Assembly: GCA_043812655.1 (NCBI GenBank)
Contig: JBDRLW010000001.1
Location: forward strand, 1-45,492
From: a bacterium
Lineage (GTDB): Bacteria > Margulisbacteria > WOR-1 > O2-12-FULL-45-9 > XYB2-FULL-48-7
Length of the DNA: 45,492 nucleotides
Reading direction: 5' to 3'
Shown here: piece by piece, positions 1 to 45,492 of the stretch
Position numbering within the stretch: position 1 is the first letter of the stretch
Layout of the letters: the number at the start of each line of letters is the position of its first letter
Made by a program: the position numbers and the translations under genes
Notes under the pieces: model-generated
Seen by the model: the letters and a program-made list of their open reading frames with translations, nothing else
Database searches by the model: none
Told to the model about the DNA's origin: nothing

Positions 1-452
1 GAAACAATGGTTATTCCATAACCGGCTAGATCGATAGCTAACTTTTTAGCAAACTCAAGGCCATAGCGTGACGCTTTTCTTGTCCCCACAATAGCTAGCG
101 TCTTCTCTTCCGGCTTTGCCAGTTCGCCTTTAAAATATAAAACCGGCGGCGGATCATAAATATGTTTTAATAACTCGGGATATGATTCATCGTCTAGGGT
201 TACAACATTCACACCAGCTATTTTTGCCAGTTCAGTTTCGGGATCAACATTTTTTCGATTATTAAGGAAGGAATTAACCGCTTTTCGGTTCACCCCTTCT
301 GTTTGTAATATTTCTTGATGGTCAGCCTGCCATACTTTGTCAATTGAACCAAAATGATCAACCAACTTCTTGATCGTCACCGGCCCAAGATCGGGGATAT
401 TATTGATCGCTAGCCAATATTTAATGTTGTTGTTCAACTGTTTGCGTTTCAT
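1..452 (-). CDS. dprA: DNA-processing protein DprA, 3' end beyond the window edge
   Basis: Manual translation from ATG at 452 gives MKRKQLNNNIKYWLAINNIPDLGPVTIKKL...YPELLKHIYDPPPVLYFKG...LAIVGTRKASRYG, matching DprA/Smf motifs. Confidence 0.93.
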   Translation of the reverse strand, partial: MKRKQLNNNIKYWLAINNIPDLGPVTIKKLVDHFGSIDKVWQADHQEILQTEGVNRKAVNSFLNNRKNVDPETELAKIAGVNVVTLDDESYPELLKHIYDPPPVLYFKGELAKPEEKTLAIVGTRKASRYGLEFAKKLAIDLAGYGITIV

Positions 453-993
453 GCAAAGCGGACTTGAACAAGTTTTCCTGCTCTAACTCGGAAGAAGGCA
501 GCGGGGGCAACGTGGAGACACTTTCTATCCCAAAATGCCGGAGGAATTCTTCTGTTGTCGCGTAAAGATACGGATGGCCGACCGCGTCGCTCCGTCCCAC
601 TTCTTTCACTAATTTTTTATCGATCAAACTATCGATCACCCAGCCAGAATCAACCCCGCGCAGTCGTTCGATCTCCGCTTTGGTAACCGGTTGTTTGTAA
701 GCAATGATCGCCAAAGTTTCAAGCGTGCGAGGGGAAAGCCTGGTCTCTTCTTTGGGGTGTAATATTTTCTCAACATATTCGGCGTTCTCTTGGTTTGTCC
801 CCATTAGATAGCCGCCCGCAACTTTAACGATCTGAATGCCACGGGCTTGCATTTCGGCGATCATTTCCTCTAAAACAGAAAAAAGAAGGTCCTGGGGAAT
901 TTCCATAACTCCTTCCAATTCCTCAAGCGACAGAGGTTCTCGCGCCACAAATAACAATGATTCAATAATACTTTTAATCCTCGCCGTTTCCAT
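421..993 (-). CDS. scpB: SMC-Scp complex subunit ScpB
   Basis: IESLLF, LETLAIIAYKQPVTKAEIERLRGV and TTEEFLRHFG motifs. Start moved to ATG 993 after a GGAGGTG RBS. Confidence 0.95.
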   Translation of the reverse strand: METARIKSIIESLLFVAREPLSLEELEGVMEIPQDLLFSVLEEMIAEMQARGIQIVKVAGGYLMGTNQENAEYVEKILHPKEETRLSPRTLETLAIIAYKQPVTKAEIERLRGVDSGWVIDSLIDKKLVKEVGRSDAVGHPYLYATTEEFLRHFGIESVSTLPPLPSSELEQENLFKSALHETQTVEQQH

Positions 994-1732
994 TTGACAC
1001 CTCCACCCTTTCAGCGCCAACCGGCGCCCCAAAGATCAAGATCGAACCGAATTTCCCCTCTTGTTTGATCGCAATGTGACATTGCTTGGCCAGTTCTAAG
1101 ATCGCCAAAAAAGTTACCACAATTTCTAGCCTAGTCTTCCGCAAAAATAATTCCTCGAATGGTAAACCATCGCTGCAGCGGCTTAAAATATTCTTAATTT
1201 CAATGATCCTCTGATCGAGAGTAACTTCTTCTCTTTCAATTTCAACGATCTTTTCTCTTTCGGTCGCTTCCTTATAAACCTTTTGGAAAGCAACGACCAA
1301 GTCGCGCAGTGAAACATCAACTAATTTCACTTCTGGTTCGGTCTCTTCGCCTTCGTGGCGGGAATAGATCCGCCGGAAAATAGCCTTCCTTTCACCCAGA
1401 TCAAGCGCCATTTTCTTAAAAAGCTGGTATTCTTCAAGATGGGAAAGAAGTGAGGCCTCGATACCTTGCAGATCCTCATTTTCTTGCGGCAATTCTTTCT
1501 GGGGCAAAAGGCCTTTGGCTTTAATTTCGATCAAACAAGCCGCCATAAAAAGAAAATCAGACGCCGCTAAAAGGTCACATTGATCTTGTTTCCAATACTC
1601 AAAAAATGAAGCCGTTATCTGGGAAAGAGAGATCTTATAGACATCGATCTTGCCGTCATCGATCGCTTTAAGTAGCAGATCAAATGGGCCTTCAAAGACT
1701 TCGGTTTTGACTTGATAAGCTAATTCCGTCAT
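974..1732 (-). CDS. scpA: Segregation and condensation protein ScpA
   Basis: FEGPFDLLL N-terminus and IVVTFLAILEL C-terminus; adjacent to scpB. Confidence 0.95.
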   Translation of the reverse strand: MTELAYQVKTEVFEGPFDLLLKAIDDGKIDVYKISLSQITASFFEYWKQDQCDLLAASDFLFMAACLIEIKAKGLLPQKELPQENEDLQGIEASLLSHLEEYQLFKKMALDLGERKAIFRRIYSRHEGEETEPEVKLVDVSLRDLVVAFQKVYKEATEREKIVEIEREEVTLDQRIIEIKNILSRCSDGLPFEELFLRKTRLEIVVTFLAILELAKQCHIAIKQEGKFGSILIFGAPVGAERVEVSNGNGED

Positions 1733-2706
1733 GCCAGCCCTACCGCTCGCTTGGCGTCAAGGAGGGTCTCGGCCGCCGATCTTCTGGCTTTTTCCGCTCC
1801 AGCCATTAGTATTTTATCGAGTAATTTATGGTCTTTTTCAAGTTTTTCCCGGCGGGCATGGATCGGCGCTAGATATTCAACCAATATATCTGCCATTTCT
1901 TTTTTACAGGCGACACATCCACGCGTTGCCGCCCTGCACTCTTTGGCCACTTGTTCAATTCTATCTTTAGCAAAAACCTTATAATAAGCGTAAACCGGAC
2001 AGACCTCAGGGTGACCTTTATCTTCTTTTTTTATCCGCGCTGGATCGGTAACCATGATCGAAACTTTTTTCCGCACTACTTCCGGCACATCTGATATTGC
2101 GATCGTATTATTGTAAGATTTGCTCATTTTGCGGCCGTCTGTTCCAGGCAAAACTGGAAAAGCGGTTAAAGCATCTTGCGGTTCGGGGAATATTTCTTTA
2201 TATAAAAAGTTAAACCGCCTGGCAATTTCCCTGGTTAATTCCAGGTGCGGCAGTTGGTCTTCACCGACAGGGACTAAATTCGCCTTATAAATTAAAATGT
2301 CGGCTGCTTGTAGGACTGGGTAGCCTAAAAACCCGTAAGTTCCCAAATCTTTTTCTTTTAACTCTTCGATCTTGCTCTTATAAGTCGGAACCCGCTCCAG
2401 CCAAGGCAGCGGCGTTAACATCGAAAAGATCAGATGGAGCTCGGCGTGTTCTGGTACATCAGATTGTTTGAATAAAACACATTTTTCCGGGTCGATCCCG
2501 GCCGATAATAGGTCGACCGCTACTTGCTTAATATCTTCTTTAAGATTTTTGGTGTCGGCGTATGAAGTGGTTAACGCGTGGAAATCGGCAATGAAAAAAT
2601 GGCAATCGTATTCAGCTTGTAGTTTTACCCAATTCTCAACCGCTCCGATCAAATTCCCGAGATGCAATCTCCCCGTCGGCTGGATTCCAGACAATACTTT
2701 TTTCAT
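1729..2706 (-). CDS. trpS: Tryptophan--tRNA ligase
   Basis: SGIQPTGRLHLGN, YPVLQAADIL, VPVGEDQ and KMSKS motifs. Confidence 0.98.
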   Translation of the reverse strand: MKKVLSGIQPTGRLHLGNLIGAVENWVKLQAEYDCHFFIADFHALTTSYADTKNLKEDIKQVAVDLLSAGIDPEKCVLFKQSDVPEHAELHLIFSMLTPLPWLERVPTYKSKIEELKEKDLGTYGFLGYPVLQAADILIYKANLVPVGEDQLPHLELTREIARRFNFLYKEIFPEPQDALTAFPVLPGTDGRKMSKSYNNTIAISDVPEVVRKKVSIMVTDPARIKKEDKGHPEVCPVYAYYKVFAKDRIEQVAKECRAATRGCVACKKEMADILVEYLAPIHARREKLEKDHKLLDKILMAGAEKARRSAAETLLDAKRAVGLA

Positions 2707-2714
2707 AATATTTT

Positions 2715-2833
2715 TAAATCCTAAGCACTAAACCTTAAACTCTAAATAATTTCAAAGCCCTAAATTCTAATTTTGAAATTCAATATTTTAATTTTGAATT
2801 TATTTAGGATTTAGAATTTAGGTTTTAGGATTT
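2715..2833. repeat. Inverted pair of degenerate heptamer tandem tracts
   Basis: TAAATCC/TAAGCAC/TAAACCT/TAAACTC units face GGATTTA/GAATTTA/GGTTTTA/GGATTT units; overlaps the ftsI stop codon. Confidence 0.75.
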
Positions 2834-4446
2834 GGTTTCATTATACCAGCGTCGGGCTTGACGTTCAAATAACGAAGTGAATACTCAACCACCGTTTTAA
2901 AGACCGGCCCAGCCACGCTCTCTCCCCAAATTGACCCCTTAGGATCATCAACAATGATCAACGCAATTAGTTTCGGGTCGCTTAAAGGGGTCATACCGAT
3001 AAACGAAGCAATATAATGGTCCTTCATATAACCGCCGTTTGGGCCGGCTTTTTGCGCTGTCCCGGTTTTGCCGCCAACCGTAAACCAATCCATGTTGGCC
3101 CGATGGCCAGAGCCATAGAGGACCACGTTGTGCATCAATTTTTTCATTTCATCGGCGGTTTGGCGCGAAACTGCCGTGTCACGATATTTACCAGCAAAGG
3201 TTTTAACGAATTGTCCGTCACTGCTTTCAATTTTTTTAACGATCACCGGACGGATTGTCTTGCCATTATTAGCAAAAGCCGAAATGGCCGATATTAACTG
3301 AATTGGAGTAACCGCTACTCCCTGCCCAAAAGTGATCATCCCAATATCCGGCTTATACCATCTTTCCGGGCGGCGCAAGATCCCCCGCGATTCCCCCTCG
3401 AGGCCAAAATCGGTCGTTTCACCAAACCCAAACTTCTTGATCAGGCCATAAAATTTTTCTGGCCCCAATTTTAAGCCGATCTGGGCAACGCTTGTATTGA
3501 GCGACATTTCTAGGGTCTTGGAGAGAGAAACCCGCGGCCCATCCCATTTGATCTTATGGGAATTCTCAATTATCCTGCCGCCGATCTCTATCTTATCAAG
3601 CGCTTTCAATTTTGAATCGGGTTTTATAACTCCCTCTTCTAGCCCAGCGGCGACCGTGATCAACTTAAAAGTTGAACCAGGCTCATAAGGGTTAATATAG
3701 CGGGGATGCCAGAGTTTTCGGTCGAACTGGCCATAATTATTAGGATCATAATCAGGCTTGCTGGCTAACGCCAGGATCTCTCCGTTCTTCGCGTCCATTA
3801 CTATGATTGTTCCGCTAAGCGCGTTATGTTTTTTTATCTGCTCCGTTATTTCCCGTTCGGCAATATATTGGATGTTTTCGTCGATCGTCAGCGTCACATC
3901 TAGCCCGTTCTCGCTTGGTTCAATTTCGCGCAAGGCGCCGTAAAGCTCCCGGCCTTCCGGGTCTCCTTCGGTCACTACTTTCCCCTCTTTACCCCGAAGA
4001 TATTTATCCCAAGCCATTTCAACCCCCGCCAAGCCCTGGTTATCAGCGCCAACAAAACCGATCAATTGAGCCGCTAGGTGTCCCTTAGGATAAAATCTTT
4101 TTTTCTCCTTAAGCAAAAAGATCTGTTTTGGGGCTTGTCCTTTTATTTTTTCCGCCTCGGCTAGCGGGAGTTTTCTGGCCAACCAGGCAAACCTTGGTCT
4201 TTGGGTAAAGACCGAATAGGTATCGATCGATGTGGCCAGCACCCGGCCGTTCCGGTCAAATATATCGCCCCGGTTAGACGCTAAATTAATGATCCTGGTC
4301 CGCTGGTCAAGAGATCTTTCCTGGAAAAAACGATACTGGACGATTTGTAGCCAAAAAAGACGGATTACAATAATCACAAAAATAAAAAAGAAGATCGAAA
4401 GCAAGAAGCTGATTTTTTTTCGATATTCAAACTTTAATTCTGGCAT
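2818..4446 (-). CDS. ftsI: Class B penicillin-binding protein, FtsI/SpoVD-like
   Basis: N-terminal TM segment, RGDIFDRNG, EPGSTFK (SxxK), SLN (SxN) and KTGTAQK. Confidence 0.85.
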   Translation of the reverse strand: MPELKFEYRKKISFLLSIFFFIFVIIVIRLFWLQIVQYRFFQERSLDQRTRIINLASNRGDIFDRNGRVLATSIDTYSVFTQRPRFAWLARKLPLAEAEKIKGQAPKQIFLLKEKKRFYPKGHLAAQLIGFVGADNQGLAGVEMAWDKYLRGKEGKVVTEGDPEGRELYGALREIEPSENGLDVTLTIDENIQYIAEREITEQIKKHNALSGTIIVMDAKNGEILALASKPDYDPNNYGQFDRKLWHPRYINPYEPGSTFKLITVAAGLEEGVIKPDSKLKALDKIEIGGRIIENSHKIKWDGPRVSLSKTLEMSLNTSVAQIGLKLGPEKFYGLIKKFGFGETTDFGLEGESRGILRRPERWYKPDIGMITFGQGVAVTPIQLISAISAFANNGKTIRPVIVKKIESSDGQFVKTFAGKYRDTAVSRQTADEMKKLMHNVVLYGSGHRANMDWFTVGGKTGTAQKAGPNGGYMKDHYIASFIGMTPLSDPKLIALIIVDDPKGSIWGESVAGPVFKTVVEYSLRYLNVKPDAGIMKPNPKT

Positions 4447-5363
4447 AACGATAAAAGCAATAACTCAAAAGTAACCACCGGTTGTTCCCCTGTCTTAAGC
4501 CGCATGTTCGCCGTTAATAAAGACAAAAACTTCTGTTTCAGCTCCGGCAGGGAAAAACGGCTGATATTATCCTGGCATTTTTTAATAAAATATGGGCTTC
4601 CGCCAATTATTCTGGCCATTCGATTATGGTCTGTCTCATTCTTTGGCAGTGATTTCATCTGCACCATCAAGCGATACTGGGTGATTAAAAGGCCGGTTAA
4701 AGCAAAGATATCTTCTTTATTTCTTAACAGGCTTTGCCAAACCGCTAAAACTCTCTTAATATTTTTCTCCCTTAAAGCATCAAGTAAGGCAAAGGCGTTG
4801 ACCTCCCCTGGGGTAGCCAGGCGCATAATATCTGCTTCGCCTATTTCTTTCCCTTCTCCCACATATGTCGTCAATTTACAGATCTCGCTGTTAAGGACGC
4901 GTAAATTGTTGCCGCAAATTTCAGTTAACAGCCTCGCCGCCCCTTTTTTAAATCTCCCTTTTTTCTCTACCCAGGAAATCAATTCTTGTTGTTCCCAGGG
5001 AGCAAAAGTTTTAAATTCCACGGCTTCTCCCTGGCTGCTGATAAATTTATATAATTTTGACCGTTTATCAATGTTGTCACAATTAAAAATAACGGTTACA
5101 TCGGGCGAGATTTCCTTTAATAGGGTTAAATAGCTCTCTTGCTCTTCGGCTAAAACTTTAAATTTATTGATAATGACCAGCCGACTGCCTCCAAGCAAAG
5201 TTTGGCTGCATAATGCCGCCGCTAATTTTTCCAGAGAAAGGGCCTTGCCATCTAATATTTCAAGGTTAAATGAGGGGTTATCAACCTTTTCCTTAAAAGC
5301 GTTTATTCTTTCATCAGCTAGAAAATTTTCTTCCCCATAAAATAGGTAGAGTTGTTTTTTCAT
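4434..5363 (-). CDS. holA: DNA polymerase III subunit delta
   Basis: LYLFYGEENFL start, DKRSKLYK, EICKL and LKTG motifs; typical length. Confidence 0.9.
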   Translation of the reverse strand: MKKQLYLFYGEENFLADERINAFKEKVDNPSFNLEILDGKALSLEKLAAALCSQTLLGGSRLVIINKFKVLAEEQESYLTLLKEISPDVTVIFNCDNIDKRSKLYKFISSQGEAVEFKTFAPWEQQELISWVEKKGRFKKGAARLLTEICGNNLRVLNSEICKLTTYVGEGKEIGEADIMRLATPGEVNAFALLDALREKNIKRVLAVWQSLLRNKEDIFALTGLLITQYRLMVQMKSLPKNETDHNRMARIIGGSPYFIKKCQDNISRFSLPELKQKFLSLLTANMRLKTGEQPVVTFELLLLSLCQN

Positions 5364-5378
5364 GTCCTGATTTTTACT

Positions 5379-5451
5379 AGCCGACGGCCAGGATTGAACT
5401 GGCGACCTGCTGTTTACGAAACAGCTGCTCTACCAACTGAGCTACGTCGGC
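5379..5451 (-). tRNA. tRNA-Thr(CGT)
   Basis: Cloverleaf GCCGACGTAGCTCAGTTGGTAGAGC..., anticodon loop TTCGTAA. Confidence 0.95.
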
Positions 5452-5454
5452 ATT

Positions 5455-5527
<73 letters not shown>

Positions 5528-5529
5528 TT

Positions 5530-5546
5530 GTCCGCCAAAGGCGGAC
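5530..5546. repeat. Short GC hairpin GTCCGCC-AAA-GGCGGAC (REP-like)
   Basis: Perfect 7-bp stem; shares the core CCGCC-N3-GGCGG with the unit at 8884-8902. Confidence 0.65.
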
Positions 5547-5554
5547 GGAAACTT

Positions 5555-6991
5555 TTACCAGCGGCTCATTAGGAGCCGGGCATTTTCATTGTGCGGTAAG
5601 GTTTGGCGGGTATCAACATCAACTAACCAATCAAATGATTCGAGCGCACCGCCCCCTTGGGTACAAAGATAACTAACAATGAACTTTTCTCCTTTTTTCT
5701 TTACCTGCCAGCCTTTTTCCACTACCGGGGTGCCAAGCGACTTGGTCAAGCCGATAACCGATTTAATGGCAACATCAATATTTGTCCCTTTATTTGTCTT
5801 TTCACCCCTGATCATATTAATTGATTCCTTAGCCAACATCGGCGCGATCTTTTGAGTTTTAGGTTTGGCAGCTACCGCGTCATAATTTTTCAGCTTAAGT
5901 TTCGCCCGCATTTCCACATTATCCGGATCAAGTTTTAACGCTTCCCGCCAAGCATTGTTTGCCTCCGTCATCATTCCAAGCTGCCGGAAGCTATCACCCA
6001 TCTCTTTCCAAGAGGCCAGAGAATCATCTTTAAGTTCTGTGGCTTTCCGAAATAAGGCAATGGCTTCGTTATATCGCTTGGCTTTAAATTTCCCATGTCC
6101 AACTTTCTCTAACCTTAAAGAAAGATCATTGGCATAGATGTTAATAGCCGGATCACGATCATCGATCTTTAGCGCCATTTTTAAGTTATTGAACGCAGAC
6201 TCAAGCTCCCCCAGTTTGTCATAACTTTTAGCCAACCCTAAATAACCTTTAGCCAGGTTGGGATCAACCGTTATGGCATTTTTATAATGTTTAATTGCCG
6301 CGGTATAGTTTTTGGCATTGTAAGCTACACTACCTAGATAATAATAATCTTCTGTCGGCTCTTTAACATAAGAAGCCGGCACCCAACCCTCTTTCCCATC
6401 ATCAAAAACAACCTTATACCAGGCGGTTTTTGATGAGCCGGTGATCACCTGTCCCGCGTAAAGGATTCTCCTCCCGCTGCCGGAATAAGCCGCGCAGGTC
6501 GAAACAACGGTTAGCGGCCAGCCGGTATTAGCAACCATTTCGTCCTCCTCCAATTTTTTCCCCACTGACCAATAAGACTTCGGGCTTTCAATACAAAATT
6601 CGACCGTCCGCTTAATGCTCCCCTTTTTCCCTACGATCAGATAACGAACCACATGAAGCCCATTGGCCACGTTGGATGGCAAGCGATAAACCCCGCTCCA
6701 GGATCGGCCATCTTTAGACGACAAGGCAACTTGCTTGGAAGTAAAGTCAAATATTGCCATAACCGCCAAGACTTTTGAAGTTGTCCTGACGCCTAAAGAA
6801 ATAGCCTTATCTTCTTTGACCGATTTAGGAAAAACAAACGACTCAACCCACGCCAGAGAAAGCTGTTCTCCCGGCTGTGTCGGCCCAGACTTTAAACTTA
6901 GGTTCTCACGGTCAAAGACCCCTTCAAGCGCCCAAACCGAACTAGCAATGACCAATAAATAAACCAGTACCAAGCCGCCAATCTTTTTCAT
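5555..6991 (-). CDS. Exported TPR-repeat protein with an SH3-like segment
   Basis: Signal peptide, WYKVVFDDGKEGWV (SH3b-like) and several TPR-like helical repeats. Confidence 0.75.
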   Translation of the reverse strand: MKKIGGLVLVYLLVIASSVWALEGVFDRENLSLKSGPTQPGEQLSLAWVESFVFPKSVKEDKAISLGVRTTSKVLAVMAIFDFTSKQVALSSKDGRSWSGVYRLPSNVANGLHVVRYLIVGKKGSIKRTVEFCIESPKSYWSVGKKLEEDEMVANTGWPLTVVSTCAAYSGSGRRILYAGQVITGSSKTAWYKVVFDDGKEGWVPASYVKEPTEDYYYLGSVAYNAKNYTAAIKHYKNAITVDPNLAKGYLGLAKSYDKLGELESAFNNLKMALKIDDRDPAINIYANDLSLRLEKVGHGKFKAKRYNEAIALFRKATELKDDSLASWKEMGDSFRQLGMMTEANNAWREALKLDPDNVEMRAKLKLKNYDAVAAKPKTQKIAPMLAKESINMIRGEKTNKGTNIDVAIKSVIGLTKSLGTPVVEKGWQVKKKGEKFIVSYLCTQGGGALESFDWLVDVDTRQTLPHNENARLLMSRW

Positions 6992-7010
6992 TTAATTCCC
7001 TCCTCGCTAA

Positions 7011-7649
7011 CTAATAAGTCAACAAGATGTTATCAACTCGGCAATCAACTTCTCCCTGCTCTTTGCCGGTTATCAGGATCAATTGTATTTTCAATAAGCC
7101 GCCAGAGCCATCTTTCTGTTCGGGATTCCAGATCCCGTCGCCATTGCCCGGATTTTCCAGGCGAAAAGCGGAAAACGGGATCGAAACCCTGGTAAAACCA
7201 GGGCCCAAAACCGGGACCTCGGCCACCCATTTATCATCTTTCGTCGGCATCCAATCTTTAGCTGCATCTTGTTCTAGGCTCTCATTCCCATTATCATCAT
7301 CGAACAATTCGATCTTCATCTTGCCGCCGGTCTCGCTCCCATAAACATCCATCTGCAACCTGGTGTAAGGGCTGGCATCTATCCCAATGTCATAACCGCA
7401 ACCGCCGACAAACCAGTTAAGGCTGCTTCCCTTAAGCCGTAAGGCATATTCACCGCAAGATTCCTGGACAATATCTTTAACTGTCCCCTCAAGCGACGGA
7501 TTTTTTTCCACGGTCATTTGGACGTTGCCAAAACGATACCATTTCGTCGCCTGGCCACTCTCAAAATTATCGATCATAAAAAAAGAAAACTCCGCCCAAA
7601 CCGCCGTCCCCAGTAGGATCAACCCCAAAACTTTGCCAACTTGTCTCAT
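7011..7649 (-). CDS. Exported protein with a CBM11/CIA30-like carbohydrate-binding fold
   Basis: Signal peptide, IDNFE start, RVSIPFSAF and VDNI end. Confidence 0.55.
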   Translation of the reverse strand: MRQVGKVLGLILLGTAVWAEFSFFMIDNFESGQATKWYRFGNVQMTVEKNPSLEGTVKDIVQESCGEYALRLKGSSLNWFVGGCGYDIGIDASPYTRLQMDVYGSETGGKMKIELFDDDNGNESLEQDAAKDWMPTKDDKWVAEVPVLGPGFTRVSIPFSAFRLENPGNGDGIWNPEQKDGSGGLLKIQLILITGKEQGEVDCRVDNILLTY

Positions 7650-8176
7650 TTCTTTTTCTTAGAAACTCTAGTCGGTTTTCGGCCTCCTTTTTTTATTATT
7701 TTCAAAGCTTTGACCACTTTGACTTTTGACTTGATCAGCTTAACCGCTGGGCGCTTTTTGGCCAAGAACTCGGCCTTGTCACTTTTTAGCTTTTCGCATT
7801 CTCTGGTTAAGTTATGGAGCGACTGCTCTAAAGCCTCTTTTGATTTTTTCAATCCTTCCAGCATACTGCATAAATTACGGACCTGTTTTTGCAATTCATC
7901 ATTTTTCATCTCAAGCTGGCACTTTTCAAACTTTAATTCATCTGCTTTAAAAGATAATTTTTCCACTTCTTCATTTTTTTGCTCCTGGACCATGGACGGA
8001 GCTTCGGCCGTTGGCTTCATCGCGCCAACCAACCGGCCGGAGCGAAAAACCTTATACCCCCGGTAAGCTGATAGAGTCGCCATAAAAAATGTCGCTAATC
8101 CAGCCAACAAGTAGGTAATATTTATTTGTGGGGAATTTCCGCCGGTCATCAGAACCTGAGCTAAATTTGGTGCCAT
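7646..8176 (-). CDS. Hypothetical membrane-anchored coiled-coil protein with a basic tail
   Basis: One TM segment, heptad-rich middle, Lys-rich C-terminus; AGGAGG RBS. Confidence 0.7.
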   Translation of the reverse strand: MAPNLAQVLMTGGNSPQINITYLLAGLATFFMATLSAYRGYKVFRSGRLVGAMKPTAEAPSMVQEQKNEEVEKLSFKADELKFEKCQLEMKNDELQKQVRNLCSMLEGLKKSKEALEQSLHNLTRECEKLKSDKAEFLAKKRPAVKLIKSKVKVVKALKIIKKGGRKPTRVSKKKK

Positions 8177-8231
8177 CTTTACCCTCCTTACCCGTCTTGC
8201 GCGGGTTTATCATACCACATTTTTCGAAAAT

Positions 8232-8304
8232 TGGCGCAGGCCGGAATTGAACCGGCGACGCACGCCTTTTCAGGGCGTCGCTCTACCAACTGAGCTACCG
8301 CGCC
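8232..8304 (-). tRNA. tRNA-Phe(GAA)
   Basis: Cloverleaf, anticodon arm ACGCC-CTGAAAA-GGCGT. Confidence 0.95.
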
Positions 8305-8316
8305 AAATCTTCGAAT

Positions 8317-8389
8317 TGACCCGCGTGCGACTCGAACGCACCACCACTTGCTTAAAAGGCAAGTGCTCTACCCGATGAGCTAGCGGGTC
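8317..8389 (-). tRNA. tRNA-Lys(TTT)
   Basis: Cloverleaf, anticodon arm CTTGC-CTTTTAA-GCAAG. Confidence 0.93.
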
Positions 8390-8400
8390 ACAATTCAATA

Positions 8401-8476
8401 CGGGCCCGAAGGGATTTGAACCCTCGGTCTCCTGCGTGACAGGCAGGCGTGTTAGGCCAGGCTACACCACGGGCCC
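8401..8476 (-). tRNA. tRNA-Asp(GTC)
   Basis: Cloverleaf, anticodon arm CCTGC-CTGTCAC-GCAGG. Confidence 0.95.
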
Positions 8477-8510
8477 AGGGACCTTTTTATTATATCACAC
8501 AAACTTAAAA

Positions 8511-8597
8511 CGGAGGGAGGAGGATTCGAACCCCCGGTACGCTTTCGCGCACAGTAGTTTTCAAGACTACCGCCATCAACCACTCGGCCATCCCTCC
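8511..8597 (-). tRNA. tRNA-Ser(TGA)
   Basis: Anticodon arm GTAGT-CTTGAAA-ACTAC with a long variable arm. Confidence 0.95.
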
Positions 8598-8609
8598 ACA
8601 AAAGAATCT

Positions 8610-8849
8610 TCAACCCAAAATACTCTTAATGAATGCTCTACCTTTTCCAGACTTCAAATATTTCTCTCTTTCCCTTGCCTTCAAACTATTGTCAACTTTT
8701 TCTTGGTAAACAATTAAATATGGTTTATAAGCTTTTATTGATTTTACTTTTCCGCTATTATGTCTCATCAACCTATCTTTAATGTCTCTTGTAAAACCAA
8801 TATATAATCTACCGATCAATTCACTTTTTAAAACATAAACCGTATACAT
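8610..8849 (-). CDS. Small stand-alone GIY-YIG nuclease
   Basis: MYTVYVLKS...LYIGFT...RLMRHNSG...AREREKYLKSGKGR. Start taken at ATG 8849. Confidence 0.92.
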   Translation of the reverse strand: MYTVYVLKSELIGRLYIGFTRDIKDRLMRHNSGKVKSIKAYKPYLIVYQEKVDNSLKAREREKYLKSGKGRAFIKSILG

Positions 8850-8853
8850 TCTC

Positions 8854-8923
8854 ACTACCGCCATTTTACCCGCCGCAGGAGGGTTTACCCGCCTTTGGCG
8901 GGCAACCACTCGGCCATCCCTCC
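8854..8923 (-). pseudogene. Duplicated 5' fragment of tRNA-Ser(TGA) interrupted by a 38-nt palindromic insertion
   Basis: 8854-8864 equals 8566-8576 and 8903-8923 equals 8577-8597; the insert 8865-8902 is two 19-nt units. Confidence 0.9.
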
Positions 8924-8934
8924 CAACAAAAAAA

Positions 8935-8993
8935 CGGAGGAGGCGAGATTTGAACTCGCGCGCCGCTTTCGCGACCTAACGGTTTAGCAAACC
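8935..8993 (-). repeat. att site: displaced 3' part of tRNA-Ser(GCT)
   Basis: 59-nt direct repeat of 15271-15329 with 3 mismatches, starting at the anticodon arm. Confidence 0.95.
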
Positions 8994-9132
8994 CCTATAC
9001 CCTCCAACCATTCACCAAGATTGATTATACGAAATTTCCTGATGTAAAGCAAAATATGTTTTTTATTGACGCTAAGAATTTGAGCGACATTTAGTTAGGA
9101 ACCTGGTTGATTTAAGATGGTTTGAGTTGATT

Positions 9133-9151
9133 TAGTTAGACAATCGTTAGA
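9133..9151 (+). repeat. Putative integrase arm-type site TAGTTAGACAATCGTTAGA
   Basis: Exact 19-nt copy at 15166-15184; contains tandem GTTAGA; both copies lie inside the element ends. Confidence 0.75.
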
Positions 9152-9185
9152 TGGGAGAAGAGCTGATTTTCCTATCACATATGTT

Positions 9186-9857
9186 TTAGGGAGATGAGTA
9201 TTTCGTCTTGGCAAAGTCTATTATTCCAATGCACACAACTTTATTAGTTGTTTTACTAATTGCTCCATACACATTGTTAGAATAAAACCATAATTCATTT
9301 TGCCCATTGCTGGACTCAGCTGTTGCCGTCGGAGTTCCCCAAAGGTTTAGAGCTATAGATTTAAGATCCCCATTGGAAACACCAAGAACATTTCCAGAAT
9401 TTGTATTATTAAAGATAAAAATAGTTTTATACTCCCCTCCCTCATCAACAAATGCAACCCCATAGGTTAAAAAGATCGTATATAAATAGGTGTACCCCAA
9501 AATACTTGTGGATCCCTTTATAGTTGAACTCGCCTCAATTGATGTAGTAAAAGGATTGCCTAAAACACTTTTAACCTGTGTTATGTTGTTCCCAAGTGAG
9601 ACCCCTAAATAAGAAGTATAAACCGATGTAGGCGCTAATGTAGTCGTGGTAACAGGGATTGTAGTGGTGGTTGTTGTAGTGGAGCCACCCCCAAGCGTCG
9701 TGGTAGTGGTCGTCGTCGTCGTTGTGGTGGTGGTTTCAATACTAAAATTAGGTAAGGTCGTTGTGCTGGTTGTTGAAGGATTGTTGTTTGTTGCACATCC
9801 AACCAGCATAATCAAGGATAAAAACAGTATCATAAACAGTATCTTTCTTATATTAAT
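9186..9857 (-). CDS. Lipoprotein with a Thr-rich stalk and duplicated G(V/L)xLG...V...GxP domain
   Basis: Lipobox LVGC, poly-Thr tracts, GVSLGNNITQVKSVLGNP and GVSNGDLKSIALNLWGTP. The ORF-track start is ATG 9833; ATT 9857 fits the RBS better. Confidence 0.75.
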   Translation of the reverse strand: MNIRKILFMILFLSLIMLVGCATNNNPSTTSTTTLPNFSIETTTTTTTTTTTTTLGGGSTTTTTTTIPVTTTTLAPTSVYTSYLGVSLGNNITQVKSVLGNPFTTSIEASSTIKGSTSILGYTYLYTIFLTYGVAFVDEGGEYKTIFIFNNTNSGNVLGVSNGDLKSIALNLWGTPTATAESSNGQNELWFYSNNVYGAISKTTNKVVCIGIIDFAKTKYSSP

Positions 9858-10032
9858 ATTTTAGCCCCCTATTTGACACTAGTCTTCTCCACTTCTCCTC
9901 TATATCTAATCATTTTCAAAATAATTTCAAGGGAAACGAGATTAAAATAGAGGTTAAAAGTCTTCACTGGTTTAAATGAGACAATTCATTTAATGGTTAA
10001 ATCAATAATAGAACCCATATTGCGATTTGTTA

Positions 10033-10578
10033 TCAATAAACATAAAGTGTGCCATCTAAAACATATAGTGCAACAACCTTACTTAACCAAGCAGAAGAAG
10101 TTGAAATTTTATATGCAATATTTCTGCTATTATAAACCCATAATTCTCCAGTTGGATAACCCGTCATAATTGTTTTGCATTCGGGAGTCCCATACCTACT
10201 CGTGACTTCACCTGATAGATCTAAAAAATTAATGCTCAAGAGAGAATCTCCAATTCTATTTTGTCCAATTAAAATTAGTTTTCCTGTCGATGTTAAAAAT
10301 GTTGCCGCCCTATTCGTTCTCGTTGTTGAGCCTTCTTGAGTCGTCCAAGAATAATTAGTCTGCAACCCACTTACACTAGTTGAGCTCGGGGTTCCCCAAG
10401 CAGACGTTACTTGGCTAGTAGTCATACCTAATGTTAGCCCACCAAATGATGTTTCTTTTGGAATAGTTGTAGTTGTTGTTGAGGTTGTCGTAGTTGTCAT
10501 TTGAGCAGTTTGACATCCACTTGTAATAATAAGCAGTAAAAAGAAAAGAGAAGAAGCAATAATTGCAGTTTTCTTCAT
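10033..10578 (-). CDS. Lipoprotein with a Thr-rich stalk, similar in architecture to 9186-9857
   Basis: MKK signal, lipobox TSGC, poly-Thr, GLTLGMTTSQVTSAWGTP and VTSRYGTP; GGGGGAG RBS. Confidence 0.8.
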   Translation of the reverse strand: MKKTAIIASSLFFLLLIITSGCQTAQMTTTTTSTTTTTIPKETSFGGLTLGMTTSQVTSAWGTPSSTSVSGLQTNYSWTTQEGSTTRTNRAATFLTSTGKLILIGQNRIGDSLLSINFLDLSGEVTSRYGTPECKTIMTGYPTGELWVYNSRNIAYKISTSSAWLSKVVALYVLDGTLYVY

Positions 10579-10652
10579 TTTTATTCACTCCCCCTTATAG
10601 GATACTATCGGTTGTTTACCTAATATTAACACGCGGATACGATAGTGTCTAT

Positions 10653-10904
10653 ATGAAAGCGCAATCCTTTCCTAAGCCAAACAAAAAGCTACTCATTTCT
10701 CTTGGTAAAGAAATAAGTGGGAGGCGCAAAGCCAAAAGACTAACGGTTGAAGAATTTGCTGAGTTATGTGATCTGCATAGTAAGTACATTCAGACGATTG
10801 AAGCAGGAAAAAGAAACATCTCTATCACGGTCTTTTTAAGATTGTCGAACGCCTTGAGGATATCACCTCTTAAATTACTTAAAAGCGTCTTGTCTAACGG
10901 CTAA
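10653..10904 (+). CDS. XRE-family HTH regulator
   Basis: LGKEISGRRKAKRLTVEEFAELCDLHSKYIQTIEAGKRNISI. Start moved to ATG 10653. Confidence 0.88.
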   Translation: MKAQSFPKPNKKLLISLGKEISGRRKAKRLTVEEFAELCDLHSKYIQTIEAGKRNISITVFLRLSNALRISPLKLLKSVLSNG

Positions 10905-10937
10905 GCTTGTCTTCGCCTCACTACGGGACAGCAGTAG

Positions 10938-10966
10938 TTGACGCAATGATTAACAATTGTTATAAT
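10938..10966 (+). promoter_or_regulatory. Sigma-70 promoter of the element's replication/packaging operon
   Basis: TTGACG-N17-TATAAT. Confidence 0.8.
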
Positions 10967-11038
10967 TCTTCCAGACCAGTAAATATTTAATTGAATCCAG
11001 GGGAGACTAGTACCCCTGTCCGCATCGGACGAGGAAAT

Positions 11039-11093
11039 AGCCGATTTATCTAAACAGAAATAATTGTTTGGGTAAATCGGTTTTTTTGTTTTT
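11039..11093 (+). terminator. Intrinsic terminator/attenuator in the operon leader
   Basis: AGCCGATTTATCTAAACA / TGTTTGGGTAAATCGGTT stem followed by a T-tract, upstream of the first RBS. Confidence 0.75.
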
Positions 11094-11105
11094 AAGGGGA
11101 CAAAC

Positions 11106-11360
11106 ATGAATGAATATTTAACAAGAGATTTACATGAAGCGGCGTTTTTATGTGCTACAAAACAAGTTCTTCTTCGTCTTGAAGATGAAGGCAAGTTTTA
11201 TTCTTTCGTATTTTCAAACAAACAATCGTGCAAATCCCTATCTGATGACTTCTGGTTTGGCAAGGCAACGATCAATGCTAAGGTTTTTGTTGATGCACTT
11301 AACTTTTTAAAAGATTTACTCTTTTCTCAACGAAATAAAAAGGATCTTACTAATGCCTAA
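11106..11360 (+). CDS. DUF5659-like small phage/element protein
   Basis: YLTRDLHEAAFL...FSFVF-type pattern recalled for this family; AAGGGGA RBS. Confidence 0.6.
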   Translation: MNEYLTRDLHEAAFLCATKQVLLRLEDEGKFYSFVFSNKQSCKSLSDDFWFGKATINAKVFVDALNFLKDLLFSQRNKKDLTNA

Positions 11361-11574
11361 TATTGTTGGCTATCGATGTTCTCGTTGTGCGGAAATAACA
11401 GCTTGCCATGAAGTTAGTTATGAAGAAAAACATGCGGGTGATTGGGAAGAAAGATTGGCCTGCTTATGTGAATATGATCTGAAACAATTGCGAATCAGGG
11501 AAAGTTTTTATGGTGATGTTTGTATAATCAGCGTCAATCCCCTTCCTAAAATTATGTCGGTATGGGTAAACTGA
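11353..11574 (+). CDS. Small Cys-containing hypothetical protein
   Basis: CSRC...C...CLC; overlaps both neighbours as in a coupled operon. Confidence 0.55.
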   Translation: MPNIVGYRCSRCAEITACHEVSYEEKHAGDWEERLACLCEYDLKQLRIRESFYGDVCIISVNPLPKIMSVWVN

Positions 11575-12725
11575 AAATGAAAGATTTTTTTCTTGATTAT
11601 TTGAAGTTTGCAAACGAAATAACCGATGCACCAGATGAGTTTCATCTATTTGTTAGCTATGTAATTGCCGCAACAGTTATTGGGAAAAATGTATACTTCC
11701 GTTTTGGTGATAACATTATTTTTCCAAATTTATGGCTGGTTTTGATTGCCCCTAGTTCGAGCTACCGAAAATCAACAGCCCTGGGGATTGGAGCTGGACT
11801 TCTAAGAAAGGTTGATCCAAATCTTGTTTATCCGGCTGAATTTACTCAAGAACGAATATTAGAAGTATTACAAAACAACTCTGTAGGCACCTTCTTATTC
11901 TTTGAGTTTAAATCAATGATTAATCAAATGATGAAAGACTATAATGCAGGGCTTAAAAGCTTCTTTGTTGAGATCTATGACTGCCCCGAGCTTTACTGTA
12001 GAACAACAAAAGCAGGCAGTTATACGTTGGAGAGGCCTTGTCCGTCGATTTTAAGCGCCACTACCCTTGATTGGTTGGTTGTCTCCGCTTCAAATAAAGA
12101 AGACCTTCAAAGCGGTTTTTTTGCAAGATTCTTATTCGTTCCTGTGACTAGCAAGCAAAAAGACCTTCCAATCCCTCCCCCAGCTGACCTAGAGAAAAAA
12201 GAAAGCCTTATCGCTGGCTTGAAAGAAATGAGAGGGATAAATGGCGAGATGAAATTAAGTACTGAAGCTAAAAGAGAATTCGAGGAGTTTTATAAAAAAC
12301 ATTCTGCAGTTAAAAAAGCTAGTGAATTTGCAGGGATATATTCAAGGCTCCAGACTTATACATTAAAGTTCGCAATGATTCATTCGGTAGTAATAGCTGA
12401 TACGTTGACCATTCAAGAACCATCCATGAGGGAAGCCATCAATCTTGTTAATTGGTTGTCAAATCAGTTGGACGATTTACTTGATAGGGACATAAGTACC
12501 TCAAAATATGATGCCAATAAGAAAAAAATACTTAAATTAATCAGGGATGGTAAGTATAAAAGAACCGATTTACTTAATTATGGCAATATGCCAAAGAGAG
12601 AGCTCGATGACGTATTGGGGACATTGATTGAAGGCCAGATTTTATCAGTATCAATGGAAAATATTCAAGGCTCGTCAAAGAAAACTACCATGTACAACAT
12701 TATAAATAATAAGAATATTAAGTAA
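11562..12725 (+). CDS. DUF3987/YfjI-like putative replication protein with a degenerate P-loop
   Basis: FPNLWLVLIAPSSSYRKSTAL, PSILSATT, SGFFARFLFV and a C-terminal wHTH-like region. Confidence 0.75.
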   Translation: MGKLKMKDFFLDYLKFANEITDAPDEFHLFVSYVIAATVIGKNVYFRFGDNIIFPNLWLVLIAPSSSYRKSTALGIGAGLLRKVDPNLVYPAEFTQERILEVLQNNSVGTFLFFEFKSMINQMMKDYNAGLKSFFVEIYDCPELYCRTTKAGSYTLERPCPSILSATTLDWLVVSASNKEDLQSGFFARFLFVPVTSKQKDLPIPPPADLEKKESLIAGLKEMRGINGEMKLSTEAKREFEEFYKKHSAVKKASEFAGIYSRLQTYTLKFAMIHSVVIADTLTIQEPSMREAINLVNWLSNQLDDLLDRDISTSKYDANKKKILKLIRDGKYKRTDLLNYGNMPKRELDDVLGTLIEGQILSVSMENIQGSSKKTTMYNIINNKNIK

Positions 12726-12823
12726 ATAAGTAATTAAGAAGGAGACAGTAGTTAAAGAGGGAAGCCCCTTACAGACTGCCCCCTCTAAAAAAAGTTACTT
12801 AATTACTTAATGGAGGGTTAATT

Positions 12824-13267
12824 ATGCCAAAAGTAAGATCTGATGATGGGTTGTCATTCAAAGAGCGAGCATTTGCGAAGGAATTCTCAAAATCACTGAA
12901 TGCTACGCAATCTGCCAAGAAGGTGTATAAGGTTGGCAATAGCCACAGTGCGAACGTGCTGGGCTCGAAGGTACTAAAAAGGTTGGTAAAAGTTGGTGGT
13001 TCTCAAGGAATTAGTGGTTTTACCGAGGTTTTAAAAGAAAAATTAACGCCCGACTGGATATTAGGAAACTTGGTTAAATTAGCAGGAAATTCCCGAAGAG
13101 ATGCTGACAAAATAAGGGCGCTAGAGCTATTGGGCAAGTTTAGCGAGTTATCGTTATGGCGAGATTATCAAGTGCAGGAAGAAATTCAATACACCCCTGA
13201 AACAGAGGCAGATTTGGATGCTGAGTATATGAAGCTAATAGAAGAAAAAAAATCGATAAAACAATAA
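12824..13267 (+). CDS. Terminase small subunit-like protein
   Basis: LSFKERAFAKEFSKSLNATQSAKKVY...SANVLGSKVL N-terminal HTH and DKIRALELLGK, typical of G1P-type TerS. Confidence 0.75.
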   Translation: MPKVRSDDGLSFKERAFAKEFSKSLNATQSAKKVYKVGNSHSANVLGSKVLKRLVKVGGSQGISGFTEVLKEKLTPDWILGNLVKLAGNSRRDADKIRALELLGKFSELSLWRDYQVQEEIQYTPETEADLDAEYMKLIEEKKSIKQ

Positions 13268-13295
13268 ATGACAAGTTAATAAATTATTAATTGTA

Positions 13296-13496
13296 ATGGA
13301 AGAAAAAATCTTAAATAAAGAAGAGCTTGCTGATTTCTTAAGAGTGCCACTTAAAACGGTAAATTATTTGCTTTATTCAAAGCAGGTTCCACGATTTCGT
13401 TGCGGCAGGGAATACCGCTTTTTGATGTCCGAGATAATGCGCTGGATAAGAGGCAGAATGGATGGAAAATGGTCAACATTGTTAGACAATAGCTAG
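13296..13496 (+). CDS. Excisionase-like HTH_17 protein
   Basis: ILNKEELADFLRVPLKTV...VPRFRCGREYRF...IMRWI. Confidence 0.85.
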   Translation: MEEKILNKEELADFLRVPLKTVNYLLYSKQVPRFRCGREYRFLMSEIMRWIRGRMDGKWSTLLDNS

Positions 13497-13720
13497 AAAG
13501 TAAAACATGATAGATATAATTTGGCTAATTTTACGCGAATTAATAGAAGGGATAAAACGGTTTAGATAACCGATGGGTATACAAAGGTATCCGTCAATAG
13601 GAGGACAAAGACTAAATGGCCGGTGGGGAGGGAACCCCCAAACCATACACAAAATACACCTACCCTATCCGCCCGCAAATTTTTATGGGTTTTTCAAATT
13701 CAGAAATTTTGGAGGGAAAA

Positions 13721-13930
13721 CTATTTTATAAGTTCTTCGATCCGAACTTTGAGGGCTTTTGCGATTGAATGAATGGTGGAAAGCCGGGGCTCTTTACGCT
13801 CTTTGGCATAAAGGATATTTTGGAGGGTGGAAAGCGAAATGTTTGCTTTTCTGGCGAGAGCCGAAAAAGTTAGCTTATTTTGCTTGCAATATTTGGCGAT
13901 ATTCTTGGCTGTCGTAGCGTGATAGTCCAT
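13721..13930 (-). CDS. XRE-family HTH repressor divergent from the integrase
   Basis: LTFSALARKANISLSTLQNI...EPRLSTIHSIAKALKVRIEELI. Start moved to ATG 13930. Confidence 0.88.
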   Translation of the reverse strand: MDYHATTAKNIAKYCKQNKLTFSALARKANISLSTLQNILYAKERKEPRLSTIHSIAKALKVRIEELIK

Positions 13931-13937
13931 TGGGCTT

Positions 13938-13987
13938 ATTATAGCAATATACTCCCACTTGACTATACTCCCAACTGGGCGTAGTAT
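13938..13987. promoter_or_regulatory. Divergent promoters with a candidate operator
   Basis: TTGACT-N17-TAGTAT on + (13959-13987); TGCTATAAT on -; TATACTCCCA twice; imperfect palindrome at 13966-13983. Confidence 0.65.
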
Positions 13988-14075
13988 GTTTATCAATAAT
14001 TGTTAGGGCTGTAGAACCATAATCGGGCGGGCTTAACCTAACAGTTTTCCCGCCCTTATTTTATGGAGGTAAAAA

Positions 14076-15263
14076 ATGGATGATTATTCGGCGAGGATAT
14101 GGGAAACAGAAAAAAACGGGATACTTTATGCCCTGTTTAGGCTAAACGGCAAACTCAAGTGGGTTAAAATTGGCGAGAAGCGGTTTTTATCACGGGAGGT
14201 AATAAACAAAAAGAAAAAAGAGATCATGGAGAAACTGGCAAGGGGAGAATATATTGATAAAAAGATTTACTTTGAGAAGATGGCAGAGGAATTTCTTAAC
14301 TACACGAAAGAAAATCGAACAGAAAGAACCCACGAAACTATCATTGGTCATATTAAAAAGCACTTGCGATATTTCCGGGGATATCTTTTAACAAAAATTA
14401 ACCTGGCCTTGATTGAAGGCTACGTTGAACATCGGAGAAGGGAAAACCCTGAACTATCCGACAAAACCGTTATAAACGAGCTTTTTACCCTATCTGCGGT
14501 CTTTAAGCGGGCGATTAGACTAGGCTACCTTAAAGAGAACCCAGTCAAGAACCTCGAAATGCCAAAATATACCCGCCCGGAAATGAAATGCTTCACACCA
14601 AAAGAAATGGAGCTGATCTTTGCAAATTGCAGTAAATACTTGCGCCCGATCCTCATGTTAGGGATAACAACAGGATTGCGCCATTCTGAAATCTGCAATA
14701 TTAAATGGGATAATGTAGACCTTGAGGCGGGGATAATCAAAATTGTGTGTGATGAGACCTTCAAGACCAAAAACAAAAAGAATAAGCTAGCAATAATTGT
14801 CCCACAGTTAAGAGGAGAGCTTGAATACTTGAAAGAATGCTGGGTTGATTACATGAACGATAATATAATGCCCCGGCAACCGCACCAGATGGTTTACGTT
14901 TTTTGCCATAATAACGGTAGACCGATTAAGTCTTTTGCCCAGTCATTTGAGAAGCTGATGAAGAAGCTCTGTATAGAAAAAGCGTCCCCTCACACCATGA
15001 GACATACCTTCATTACCTACCACGAACGCTTTGGCGATCCCTACCTAACGCAGAAGATGGCAGGACACAGCGACCAGAGGCAAACACAGGGGTATTATCA
15101 TGTCCAGTTAGAAAGAATGAAAGAGAGCATGGAACCGATAAAAACCTTAATAAATTCGTGCGTGATAGTTAGACAATCGTTAGAAAACACCCCTACCCCG
15201 ACGGTTTATTCGTTAGAAAAAGTTAATCAAGAGAGTCCAAATAACTCCATTTTGTCGTCATAA
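14076..15263 (+). CDS. Tyrosine recombinase (phage-type integrase)
   Basis: TGLRHSE, HTMRHTF and AGHSDQRQTQGYYH catalytic motifs; GGAGG RBS; ends next to the tRNA. Confidence 0.96.
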   Translation: MDDYSARIWETEKNGILYALFRLNGKLKWVKIGEKRFLSREVINKKKKEIMEKLARGEYIDKKIYFEKMAEEFLNYTKENRTERTHETIIGHIKKHLRYFRGYLLTKINLALIEGYVEHRRRENPELSDKTVINELFTLSAVFKRAIRLGYLKENPVKNLEMPKYTRPEMKCFTPKEMELIFANCSKYLRPILMLGITTGLRHSEICNIKWDNVDLEAGIIKIVCDETFKTKNKKNKLAIIVPQLRGELEYLKECWVDYMNDNIMPRQPHQMVYVFCHNNGRPIKSFAQSFEKLMKKLCIEKASPHTMRHTFITYHERFGDPYLTQKMAGHSDQRQTQGYYHVQLERMKESMEPIKTLINSCVIVRQSLENTPTPTVYSLEKVNQESPNNSILSS

Positions 15264-15270
15264 AAAGAAA

Positions 15271-15357
15271 CGGAGGAGGAGAGATTCGAACTCTCGCGCC
15301 GCTTTCGCGACCTAACGGTTTAGCAAACCGCCCCCTTAACCACTTGGGTACTCCTCC
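15271..15357 (-). tRNA. tRNA-Ser(GCT), integration target
   Basis: Anticodon arm GCGGT-TTGCTAA-ACCGT with a long variable arm. Confidence 0.95.
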
Positions 15358-15368
15358 GCATATTATTA

Positions 15369-16946
15369 TTATTTCTGTGAGATCAGCTTTTCAATCTGCT
15401 TTTTTACCGGCGGCGTTTTGGAGATTATTTCTGCCGCTTCAGCTCGGGTTACTTTAATCTCGGGGCCAAACCCCTTCCCAACAATATAAGCAAACAGGCC
15501 CAGATTTTTGGTGGCAGAGATTGCCGGCGCCGCCCAATATTTTTTGGGTACATCAGGATACGGGTTGTGGCTCAATTTTGGTTTAACGTAAGCCCCGCAA
15601 AATCTGGCCATTACCACGGCCATTTCCCCTCTGGTCACTATTTTATTCGGTGCTCCGCCGTTTAAATATTTTGCCGCGACCGGCCCTTTGGCGTTTTTCA
15701 TGATCACCAACAATTCGCCCCTAGTTATCTCCTGGTTCGGCTTAAAACTTTTGTCGGCAAAACCGGGCATTACCTTCAAAGTTGCCAAGTACTCGATCGG
15801 TTTTTTTGCCCAGTAATCATCGGGTACATCATAAAACGTCTTTACTTCAGGTTTAGCAATGATCTCGGGGACAGGGATGACCGGTTTCTTTTTTTCGAGT
15901 TTAGCTTTGGCTCTTTCCTTTACCCTATCTTCGCCTTTATAGCCGATCGAAAAAAAGTTGGTCGTATTCCCAGCTAGGTCACCATATTGGTGATAAGCGT
16001 AATCAAAAGTAAACCCATTGACCACAAAACCAACGCCAGCCGTCAGGTTATTATCAACACCAACTCCGCTCTCTCCCGCGCGAGGTTTCTGGTCTACACC
16101 GCAGCGAAGCACTAACATCTCAAGTGGAGAGTATTCCAAGCCAAGATGAAAAACCGACGGCCGGTTTAATCCCCCGTTATTATCATAATCAACCATTAAC
16201 TCCAAGCTTTTATCTGGATCTTGGCGCAAACCGGTCACGCCGATCAGTTTTATTCGGCTGCCAAGTTTTGTCACCATCGGGATCCCCTCTATAACTGAAT
16301 TTTTTTGCCAGGTAAACTTACCGCCAAAAGTAGCCGGTAAAAAGTTTTGGAAATTAACTCCTAAATTAAGCCAGCGATTGGCCTCCCAAAGAAGCCCAAG
16401 ATCGGCATCCATTCCCCTGCCAGTAGCGTCTTGCATGGCTGTTCCGCCGCCGGAAAAGCCTTGCAAGAAAAATTTTAGATCCAGCCCAAGAGAGATATTA
16501 TCACCGGCTTTATTCCGTAAAAAGCGGCTAAGTTTTGAGCCGTAAGCTAGGGAGATTAAACTAGAGTTATAACTTGTCGTCCCGGTCTGCACCGCTTCAA
16601 GTGTAGAGCCAGAGCCAGTCAAACTCATGATCGGAATATCCCCTACCCCGGCATTAACCACACCCAGCCCAAGTTTGCCGAACGGAAAGTTTTCGGCCGC
16701 GCCAAACATAACATAATTGATCTCACCCAAGAGCGTGCCGCTCATGCTGGTAAAATTTCGTTCCTTATTTTGGGCCAGACCAGCCGGATTGGTAAAGATC
16801 GCGCTGGCATCATCGGCTAAAGCTAAAAAAGCTTTACCCATGCCAAGCGGTCTCGCGCCAACACCAATTTCGCTCAAATCAAGCGCCGCCATCGCTCCTT
16901 GGGTAAGAAGCATGGCAGCCAAAACTGCCCAGGCAATATATTTCAT
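15369..16946 (-). CDS. PorV/UPF0164-like outer-membrane barrel protein with C-terminal SLH domains
   Basis: GVGARPLGMGKAF...DDASAIFTNPAGL, FDYAY, then FYDVPDDYWA and YPDVPKKYWA SLH motifs. Confidence 0.8.
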   Translation of the reverse strand: MKYIAWAVLAAMLLTQGAMAALDLSEIGVGARPLGMGKAFLALADDASAIFTNPAGLAQNKERNFTSMSGTLLGEINYVMFGAAENFPFGKLGLGVVNAGVGDIPIMSLTGSGSTLEAVQTGTTSYNSSLISLAYGSKLSRFLRNKAGDNISLGLDLKFFLQGFSGGGTAMQDATGRGMDADLGLLWEANRWLNLGVNFQNFLPATFGGKFTWQKNSVIEGIPMVTKLGSRIKLIGVTGLRQDPDKSLELMVDYDNNGGLNRPSVFHLGLEYSPLEMLVLRCGVDQKPRAGESGVGVDNNLTAGVGFVVNGFTFDYAYHQYGDLAGNTTNFFSIGYKGEDRVKERAKAKLEKKKPVIPVPEIIAKPEVKTFYDVPDDYWAKKPIEYLATLKVMPGFADKSFKPNQEITRGELLVIMKNAKGPVAAKYLNGGAPNKIVTRGEMAVVMARFCGAYVKPKLSHNPYPDVPKKYWAAPAISATKNLGLFAYIVGKGFGPEIKVTRAEAAEIISKTPPVKKQIEKLISQK

Positions 16947-17009
16947 CGTTAAAAGTATTATCGCTTGTTACAATTTTCATGTCAACTTCTATTATGTTAC
17001 AATTAATGA

Positions 17010-18791
17010 ATGCCAGGCAATATCCGCAATTTTTCTATCATTGCCCACATCGATCACGGCAAGTCAACTTTAGCCGATCGCTTGCTGGAATACACCCACA
17101 CCATTGAAAAACGGGAGATGCGAAGCCAAGTTCTCGACTCAATGGACCTTGAACGGGAACGGGGCATTACCATTAAAGCCCAGGCGATCAGGATGAAATA
17201 TAAAGACCATATTCTCAACCTGATCGATACTCCCGGCCACGTTGATTTCTCTTATGAAGTTTCAAGATCGCTGGCCGCTTGTGAAGGCGCCCTCTTATTA
17301 ATTGACGCCACCCAGGGAATTGAAGCCCAAACCTTGGCCAATGCCAACCTAGCCAAACAAACTAATTTGGTTATTATTCCAGTCATTAATAAGATCGACC
17401 TGCCCGCCTCCGAACCGGAAATGATCAAAGCAGAGATCAAAAATGTTTTTGGGATCGAGCCAGACCAAGTGATCTTGGCCTCGGCCAAAGAAGGGACCGG
17501 CATTCCGGAAATATTAGACGCGATCATTGGCCGCATTCCGCCGCCGACAGGCGAAAGCGCTAAACCGCTTCAAGCCTTGATCTTTGATTCCCATTACGAT
17601 CCTTTCAGGGGAGTTATCGCATATATCAGAGTTTTTAATGGTTCCATTAAAGCCGGCATGAAGATCAGGATGATGGGCCTAGGCGAAGAATTTGAGGTCC
17701 AGGAAGTCGGGACCTTAAAACTGGGACTCATTCCTAAGGCTGAATTAACTTCCGGCGAAGTCGGCTACTTGATCGCCGGGATAAAAAATGTTAAAGAATG
17801 CCATGTCGGCGACACTGTGACCGACGCTAAAAATCCGGCCGTTGCCGCCCTTCCCGGTTATAAGCCGATCAAACCAATGGTCTTTTGCGGTTTTTATCCG
17901 TTGGCCGGAGAAGATTTTGAGAATTTAAAAGACGCAATCGGTAAGCTCCAGCTCAATGACGCCGCTCTTTATTATGAAACCGAAACTTCAGCCGCTTTAG
18001 GCTACGGTTTGCGCTGCGGCTTTTTGGGCTTGCTTCATCTGGAAATCGTGCAAGAGCGGCTGGAGCGGGAATTTGGCTTAAAGATAATCGCGACCGCGCC
18101 AAACGTAGTTTACAAGGTTAATTTTAAGGATAAGACAACCAAGCAGATCGATAACCCATCGTTTATGCCTCCAGCTGGTGACATTGAATCGGTCGAAGAA
18201 CCATATTTAAAATTAACTCTCTTTACTCCGGCCGAATATGTTGGCCCGGCAATGGACCTGGCGATCGAAAAGCGCGGCACTTTTGTTCACCTTGAATATC
18301 TGGACCCAAAAAGAGTAATGATGATCTTTGAAATTCCGCTAGCCGAGATCATTTCCGAATTTCACGATTTATTAAAATCAGTTACGCGCGGCTACGCTTC
18401 AATGGATTATGAAGTGATCGGCTATCGCGTCTCCGACCTGGTAAAAATGGATATCCTTCTAAACCAAGAACCAGTTGACGCTTTGTCGATCATCGTCCCG
18501 CGAGACCAGGCTCATTATCGGGGTAAAAAATTAGTGGAGAAATTAAAAGAATCCATCCCGCGCCAGCAGTTCCAGATCCCGGTCCAAGCCTCGATCGGCG
18601 CCAAAGTCGTCGCCCGGGAAAACATCGCGGCGCTTAGGAAAGATGTTTTGCAAAAATGTTATGGCGGCGACATCACCCGCAAACGCAAACTCCTTGAAAA
18701 ACAAAAAGAAGGAAAAAAGCGGATGAAGCGGATCGGCCGCGTCGATGTCCCCCAGGAAGCCTTTTTAGCTGTTTTGCGAATTGGAAAATGA
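17010..18791 (+). CDS. lepA: Elongation factor 4
   Basis: [20 protein letters not shown] and [18 protein letters not shown]. Confidence 0.99.
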
Positions 18792-19948
18792 CCGCACTCT
18801 ATATTCATATCCCCTTTTGTAAAAAGAAATGTAATTATTGCGACTTTGTTTCTTATGCAGGAAAAGAAGGATTAATCGATGCGTATATTGAAGCGCTTTG
18901 CAAAGAAATAACAACCTCACCCCTTTCTTCCGACTTCGTCGGAATTCATTCCCCTCTCCACAAAGTGGAGAGGGGTGGCACGAACGAAGTGAGTGACGGG
19001 GTGAGGACTATCTACTTCGGCGGCGGAACACCAACACTCCTTGAGCCAAAACATTTCGAAAAGATACTATCCTCTATCCCCTATCCCCTACCCCCTGAAA
19101 TTTCCCTCGAATCTAATCCCGGAACCGCCAATAAAGAAAAACTTAAGGCCTTCCACGATCTTGGCATTAACCGACTCTCGATCGGCGTCCAATCATTCAA
19201 CGATCAACATTTAAAAACTCTCGGCCGGATCCATGATTCAAAAATCGCTCTTCAGTTCTACCATGATGCGCGTAAAGCTGGCTTTACTAATATCAATCTC
19301 GATCTGATGTTCGCCCTCCCTGACCAAACACTCGAAGAATGGCAGGCCGACCTGCAAACGGCCATCGATCTTAAACCCGAACATCTTTCAACTTATAATC
19401 TACAAATTGAGGAAGGTACGCCACTTTTCCTACACCCTACCGTCTACGGCCTACCCCCTACACAAGAAACCGAACTCGCCATGTACCAACACACTATCGA
19501 AACACTAACCTCCGCCGGCTATCACCACTACGAAATATCTAACTTTGCCAAGCCCGGCTTCGAATGCCAGCACAATATTAATTATTGGAAAAACGGCAAT
19601 TATATTGGGATCGGCGCTGGCGCTCACTCGCATGTTAATGGAAGGCGATGGGCGAACACTAATTCCATTGAAGAGTATATCCGTTCGGCGTCAGGCGACA
19701 TGGGAAACGAAATGCGCAACGCGTTACGCCTCACACCTAACGATTCGCATCTCTCTACCGCCCAACGCGAAACGCTTTTCCTCGGCCTCCGCCTCCTCGA
19801 TGGCCTATCAATTGAACATTTCAAAGGCTTTGAAAAAGAAGTAGCTGAATTAATTAAAGATGGCTTACTAGAAAAACACAATAATGATTATCGGCTGACC
19901 AAACAAGGCCTTTATCTCGGTAATTTAGTTTTTGAGAAGTTCATCTAA
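18788..19948 (+). CDS. hemW: Radical SAM heme chaperone HemW (HemN-like) with repeat-derived insertions
   Basis: [31 protein letters not shown] and HNINYW; position between lepA and hrcA. Confidence 0.93.
18915..19006. repeat. Composite palindromic REP-like element inside hemW
   Basis: CCTCACCCC...GGGGTGAGG outer inverted repeat enclosing TTCCGAC-TTC-GTCGGAA and CCCCTCTCCAC-AAA-GTGGAGAGGGG. Confidence 0.88.
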
Positions 19949-19983
19949 TTGGAAACCGCGACTTTTAGTCGCAGGTTTCCAAT
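19948..19983. other. Long hairpin between hemW and the hrcA promoter
   Basis: ATTGGAAACC GCGACT-TTT-AGTCGC A GGTTTCCAAT; no U-tract. Confidence 0.6.
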
Positions 19984-19987
19984 CCCC

Positions 19988-20043
19988 TTGACAGCCATCT
20001 TCCGAACTTGTTATAATTAGCACTCAAGTAAAGAGAGTGCTAA
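19988..20043 (+). promoter_or_regulatory. Sigma-70 promoter plus CIRCE operator
   Basis: TTGACA-N18-TATAAT, then TTAGCACTC-N9-GAGTGCTAA at 20017-20043. Confidence 0.97.
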
Positions 20044-20801
20044 TGACAACTAATATTAAAATAACATTAGATGAACGGAAAAAGAGGATCCTGGAAGCAA
20101 TCGTCCGGGATTATCTCCACACAGCCGAAGCGGTCGGCTCGCGAACGATCTGGCGCAGTTACATGCCAGACCTCTCGCCCGCTACTATCCGCAACGAAAT
20201 GGCCGACCTTGAAGATCTAGGCTTAATTGTCCAGCCCCACACTTCGGCTGGCCGGGTCCCAACCGACCTTGGCTACCGTTATTATATTAATAATATAATG
20301 AAAGCCCGGCAATTAACGACCAAAGAAGACGAGATCATTGGCGAAGGGCTAAAAAAGATCCATAATGACGTAGAAGATGCCCTCCACCAAACCTTGAAAG
20401 TTTTATCTAATCTACTAGAGTATGCGTCAGTCGTTGCTACATTAAATAACAAAACCAGAGTTTACACTGCCGGCATTTCTCATATGTTAAAACAGCCGGA
20501 ATTTAGCGATCTTAATTTTACCCGCCATATCTTGGAAACCATTGAAGAAGAAGACTTAATGGCCGATATGATTAAAGAATATACCACAGAAAAAGGAGTA
20601 ACAATTAGAATTGGCTCTGAAAATACTTATAAGGAAGTTAAAGATTGCAGTGTGATCATGAGTTCTTATAGTATTACTAATTTAGCAGAAGGCGCTTTGG
20701 GCGTTATCGGCCCAACCAGGATGAGCTATGCTAAAGCCGCCGGCATTTTAGAGACCCTCTCCCGCCGGCTGGAACAAGCGATGGAGATGGAAGATGACTG
20801 A
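20043..20801 (+). CDS. hrcA: Heat-inducible repressor HrcA (short form)
   Basis: SPATIRNEMADLEDLG, QPHTSAGRVPTDLGYR and GVIGPTRMSY. Confidence 0.95.
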   Translation: MTTNIKITLDERKKRILEAIVRDYLHTAEAVGSRTIWRSYMPDLSPATIRNEMADLEDLGLIVQPHTSAGRVPTDLGYRYYINNIMKARQLTTKEDEIIGEGLKKIHNDVEDALHQTLKVLSNLLEYASVVATLNNKTRVYTAGISHMLKQPEFSDLNFTRHILETIEEEDLMADMIKEYTTEKGVTIRIGSENTYKEVKDCSVIMSSYSITNLAEGALGVIGPTRMSYAKAAGILETLSRRLEQAMEMEDD

Positions 20802-21249
20802 AGAAAATAAAGCAGAAAACCTACCGAACGAATTAGAAGAGACTAAAAACCAGCTCCTCCGGGCGCTAGCTGACTTTGATAATTATAAAAAAAGAGCGGC
20901 GGCTGACCGTGAACAATTTGTACAATTTGCCAATGAGGCGTTGATCACTGAACTTCTGCCAATTATTGACGGCCTTGACCGGGCGATGGGACATGATGCC
21001 AGCGAAGAGATGACCAAGGGGATCGCCTTGATCAAAAAGCAATTCGAAGACATCTTAAAAAAGCATGGGGTAAATGAAATTGAGGCCTTGGGAAAACCTT
21101 ACGACCCCCACTTCCATGAAGCGGTTTTGCAAAAAGAAGCTCCCGGGCCCGTTGGTGTCGTGATCGAAGAGATGCAGAAAGGTTATATTCTAAACAGTCG
21201 GGTAATAAGGCCTTCAATGGTCATAGTTTCAAAAAAGGGAGGAGAATAA
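20794..21249 (+). CDS. grpE: Nucleotide exchange factor GrpE
   Basis: [21 protein letters not shown] and [15 protein letters not shown]. Confidence 0.97.
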
Positions 21250-21250
21250 C

Positions 21251-23155
21251 ATGGCACAGGAAAAGATCATTGGGATCGATTTAGGTACGACAAATAGCTG
21301 CGTGGCAGTAATGATGGGAGGAGAACCGACGGTTGTTCCAAATTCTGAAGGAGGAAGGACCACTCCATCGATCGTCGCGTTCATGAAAGATGGATCGCAT
21401 GTTGTTGGCCAAGTTGCCAAAAGACAAGCGATCACCAACCCGGAACATACCATCTCTTCTATTAAGCGCTTTATGGGAAGACGGTTTGACGAGATCGGCG
21501 CAGAATTAAAATACGTCCCTTACAAAGTCGTTAAAGGGAGCAAAGACGAAGCTAAAGTAAAGACCGAAAATAAAGAATACAGCCCGCCAGAAATTTCGGC
21601 CATGACCCTGCAAAAGATGAAACAATCAGCGGAAGCTTTCCTGGGTGAAACCGTAAAAAAAGCGGTCATCACTGTCCCCGCCTATTTTAATGACAGCCAG
21701 CGCCAAGCGACCAAAGATGCCGGGACGATCGCGGGGCTTGAAGTTGTCCGGATCATCAACGAACCAACAGCAGCTTCATTAGCTTATGGCCTCGATAAAA
21801 AGAAGAACGAAAAAATCGCCGTCTATGATCTCGGCGGCGGAACTTTTGATATTTCCATCCTTGAAATTGGCGACGGAGTTTTTGAAGTTAAGTCAACTAA
21901 TGGCGACACCCACTTAGGTGGCGACGATTTTGACCAGCATATTATGAAGTGGCTCCTCGATGAGTTCAAAAAAGACCAAGGGGTTGATCTTGGCAAAGAC
22001 CGCATGGCGGTGCAACGGTTAAAAGAAGCGGCGGAAAAAGCCAAATGCGAGCTCTCGACCGCAACCGAAACAGAGATCAATCTCCCCTTTATTACCGCCG
22101 ACCAGTCTGGCCCAAAACATTTGGTCCTCAAACTGACCCGGGCGAAACTGGAACAATTAGTTGCAGACCTGATTGAACGTTCGATTATCCCCTGCCGGCA
22201 AGCTTTGGCTGACGCTGGTTTATCCGCTAATCAAATAGATGAAGTTATTTTAGTTGGCGGACAGACCAGGATGCCTAAAGTCCAGGAAGCCGTTAAAGGC
22301 TTCTTTGGTAAAGAACCGCATCGCGGAGTTAATCCCGACGAAGTTGTCGCGATCGGCGCAGCCATCCAAGGCGGTGTTTTAGCTGGAGAAGTCAAAGACT
22401 TGGTCTTGCTTGATGTTACGCCTCTTACTCTCGGGATCGAAACTTTAGGCAGTGTTATGACCCCGCTAATTGAAAAGAATATGACTATCCCAACTTCAAA
22501 GAGCCAAGTTTTTTCGACCGCTGCCGACGGGCAGACTTCAGTTGAGATCCACATTTTACAAGGCGAACGCCCCATGGCGGCCGATAACCGGACGCTGGGC
22601 CGCTTTCACTTGGATGGTATTCCCCCGGCACCCCGAGGCGTTCCTCAAGTTGAAGTTACTTTTGATATCGACGCCAACGGTATTTTAAATGTTAAGGCGA
22701 AAGATAAAGGGACCAATAAAGAACAAAAGATCACCATCACCGCTTCATCCGGCCTCTCTAAAGATGAGATCGAGAAAATGAAAAAAGAGGCCTCCGCTCA
22801 TGAAGCTGATGATAAGAAGCGGAAAGAAGAGGTTGAAGTCCGCAACCAGGCCGACGCTATGTGCTATACTTCAGAAAAAACCTTGAAGGATGCCGGCGAT
22901 AAAGTTGACGCCGCGACCAAAGAAAAAGTTGAAAAGGCGATCACCGAAACCAGAAAAGCGCTAGAGAGCAAGGAGACTGAAACGATCAAGAAAGCACTGG
23001 ATGAATTACAAAAAGAAGTTTATGAAATGTCATCTAAGATCTATAAAGAGGCGGCTCCCGCTCCCGATCAAACTCCTGGAGAAGAGCCCAAGGCCGAAGG
23101 AGAAAACCAGGGACCAACGGTCGATGCCGATTATGAAGTTAAAGAAGATAAATGA
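21251..23155 (+). CDS. dnaK: Chaperone DnaK
   Basis: [19 protein letters not shown] and DLGGGTFD. Confidence 0.99.
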
Positions 23156-24222
23156 AGCGTGATCTCTATGAAGCGCTCGGGGTCCAAAAAAATGCCTCAC
23201 AAGATGAGATAAAGCGCGCTTATAGGAATCTAGCCCGCAAATATCATCCCGACGTCAATAAAGAAGCCGGCTCGGCTGACAAATTCAAAGAGATCAACGA
23301 AGCTTATCAAACCTTATCCGATCCCAATAAACGTTCACAATATGATTACTACGGCCAAACCGGCAGTAATGCCGGCGCTGGCCCAGGTGGGTTTGGCGGT
23401 TTTGATTTTAGCGGCCAACAGTATCAAGGCTTTGGTGAATTTGGCGACCTCTTTGATATGTTCTTTGGCGGCCAGCGGGGCGCGGAGCGCGGCGGAGCAC
23501 AGCGAGGTGAGGATCTCCGTTATGACTTTAGGATAACTTTGGAAGAAGCCGCGCACGGGACAGAAAAAGAATTTGAAGTCCTTCATTTCACCGCTTGTTC
23601 TACCTGCAAAGGTTCGGGCGCAAAACCTGGGACTTCCCCCATTCGTTGTTCTAAATGTAATGGAACCGGACAACTCAGGAAAAACCAACGGACAATTTTA
23701 GGCAATTTTACCCAGGTTGTTCCTTGCGATGACTGCCGCGGCACTGGAAAAAAGATCTCAGCCCCCTGTCCCACCTGCCATGGAAATGGACGGGAAAAAC
23801 AGAAACATAAGGTCAAAGTTAAGATCCCGGCCGGGATAGATTCTGGTTATCGTTTACGGGTGGCTGGAGCTGGTAACGCCGGGACTCACGGCGGCCAACC
23901 TGGTGATGTTTACGTCTTTATTTCGGTCGACCAACACCCGCTCTTTAACCGCGACGGGGCAAATTTATATTATCGTCAAGAGATCTCTTTTCTGCAGGCT
24001 ATTTTAGGCGATGAAATAAAGATCCCAACCCTTGATGGAGAAGCTACTTTTAAAATTCCGGCCGGAACACAGCCAAACACTAATTTCCGTTTAAAAAACA
24101 AAGGTCTGCCCCACTTAGGCCGGCGTGAAAAAGGGGATCTATACGTTTTAGTTGAGATAAAAATACCCGCCAATATTACCAAGGGACAACATGAACTCCT
24201 CAAGAAATTCAAGGCCGCCTAG
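23152..24222 (+). CDS. dnaJ: Chaperone DnaJ
   Basis: J domain with HPD, G/F-rich region and four CxxCxGxG repeats. Confidence 0.98.
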
Positions 24223-25006
24223 GCTCTTTATTCCATCCGACCAATTACCCGATATTGCAGGAAACGAAGCCCACTACTTACGTAATGTCTTAAGGGTTAA
24301 GCTTGGCGACCAGCTCGAACTCTTTGACGGGACTGGAATAGTTTACCAGGCAGAAATTAAAACCATTACCAAGGGATCCATCAATTGTGAGATAAAGACA
24401 AAACAAAGATCACCTAATGAACCAAAAATACAAATCACTTTGGCTCAAGCTCTGCCAAAGTCAAGTAAGATGGACCTGGTAGTTGAAAAAGCGGTTGAAC
24501 TTGGTGTCGATAAGATTATGCCTGTCTTAACAGAAAGGACGATCTCAACAAGAGATAAACTGATTAGATGGCAAAAGATCGCTAAAGAAGCGGCCGAACA
24601 ATCTGGCCGCGCGATCGTACCAGCAGTAACATCTTTAATAAAATTTGACGATCTGCTAAAACTCCGCGACCAATACGACTTAGCCCTTGTCGCTTGGGAG
24701 GAGGAAAAGACTAACAAGCTAAAATCCCTACTAACAGACTCACCGACTAATGGCTCGACAGGCCCTTCGACAAGCTCAGGGCAGCATCGAGCGGAGTCGA
24801 GATGCTCGCCATCCCAGCCATCCCGAGCACTGTCGAGAGACAAACTTCTCCTCCTCATCGGCCCCGAAGGCGGTTTTTCTGCTGGGGAGGTTGAAAAAGC
24901 TAAAACCGCTGGCTTTATTTCTATTAGTTTGGGGAAAAGGATCTTAAGGACTGAAACTGCCGGCTTGGCTGCGTTATCCGCTATTTTATACGAACTAGAC
25001 TGGTAA
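24191..25006 (+). CDS. rsmE: 16S rRNA m3U1498 methyltransferase RsmE with an in-frame repeat insertion
   Basis: HYLRNVLR, EKAVELGV, EAAEQSGR, IGPEGGFS and LGKRILRTETA. Confidence 0.96.
   Translation: MNSSRNSRPPRLFIPSDQLPDIAGNEAHYLRNVLRVKLGDQLELFDGTGIVYQAEIKTITKGSINCEIKTKQRSPNEPKIQITLAQALPKSSKMDLVVEKAVELGVDKIMPVLTERTISTRDKLIRWQKIAKEAAEQSGRAIVPAVTSLIKFDDLLKLRDQYDLALVAWEEEKTNKLKSLLTDSPTNGSTGPSTSSGQHRAESRCSPSQPSRALSRDKLLLLIGPEGGFSAGEVEKAKTAGFISISLGKRILRTETAGLAALSAILYELDW
24749..24840. repeat. Nested palindromic repeat (CTTCGAC-A-AGCTCAG family) inside rsmE
   Basis: Shares AATGGCTCGACA...CTTCGACRAGCTCAG...GCTCGCCATYCCAGCCATYCCGAGCACTGYCGAG with 42692-42764. Confidence 0.88.
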
Positions 25007-25022
25007 CCTACATAAAAAGAAC

Positions 25023-25074
25023 GGGGACCAACCCGTTTAAAGAATCCAAGTTATCTTTAAAGGATAAGGTCCCC
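25023..25074 (-). terminator. Hairpin between the convergent rsmE and 25081-25863 genes
   Basis: CGGGGACC...GGTCCCCG outer stem with an inner TTTAAAGA/TCTTTAAA stem; T-rich tail on the - strand. Confidence 0.55.
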
Positions 25075-25080
25075 GAACTT

Positions 25081-25863
25081 TTATAATACGAACGGTTGGC
25101 AAACAGTGATCGAAAGGCCCTTATCCGTTTTGGTATCAGACCTGACAACACTATAGCCAATTGAAGCCGCCGTTTTTCCAAGGCCTAAACCAAGGTCAAA
25201 CATCACGCCGACTGAAACGTCGCCGCCGATTTTTCCGGCTTTCTGTCCATTGCCATAGACGACATAGTTAAGTCCGCCATCAACAAACAGTGGAGCACCC
25301 ATCAAATCCCCTGGGAGCATGATCACGCCGCCAATGTAAAGAGGAACCGCTTTGATCCCTCCTCCACCTTGGACATAACCTAAACCCAGTTTGTACTGCA
25401 CCGCGTTGGCTGAAAGACCAACCATGGTTCCAAGCGCTAATGGATCATCCAACACTAAATCGCCCTTGAGGCCTAAACCTCCCCCTAACTGGCCGCTTCC
25501 GGTGTTAATATACATACCGGCAACGTCACAGTTGAGGCCCAAACCAAACAAACCGGCTTCAGGCGCTGCCGCTTTCGGCATTGGCCTAGGAGCTGGTGGT
25601 GGTGGTGGGACAGGAGCAACTGGTGCTGCTTCCATCTGTGCTTTCAATTTTTCCCAGCGAGCCAAAGTCCCCTGCTTTTGAGATTGCAGCAGTTTCATTT
25701 TGGCTGTATTGCCCGTTTTCCGATACTTGATGATTTTCGCATCAATTACCTTTAGGTAGGCTCTTACCGCCGCCTTTTCCTCTTCCAAGGTCCGGGCAAC
25801 AGCTACGCTGGCGATTGAAGCAACAAACGCTACGACAAAAAGATATATAATAGCTTTTTTCAT
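25081..25863 (-). CDS. Putative outer-membrane protein (helical N-domain, Pro linker, beta-barrel-like C-domain)
   Basis: Signal peptide, PVPPPPPAP linker and Gly/aromatic alternating strands; AGGAGGTG RBS. Confidence 0.6.
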   Translation of the reverse strand: MKKAIIYLFVVAFVASIASVAVARTLEEEKAAVRAYLKVIDAKIIKYRKTGNTAKMKLLQSQKQGTLARWEKLKAQMEAAPVAPVPPPPPAPRPMPKAAAPEAGLFGLGLNCDVAGMYINTGSGQLGGGLGLKGDLVLDDPLALGTMVGLSANAVQYKLGLGYVQGGGGIKAVPLYIGGVIMLPGDLMGAPLFVDGGLNYVVYGNGQKAGKIGGDVSVGVMFDLGLGLGKTAASIGYSVVRSDTKTDKGLSITVCQPFVL

Positions 25864-25941
25864 TTATTTCACCTCCTTTTCGCTTTCGATAATAGAATTG
25901 TTATCTACATGAATTAGATACAATCCACACTTACTAGTGAG

Positions 25942-25970
25942 ATTTTATACTCTCTTGTTTTACTTGTCAA
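25942..25970 (-). promoter_or_regulatory. Sigma-70 promoter for the 25081-25863 gene
   Basis: TTGACA-N17-TAAAAT. Confidence 0.7.
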
Positions 25971-25977
25971 GCAATTT

Positions 25978-26904
25978 TTACCGGCCAAACAACTGGCGAT
26001 ATCCGACCATAACTGTCGCCCCTTTGAGGCCGGGACTAGAACTGGCCTGAACACTGCTATAACCGATCTCGCCAAAAACGACCCCCCCAAACCCATTGCT
26101 TTCAACCCCATAAAACAATTCTCCTCCCACCGCCCCCTGTTTCCTGCCTGAAGTTAACACCAAGTAATTTAAACCCACTCCCAGGTAATTATCGACCCCG
26201 GTAAAAACCCCAGGAGGGAAATTAAAAATAAGATCGATCCCAACAGGAACATACCTAGCCTGTGTTTCCCCATTTTGCGCTAATCCGGTCATCAACCGGA
26301 CCGATGTTGTCGCCGGTCCGTAAATAAAACGGAGCGGCGCTCGGACTTCCCCAAGCAATACAGTGGCCCCAGCAAAAAAACCTGTCGATAAACCAATTTC
26401 ATAATATGATCCTTGCCTGGCCTTCTTTAACCCTTTGTCAGCTTCCAGCGAAACGACGCCTTCTTCGGTCACTAGATCAAAGCTTGGCTCCACTTCTGGT
26501 GTAACAGGGACCCAGCGCTCTTCCGCTATTGGTTTTGGTTTGAGCTTGGCAATTTCCGCGTTGGTCAAGTCTATCTTATCTAAAATATTTATCCTGATAG
26601 TTCTTGATTTTGTGGTTTTGAGGCGTTGTTTAAGCTCCGCAACTTGCTTTTTCAATTTATTGATCAGCTTTGTATTATCCTGAGGGATCAAACCTTTAAG
26701 CTTGGCAATTTCCTCATTGGTCAAGTCTATCTTATCTAAAATATTTATCCTGATAGTTTTTGATTTTGTGGTTTTGAGGCGCTGTTTAAGCTCCACAACT
26801 TGCTTTGTCAGCTCATTGATCCGCTTTGTATTATCCTGCGCCGCTAACCCTTGGCCGCAGAATAAAACCGCTACCATGAAAATACTTAAAAATAGTTTTG
26901 GCAT
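25978..26904 (-). CDS. Putative outer-membrane protein, paralog of 25081-25863, with a duplicated coiled-coil
   Basis: Signal peptide from MPKLFLSIF. C-domain (VPV..., GVGLNYLV, GAVGGE, IGYS) parallels the neighbour (VPL..., GGLNYVV, GKIGGD, IGYS). Confidence 0.6.
   Translation of the reverse strand: MPKLFLSIFMVAVLFCGQGLAAQDNTKRINELTKQVVELKQRLKTTKSKTIRINILDKIDLTNEEIAKLKGLIPQDNTKLINKLKKQVAELKQRLKTTKSRTIRINILDKIDLTNAEIAKLKPKPIAEERWVPVTPEVEPSFDLVTEEGVVSLEADKGLKKARQGSYYEIGLSTGFFAGATVLLGEVRAPLRFIYGPATTSVRLMTGLAQNGETQARYVPVGIDLIFNFPPGVFTGVDNYLGVGLNYLVLTSGRKQGAVGGELFYGVESNGFGGVVFGEIGYSSVQASSSPGLKGATVMVGYRQLFGR
26543..26838. repeat. Intragenic tandem duplication with a 156-nt (52 aa) period
   Basis: 26543-26682 and 26699-26838 are near-identical. 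Confidence 0.92.
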
Positions 26905-27035
26905 AAATTTAAAATCCCGGCACCATCCCTGCCTGGTTTGGGTCTTTTCTCCTAACTGGTAATTATAAACCATTAAACACTCACCTGCACCTACTAAATA
27001 ATTAACTTGTTCAAATCTGCCCCCAAAAAAAACCA

Positions 27036-27356
27036 TTACCGTTTTTTCTCTTTTTCTTCTTCTTTGATCTTTGCCACCATTTTTTCCCGCTTCTCTGCCA
27101 TCCGATCGAGCTTATAAACAAAAAAGAGGACTTCAGCCACCAAGGTATATAACTCGGGCGGGATTTCCGAATCAAGCTCAAGTTTGGTTAAAAGTTTAGC
27201 TAGTTCCGGGTCTTCATATAAAGGGATTTTATTCTCTTCCGCGATCCGCAATATTTCATCAGCCACCGGCCCTCTCCCCGTCGCCAGGATCAAAGGAGCT
27301 TTATCTTTATCAACGTCGTACCGGAGCGCGACCGCCGCTTTTTTTGGTTCTGCCAT
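27036..27356 (-). CDS. Stand-alone FlhB C-terminal-like protein (EscU/YscU/YlqH family)
   Basis: AVALRYD...APLILATGRG...ADEILRIAEENKIP...EIPPELYTLVAEVL. Confidence 0.9.
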   Translation of the reverse strand: MAEPKKAAVALRYDVDKDKAPLILATGRGPVADEILRIAEENKIPLYEDPELAKLLTKLELDSEIPPELYTLVAEVLFFVYKLDRMAEKREKMVAKIKEEEKEKKR

Positions 27357-27358
27357 AT

Positions 27359-28633
27359 TTATGCCTCTATATCAATTTTCCTTAGTAGATCATCAAGACC
27401 GGGAAGCATGGGGATCAAATACGGTTTAATGTTACACATCGCCGAATCAACTTTTACTTGATAACCGGTAATTAAGAAGTTCTTGTTGGCCAGCTTCTGC
27501 TGAAAGTCGCCAAAATCTTTGGCGATCAAATTCCGGCCCTCTTCCCCATATTCTTTCTCATTAAAAACAAAGATAACATAAACCTTATTATCTTTAACGA
27601 TCATCGACACGACCATTTTCCCCATATTTTCCGTTTCCATCGACATTACTACCTGGGTATTTCTGGGATCAATATTCGCTTGTTTTCCCTCCCCATCACG
27701 TTTTATGACAATTTCAAAATCTTTCGGCGGATTGGTCATGGCATTGGGGATTTGCTGGTAATGATAATTAACTTCCTGGCGGCCGCTTTGGGATAAGATC
27801 GCTTGAGCTAATAAATTTTGCATTACGCTATCAAGCTTACCCTGAAATTCCCTGAGTGCCGCAGACAAAGCTTTAGCCTCCTCGCTCCCTGCCGGCGCTT
27901 TTTGCTGGAGGCCTTGGAGCAAAGCCTTGAGCGCCCTAACATCATTGATCGTATTCCCCCGATTAAAGGCTTTAGTCGCCCCTTTTTCGGTAATTGACTG
28001 GAATGTGCTGTCAAATTGGGCTAAGATCGCCGACAATTGCGAAAGCAGCGCCGAATCAAACAGGCCCTTACCCATCCCCATTGCACTGTTAAGATTGCCA
28101 AGCGCCCCTTGCATTGAGATCATCTTCGCCGCTAGTGCCGGATTTTCAGTAAAATATTGTCCCAAAACCTTAGCGGCCGAAGGATCATCTATCCCCTTCA
28201 TGAGGAGGAGAACCGCCGCTTCCTGCATCGATTGCGACTTATCGCTCCCTTGGATCATCGTCATGACCTTAACAAAATTGGTTTGTGATAATTCAAGGCC
28301 GTTGCGAAGCATAAGGGAAGCCAACTTGGTATTAAAATCGTTCGCTTCAATTTGTTGAGAGAGAAGGTGAGAACGGATATCTTCTATGGTAAGCGGCCTG
28401 GCTACTGACGGGGCTGGTTTAGGTGGGGCAACTGGAACTCCTGCTTGGGGACCAGTGGGAGCGGAAACTTCTCCCGGTTTAGTTGGCGCCCCTCTAGAAG
28501 GAACGCCTCTTACTCCCCCAGCAGTCTCAGCTTGCGCAGCGTTGCTGACCGGAGAACTTGAGGCCTTCCCTGTCGGCCAAAGAACTGGTTTCCCGGGGTG
28601 CAAGCCCCCACCATCGGCTTTTACCTCTGCCAT
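27359..28633 (-). CDS. FliK-like (YlqG-like) hook-length control protein
   Basis: Low-complexity Pro/Ala N-terminus and C-terminal METENMGKMVVSM (LxxxxLGxV-type) domain; directly upstream of the FlhB-like gene. Confidence 0.65.
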   Translation of the reverse strand: MAEVKADGGGLHPGKPVLWPTGKASSSPVSNAAQAETAGGVRGVPSRGAPTKPGEVSAPTGPQAGVPVAPPKPAPSVARPLTIEDIRSHLLSQQIEANDFNTKLASLMLRNGLELSQTNFVKVMTMIQGSDKSQSMQEAAVLLLMKGIDDPSAAKVLGQYFTENPALAAKMISMQGALGNLNSAMGMGKGLFDSALLSQLSAILAQFDSTFQSITEKGATKAFNRGNTINDVRALKALLQGLQQKAPAGSEEAKALSAALREFQGKLDSVMQNLLAQAILSQSGRQEVNYHYQQIPNAMTNPPKDFEIVIKRDGEGKQANIDPRNTQVVMSMETENMGKMVVSMIVKDNKVYVIFVFNEKEYGEEGRNLIAKDFGDFQQKLANKNFLITGYQVKVDSAMCNIKPYLIPMLPGLDDLLRKIDIEA

Positions 28634-28637
28634 TTAA

Positions 28638-29336
28638 TTACTTCTTTTCGGGTTTAACTGCCGCGGGAATAGCGCCTGGAGCTGATTTCTCTTTAACTTT
28701 TTCATCGGCCACCGCGTCAGCCGCCACATCGGACGGGACTTCAGATGGTGTCGGGATCGGCGCCTCTACAACTTCTTCCTTGGTCGGCGGTGCGCAGGTC
28801 GCGATCATCTCCTGTGGTTCTGAAAGTATCTTTACTTTCGCGTCTTTGGCCAGATCAGAAACGTGGAATGACTCGTTAATATTAAGCGGGGTTACATCAA
28901 TGATAAACTTATCAGGAATCGATGTCGGCAAACATTCGACTTCAACTTCTCTAAGGCCATGGACCAAAATACCGCCGCCTTCTTTAACGCCGATCGGTAT
29001 ACCAGTTAATTCGACGTGAACCTTAGTCCTGATCGCCTCATCCATAGCAATATTGCGAAAATCAACATGTAAAAGCTCATCGGTTAAAGGATCGATCTGC
29101 ACCGCTTGAGTTAAAACCGCCAAGCTTTTTCCCCCAATTTTTAGGGTGACTATAGCGTTCATTCCCGCTTCCGATTTAAGAATAGTTTTAACAAAAGTCT
29201 TGTTATCGATCGAGACAGGAAAAGAGGTGATCTTTTTTCCATACACAACAGCTGGGACAAAACCCGCTTGCCTTAATTTTTTGAGGTCTTTACGGACTTC
29301 TATTCGTTCTTTCGCTTCTAATTCGATCTTTTCCAT
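28638..29336 (-). CDS. rplY: 50S ribosomal protein L25/Ctc
   Basis: LRQAGFVPAVVYG, LLHVDF, GVKEGG and IPDKFIIDV. Confidence 0.96.
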   Translation of the reverse strand: MEKIELEAKERIEVRKDLKKLRQAGFVPAVVYGKKITSFPVSIDNKTFVKTILKSEAGMNAIVTLKIGGKSLAVLTQAVQIDPLTDELLHVDFRNIAMDEAIRTKVHVELTGIPIGVKEGGGILVHGLREVEVECLPTSIPDKFIIDVTPLNINESFHVSDLAKDAKVKILSEPQEMIATCAPPTKEEVVEAPIPTPSEVPSDVAADAVADEKVKEKSAPGAIPAAVKPEKK

Positions 29337-29387
29337 AACAGTATTATTTTATCAGATTTTCGGTTGAGTGTCAAAAGAGATAAAGTA

Positions 29388-29627
29388 TTAAGCCAATTTT
29401 GAATACAATGTCTCTGGTGCAATATCCTGACCACCAGGCCAGCAAATGGTCCCCAAGTCTTTATTAATACTAAATTTCTTAAAATAATTAATATCTTTAA
29501 AGTCGGCAAAAACACCTTTATTGTCTAAATAATTACTAAAATCAACTATCCCGGTTTTTCCGTCTTCAAAGACTAATGTAATTTTATAGTCTTTAAGGTA
29601 TTTAGCGTTTATTACATCGTATAGCAT
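29388..29627 (-). CDS. DUF2442 protein (putative antitoxin)
   Basis: YKITLVFEDG...GTICWPGGQDIAPETLY. Start moved to ATG 29627 after AAGGAG. Confidence 0.85.
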   Translation of the reverse strand: MLYDVINAKYLKDYKITLVFEDGKTGIVDFSNYLDNKGVFADFKDINYFKKFSINKDLGTICWPGGQDIAPETLYSKLA

Positions 29628-29638
29628 TAGATTTCTCC

Positions 29639-29899
29639 TTATTGCAACGGTAGTATGGGAAATAATGGCTTTTGTTGTTTGGCCAGTTCCCACTCTTTAA
29701 TTAGTTCGTCTTTATGAAGAGCCGCCCATTCAATGACCAACCCAAGAACCCTTGGCGGCAATCTCCCAACTTTAACCGTCAACTCATTTATGTCAATTGT
29801 CACCTTTTGATCTTCATATCGGGCATGAAAATGCGGTGGGTTATGATCATCATAAAAGACCGCAATTACTATCCCAAAAAACCTGCATATCTCTGGCAT
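29639..29899 (-). CDS. DUF4160 protein (putative toxin)
   Basis: MPEICRFFGIVI...DHNPPHFHARY...EWAALHKDELIKEW. Confidence 0.88.
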   Translation of the reverse strand: MPEICRFFGIVIAVFYDDHNPPHFHARYEDQKVTIDINELTVKVGRLPPRVLGLVIEWAALHKDELIKEWELAKQQKPLFPILPLQ

Positions 29900-29914
29900 A
29901 ATTAATTATACCAC

Positions 29915-29957
29915 AAAAAAACCGGCCTCTTAGAAAATTCCCTCTAAAAGGCCGGTT
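29915..29957 (-). terminator. Terminator-like hairpin upstream of the DUF4160 gene
   Basis: AACCGGCC-TCTTAGA...TCTAAA-AGGCCGGTT with an adjacent A-run (T-tract on -). Confidence 0.55.
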
Positions 29958-30029
29958 AATAAGGGCATAAGTTGTTTAAATCAGTTTTATGTTATTAATA
30001 CATGAACAAAAATACACAAACAGAAAAAA

Positions 30030-30057
30030 TGAAATTTTTCCCAAAACCTGCCGATAT
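30030..30057 (+). promoter_or_regulatory. Sigma-28-like promoter
   Basis: GAAA-N15-GCCGATAT, compared with the FliA consensus TAAA-N15-GCCGATAA. Confidence 0.7.
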
Positions 30058-30109
30058 ATATACGTCTAAGGCTTGCTGAGTCACAATGATGACATAGGAG
30101 GAAAAGAAA

Positions 30110-31027
30110 ATGAGTTTATCGGTAGGGTTAGTTTATTTAGCGAGAACAATGGTAAGGCAAACTCCCAATGGGCTTGCTAATGAGGAAGATGAAGGGAAAA
30201 AAACAGCCAGCGAAGCTTTTAATCCACCACAATTCAACGAATTTGAAGGGACTATTCGAGATTTTTCTGTTTGCCACTATGAGTACAATCAATTTCAAAG
30301 AATGGAAAAATGTGTTTCTATAAAAGCAGAGATAAAAAATCGTTATGAAGAAGGATTAAATCGATTTAAAATCGGAGAAGCATTCTTGGCTAGTGGGGAT
30401 AATATTGAAGCTAATCTCAAGTTTAGGGAAGCAGATCGTTTTTTTAATTATGCTCAAGCTTTATTTAGAACAAATCAAGATGGAACTCGCGACTATTCGG
30501 TCAGTTCTCCGCAAATAAATCATGCAAAATTAGCCGCGCAAGCAAAATTACCAAACAACTATCCTCATTTACCTGGGTTATCTTTTGTTACTGGAGGAAC
30601 CCCTTTTGATTTATGCGGGGAGCTAAGAGCGCAAAATATGGAATATTATCAAAAAAAAGAGCTTGGGTTAATTTGCGATAATCTTGAAGGCAGCGAAAAA
30701 GCCCCGGCAAATAGGATGCTGTATCAATTAATTCCTTCAGCTACGGAGATTTTTAGGCGTTATTCTACATCAATGCCAGATCACGAACTCACCTTTGTCT
30801 TTAAAGTATCAGTAAAAAGTGACGGCTCTGCAGAAGTAAAAGTTGTTCCGAGTGAAGATGAAATTAGTAATTTGGATGAAGGTTATAAAGAAAAGTTGTC
30901 AACTCGTTTTGAACATTTGATGATAAAAATAAAAGAAAATATGGACTTCGGCCCTACGCCTACAAACCTTAATTTCTCATTGACTTTTATTAAATCAGAT
31001 ACAACAATACAGGTTCTTCAGCAATAA
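30110..31027 (+). CDS. Orphan hypothetical protein
   Basis: 305-aa ORF with AGGAGG RBS; no recognised motifs. Confidence 0.7.
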   Translation: MSLSVGLVYLARTMVRQTPNGLANEEDEGKKTASEAFNPPQFNEFEGTIRDFSVCHYEYNQFQRMEKCVSIKAEIKNRYEEGLNRFKIGEAFLASGDNIEANLKFREADRFFNYAQALFRTNQDGTRDYSVSSPQINHAKLAAQAKLPNNYPHLPGLSFVTGGTPFDLCGELRAQNMEYYQKKELGLICDNLEGSEKAPANRMLYQLIPSATEIFRRYSTSMPDHELTFVFKVSVKSDGSAEVKVVPSEDEISNLDEGYKEKLSTRFEHLMIKIKENMDFGPTPTNLNFSLTFIKSDTTIQVLQQ

Positions 31028-31028
31028 T

Positions 31029-32402
31029 CTAAAAAGAGGCATATTTGACCTTTGTCGTTGTTCCTGTCCCTTCATAATAGCTTAAATACTTTTTCCCGTT
31101 AGTGCCGATGGCTAACGAGGGATAACCGCTGCTCTGTTTTACAACCGTCATAAATAGCCAAGCTCCCGTTACATTTGTCGCAATTTTTAAAGCGCCTGAA
31201 GCATCAACATATGTAACATATAATTTCCCATTAGCATCGACTTTAATACAAGGATTTGTACTTACACTATTTTTTGATCCAACATTAGCTAAAGTTGATA
31301 CAACCCAAGCGCCTGAAGTATTTGTAGCATATCTTAAAGCGGCGTTTTCTCTATCATCATAGACAATGTGGATCTTGCCATTACCATCAATTGCTATAGA
31401 ATGATCAATATCTGTAACGACAGAATCTACAATATATTCAACTGCGGCAACTTCTTGGGTAATCCAAGTGCCAGAGGCATTGGTCGCATATTTTATTTTT
31501 TTCCCAGCTTCGCCATAGTAAGCGAAATGAAGTTTATTATTAGTATCAATAACTAGTGAGGTTTTTTGGCTACGTTCCTTATCAACAACAAACCCTTCCC
31601 ATGAACCATTCGCATTAGTGTAATATTTTAAATAGCCGGTGCCATTAGCCTGAAATCCGACATATGTTTTATCGTTATTATCAACCCCTATGGCGCTATA
31701 GCGTCCAAATTCCCCAGCATTATAATCACCAATTATAGATTTAACCCAACTTCCAGTAGAATTATCAGAATATCTTAACCCTGGGGTTGGATTCGCCGCC
31801 ACACTAAATCCACCAGAATAACTCACTTGGGGTTTATTGTTGCTATCTATTCCCAAAGCAACTCCATAACCGCCAACTCCATGGACAGAACCACCCGCTT
31901 CAATCGTTGAAACTCCCCAAGAGCCAGAAATATTAGTCGCATATTTGGGCCCTTGAATGTTGTCATTATAATAAGCAATGTGAGCCTTATTATTGCTATC
32001 AGTCCCGATCGCCGTATCGTCTGCTGATGACAAAGCACCAACATTTGCATCAATTGTTGTAACCTCGTTTAACACCACGTTTACAGTTGAAGAATAAGCA
32101 AGCTTATAAGTAGTGTTAGCTGTTTGTTGGCTGGTTGTCAAAGCAACCGTCACCCCATCAGCACCTAAGCTAGCGGCGGTTACTTCCAGGCTAGTTGTTT
32201 CATCAAGCGACTTTACTGCGTAATTACTTTTATTGGTAGCCGAAGAGTCGGGTGTTCCATTAAATAAAACAGCAAGCGATGTTGACGAATTTGTGGTAAC
32301 TGAGACAATAGACGGAGCAGTCGTTTGTGAAAAAAGCCCGCAACCAAAGATTCCCAGCCCAGCCACTAACAAAAATCCTAAAACAATATATTTTTTAAAC
32401 AT
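31029..32402 (-). CDS. Surface lipoprotein with an Ig-like N-domain and beta-propeller-like repeats
   Basis: Lipobox IFGC; about six repeats of IxxDxNxKxHxxY...LxYATNxSGxW. Confidence 0.8.
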   Translation of the reverse strand: MFKKYIVLGFLLVAGLGIFGCGLFSQTTAPSIVSVTTNSSTSLAVLFNGTPDSSATNKSNYAVKSLDETTSLEVTAASLGADGVTVALTTSQQTANTTYKLAYSSTVNVVLNEVTTIDANVGALSSADDTAIGTDSNNKAHIAYYNDNIQGPKYATNISGSWGVSTIEAGGSVHGVGGYGVALGIDSNNKPQVSYSGGFSVAANPTPGLRYSDNSTGSWVKSIIGDYNAGEFGRYSAIGVDNNDKTYVGFQANGTGYLKYYTNANGSWEGFVVDKERSQKTSLVIDTNNKLHFAYYGEAGKKIKYATNASGTWITQEVAAVEYIVDSVVTDIDHSIAIDGNGKIHIVYDDRENAALRYATNTSGAWVVSTLANVGSKNSVSTNPCIKVDANGKLYVTYVDASGALKIATNVTGAWLFMTVVKQSSGYPSLAIGTNGKKYLSYYEGTGTTTKVKYASF

Positions 32403-32436
32403 CTATAATCTCCTCCTCTTTTTTGACGTCTAATAT

Positions 32437-32465
32437 AGTTTACCCCCCCCCCCGTAGAATGTCAA
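32437..32465 (-). promoter_or_regulatory. Sigma-70 promoter with a G11 tract in the spacer
   Basis: TTGACA-TTCTAC-G11-TAAACT, spacer exactly 17 nt. Confidence 0.75.
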
Positions 32466-34219
32466 TCAGTATTTTTGTCGACGTGAATATTAGGCTTATT
32501 TTCTTTCTTCGCGACTACTTCCGATGTCGGCATTCTATTATCCTTATACCATTTTAAGATGTCCCTAGCTACATAAGCCGAGGATTGGTCGCCATGGGCG
32601 CCATGGGCCACAAAAGAGGCGATCACTATCTTGGCATCATCATACGGAGCATAGCAAAGGAACCAAGCATGGGGAATCCCCGGATTTTCCGCTGTTCCGG
32701 TCTTGCCGGCCGCCAAAAAGCCTTCTATTTTTGCCGCCCGGCCGGTCGCCCTGTCAACCACCGCCCTCAAAGCTTCTCTAATAACAGCTAAAGTTTTTGG
32801 AGAAGCAGGAACCTTGGCTTCTTCTATCGATGAAGCGGAATATAAAAGCTCCCCGTTCCTATTCTTTATTTCTTTAACAATATACGGTTTCATCCGTTTA
32901 CCGCTAGCCAAAGCCGCGTAAATTTCCGCCATTTGGATCGGCGTCACTTGGACAAAGCCCTGGCCGATTCCATAATTGATCGAATCCCCTTCATACCAGA
33001 TCTCTCTCCTCGCCCTTTTCTTCCATTCTGAATCGGGAATTGTCCCTTTTTTCTCTTGGGGAAGATCGATCCCGGTCCTTTCGTTCAGCCCATATAATTT
33101 CGCATATTTCGCCAAACGGTCCGGGCCAAGCCGCCGTCCCAACTCATAAAAAACAATATCGCATGATTGGGTCAAGCCTTCCTGTGCCGTGATCTTCCCG
33201 TGTCCGCCCTCTTTCCAGCATTTAGCGATCCGGCCGTTAAGGTTGTAATACCCGGGACAATAAAAAGCTTCGTTTGATTGGGTAAGGTTTTCATCAAGCG
33301 CCGCGGTCAAGGTGACAACCTTAAAGATTGAGCCGGGAGGATAAACTGCCAGCGCCCTGTTCATAAAAGGGTGGCGGCCATGCCCAAGCGCCAGTTTCAC
33401 GTCATTAGGGTCAAAACTTGGCCGGCTAACTAAAGCAAGTATCTCCCCTGTTTTTGGATCAAGAACTACAACCGCTCCTTCTTTCTCACCCAACGCCTTC
33501 TCAGCCGCGATCTGCAGGTCAAGATCGATCGTTAATTTAACGTCAGCCCCCGGTTTAGGCTCAACTGTTTCCAGCATCCTGGTTGGCGAACCATAGACGT
33601 CAACTTCGATCATCTTCCCCCCATCAACACCCCGGATAAAATTGTCATATACTTTTTCTACTCCATCTTTGCCGACCCAATCACCAAGCTTATATCCTTC
33701 GCTCTTCTGCCGCTTTAATTCGTCTTGTTCGATCTCACCAACGTAACCAAGCGAAAGAGACGCTGTCTTGCCATGTGGATAAAAACGGACCGGCTGGATA
33801 GAAACGATCACCCCATCAAGTTCTCTTTTTTCTTCTTCGATCTTCATCGCGGTTTCCAGCGCGATGTTATCTTTAACAATGATCGGCCGGTCAGACGAAG
33901 GTTTAAAGCGGATCTTTTCTCCCAGGATCTCCCCTAACCGATTTAAGACCCGCGCCCGCTTATTTTTATCACGGGAAGAAAGCAATTGCGGCAAGACCTG
34001 GACAGAAAATATCGGGCGGTTTTCGACCATTACTTTACCGTTGCGGTCGTAAATGATCCCCCGGGCGGCTGGGCTGGGAACGATCTTCGCGGCGTTGACG
34101 CTTGCTTCTTCCCGGTATTTTCCCCCCATCGCCAGCTGAAGCCAAAAAAGGCGGAGGCCAAGGATCGTCAGTAAAACAATCGCGATAACAGCTAAAGAAT
34201 AGTTTTTTTCATTTGGCAT
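32462..34219 (-). CDS. mrdA: Penicillin-binding protein 2
   Basis: RGIIYDRNG, PPGSIFK, SCD and KTGTAE; follows mreBCD. Confidence 0.95.
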   Translation of the reverse strand: MPNEKNYSLAVIAIVLLTILGLRLFWLQLAMGGKYREEASVNAAKIVPSPAARGIIYDRNGKVMVENRPIFSVQVLPQLLSSRDKNKRARVLNRLGEILGEKIRFKPSSDRPIIVKDNIALETAMKIEEEKRELDGVIVSIQPVRFYPHGKTASLSLGYVGEIEQDELKRQKSEGYKLGDWVGKDGVEKVYDNFIRGVDGGKMIEVDVYGSPTRMLETVEPKPGADVKLTIDLDLQIAAEKALGEKEGAVVVLDPKTGEILALVSRPSFDPNDVKLALGHGRHPFMNRALAVYPPGSIFKVVTLTAALDENLTQSNEAFYCPGYYNLNGRIAKCWKEGGHGKITAQEGLTQSCDIVFYELGRRLGPDRLAKYAKLYGLNERTGIDLPQEKKGTIPDSEWKKRARREIWYEGDSINYGIGQGFVQVTPIQMAEIYAALASGKRMKPYIVKEIKNRNGELLYSASSIEEAKVPASPKTLAVIREALRAVVDRATGRAAKIEGFLAAGKTGTAENPGIPHAWFLCYAPYDDAKIVIASFVAHGAHGDQSSAYVARDILKWYKDNRMPTSEVVAKKENKPNIHVDKNTD

Positions 34220-34679
34220 TAGTCAATTCCTTGACCAAGGGAAATAATAAAAAGACAAAGGCCATATTTAATAGTGTCCCGCCAACCAGCTGTACAATAA
34301 AATAAACTGGGCTTATGGCATTATTAAGGATAATTAACCTGGCAATAATAAAAACAGGTGAAAAAAGGGCGGTCATGCTAAGCGAGAAAGAAAATTCGTC
34401 GCCGCTAAGGCCTGCCCTTGTCCCGCTGATAATATTACTGATGACCACTTTAATGATCGTGTTGAGTAGGATCCCTGCCGACATAAGATCTTGTAATAAT
34501 GATAAAGTGGCGGCAAAAACGGTCGCTGGCGCCCTCTCCTCAAAAACAGCAAAAATGACCACGGCCACTAAAACCAGGTCGGGCATTAAGCCGAATAAAT
34601 TTAGCCTGGCCAAGATCACGGTTTGGAGGACAAAAAGACCTAAAATAAAGGCCGCTATTTTAAAAAGACGCAACGACAA
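34209..34679 (-). CDS. mreD: Rod shape protein MreD
   Basis: Hydrophobic protein with PDLVLV and LLQDL motifs; operon position. Confidence 0.85.
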   Translation of the reverse strand: MSLRLFKIAAFILGLFVLQTVILARLNLFGLMPDLVLVAVVIFAVFEERAPATVFAATLSLLQDLMSAGILLNTIIKVVISNIISGTRAGLSGDEFSFSLSMTALFSPVFIIARLIILNNAISPVYFIVQLVGGTLLNMAFVFLLFPLVKELTNAK

Positions 34680-35478
34680 AAACCTCTTCCAGCCGGAAAA
34701 AGTTGACCGCTGGTTTTATTTTAATGTCATAAAACAGGTCGACCTCTCTTTTCGTGGCGCTAGAAATGATCCCGATCGGTATTCCAGGCGGGAAAAGGAG
34801 CGAAGCCGCCGCAGTAACGATCTTATCTCCCGGCGCTAAAACTGCCCCGGTATTAACATATTTCATTGACAATAGGTATGGCGAATACCCTTCCACCACC
34901 CCAGAACTCCGGTTGTTCTGCTCAACCGCCGCGACCGAACTTGAAGGATCAGTAATTAACAGGACTTTTGAGCTTAATGGGGATACTTCGATCACCAGCC
35001 CTACCAACCCATCTCTCACCACCACTGGCCTATTTAATAAGACGCCGGCCTTACTCCCTTTATCAATTATTAAGACCAAGCTTTGCGGTGAAGCCGAGCG
35101 GCCGACCACTCGGGAAGGTATAAGTTTTAAGTGATAAGAATTAAGAACAGAAAAACCCAACCCTTCCCTTAATCTGGCGTTTTCCTGCTTTAGTTCTTCC
35201 AATTGGAGCAAACTAATTTCTTTTGACGCTAACTCCGCTTTTAAAGCGGCATTTTCTGCCGCTTGATTTTTTAAGTCGATTAAAAAGCCGGGAAATCCGG
35301 TCGTGCCATGCCATATCGCATTCGCCGTAAATTGGAAGGGATAAATAGCGCCGGCCGCAATCATCCTAAGGGACGACAAATTATTGATAAAAACAAAAGA
35401 TAAAAGCGCGGCCAAAACCAGGATCATGGCCGGTAAAACGTAAGAAGTTTTTTTCCTAAAAGGCCGGTACTGCGTCAC
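34660..35478 (-). CDS. mreC: Rod shape protein MreC
   Basis: TM segment, coiled-coil [16 protein letters not shown] and FPPGIPIG. Confidence 0.93.
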
Positions 35479-36521
35479 AGGTTGCTTTTGCTAGGCATTA
35501 TCAATACTTTTTTCAAAGTATCGATCTCTTCCAATATTTTTCCAGTCCCGTAAGCGACGCAAGAGACTGGATCATCGACAACATAGACCGACATGTCTGT
35601 CTCTTGAGCCAGAAATTTATCAAGCCCGCGCAAGAGAGATCCTCCGCCAGCCATCACGATCCCCCGGTCCATAATGTCGGCCGCCAGCTCTGGCGGTGTT
35701 TTTTCAAGCGTCATCCTGACCGCGTCAACTACGGTCGAAACCGGTTCAGCTAAAGCATCCCTAATTTCCGATGAAGTTAAAGTTAAAGTTTTGGGCAGTC
35801 CAGTCACTAGGTCGCGGCCTCTAACCTCGATCGTTTTTTCTTCCGGCAGAGGATACGCGGAACCGATATCAATTTTGATCTGTTCCGCCGTTCTTTCCCC
35901 GATCAAAAGATTATAATTTTTGCGGCAGTGGGCCACGATCGCTTCGTCCATTTCGTCGCCGGCTACCCGGATCGATTTGGAAACAACAATGCCGCCAAGC
36001 GCTAAAACCGCGACTTCGGTCGTCCCGCCGCCGATATCAACGATCATGCTGCCTTGTGCTTCGGAAACCGGAAGGTTAGCGCCGATCGCCGCCGCCATCG
36101 GTTCTTCAACCAGATAAGCTTCACGGGCTCCCGCGTGCATCGCCGCGTCAAGAACAGCTCTTTTTTCCACTCCGGTAATACCGGACGGGACGCCAACCAC
36201 GATCCGCGGCCGGACAAAGGCTGAACGGTTGTGGCTTTTGTTAATAAAGTGGCGGAGCATCATTTCGGTGATCTCAAAATCAGCGATAACACCATCGCGC
36301 ATCGGACGGACCGCGACGATATTGGCCGGGGTCCTTCCCAACATCCCTTTGGCTTCGTTCCCAAAAGCTAGGGCTTTGTTATTATCCTTATTGATCGCCA
36401 CGACCGACGGTTCACAAAGAATGATCCCCTCGCCTCGCGCAAAGACCAAGGTGGTCGCTGTTCCCAAATCTATCCCCAAGTCCCTAGAGAATTGGCCAAA
36501 TACATAATCGTACATTGACAT
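35475..36521 (-). CDS. mreB: Rod shape protein MreB
   Basis: [26 protein letters not shown] and PPELAADI. Confidence 0.98.
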
Positions 36522-36538
36522 GAACAGTAGCCTCCTTG

Positions 36539-37126
36539 CTATTCAAACAAAATAATTGATTCAAATCCTTTGGCTGTTAAATTAGCCTTTTGGGCATTAG
36601 CTTCACTTCTAGTCTTAAACGCACCAACTTGAACTCGCCAGCCGAGCGAAGTCTTTTTAAGATAAGTATCAATCCCTTTTTCATTAAGCTGCGCTGCAAG
36701 CTTCTCCGCATTGGCCTTATAGATAAACAATCCAGCCTGAACTTTGTAAGGGTAAGCACTTCTGCTTGATCTAGCTATTCTCTTGCGCTTAGAAGATCGC
36801 TCACCCTTAGCCATTTTCTTATCGCACGCGGCCTGCTTCTCTTCCAGATAACTTTTTTGCAGCGCCTTTATCGCCGGCGGCGGTTCAGGGATCGGCACGA
36901 CTATTTTCCGTTCAAAATCTCCACCCGCCGGAAAAAGGATTCTCCTTCCCAGCTGGAAGCTCAACCAAAAACTGCCAACAACAATCAAAGCTAAACCGAC
37001 CAGCACCAAAGCATTTTTAAACTTGGCAAAACCGTTACCAGGCTTTTGCTCTTCTGTCTCTGGTGTCTCCGGGTTTTGGACTTCTAATTCTTTATCTTTT
37101 AACTCGTTTAGCTCTTCGTTGGCCAT
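36539..37126 (-). CDS. SPOR-domain membrane protein
   Basis: One TM segment; YKVQAGLF...NAEKL and [14 protein letters not shown]. Confidence 0.88.
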
Positions 37127-37275
37127 TAGGATGTTATTCTACTATGTATCTTCCATAATCGTCAACTAATATTATTAGTGAAATTTATTTTTATATCAAA
37201 CGATTAAAGTATAAGCGAAAGATTCAAAACATAATAATTTTAGTTCAACATGATCATAGACTTAAAAGGAATTTA

Positions 37276-38301
37276 ATGATGACCATTACAAATCCAATTG
37301 GCCCAATTCGGCAAAGACTCGCGGCTAGTAAACTTAATTATACAAACATTCCTCCAGGCACTGTTTTCCCTAAAAAGCTGACGGTCCAAAAAAAAATCGC
37401 CGACGGCGGCATGTCAAGTGTTTATTTAGCTCATGACACAAGCCAGCGACCAGTCGTAATTAAAGTAACAAACAATGGTGAGATTTTTCATGTCCAGGCT
37501 TTAAGACAAGAAGTCGAAGTGCTATCTCTTTTCACTAGTCGCCCGATCTCCAAAATATTTAATCGTTTCCTTAATCGGAGAGCACCATTTCCTGACCTTT
37601 ATGATTCAAACGTTAACGATGAAAAAGCTTTTGGCGGTTTACGCTACGTCGCCTTAGAATATATTCCCGGTGAAACATTGAATAACATTATTGCCGGCCA
37701 TGAAAATATCCCATTGCACAAAGCGATTGAAATTGCGATGCAGCTTTGTGGTTTACAAGCATTACATGAACAAAACTATGTCCATCGCGATATTAAGCCG
37801 GAAAATATAATCATCAACAATGAAACAGGCGCCCACATTATCGATTTTGGTGTTAGCTGCCGCACCGGACACCGAGATAAAAGGGACTTAGTTGTCGGGA
37901 CGCCTTCTTACATGTCCTCTGAACTTTCATTGGCTAGATTCGCGGCGCCAAGATCAGATATTTATTCTCTTGGCTTGGTCCTTTATGAAATGATCAGTGG
38001 TGATAATCCTATGCGGCATGACAACCATCAGCAAGCCTTAAATAATCAGCAAGAAAAACCTTTACCGAAACTAGAGATCACTGAACGAATTAGATCGGAC
38101 AAAAGAGATGAATTCATCAATACAGTAGGAGAACTCCAAACATTACTCAATGATTTAATCGGAAAAATGACCGAAAAACAACGCAGTAAACGCTTTAAAA
38201 GCCTCAAGCCTGTTGAGACTCTTTTGCTCCGTGCGCATGTTTTAGCCTTAACCTTTAAACATTACGAAAAGCGGATAAAACAATCTTTTCCCCACGAATA
38301 A
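37276..38301 (+). CDS. Hanks-type Ser/Thr protein kinase, soluble
   Basis: IADGGMSSVYLA, VVIK, HRDIKPEN, DFG, GTPSYMSSE and SDIYSLG; no TM or sensor domain seen. Confidence 0.93.
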   Translation: MMTITNPIGPIRQRLAASKLNYTNIPPGTVFPKKLTVQKKIADGGMSSVYLAHDTSQRPVVIKVTNNGEIFHVQALRQEVEVLSLFTSRPISKIFNRFLNRRAPFPDLYDSNVNDEKAFGGLRYVALEYIPGETLNNIIAGHENIPLHKAIEIAMQLCGLQALHEQNYVHRDIKPENIIINNETGAHIIDFGVSCRTGHRDKRDLVVGTPSYMSSELSLARFAAPRSDIYSLGLVLYEMISGDNPMRHDNHQQALNNQQEKPLPKLEITERIRSDKRDEFINTVGELQTLLNDLIGKMTEKQRSKRFKSLKPVETLLLRAHVLALTFKHYEKRIKQSFPHE

Positions 38302-39424
38302 TTCTTAAGGCATCGGCGGCCAAAAACAAAGAGCCGGTCATTATCCTGTCTTTTCCTTTCGTCATCGCCAAAGCCTTTTTCAAAGCGATCGGCTTTAAGC
38401 CTGCAACCTCTTCCGCCGAGTTGTGGTGAGATGACCGGACAGCAATTATCTCTTTAGCAAGGGGTTTTATTAAGCGGATCATTTTTTTTGCATCTTTATC
38501 TTTCTGCACTCCCACAATAAAACTAAATTTCTTTTCTCCAAACTCCCGACTCAATCCTCCTATCAATGACCTCACCCCCGCCGGATTATGCGCCCCATCA
38601 ACGATCGTTAAAGGTTTTTTGCTTACGACCTGAAACCTTGCCGGCCAGATAACTTTGCGAAAACCAGCCTTAATATTATTCCGTGATACTTTTATCCCGG
38701 CCGCTTTGATCGCTTCTACCGCGCAGGCAGCGTTGATTTTCTGGTGAGCGCCAGTCAGGGGCATAGTTGGGAGTGCGGAGCTCGGAGTTGGGATAAAAAT
38801 AATCGCGTTGTTTCTTTGGGCATATTTTTTTATGACACTTAGTGGTTCTTTTTTTATTTCTGCTGTCACGACCGGAACGCCAGGCTTAATAATTGCGGCC
38901 TTTTCAGCGGCGATCTTGGCCAACGTATCACCCAGGATCGCCGTATGTTCCAGATCGATATTAGTTATAACTGAAACCAGTGGCGTAATTACATTAGTCG
39001 CATCCAGCCGCCCACCCATCCCCACTTCAATTACCGCGTAATCCACTTTCTTCTTGGCAAACCACCAAAAGGCCACGGCGGTCAACACTTCGAAGACAGT
39101 TGGTTGGTCGGTTAGTTGATTGGTTTGTTGGCGAATCAGCTTTAACCCTTCATTCAATTCCTTTTTCGAAATATCTCGCCCATTTATTTTGAAACGCTCG
39201 GTGTAATCAAAAAGATGGGGGGAAGTATAAAGGCCAACCTTGTATCCAGCTTCTTTTAGAATTGAGGCGATCATAGAGCAGGTCGACCCCTTGCCGTTCG
39301 TCCCCGCCACATGGATCGACTTAAATTGATTTTGGGGATTGCCTAGGTTCTCAAGCAAAAAACTTATCCGCTCTAAACCAAGATTGATACCAAACTTTTC
39401 TAGTGAGGCTAAATATTTTTCCAT
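38255..39424 (-). CDS. folC: Folylpolyglutamate synthase/dihydrofolate synthase
   Basis: HVAGTNGKGS, YTSPHL, EVGMGGRLDATN and DGAHNP. Confidence 0.97.
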   Translation of the reverse strand: MEKYLASLEKFGINLGLERISFLLENLGNPQNQFKSIHVAGTNGKGSTCSMIASILKEAGYKVGLYTSPHLFDYTERFKINGRDISKKELNEGLKLIRQQTNQLTDQPTVFEVLTAVAFWWFAKKKVDYAVIEVGMGGRLDATNVITPLVSVITNIDLEHTAILGDTLAKIAAEKAAIIKPGVPVVTAEIKKEPLSVIKKYAQRNNAIIFIPTPSSALPTMPLTGAHQKINAACAVEAIKAAGIKVSRNNIKAGFRKVIWPARFQVVSKKPLTIVDGAHNPAGVRSLIGGLSREFGEKKFSFIVGVQKDKDAKKMIRLIKPLAKEIIAVRSSHHNSAEEVAGLKPIALKKALAMTKGKDRIMTGSLFLAADALRIIRGEKIVLSAFRNV

Positions 39425-39436
39425 TATTTTTTACCA

Positions 39437-39472
39437 CCCCTCTCCCCCAGGGAGAGGAGCCGGGGGTGAGGG
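39437..39472. repeat. Intergenic partial copy of the REP-like family found in hemW
   Basis: CCCCTCTCCC-CCA-GGGAGAGG...GGGGTGAGGG. Confidence 0.8.
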
Positions 39473-39475
39473 CTT

Positions 39476-40057
39476 TTAAGTAATTAATTTATACAAGAAG
39501 TTGATTATTTCCATCAAGATCGGCGAACCAAAGGTAATTATAAACAATAAAATTATAAAACCATATTGTTGCATCCGATATAACCCCTCTAATTGATGGG
39601 CCGGCAGGAAATATTCAAGGATATGCGAACCATCGAGCGGGGGGATCGGAATTAAATTAAAAACCCCCAGTGAAAGGTTGATCCAAATAGCATAAGTAAA
39701 CATCATGGCAATATACGGATCGATCATCGGTACGTTACGTAGAATAACGGCCAATATCCAAGCAAATAGAAAATTGGAAAAAGGCCCGGCTAGACTAACT
39801 AAAAGCGAGCCTTGCCGCGGATTTTGAAAATTATAAGGATTGATCGGCACTGGCTTAGCCCAACCAAAACGGACCAAGACCAGCATTAGCAGACCGATCG
39901 GGTCGATATGCGAAATAGGGTTTAAAGTTAAGCGTCCGGCTAACCTCGGGGTTGGATCCCCTAGCCTATCCGCCACCAAAGCGTGGGCAAATTCATGGAC
40001 CGTTATCACTGCAAGTAAGATCGGCAACGAAACGATCAAAAAACTTATGTCAAACAT
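39476..40057 (-). CDS. Site-2 protease (peptidase M50)
   Basis: HEFAH, GRLTLNP, AGPFSN and FNLIPIPPLDG. Confidence 0.95.
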   Translation of the reverse strand: MFDISFLIVSLPILLAVITVHEFAHALVADRLGDPTPRLAGRLTLNPISHIDPIGLLMLVLVRFGWAKPVPINPYNFQNPRQGSLLVSLAGPFSNFLFAWILAVILRNVPMIDPYIAMMFTYAIWINLSLGVFNLIPIPPLDGSHILEYFLPAHQLEGLYRMQQYGFIILLFIITFGSPILMEIINFLYKLIT

Positions 40058-40067
40058 TTTTTACCTC

Positions 40068-40943
40068 CTACGCCCTTGGATGGGCCTTCAGATACATTTT
40101 CTTTATTCTATCACGCGAGACCGAAGTATAGATCTGGGTCGTCGCGATATCAGAATGACCCAGCATCTCTTGGACCGACCGCAGATCAGCCCCTTTTTCA
40201 AGTAGATGGGTAGCGAATGAATGCCGTAAAGTGTGGGGCGAAGTTTTGGCCTTGATCCCCTGTTTTTTAACGTACTTTTTTATGATCAGCCATAAACCTT
40301 GGCGGCTTAATCTTTTACCATCCTTATCCAGGAAAAGTGCTTCGTTATCTTTTTTAGGGAGCTCGGAGCGCCCTTTTTCCAAATATTCCTTTAATGAATC
40401 AAGGGCTGACTGGCCGATCGGCACAACCCGCTCTTTTGACCCTTTACCTAAACAACGGATAAAAGAGACGGCAAAATTGATGTCGGAAATATTCAAGGAA
40501 ACTATTTCGGAGGCTCGCAGTCCTGTAGCGTAAAGAAATTCCAGGAGCGCGTTGTCACGCAGTGAAAGAGGGTCTTTGGCCCGGGGCGAAGAAATTAAAC
40601 GGAGCGTTTCGCCGATCGTCAACGCTTTAGGCAAGCGCTTAGCCTTTTTCGGTAATTTAAAATCAACCGTTGGATCGATCTTTACTTCATCCTCGCCTAT
40701 TAAATAATGAAAGAACGATTTTAAGCTGGCCATTTTCCTCTCGATCGAAGGGACAGAAAAACCTTTCTCGTTCAAGTGGTCAAGATAATCCTTGATCTTC
40801 TCCCTGGCAATTAAATTAGCCGAATCAGCTTTGGCAAATTTGGCAAATTGCCGAAGGTCATGGTCGTAGGAGAGAAGAGTGTTTTGGGAATACCCCCTTT
40901 CAACATGGAGGTAGCTAATAAAGTTTTTAATCTGCTCTTTCAT
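40068..40943 (-). CDS. xerD: Site-specific tyrosine recombinase XerD
   Basis: YATGLRASE, GKGSKERVVP, HTLRHSFATHLL and LGHSDIATTQIY. Start moved to ATG 40943. Confidence 0.92.
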   Translation of the reverse strand: MKEQIKNFISYLHVERGYSQNTLLSYDHDLRQFAKFAKADSANLIAREKIKDYLDHLNEKGFSVPSIERKMASLKSFFHYLIGEDEVKIDPTVDFKLPKKAKRLPKALTIGETLRLISSPRAKDPLSLRDNALLEFLYATGLRASEIVSLNISDINFAVSFIRCLGKGSKERVVPIGQSALDSLKEYLEKGRSELPKKDNEALFLDKDGKRLSRQGLWLIIKKYVKKQGIKAKTSPHTLRHSFATHLLEKGADLRSVQEMLGHSDIATTQIYTSVSRDRIKKMYLKAHPRA

Positions 40944-41463
40944 TAATATACTGGTCGGCAAGCATGATGCCAATGATCGTCTTATTGTCTTTGATCTTCC
41001 CTTTTTTCACCAGATCGATACAGGTTTCAATATCAACGATCTCCACTTCCACAATTTCATCCTCATCGGTATTTTGTCCCATCATGTCTAGACCGGTCGC
41101 CAAGCAATAATGGATCATTTCGTCGGAATAACCAGGTGATGAGTAAGCGCCAAATAATTCTTTAACTTTGCTTGGCCGATAACCGGTCTCTTCTTCCAAT
41201 TCCCGTTTGGCAGCTGCCACCAACTTTTCCCCTTTTTTGGGAACGCCAGCCGGGATCTCCAGCACAGCTTCACCGGTTGGGTACCGGAATTGCTTAACTA
41301 AGACCAACTCATCTTCTTCGGTGATCGCGATGATCGCCACCGCTCCCGGATGTTCCACAACTTCCCTGGTCGTTTCAACGCCATTCTCCAACTTAACTTT
41401 ATCGAACCTTACCCCTAAAAGGCGGCCGTCAAAGATCCGTTTTGAACTTATTTTCTTTTCCAC
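40927..41463 (-). CDS. nudF: NUDIX hydrolase (ADP-ribose pyrophosphatase-like)
   Basis: REVVEHPGAV, QFRYP and EIPAG...AAKRELEEETG. Confidence 0.85.
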   Translation of the reverse strand: MEKKISSKRIFDGRLLGVRFDKVKLENGVETTREVVEHPGAVAIIAITEEDELVLVKQFRYPTGEAVLEIPAGVPKKGEKLVAAAKRELEEETGYRPSKVKELFGAYSSPGYSDEMIHYCLATGLDMMGQNTDEDEIVEVEIVDIETCIDLVKKGKIKDNKTIIGIMLADQYINERAD

Positions 41464-42563
41464 TCCACCGCCTCCTTTAAAATATTTAAGATCATTTCCG
41501 TCCCGCGGACCAGATCGGCGACTTTTATTTGTTCCCGTTTGGTGTGGACATGATCGGCCCCTACCCCCAAGATCAAACAGGGAATGCCCAGACCATTAAA
41601 AATATTGGCATCAGATCCCCCGCCAGTTTCCCTGATGACCGGCGTAATCCCCATTCCTTTCATCCCGGCCATGACGAGAGACATTATTTTATTCTTCTTT
41701 TTGATCTCAAAAGATTTATATGCTTCTTTAATTTCCAGCCGCAGTTTAGCCGAATGTTTTTTAGTCGCGCGGACCAAGGTCTGTTTCATTTGGGCCACTT
41801 GCCGCGCCAGTTTTTTGGGGTCATGGCTCCTGGCTTCACCTTTTAAAAACACCTCATCGGGGATAATATTGGTCGCTTTTCCTCCCTGGATAATGCCGAT
41901 GTTAGCTGTTGTTTCACTATCGATCCGTCCCAGTTTCATCGCGGCGATCGCTTCACTGGCAACTTTGATCGAGTTGATCCCGTCTTCCGGGTGGATCCCG
42001 GCGTGGGCCGCCTTACCAATAATAGTAGCGGTTATATTTTGCTGTGACGGGGCTTTATTAACAATTTTATCGATATCGCCGCCATCAAGGACCAAGCCAA
42101 GATCAGCTTTTAAATATTTGGCGGGGATCGCTTTAGCGCCTACCAATCCGAGCTCTTCGGCCACAGTAAAAACCACGCGAAGGGGTGGATGTTTAATTTT
42201 CTTTTCTTTTAAATTCCGCAGTATTTCCAGGATCGCCGCTACGCCGGCTTTATTATCGGCACCCAAGATCGTTGAACCGTCGGAATAAATGTAGCCTTTT
42301 TTTTCGATCGGTTTAATGTTCTTCCCGGGGCCAACCGTATCGATGTGGGCATTGAGCAAAATGACCGGCCCTTTTTCTCCGGGCAGAGTTGTTATTAAAC
42401 TACCGACTTCCCCACTTTTTAACTTCCCCACTTCGGTAAACGGCAAGCCTAGGGCGCGAAGTTCTTTTTGTACATACGCCGCCGCTTTCTTTTCTTGGAG
42501 AGAAAGACTTTCTATTTTAACCAGTGCTTTAAATGCGTTTATTAAGCGTCGCTCGTTGATCAT
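41448..42563 (-). CDS. M20 family peptidase (peptidase T-like)
   Basis: AHIDTV, LGADNKAG, EELG, GGGSDAN and HT motifs. Confidence 0.9.
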   Translation of the reverse strand: MINERRLINAFKALVKIESLSLQEKKAAAYVQKELRALGLPFTEVGKLKSGEVGSLITTLPGEKGPVILLNAHIDTVGPGKNIKPIEKKGYIYSDGSTILGADNKAGVAAILEILRNLKEKKIKHPPLRVVFTVAEELGLVGAKAIPAKYLKADLGLVLDGGDIDKIVNKAPSQQNITATIIGKAAHAGIHPEDGINSIKVASEAIAAMKLGRIDSETTANIGIIQGGKATNIIPDEVFLKGEARSHDPKKLARQVAQMKQTLVRATKKHSAKLRLEIKEAYKSFEIKKKNKIMSLVMAGMKGMGITPVIRETGGGSDANIFNGLGIPCLILGVGADHVHTKREQIKVADLVRGTEMILNILKEAVEWKRK

Positions 42564-43585
42564 TTGAAGTGTTCATACCCTCCCGATTTCAACCTTTTAA
42601 TTTTACCACGCTTATCGATTAGTTTTACGCCAAACTGTTTATTAACAATCTCGCCAACAACAGTAAAACCTTTTTTACTAACCAACTCACCAATGGCTCG
42701 ACAAGACTTCGACGAGCTCAGTCGAGTCGCTCGCCATTCCAGCCATTCCGAGCACTGCCGAGGAACTAACAAACTATCAGACTTGCCCCTCACCGTAAAC
42801 ACCAGCTCATATTCCTCCCCCCCATATAAAGCCTGATCCAAAGTCGCTCCTTTGGCTATCGGCACCTGGGCCTCGTAAATCTTAGCCCCCACTCCGCTCG
42901 CTTTGCAGATCTCAAGTACGGAGCGAACTAAACCGTCGGAGCTGTCTATCATCGCCGTAGCCATCCGCGATTTCGCGATCATTCGAGCTTCCTGTGTTCT
43001 ACTTTCTACGCTCCACGTTCTACTATCATACTTTTTAGATGCCGGTCTTCCAAATTTGCCTGTCACGCAAATCAAATCCCCAACCTTGGCAGTCGAACGT
43101 AAAAGCAAATTTTCTTTTTCAACTTCACCTAACAATGTAATCGAGACAACCATCGCTTTGGGTGACGAAACCGTATCCCCACCAACAATGTCTATTTTAT
43201 GTTTTTTAGCCAGAGAATTGATCCCGCGGTAAAGCTGGTCAACCTCTTCAACTTTGATGGTTCTGGGCAAACCGACAGTAACTAAAGCGTGAGTTGGCCA
43301 TCCTCCCATCGCGGAAATATCCGAAATATTGGCAACCATGACTTTGCGTCCAAGATGATAAAAAATCGGTTTCCTCCCATTTTTTGGGGGGATCTTGAAG
43401 TGAACTTTTTCAATGAAAGTATCAGTGGTAATTAATTGATATTTTGCTGGCCCCTGGTCCCTGGACCCTGGTCCCTTCAGTACCGCGCAATCATCCCCAA
43501 TCCCTACAACAGTACTAGGGCGCCGCTTTTCTTGCCTGGCAATCCGTTCAATGAGGCCAAATTCACCGATCCGTGAGAGTTCCAC
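42560..43585 (-). CDS. thiL: Thiamine-monophosphate kinase with repeat-derived insertions
   Basis: GEFGLI, GIGDDCA, NISDISAMGG, GGDT, DSSDGL and GGEEYEL. Confidence 0.95.
   Translation of the reverse strand: MELSRIGEFGLIERIARQEKRRPSTVVGIGDDCAVLKGPGSRDQGPAKYQLITTDTFIEKVHFKIPPKNGRKPIFYHLGRKVMVANISDISAMGGWPTHALVTVGLPRTIKVEEVDQLYRGINSLAKKHKIDIVGGDTVSSPKAMVVSITLLGEVEKENLLLRSTAKVGDLICVTGKFGRPASKKYDSRTWSVESRTQEARMIAKSRMATAMIDSSDGLVRSVLEICKASGVGAKIYEAQVPIAKGATLDQALYGGEEYELVFTVRGKSDSLLVPRQCSEWLEWRATRLSSSKSCRAIGELVSKKGFTVVGEIVNKQFGVKLIDKRGKIKRLKSGGYEHFK
42692..42764. repeat. Nested palindromic repeat inside thiL, same family as in rsmE
   Basis: AATGGCTCGACAAGACTTCGACGAGCTCAGTCGAGTCGCTCGCCATTCCAGCCATTCCGAGCACTGCCGAGGA. 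Confidence 0.88.
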
Positions 43586-43727
43586 AAATATGATTATAAC
43601 ACAAGAAAAAAGCCGCGTTCTAACAGCAATGATTAATCTTTATTGTCTTTATTTATGCTGTCAAGAAAATCCGCTAAACTTTGTCCTTCATTTAATGCCT
43701 CAATTAAAGGCTTCGTAGCACCTAATC

Positions 43728-44153
43728 TCATAATCTTTCAACTGTTTTGGCTAAAGCCAAACACTCTTCTTGGGTTTGATTCCCGATATCTCCTTGACTA
43801 AAAGAACTAAGCATAGCCTCCAAACGATTTCCTTCTAGCGGGGTCAAGCCCTGCCTATCACTAAAAAGAGCTTCTTCCTGTCCAGACAATTGGGTTATAT
43901 TTGCTAGTCTATCGAGACGTAGAATAATAACTTTAGCATAATTCATATCAGGATTAAAATTTGTTGCGATTAATCCTTCGGCTGGATAATATTTTAATTG
44001 ATAGCCAGCTTCACGCAATTTATCTTTAACTTCCCTACGTTCCCTAAGATTTTTTGGTCGAACAAAATAATCACGTCCATTAAAAGAAACGCTTGAAGAA
44101 TTAGGGAAAGCAAAGCTTGCTGGCAACCCGACCCGTGCTCCAATATTTGGCAT
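43728..44153 (-). CDS. Orphan hypothetical protein
   Basis: 141-aa ORF with AAGGAG RBS. Confidence 0.65.
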   Translation of the reverse strand: MPNIGARVGLPASFAFPNSSSVSFNGRDYFVRPKNLRERREVKDKLREAGYQLKYYPAEGLIATNFNPDMNYAKVIILRLDRLANITQLSGQEEALFSDRQGLTPLEGNRLEAMLSSFSQGDIGNQTQEECLALAKTVERL

Positions 44154-44256
44154 AATAATTAATCTCCTTTCGTGCTCTAAATTATTTATCTTTACCTAAA
44201 ACAAATAATTTCACTTAAACTGAAATTATATTTATTTATACCCGAAGATAACTTAT

Positions 44257-44961
44257 ATGGTAAGGTCAATTAATTGTGTTGGTGGGAATCAAAGAAAACC
44301 ACCGGTGATCATTACTACTCATCCAAAATGCGCAAACTTACGCGGCCTGGCCCATATTACCATGGGAGCATTTAAGGAATTAGGTGGCTTTAGTTCTATG
44401 GGGGGTATTACTTTTGATGGGATAACTTCCGGCCGGACCGACCAGGTAATAACTAACATCCCTAGTGTTCTTGTCCGCGAACTATTTCCTGATAAAGTAA
44501 AAACCCATAGGGTCTATATCAGTTATAAACTTCTTTCTGCTTTAGCACAACACTTTGAGCTTGAGGAATCGCTAATAAACGGCTCCTTTTTTATAAAATC
44601 CCAAGGAGAATGGAGTGAAACTGGTAAAGTCGAAATCGCGCCAAGCTGGCAAGAATTAGTTGACCCAGAATGGAAAAATGATTTTTTTCAATGGATCCAA
44701 AACCCAAAAAAGCATCTTCTCCCAAATCCTTGTTCCTTCTCCTGGGGAACGATCGATAGAGGCTTCATGACCATGCCAGGAATGCTCCCTGCCATAAATA
44801 TTGGAGATAAAACTGAAGGGACACTTCAATTAACTTATGTCCAAACAACGAGACAGTGCTCTCTCCATGCGCTTTTTTCTCATCAGGGGAAACTTTTTGA
44901 TTTTCGAATAAATGCTAATAACCAAACAGTCGTTCTTGTAAGAAATAATTCTTTGCTCTAA
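44257..44961 (+). CDS. Orphan hypothetical protein
   Basis: 234-aa ORF divergent from 43728-44153. Confidence 0.65.
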   Translation: MVRSINCVGGNQRKPPVIITTHPKCANLRGLAHITMGAFKELGGFSSMGGITFDGITSGRTDQVITNIPSVLVRELFPDKVKTHRVYISYKLLSALAQHFELEESLINGSFFIKSQGEWSETGKVEIAPSWQELVDPEWKNDFFQWIQNPKKHLLPNPCSFSWGTIDRGFMTMPGMLPAINIGDKTEGTLQLTYVQTTRQCSLHALFSHQGKLFDFRINANNQTVVLVRNNSLL

Positions 44962-45492
44962 ACCACCAGCAAATGCGCGTTTTGCCTCAACCACTTCCTG
45001 GCCAGTTTATATTGCGGATAAAACAATTGGACTTTAGCCCAAAATCTCCTGGAATGATTTCTTTCTAAAATATGCGCTAACTCATGGATCACCACATAAT
45101 CGATGATCTGCGGTGGCGTAAGAATGAGCCGCCAGTTAAAATTAAGGTTCCCCTGCCCGGAACAAGAGCCCCAAACCCGGCGGCCGGAAGTTATTTTAAC
45201 ATTCTTAACTTCAACCCCGATCTTAAAAGCATATTGCTCGACTAACGGCTTAAGCGTCAAAAAAGCTTTTTTACGATAATATTCTTTTCCTTCCGATAAA
45301 GAGACCTGCGCCGCCTGGGCTTTTTGTTCTTTGGCAATCGCTTGATGTTTTTGGATCCACTCCCGTTTCTTTTCAATAAAATCGTGGATGATAGCTTCGT
45401 CTGCCCTGTGGGGAGCACGAACAATTAACATGCCTTCTCGGTCAATTTGCAGGGAGATCGTCCTTCTTCTGGAGCGGATTATTTTGTGGGTT
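44958..45492 (-). CDS. YgjP/DUF45 family zinc metalloprotease-like protein, 5' end beyond the window edge
   Basis: Frame is open to the window edge (IIRSRRRTISLQI...LIVRAP); WGSCS and DYVVIHELAH...NHSRRFW. Confidence 0.9.
   Translation of the reverse strand, partial: THKIIRSRRRTISLQIDREGMLIVRAPHRADEAIIHDFIEKKREWIQKHQAIAKEQKAQAAQVSLSEGKEYYRKKAFLTLKPLVEQYAFKIGVEVKNVKITSGRRVWGSCSGQGNLNFNWRLILTPPQIIDYVVIHELAHILERNHSRRFWAKVQLFYPQYKLARKWLRQNAHLLVV

Follow-up and report, generated by a model that had tools for sequence, protein, structure and literature searches.

A compact integrated element with a lone terminase small subunit in a member of the Margulisbacteria: a probable PICI-like phage satellite with inverted operon polarity

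The window analysed here, a stretch of 45,492 nucleotides from a bacterium of the Margulisbacteria, contains a short segment in which genes for integration, regulation and replication adjoin a single packaging gene, and the question arises whether this segment is a satellite that travels in phage particles, an island that moves by other means or the residue of a prophage. A sequence-only reading had proposed a PICI-like satellite, and the parts that it listed (att repeats, integrase, two XRE regulators, excisionase, terminase small subunit (TerS), DUF3987 protein and two lipoproteins) were all recovered at their places using Pfam, PHROGs and a repeat search (Table 1). The DUF5659 protein, the Cys-rich ORF, the iteron origin and the arm-type repeats had been missed there.

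Table 1. Features of the integrated element and of its target gene
Feature	Position	Strand	Basis or remark
attL, displaced 3' half of tRNA-Ser(GCT)	8928..8993	-	62/66 nt identical to 15264-15329
Outward-facing promoter-like site	9024..9052	-	-10 box and spacing shared beside attL in G059, G032
Integrase arm-type repeat, attL side	9133..9151	+	19-mer, exactly two genome copies
Cargo lipoprotein A, 215 aa, Thr-rich linker	9186..9833	-	Weak BamE-like domain, E 0.054, below cut-off
Cargo lipoprotein B, 181 aa	10033..10578	-	Weak BamE-like domain, E 0.004-0.01
XRE regulator 1 (XRE1), divergent from cargo	10653..10904	+	Pfam HTH_3
Promoter-like site and terminator-like hairpin ahead of replication operon	10938..11090	+	Promoter 11/12 consensus
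DUF5659 protein, 84 aa	11106..11360	+	Pfam
Cys-rich ORF, 73 aa, upstream of rep	11353..11574	+	ORF; homologue in G034
Rep, stand-alone DUF3987 helicase, MCM-like AAA+ fold	11562..12725	+	Pfam 71 bits, cut-off 27
Candidate iteron origin, between rep and terS	12717..12811		Two 7-nt iterons per side, opposite directions
TerS (Terminase_2 type), 147 aa	12824..13267	+	Pfam, PHROGs, ESM Atlas
Excisionase-like HTH_17 protein (Xis)	13296..13496	+	Pfam, PHROGs
Third arm-type repeat, overlaps xis stop codon	13479..13497	+	16/19 identical
XRE regulator 2 (XRE2)	13721..13930	-	Pfam HTH_26; probably leaderless
Tyrosine integrase, 395 aa	14076..15263	+	Pfam Phage_integrase; transcribed towards attR
Integrase arm-type repeat, attR side, within int 3' end	15166..15184	+	Same 19-mer
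attR, element-supplied 3' half restoring tRNA-Ser(GCT)	15264..15329	-	Repeat comparison and tRNA call
Intact tRNA-Ser(GCT), target gene	15270..15358	-	tRNA call

The element is bounded by a 66-nt repeat, the copies of which lie 6,336 bp apart and correspond to the 3' half of tRNA-Ser(GCT), their identity stopping at the anticodon loop; the left copy starts at 8928, and the left edge of the element was accordingly moved from the 8935 given earlier. A second tRNA-Ser called by ARAGORN at 8934-9017 is the attL fragment and no gene. The target tRNA adjoins an SLH-domain gene. The GC content inside the element is 0.379, as against 0.453 genome-wide, and its ten genes (two lipoproteins, an XRE, DUF5659, the Cys-rich ORF, the DUF3987 helicase, TerS, Xis, a second XRE and the integrase), all with open frames and arranged in the order cargo-XRE-rep-ori-terS-xis-XRE-int, give a coding share of 81%. 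As had been claimed for capsid, TerL and tail genes, no capsid, portal, TerL or tail family was detected by PHROGs in the ten proteins; no structural or lysis genes were found by Pfam and PHROGs, and no Rfam family is present in the element. It is an intact-looking integrated mobile unit of 6.3 kb.

The integrase residues R202, H306, R309, H331 and Y340 are invariant, and the protein is 62% identical to the integrases of two related genomes, G059 and G032. In the integrase tree, which has long branches and 5 well supported forks out of 13, the clade of these two with the source genome (G000) is supported, and no support is found for a single origin of the element family. Xis is 81% identical in G059. 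The arm-type 19-mer occurs exactly twice in the 1.6-Mb genome and its motif is also present beside attL in G059 and G032, while a repeat at the xis stop codon is found in the same position in 6 of the 8 elements examined, with three different motifs. XRE2 had been read as a repressor facing the integrase; it is instead divergent from int, back-to-back with it, and convergent with xis. It probably starts at 13930 (13996 according to the ORF finder), with a -10 box immediately upstream, and it has 69-aa homologues in G034 and G059.

In Rep, the residues K70, E115, R189 and R262 are conserved, and the predicted structure (pLDDT 92) matches MCM subunits (E 3e-9). No primase domain or gene was recognised in the element by Pfam, PHROGs or NCBIfam, in agreement with the earlier reading, which had also called this absence unusual; that part does not hold, as 114 of the 150 best rep homologues likewise have at most 460 aa. 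A single-sequence Rep query found no match in viral or genome contigs. The iteron cluster is the sole site in the genome with at least three copies in 120 nt; the candidate origin has a fold z-score of -3.0 and a centre of 44% GC. In the same slot, four other elements (G034, L150, L157 and L172) each carry iterons of their own that differ from these.

The TerS assignment, for which a fold check had been proposed, was upheld by Pfam Terminase_2 just over the cut-off (27.1 bits versus 26.1, residues 13-53 only, the N-terminal 41), by PHROGs (phrog_51, E 7.8e-10) and by ESM Atlas features (0.96); its own single-sequence model was poor (pLDDT 54), and Foldseek returned nothing for it at E ≤ 0.001. 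The protein has no match in the PDB sequence search, no relative among 54 candidates, in the protein database, in IMG/VR or among the loci compared, and one weak phage match (E 0.08). The proteins occupying the packaging slot of ten elements show no mutual BLASTP alignment except for G062-G064: the position is conserved and the gene exchanged. A link of this slot to packaging is given by G059 and L172, where TerL comes after a TerS-like gene in it. By its substitution ratio, a sibling TerS of a different family from that of G000 is under purifying selection (G034 versus L150, neither of which has a TerL gene separating terS from xis; dN/dS 0.088, dS 0.70), the value being comparable to that of the rep of the same pair (0.065).

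The two lipoproteins are paralogues (E 3e-5); the lipobox of A was read from the sequence and B has one homologue (38%). PADLOC gave no match for the cargo genes, which would be envelope cargo, possibly with a role in superinfection exclusion. The promoter-like site beside attL could drive the host tRNAs severed downstream; it is absent from the promoter scan list. XRE1 has copies 55-57% identical in the G059 and G062 elements. The leader of the replication operon (z -4.84) was equalled in fold stability by none of 200 shuffles, and its promoter-terminator layout is repeated in G059; the leader belongs to no Rfam family, and the element-wide counts of promoters (15 versus 16.6) and terminators (7 versus 5.1) do not stand above those of shuffles. 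The place of DUF5659 is taken in sister elements by a SpoVG-family protein. The Cys-rich ORF has no Pfam, PHROG or NCBIfam match and a 39% identical homologue in the same slot of G034.

Related genomes carry elements of 5-13 kb in the order cargo-XRE-rep-ori-terS-xis-<XRE-int>-tRNA with swapped parts, including five att-bounded siblings of 5.2, 6.6, 7.3, 10.5 and 12.6 kb. Eleven rep-bearing elements were counted in 65 genomes of the class, five with a library-supported TerS, three with an unannotated slot protein and three with none; G031, G041 and G052 were called TerS-less by eye from ORF lists. Left out of the count are Xis-like matches that have restriction-type genes as neighbours (G064:C38, G032:C43, G021:C50), another G032 island, at tRNA-Tyr, phylum-level matches outside the class, and G095, which could be part of a prophage, with TerL and a 553-aa protein on the opposite strand. 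Among 54 further element proteins, none matched a capsid, portal or TerL family, and neither capsid nor portal genes were recognised in the related elements. A PHROG match of a G026 cargo protein to a minor tail protein covers 124 of 2,001 positions and was taken for a shared repeat domain in a lipoprotein.

These observations are best explained, in our judgement, by a PICI-like phage satellite with inverted operon polarity, a reading that we hold as probable. The att sites, arm repeats, integrase with its catalytic residues, Xis, MCM-fold helicase, iterons and lone TerS together establish, at the level of sequence, an integrated unit; since it has its own integration and replication genes, one packaging gene and no shell, it probably spreads inside borrowed phage particles. 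Of the earlier proposal of a PICI-like satellite family, the existence of a family with the same gene order is borne out, and the hijacking of a helper is something we infer, as neither a helper nor an excised circle nor a virome copy was found. Pfam matches to TerL or capsid are absent from G000, a genome 93% complete. G021, a bin of the same order, has phage packaging genes (TerS-TerL, capsid), and phage L068, with a Toprim primase, a DUF3987 protein 40% identical to Rep and a TerL 49% identical to that of G021, is of a type that could plausibly act as helper; no alignment was obtained between its TerS and that of the element (E 0.54), and the L068 portal, used as a query with no positive control, found nothing in five genomes. 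Searches for virome copies and for a helper with a related TerS found none, the viral contigs giving no copy of the integrase and three distant Xis-like matches. Likewise, no attP or attB joint was present in three low-depth read runs (0.06-0.08 of words), a depth too low for conclusions on excision or expression; a few short read contigs match the element interior without differences, one run being an RNA library from a second study.

It is less likely, though the strongest of the alternatives, that the element is a self-replicating integrative island without specific packaging, its TerS-like protein acting as a DNA-binding regulator or a dominant-negative packaging poison, and that its spread relies on generalised or lateral transduction, on vesicles or on DNA uptake, in the way proposed for cargo tycheposons. 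Consistent with this are the occurrence of the xis-XRE-int and SpoVG-rep modules in TerS-less islands (G127, G114, G052, G041, G031), the restriction of the Pfam match to the HTH part of TerS, the superinfection-immunity protein among the cargo of G059 and the missing virome copies. However, TerS of unrelated families recur directly after the origin, the slot of G059 and L172 carries TerL as well, and G000 has no match to the one relaxase family of Pfam searched.

Decay of a DUF3987-helicase phage that lost its primase, TerL, head, tail and lysis genes, with G059 as a less decayed stage, is improbable. The closest viral Rep homologues (37-40%) do sit in full phages with TerS-TerL-portal (L066-L068); G059, integrated at the same tRNA, shares int, Xis, both XREs and the arm motif and carries TerS, TerL and RusA along with an assembly gap; and attL and attR show 4 mismatches over 66 positions, so that the insertion may be old. 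Against it, the element contains no pseudogene or gene fragment, the five siblings keep the same compact order with different integrases and tRNAs, what comes after TerL in G059 and L172 is (RusA-)xis-int-tRNA and no portal, the sibling TerS shows purifying selection, and none of the five carrier genomes has a portal or capsid Pfam match. The rep and TerS of G059 are unrelated to those of G000, hence G059 is not the parent of this element; its assembled parts lack shell genes, and the nine syntenic loci examined all lack the element genes, with no larger prophage at the site, as the sequence-only reading would have it.

If the element is a satellite, int would at rest be held at a low level by XRE2, acting from divergent promoters that overlap, and DUF5659-orf73-rep-terS-xis would be silenced by the terminator behind the strong promoter at 10938. 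Infection by a tailed pac-type phage would relieve the block, whereupon Xis, the product of the last operon gene, and Int would excise a 6,336-bp circle and Rep would load at the origin, with priming by host or helper. TerS would then bind element DNA and recruit the helper TerL for filling of helper heads; the packaged DNA is probably concatemeric, since no capsid-size gene was seen. In the new cell, Int would insert the element into tRNA-Ser(GCT) and restore the tRNA. Through the arm repeat at the xis stop, Int may be able to restrict transcription that reads on into xre2 and int.

More tentatively, the element may represent, as its type, a so far undescribed family of satellites of uncultured bacteria with a lambda-pL-like layout. 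In such a family, SSB-like gene, rep, ori, packaging slot and xis would form one operon, gated by a terminator and leading into the integrase, excision would be coupled to this operon by the additional integrase arm site at the xis stop, and the slot content would change freely between nothing, any of several unrelated TerS and TerS with TerL, even among elements with the same tRNA and integrase clade. In that event, the step from TerS-only satellites to those with their own terminase would be visible within one family, and antitermination, not Stl de-repression, would be the mode of induction. Nearly all known satellites are from Proteobacteria and Firmicutes. Should the present elements hijack phages, satellites of PICI type would carry envelope and defence genes around an uncultured lineage too, one with hardly known phages, and models based on gene order would overlook them. 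Within the family, islands without TerS, with TerS alone and with TerS and TerL form a natural series in which the acquisition of packaging control by satellites can be studied; two smaller features open to testing are the terminator of the leader and the arm site at the xis stop.

In PICIs, the replication-packaging operon starts at the regulators beside int. The operon of the present element runs towards the integrase and ends in xis, the order int-regulators-pri/rep-terS is absent, and the repressor beside int diverges from int and not from the operon. It also differs in having no recognised primase and an origin centre that is not AT-rich, and in its 6.3 kb compared with a PICI median of 9.5 kb. 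No capsid-morphogenesis family, which type B PICIs such as SaPIs also lack, is present in its ten proteins, and, unlike cf-PICIs, it has no capsid, portal, TerL or head-tail connector genes. It resembles PICIs and SaPIs in its integrase, HTH regulators, self-loading-type helicase followed by a candidate iteron origin, lone TerS after the origin, absence of structural and lysis genes and cargo at the far end. Where PICIs have a regulation module with an alpA, merR or stl homologue, Pfam recognised two XRE proteins and one HTH_17 here. The PICI core set was described by de Sousa et al. 2023 (PMC10085698), who report over 99.9% of 1,436 PICIs from Proteobacteria or Firmicutes. The SaPI origin, according to PMC9371898, has iterons right after rep, at least two per side and opposed, a layout that the candidate origin of the element matches, and SaPI Rep2 is an SF6 (MCM-like) helicase.

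The small size, earlier thought unusual, is that of the PICMIs of Vibrionaceae, which, according to PMC10803314, are of about 6 kb without capsid-remodelling genes and are searched for with a model of integrase, PF12728 (HTH_17) and DUF3987; all three families are present here. By the same source, PICMIs adjoin fis and have no terS, whereas the present element lies in tRNA-Ser, not beside fis, possesses TerS as well as two XREs, and encodes a DUF3987 protein devoid of a primase domain. It shares tRNA-targeted tyrosine integrases, Xis and swappable replication modules with the PICI-like tycheposons of Prochlorococcus (bioRxiv 10.1101/2020.12.28.424599), which are reported to have terS in a subset and a single gene pool of terS-bearing and terS-less forms. 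Compared by description and not by integrase clade, it differs from tycheposons in the host phylum and the lack of a small serine recombinase, and from the PICI-like ones, reported without cargo, in its two lipoproteins. A regulatory precedent for the arm-type sites is provided by IntS of KplE1 (PMC2951348), whose sites overlap the promoter region; those lie in attL over the int promoter, whereas in the present element the extra copy, at the xis stop, is 1.8 kb away from the att core.

The window corresponds to contig C1 of the source genome (G000), an assembly of 1.62 Mb in 46 contigs that is 93% complete. Its size and its envelope proteins with SLH domains would fit a host in Saganbacteria (Margulisbacteria). 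The att repeats claimed by the sequence-only reading are borne out: the two copies of a direct repeat (62/66 identical, 6,336 bp apart) match the 3' half of tRNA-Ser(GCT), and the right copy completes an intact tRNA. The element enclosed has a GC content of 0.379, as against 0.453 across the genome. A 19-nt repeat occurs exactly twice genome-wide, one copy 140 nt in from attL and the other 98 nt in from attR, a placement as for integrase arm-type sites. No match to the element genes was found in nine of the 12 fetched relative loci, namely those with the neighbouring SLH gene; all nine are from other genera and seven include the tRNA-Ser(GCT).

Ten ORFs with open frames make up the element, 81% of which is coding. 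Lipoproteins A and B and the regulator XRE2 are encoded on the minus strand, and XRE1, DUF5659, a 73-aa Cys-rich ORF, Rep, TerS, Xis and Int on the plus strand. XRE2 had been described as a repressor facing the integrase; it is instead back-to-back with int, separated from it by overlapping promoter-like sites, and convergent on xis. Int retains R202, H306, R309, H331 and Y340, which we take to be its catalytic residues. Rep is a DUF3987 protein whose predicted model (pLDDT 92) matches MCM subunits (E 3e-9), in agreement with the description of DUF3987 proteins in PMC4889955 as SF6 helicases ending in a winged helix, frequently with a primase fused to them or encoded immediately upstream. The reported lack of a primase domain holds in that none was recognised; Rep itself is not truncated, 114 of its 150 best matches being of 460 aa or less. 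The TerS assignment was upheld by profile searches, Pfam Terminase_2 being passed by 1 bit (residues 13-53) and phrog_51 matched at 7.8e-10 across residues 6-107; in the ESM Atlas its neighbours (0.96) belong to viral Terminase_2 clusters, and its own predicted structure was a poor model without a structural match.

Several features had gone unnoted in the sequence-only reading. Between rep and terS lies a candidate origin with four iterons of 7 nt, a pair in each orientation, a cluster of a kind unique in the genome (fold z -3.0). The layout matches the SaPI origin as given in PMC9371898, except for a centre of 44% GC. Among eight other rep-terS intervals, those of G034, L150, L157 and L172 each carry 5-8 copies of their own, different iterons and that of G059 carries four, while no clear array was found in G032, G026 and G064. 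Just upstream of DUF5659, a promoter (11/12 consensus) is followed by a terminator-like hairpin (z -4.84), a layout shared by the G059 leader; a hairpin and T run, scored by eye, precede the first gene in six of 14 leaders. Across the whole element such promoter- and terminator-like sites are no commoner than chance. At the xis stop codon lies a third, overlapping arm-type repeat, as in six of eight elements examined (G000, G059, G026 and G064 by script; G032 and G034 by eye; not in G127 or G114) and also in fragment L150. These repeats comprise three different motifs that track the integrase; only one of 281 19-mers of the attL flank matches near the xis stop, and it is the arm itself. Precedent for arm-type sites in integrase regulation is found in PMC2951348.

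Searches with Int, Xis and SpoVG in 65 genomes of the class and 146 of the phylum identified 11 rep-bearing elements in the class, counting G000. The arrangement in most of them is cargo, XRE, SpoVG or DUF5659, rep, slot, xis, XRE, integrase and tRNA, the slot being the position of TerS in G000; G030, G052 and G062 carry serine recombinases instead, and the G031 and G041 islands have a looser layout. Several unrelated types of rep gene are represented. The G034 and G059 elements span at least 9.0 and 9.5 kb, assuming inferred joining of contig ends.

Features and related elements (positions without prefix are those of the window)
Feature	Location	Size	Insertion site
Direct repeat, left / right	8928-8993 / 15264-15329	66 nt
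Further low-GC stretches (0.36-0.39)	29001-32000; 37001-38000
GIY-YIG gene (region 8510-8925)	8610-8873	small
GC-rich hairpins in the tRNA-Ser(TGA) 5'-end duplicate	8903-8925
Other G000 GIY-YIG matches	C30:57400-57900; C9:50990-51480; C29:820-1260
Short repeat array, G000	C45 near 4279	4-6 copies
Target restoration, three ways	L252:9310-9394; L032:7511-7600; L017:7599-7673 and 14885-14923
SpoVG-paired protein, G031; G041	L244:9935-11104; L241:9835-10847	389 aa; in pieces
Thr-rich-linker lipoproteins, G026 and G030	L033:4835-5983; L243:2336-3142
TerS-like plus TerL	L032:3354-5557; L172:11378-13247; L160:2302-4405
Att-bounded element, G026		5,202 bp	tRNA-Lys
Att-bounded element, G032		7,250 bp	tRNA-Cys
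Att-bounded element, G064		10,524 bp	tRNA-Asn
Att-bounded element, G127 (phylum level)		12,607 bp	tRNA-Asp
Att-bounded element, L165 (metagenome)		6,598 bp

Within one integrase clade the target is restored in three ways: G000 duplicates the tRNA-Ser 3' half, G032 the tRNA-Cys 5' half, and G059 carries an entire tRNA-Ser at each end; a similar outward promoter-like site beside attL is kept in all three. Thr-rich-linker lipoproteins recur as cargo, a position held by a superinfection-immunity protein in G059 and a TM2 protein in G062. The protein paired with SpoVG in G031 and G041, outside any PHROG family, may be another replication initiator. Elsewhere in G000, all four GIY-YIG matches adjoin tRNA genes; the window copy is flanked on one side by tRNA-Ser(TGA) and on the other by the duplicated 5' end of this tRNA, interrupted by GC-rich hairpins, a pattern of 5' fragment and hairpins that is repeated on C30 at tRNA-Tyr. 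The C45 array, detected by a simple script, has CRISPR-like spacing.

Library-supported TerS occurs in five of the 11 class elements (G000, G032, G034, G059 and G026, the last having DUF5681 in this position and a phrog_51 match upstream of it); three hold an unannotated 142-154-aa protein and in three no TerS was seen. The slot proteins are mutually unalignable except for the G062-G064 pair. TerS of G034 and L150, neither of which has TerL between terS and xis, shows a dN/dS of 0.088 at dS 0.70. G059 shares the target tRNA and arm motif of G000 (Int 62%, Xis 81% identical) but differs in carrying prim-pol, TerS, TerL and RusA ahead of xis-XRE-int, and L172, whose left att was not found, reads DUF5659-rep-TerS-like-TerL-xis-int-tRNA. 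TerS-like and TerL genes without adjoining portal or capsid were noted in G059 and two metagenome contigs.

By sequence the element has parts for integration, excision and replication, their activity being predicted, and it is probably packaged into helper phage heads: a TerS that is recurrent, swappable, conserved and directly after the origin points to this, as does its replacement by TerS plus TerL in close kin. Concatemer packaging, as in PICMI (PMC10803314), is likely because no capsid-size gene was seen. Against packaging, no helper phage was found in G000, no relatives of the element's TerS in the protein database, IMG/VR or fetched loci, no copy of the element in the viral sequences searched, and no attP or attB junction reads in the low-depth runs; that the island moves without specific packaging is unlikely. 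Still less probable is a prophage remnant. Searches of 54 further element proteins and of five carrier genomes recovered neither capsid nor portal families. A lead to phages of the host lineage comes from G021, a bin of the same order, whose packaging and capsid genes (C34 and C21) are related to IMG/VR phage L068 (TerL 49%, capsid 26%); the DUF3987 protein of L068 is 40% identical to Rep, and this phage has a separate primase and a TerS unrelated to that of G000.

No paper on satellites of such layout or in such a lineage was found in a search with most subscription literature and all supplementary tables outside its reach, and such elements could sit in those tables as low-grade PICI matches. 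The element differs from PICMI in its site and in having terS, and from cf-PICIs in having no shell genes. It departs from the PICI gene order and shows no recognised primase, and is therefore not classed as a PICI proper; in function, however, it would resemble a PICI, and of the five core components named in PMC10085698 it would possess three or four.

Follow-up and report, generated by a model that had tools for sequence, protein, structure and literature searches.

A TGAAAT-type, sigma-28-like promoter class and its predicted regulon beside a filament-less flagellar-type apparatus in a Saganbacteria genome

Injectisomes combine a flagellum-derived machine, with its ruler and FlhB/SctU switch, with co-regulated, fast-evolving and signal-less proteins that carry eukaryote-like domains. 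Among flagellar systems, Buchnera aphidicola is described as carrying filament-less basal bodies with a known or suspected use in export (PMC8109811), and in Lysobacter enzymogenes OH11 the secretion of non-flagellar toxic proteins is reported to depend on FliI and FlhB (PMC7688988). At the level of the promoter, the sigma-28 promoter of Pseudomonas aeruginosa fliC is given with a -35 element TCTAAAG at -36..-30 and a -10 element GCCGATAA at -15..-8 (PMC12784957), and in Bdellovibrio bacteriovorus the motif TTAAG-N16-CCGATA was described in 92 of 140 attack-phase promoters, with surface proteins, proteases and many unknowns as targets (PMC3627812).

We analysed a window of 45,492 nt from a Saganbacteria (Margulisiibacteriota) MAG of 93% completeness. 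The first-pass annotation had listed four occurrences of a TGAAAT-based motif in it, and reading the sequence located all four, each with a gap of 14 nt between TGAAAT and a CGATA-type box. Promoter 1 (30022..30069, + strand) has TGAAAT at 30030-30035, the -10 box GCCGATAT at 30050-30057 and a predicted transcription start at ~30064-30065, followed by an AGGAGG ribosome-binding site and the ATG at 30110; its matrix score is 41.6, or 40.4 with the window excluded from training. Behind it lies the orphan gene P0001 (30110..31027, + strand, 305 aa), which has no Pfam family, no hydrophobic N-terminal segment, no homologue at E<=1e-5 in 40/40 related genomes and, in the Atlas, only leads under the reliable score. 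Promoter 2 (37171..37218, + strand; TGAAAT 37179-37184, -10 AACGATTA 37199-37206, predicted start ~37213) scores 25.3 (21.3 with the window excluded) and precedes the Ser/Thr protein kinase gene P0002 (37276..38301, + strand, 341 aa; Pkinase 7.5e-40), whose homologues are distant only (31-44% identity, in 9/40 relatives); at 6 of 12 homologue loci from other genera, a same-strand site scoring at least 26 lies within ~250 nt upstream.

The other two promoters are arranged back to back with 7 bp between them. Promoter 3 (44213..44260, + strand; TGAAAT 44221-44226, -10 CCCGAAGA 44241-44248; score 22.9, or 19.7 with the window excluded) has its predicted start at ~44255, 1-2 nt before the ATG at 44257, and its mRNA is therefore predicted to be nearly leaderless. 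It serves P0004 (44257..44961, + strand, 234 aa), a Pfam-less orphan that gave no lead in the Atlas. Promoter 4 (44174..44221, - strand; TGAAAT 44213->44208, -10 AAAGATAA 44193->44186, predicted start ~44179; score 31.2, or 29.0 with the window excluded) lies ahead of P0003 (43728..44153, - strand, 141 aa), an orphan with no Pfam family and no hydrophobic segment, whose ATG at 44153 follows an AAGGAGA ribosome-binding site. The -10 boxes are weak in three of the four sites (AACGATTA, CCCGAAGA, AAAGATAA), sites 2-4 reading CGATT, CGAAG and AGATA. All four genes had been called orphan-type, which suits the three Pfam-less ones but not the kinase with its Pkinase domain, and the motif had been placed before every such gene outside the satellite, whereas the Pfam-less ORFs 25081-25863 and 31029-32402 are without a site.

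The consensus of 89 sites across the genome, AAA-N4-S-TGAAATTT-N12-(G)CCGATAT-N5-T-R-G, sets a GAAA core at -34..-31 and CGATA inside a -10 element of the GCCGATAA type, which reads GCCGATAT in window site 1. The earlier description of the motif as sigma-28-like agrees with this layout: the two boxes stand in the same register as those given for P. aeruginosa fliC, with the -35 core at -34..-31 and the -10 at -15..-8 (PMC12784957), and the spacing equals the sigma-28 -35 core position, although GAAA, inside an invariant TGAAAT, stands where sigma-28 promoters have TAAA. Sigma-28 class-3 promoters, as far as that source describes them, also share the CGATA -10 core (often GCCGATAT here) and a likely reader in the form of a group-3 sigma whose gene lies among flagellar-type genes, but the -35 here is (C/G)TGAAAT and not TCTAAAG, an additional A-tract lies at about -43..-41, and the targets are not flagellar genes. 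Ordinary TTGACA/TGnTATAAT promoters coexist with these sites (TGnTATAAT in 70/631 upstream regions) and, since canonical sigma-70 promoters are also present, the TGAAAT class reads as an alternative-sigma class. We infer that the four window sites are functional promoters of a group-3 (sigma-28/FliA/WhiG-type) sigma.

Within the window alone, TGAAAT-N16-CGA gives three matches against 0.84 expected, a marginal result that 5/100 shuffles reach. Genome-wide there are 61 matches, 49 of them outside ORFs (non-ORF DNA being ~7% of the genome by a crude ORF caller) and 40 at most 200 nt upstream of an ORF on their own strand; positions that were not in the search pattern also agree (T26 45/49, A27 44/49, purine at 35 49/49). 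When 631 upstream regions were searched for dyads without bias, GAAAT-N16-CGATA was the top non-palindromic dyad, with 33 observed against 0.28 expected. When the matrix was trained on 71 sites, all outside the window, the window's four sites scored 19.7-40.4, whilst 100 shuffled windows peaked at 15.6. The 89 genome-wide sites compare with 0-4 expected at that score from local shuffles, and chance is unsupported as an explanation; 76 of the 89 lie outside ORFs, and 65 of these face the start of an ORF on the same strand no more than 200 nt away. Base counts in the training sites (C23 53/73, G24 73/73, A25 73/73, T26 66/73, A27 66/73) carry the caveat that the seed pattern imposed G24 and A25 and that the sites were selected by matrix; T26 and A27 were not in the pattern. 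Conservation is limited to the -35, -10 and start positions, with varying spacers and flanks. Each of 40/40 relatives has 10-121 exact motif matches against 0-3 for the reversed control; the motif and both FliA-like sigmas are conserved across the class and the regulated genes are not.

Rather than the four genes first proposed, ~90 promoters make up a dispersed regulon, enriched as had been suggested in orphan and eukaryote-like genes, with 42/66 first downstream genes lacking a Pfam family compared with 20/101 controls (Fisher p=1.4e-8). Its members include eukaryote-like LRR, HEAT and Ser/Thr kinase proteins as well as giant proteins. The motif had not been noticed before housekeeping genes, but elsewhere it precedes rpoD and mraZ, and a restriction to orphans was overstated: the regulon also holds a GGDEF protein, two sRNA candidates and some lipoprotein-like or membrane proteins, with HD, radical-SAM, methyltransferase, YkuD and lipobox-bearing LRR proteins as further members. 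RpoD, MraZ, the GGDEF and HD proteins, the methyltransferases, YkuD and the lipobox LRR proteins are plainly cytoplasmic or envelope proteins. Hydrophobic N-terminal segments are depleted in the regulon (12/81 products against 477/1570), in keeping with the claim made for the four window proteins that they lack Sec signals. Subject to a possible bias from gene starts set by the crude ORF caller, the first 25 residues are rich in Pro (1.66x) and Ser (1.64x) and poor in Glu (0.48x), Lys (0.53x) and Asp (0.53x), with composition near 1x beyond them; of the Ser/Thr/Pro/Ile/Gly richness originally described, Ser and Pro stand, in N-termini that are also acid-poor, and Ile and Gly are unenriched. 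A signal-less N-terminus fits a cytoplasmic protein equally well.

The type III export genes that the first-pass annotation presupposed are present in flagellar-type form. The genome encodes FlhA, FlhB, FliO/P/Q/R, FliH/I/J, FliF, FliM/N, FliE, FlgB/C/F/G and FlgA/H/I, covering the export gate, ATPase complex, MS/C-ring parts, rod and L/P rings, and FlhA occurs in 40/41 class genomes. The window itself contributes a FliK-like protein (27359..28633, - strand, 424 aa; Flg_hook 1.7e-4, under the cut-off), a part of the flagellar-type apparatus with no NCBIfam match and no site scoring at least 4 nearby, and a stand-alone FlhB C-terminal domain protein (27036..27356, - strand, 106 aa; Bac_export_2 1e-22) that reaches 94.3 bits on TIGR00789 flhB_rel, where the cut-off is 117.35. 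Flg_bbr_C proteins number only four. Flagellin_N, FliD_C and MotA_ExbB have no match in this 93% complete genome, Flagellin_N being found in 1/41 class genomes; FliG_C was likewise not found in the genome and is present in 1/41, the 152-aa FliG comprising the N-terminal part only. An injectisome core was rejected, as flagellar models beat Sct models for FlhA (765.6 against 657.7 bits for SctV), FliI and FliP, with FliI (clade 2) and FliP exceeding flagellar cut-offs. Injectisomes resemble the system here in logic (machine, ruler/switch and co-regulated signal-less proteins), although here L/P rings are kept. As described for Buchnera (PMC8109811) and Lysobacter (PMC7688988), export gate and basal-body genes are retained without functional flagellin; those cases, however, arose recently by reduction of one flagellar system, whereas the system here is a distinct FlhA lineage, retained throughout a phylum whose flagellated members have it alongside a true flagellum, and it comes with its own sigma(s) and a large regulon defined by promoters.

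We give roughly even weight to the proposal that a group-3 sigma encoded beside the filament-less flagellar-type apparatus drives a ~90-unit regulon, a subset of which is probably exported. The reader would be one of two FliA/WhiG-like sigmas encoded beside the flagellar-type basal body and export genes, and the apparatus would comprise the export gate, ATPase, FliM/N, rod, L/P rings, a short FlgE/F/G-family protein, FliK-like rulers and the FlhB switch. In a flagellar-like hierarchy, sigma-70 would make the apparatus and the sigma, which would then activate a 'late' tier; the flgF operon promoter reads TTGACA-N17-TATAAT, sigma-70-type promoters stand ahead of the fliK-like operon and the gene for the 196-aa sigma, and no site scoring at least 19 was found ahead of flagellar-type genes. 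With the filament genes gone, the late tier would consist of ~90 units encoding orphan, LRR, HEAT, kinase and giant proteins and two small RNAs, and a subset of its proteins would probably leave through the apparatus. Export of regulon proteins through the flagellar-type system is plausible, and the mostly uncharacterised, fast-evolving proteins of the regulon may be its exported cargo. A broader version, which we regard as tentative and rather unlikely, would assign to Margulisiibacteriota, notably Saganbacteria, a second, anciently diverged, motor-less and filament-less flagellum-derived type III secretion machine with its own TGAAAT-specific FliA-like sigma, whose ~50-200 promoters per genome would define a fast-turnover exported repertoire of effector-like proteins (kinases, LRR, HEAT, giant orphans). 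If true, an uncultivated phylum would have co-opted the flagellum independently, in an injectisome-like way, and the cargo list would be readable straight from DNA.

A substantial but less than even probability attaches to an alternative in which the regulon is a programme for a particular life stage or condition, like the Bdellovibrio attack phase, with products that work within the cell or get to the surface through Sec, lipoprotein or other pathways, the apparatus being structural or exporting its own rod and ruler parts only. Bdellovibrio FliA, as described in PMC3627812, offers a close precedent, a sigma-28-type motif at ~100 promoters that extend beyond flagellar genes to unknowns and small RNAs, and some members here (rpoD, mraZ, GGDEF, HD, radical-SAM and methyltransferase genes and the sRNA candidates) would fit it, as would the 12 products with hydrophobic N-terminal segments, some of which have a lipobox-like Cys. 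Bdellovibrio itself has flagella, and flagellar genes remain under its FliA (PMC3627812), whereas flagellin and motor genes were not found here and the -35 differs from that of related flagellin promoters. The alternative is weakened by the confinement of the compositional bias to the first 25 residues, the depletion of hydrophobic N-termini, the retention of FliK-like rulers and the FlhB switch though no late substrate was found, and the fast turnover of content under a conserved sigma and promoter.

The search for a FliA-type sigma, also suggested by the first-pass annotation, yielded two FliA/WhiG-like proteins of 242 and 196 aa, neither canonical: on TIGR02479 (cut-off 189.6 bits) they score 130.9 and 75.8 bits, against 212-235 bits for canonical FliA of flagellated relatives. 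Both fall under the FliA_WhiG cut-off, and in both an Arg replaces the Gln that recognises -36/-35. The 242-aa sigma is favoured as the motif reader. Its closest characterised relatives, over regions 2, 3 and 4, are WhiG and FliA (best PDB matches over residues 6-239: WhiG 6pfj 5e-23, E. coli FliA 6pmi and Aquifex FliA 1rp3), and its gene sits within the operon flgFGAHI-sigma-flgBC-fliEFGHIJ, which has a sigma-70-type promoter. For this one step, we consider it possible but doubtful that the 196-aa sigma, encoded downstream of flhA in the classical fliA position, is the reader instead; it occurs in 41/41 genomes at 60-87% identity and has Arg at the position of P. aeruginosa sigma-28 Gln228, as does the 242-aa sigma, yet it matches FliA models in region 4 and weakly in region 2, with nothing else. 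The stretch after region 2, which reads the extended -10 (VPRSV in E. coli sigma-28, Arg97 in P. aeruginosa), aligns without an Arg in the 196-aa sigma, whereas the 242-aa sigma keeps VPYRV. The 242-aa sigma is present in 38/41 genomes and, because both are class-wide, presence or absence is uninformative on the identity of the motif reader. A search for a FlgM-like anti-sigma found none (best E=0.03), which leaves coupling to apparatus completion unsupported.

It is very improbable that the motif set represents a standard flagellar class-3 (FliA) regulon such as a motile bacterium would have: many flagellar genes and a sigma-28 register would agree with this, but 0/66 first downstream genes are flagellar, flagellin, FliD, MotA and FliG_C were not found in the genome, and flagellated relatives add the canonical FliA next to a second FlhA, their flagellin upstream regions being TAAAG-type in 6/17 and TGAAAT-type in 0/17, with one weak AGAAAT variant. 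Of the first-pass reading, the sigma-28 promoter type stands, but the sigma departs from canonical FliA, which together with TAAAG-type promoters accompanies flagellin genes in flagellated relatives. Least credible of all, the view that the sites are not promoters but chance matches in AT-rich intergenic DNA, or members of a dispersed repeat or mobile-element family, was tested and is unsupported given the site excess, the orientation, the unconserved spacers and flanks and the class-wide conservation, despite the marginal count in the window and the abundance of dispersed palindromic repeats in the genome.

An uncertain fifth site in the window (9890..9937, - strand) scores 14.4, inside the shuffled-window range (maximum 15.6), and precedes a Thr-rich lipoprotein-like ORF (9186-9833) at the edge of an integrase/primase island. 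P0004 has a paralogue at C22:54305 (26% identity over 221 aa) that likewise lies behind a site. The two top-scoring sites in the genome (51.1 and 49.2) each head a conserved unit of ~65 nt with a terminator hairpin at its end, and three compensatory pair changes separate the two copies; these features are an independent sign of promoter function and make the two units sRNA candidates.

The genome (1.62 Mb, 45% G+C, rated 93% complete), whose 46 contigs include the window as contig C1, was annotated with a crude longest-ORF caller that returned 1570 ORFs and marked 93% of the sequence as coding. All four motif sites that a first-pass annotation had claimed in the window were recovered at exactly the positions it gave. 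Within the window alone, the pattern TGAAAT-N16-CGA was only marginally unusual: it matched 3 times where chance predicts 0.84, and a count of 3 was reached in 5 of 100 shuffles. Genome-wide there were 61 matches; 49 fell outside ORFs, and 40 had an ORF beginning on the same strand no more than 200 nt downstream. Alignment of the 49 sites uncovered conserved columns outside the search pattern, namely A at -7, -6 and -5 from the T of TGAAAT (39, 34 and 41 of 49), C or G at position 0 (44/49), T7 (44/49), T26 (45/49), A27 (44/49), T34 (36/49) and a purine at position 35 in all 49. The genome-wide scan suggested by the first-pass annotation, carried out with a 48-column matrix (one iteration, scores of at least 14), returned 89 sites, compared with 0, 4 and 4 in three locally shuffled genomes; 76 were not inside ORFs, and a same-strand ORF start lay within 200 nt of 65 of these 76. 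Readings of the sites as chance matches or repeat elements were rejected, this difference being one of the grounds. An unbiased count of every 5-mer/gap/5-mer dyad, made over 631 upstream regions, ranked GAAAT-N16-CGATA as the top non-palindromic dyad (33 occurrences against 0.28 expected). The dyads that ranked above it were dispersed palindromic repeats of the CCCCTCTC...GAGAGGGG and AACCG...CGGTT types, which dominate the intergenic dyad statistics.

A second matrix, trained on the 71 sites outside the window, scored promoter 1 (30022-30069, plus strand) at 40.4, promoter 4 (44174-44221, minus strand) at 29.0, promoter 2 (37171-37218, plus strand) at 21.3 and promoter 3 (44213-44260, plus strand) at 19.7, against a top score of 15.6 over 100 shuffled windows. 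A weak fifth site (9890-9937, minus strand) scored 14.4 and is indistinguishable from chance. Together, the whole-genome matches, the matrix and the dyad search settle the reality of the motif despite its marginal count in the window. The observation of four promoter-like sites is thus confirmed, and their interpretation as promoters of an effector regulon is partly supported.

The consensus of the class, AAA-N4-(C/G)TGAAATTT-N12-(G)(C/A)CGATAT-N5-T-R-G, was compared with the sigma-28 elements of Pseudomonas aeruginosa fliC, (-36)TCTAAAG(-30) and (-15)GCCGATAA(-8), as given in PMC12784957. Setting the GCCGATAT octamer at -15 to -8 places GAAA at -34 to -31, in the same register as TAAA, and the conserved T-R at -2/-1 to -1/+1, suiting a transcription start. 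The match of octamer and GAAA register therefore points to a sigma-28 architecture, itself an already known promoter type, with a changed -35 word, and bears out the sigma-28-like spacing proposed initially. The class is distinct from the housekeeping promoter, sigma-70-type elements being represented in the 631 upstream regions by TGnTATAAT (70), TATAAT (170) and TTGAC-N17-19-TAnnnT (48). In approximately 20 of 81 regulon units, one of them the window gene at 44257 (44255-44259), no more than 4 nt separate the start codon from the point where transcription is predicted to begin; these mRNAs are therefore probably leaderless, which suggests that leaderless transcripts may be frequent in the class.

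The sites with the two highest scores (51.1 and 49.2) each head a unit of approximately 65 nt (C44:50470-50585, L043:7000-7147, minus strand; C18:54313-54440, L052:16721-16850, plus strand) whose 5' part is conserved and which ends in a terminator hairpin followed by a T-run. Between the two hairpins, three base pairs have changed in a compensatory manner, and the units are probably paralogous small RNAs; an Rfam search with the candidate returned nothing near the gathering score (best E-value 0.057). The presence of terminated units behind the two best sites provides independent support for promoter function of the class.

The regulon was described from the ORF that comes first, at a distance of up to 300 nt, behind each of 66 non-window sites scoring at least 19. 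Pfam families were lacking (E<=1e-5) in 42 of these 66 genes, compared with 20 of 101 control ORFs (Fisher p=1.4e-8), the control comprising 103 ORFs (21 Pfam-less) from six random 20-kb regions minus two regulon members. The proposed enrichment before orphan genes was therefore recovered, and eukaryote-like domains were also present behind the sites, but flagellar genes, likewise expected there, were absent from all 66 first downstream genes. The Pfam-bearing genes encoded two LRR proteins, two HEAT-repeat proteins and a PKD-bearing protein of 1207 aa, together with GH16, two NAGPA, YkuD, GGDEF, HD, radical SAM and methyltransferase proteins. RpoD and MraZ genes, housekeeping genes before which the motif had initially gone unnoticed, also stood first behind sites; ribosomal protein L4, GlmS, an ABC transporter and AdoHcy hydrolase were dubious cases, with the site inside an ORF or distant. 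Nearly every gene of a 55-kb run on contig C25 (4467-59813, L031-L033), which codes for proteins of 1757, 1433, 2281 and 1207 aa, had its own site. The large proteins of this run (1207-2281 aa) include ones without a Pfam family and without an N-terminal hydrophobic segment.

Regulon genes were lower in median G+C (0.421 vs 0.460, p=2e-7). P0001, the gene behind promoter 1 (30110-31027, plus strand), had no homologue in any of 40 relatives, and the kinase P0002 behind promoter 2 (37276-38301, plus strand) had homologues in 9 of 40, at only 31-44% identity, with a same-strand site retained within approximately 250 nt upstream at 6 of 12 homologue loci. A paralogue of P0004, the gene behind promoter 3 (44257-44961, plus strand), stands behind another site of the class. 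ESM Atlas matches for P0001 and P0004 scored 0.84-0.86, under the reliable level, and either pointed weakly to TonB_C or had no family; they were left out of account. Judged from the homologue searches, the gene content of the regulon appears to turn over fast.

As the first-pass annotation had anticipated, type III export genes are present, in the form of a flagellar export gate and ATPase complex (FlhA, FlhB, FliO/P/Q/R and FliH/I/J). These are distributed, with the remaining parts, over two gene clusters and a pair in the window (27036-28633, minus strand) consisting of a FliK-like gene and, adjoining it, a gene whose stand-alone product matches the C-terminal domain of FlhB. The ring parts are FliF, FliM, FliN and a FliG of 152 aa that is limited to the N-terminal part; the rod and outer rings are represented by FliE, FlgB/C/F/G and FlgA/H/I, alongside a protein of 273 aa that belongs to the FlgE/F/G subfamily (130 bits). 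There are two FliK-like proteins, one weakly matching the YscP needle-length domain. FlhA scored 765.6 bits, against 657.7 for SctV, and FliI (clade 2) and FliP exceeded flagellar cut-offs, placing the core proteins closer to flagellar than to injectisome models. Flagellin_N, FliD_C, MotA_ExbB and FliG_C had no match in this 93% complete genome, and its only Flg_bbr_C proteins were FlgC, FlgF, FlgG and the 273-aa protein. Given this completeness, class-level counts weigh more: among 41 class genomes, Flagellin_N and FliG_C were each found in one, and FlhA in 40, including 24 of 24 high-quality genomes. No motif site precedes the 253-aa frame that holds the sole Flagellin_N match (G002:C4:62270-62632), and the sole FliG_C match lies at G039:C24:4206-4523; either may be a remnant or have been acquired.

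Across 121 genomes of the phylum, FlhA was detected in 112 and flagellin in 15, and 13 of the 15 flagellin-positive genomes had at least two FlhA matches. An FlhA tree (mafft, FastTree with LG, midpoint rooted, no outgroup) was built from 39 sequences (L076-L113 and the copy of this genome, C3:80838-82802), representing 10 pairs, 18 singletons across families and the own copy, with matches beyond these 39 left out. One clade, with a support of 1.0, held a single copy from every pair; the second comprised every singleton, this genome's FlhA and the remaining copy of each pair, and the subtrees of the two clades were congruent. The FlhA of the first kind lay 2-3 kb from the gene of a canonical FliA (212-235 bits) in four flagellated genomes. 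The tree and flagellin counts therefore indicate that this genome, like flagellin-negative genomes of the phylum in general, holds just one kind of system, the second and flagellin-independent one, which appears to be retained throughout the phylum.

Among 17 upstream regions of flagellin or flagellin-like genes, from 12 flagellated genomes and G002, TAAAG-N16-CGA(T/C/A)A occurred in 6 and TGAAAT in none, with one AGAAAT at weak score. Exact matches to TGAAAT-N16-CGATA numbered 4-37 in flagellated genomes (reversed control 0-3), 10-194 in the 48 genomes of the focal class (0-4) and 10-121 in the 40 closest relatives (0-3). Counts of TAAAG-N16-CGATA in five genomes were similar to reversed controls, the class being too small or degenerate for pattern counting; single textbook-like TAAAG sites were nonetheless visible in flagellated genomes. 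As the simplest reading, we infer two paralogous sigma/promoter pairs, in which canonical FliA and TAAAG would serve the true flagellum, and a divergent sigma and TGAAAT the second flagellar-type system.

The genome encodes RpoD, one ECF sigma, RpoN and two FliA/WhiG-like sigmas of 242 and 196 aa. The FliA-type sigma looked for at the outset thus has two candidates, the 242-aa protein falling below the TIGR02479 cut-off (130.9 bits, under 189.6). Its best solved relatives, matched over nearly the full length, are WhiG, Escherichia coli FliA and Aquifex FliA. Its gene sits between flgB and a 97-aa ORF that follows flgI, within a one-strand run of flgF-flgG-flgA-flgH-flgI-ORF97-sigma-flgB-flgC-fliE-fliF-fliG-fliH-fliI-fliJ, and a perfect TTGACA-N17-TATAAT lies upstream of flgF, the first gene. 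The 196-aa sigma gene directly follows flhA and has its own TTTACA/TGcTACAAT promoter; its product matches FliA models mainly in region 4. Both are single-copy, the 242-aa sigma in 38 of 41 class genomes (59-78% identity) and the 196-aa sigma in 41 of 41 (60-87%), so that presence or absence is uninformative on which reads the motif. In the printed alignments, both carry Arg where the ESRVSQ helix has Gln, which corresponds, by an inferred chain-to-native numbering offset, to Gln228 of P. aeruginosa sigma-28, a reader of -36/-35; this substitution would agree, weakly, with the changed -35 word. A similarly weak argument is that the 242-aa sigma has VPYRV aligned to E. coli VPRSV, the stretch with the Arg that reads the extended -10 (P. 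aeruginosa Arg97), and that no Arg is seen in the short stretch after region 2 in the 196-aa sigma. We consider the 242-aa sigma the probable reader of the class and the 196-aa sigma the less likely one. No FlgM-like anti-sigma or checkpoint protein was found, the one sub-threshold match (E=0.03, 15.6 bits) lying in a ribosomal-protein region.

Whether regulon products are cargo of this apparatus was approached through the N-termini of 81 products, after the start codon of each had been chosen anew behind the predicted start of transcription. A hydrophobic segment within the first 75 residues was present in 12 of 81, compared with 477 of 1570 ORFs genome-wide (p=0.0025), and some of these 12 were lipoprotein-like with a long N-region. 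Part of the regulon is clearly cytoplasmic or routed through Sec or lipoprotein pathways. Three regulon proteins (C25:50564; C45:5317, minus strand; C43:282), counted among the lipoprotein-like ones, share an N-terminal module of approximately 100 aa, in which M-x-N-I-x-N-V-S ... F-N-F-x-D-P-E-A-T is followed by a helix of hydrophobic residues and then by a lipobox-like stretch rich in Cys; the C-terminal parts fused to it vary (LRR, a 649-aa orphan, nothing). N-termini rich in Ser and Pro and poor in acidic residues are reported for type III signals. Over residues 1-25, the 69 products without a hydrophobic segment were enriched relative to 260 like-filtered controls (ATG and ribosome-binding site) in Pro (1.66), Ser (1.64) and Arg (1.50), upholding the Ser/Pro-rich N-termini noted initially, and depleted in Asp (0.53), Lys (0.53) and Glu (0.48); past residue 50, ratios for these six residues were 0.86-1.17. 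Retention of ruler and switch proteins with no late substrate found, the sigma gene within the apparatus operon, and the eukaryote-like domains with fast gene turnover would each fit export by the flagellar-type apparatus, and we give export of a regulon subset by this route roughly an even chance.

A FliA regulon reaching beyond flagella is described for Bdellovibrio (92 of 140 attack-phase promoters, and sRNAs; PMC3627812), and the sigma-28-type regulon here likewise extends beyond flagellar genes and includes candidate sRNAs. Export machines without a filament are reported for Buchnera (PMC8109811) and for Lysobacter enzymogenes OH11, where FliI and FlhB are required to secrete toxic non-flagellar proteins (PMC7688988); the machine predicted here resembles both. 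Among listed Saganbacteria and Margulisbacteria literature on flagella or type III secretion, no such apparatus or regulon was found. Within the same listings, neither the combination of a TGAAAT regulon with a filament-less flagellar-type system nor a separate FlhA lineage spanning the phylum, nor a distinct -35 dialect was found in print. Overall, the finding amounts to a sigma-28-type regulon that has been rewired and linked to a flagellar-type system lacking a filament. To our knowledge, Margulisiibacteriota is a phylum without a cultured member. A large regulon is definable from sequence here, and a TGAAAT-N16-CGATA scan lists the genes of the sigma in any genome of the lineage. The tie to a phylum-conserved apparatus raises the question of what a filament-less flagellar export machine carries, and secretion by this system is a matter that can be tested and may prove important. 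Were the regulon products its cargo, this would be a second natural flagellum-turned-secretion-device beside the injectisome, and a hint of close contact between these small-genome bacteria and other cells; if not, it would still be a clear case of a flagellar sigma/promoter pair that persisted beyond the flagellum and, as in Bdellovibrio, took part in rewiring.

The window also carries housekeeping genes (scpAB, trpS, PBPs, holA, lepA, hemN, hrcA-grpE-dnaK-dnaJ, mreBCD-pbp2 and an xerC-like gene). An island at 9186-15263, the satellite of the first-pass annotation, contains tyrosine integrase, DUF3987 primase-like and small-terminase-like genes and several low-G+C orphans, and the weak, uncertain motif match is the sole site at its edge. 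Directly upstream of promoter 1 lies a pair of small DUF4160 and DUF2442 genes (29388-29899, minus strand); such pairs occur in at least two copies in the genome, another lying at C46:66975-67428.
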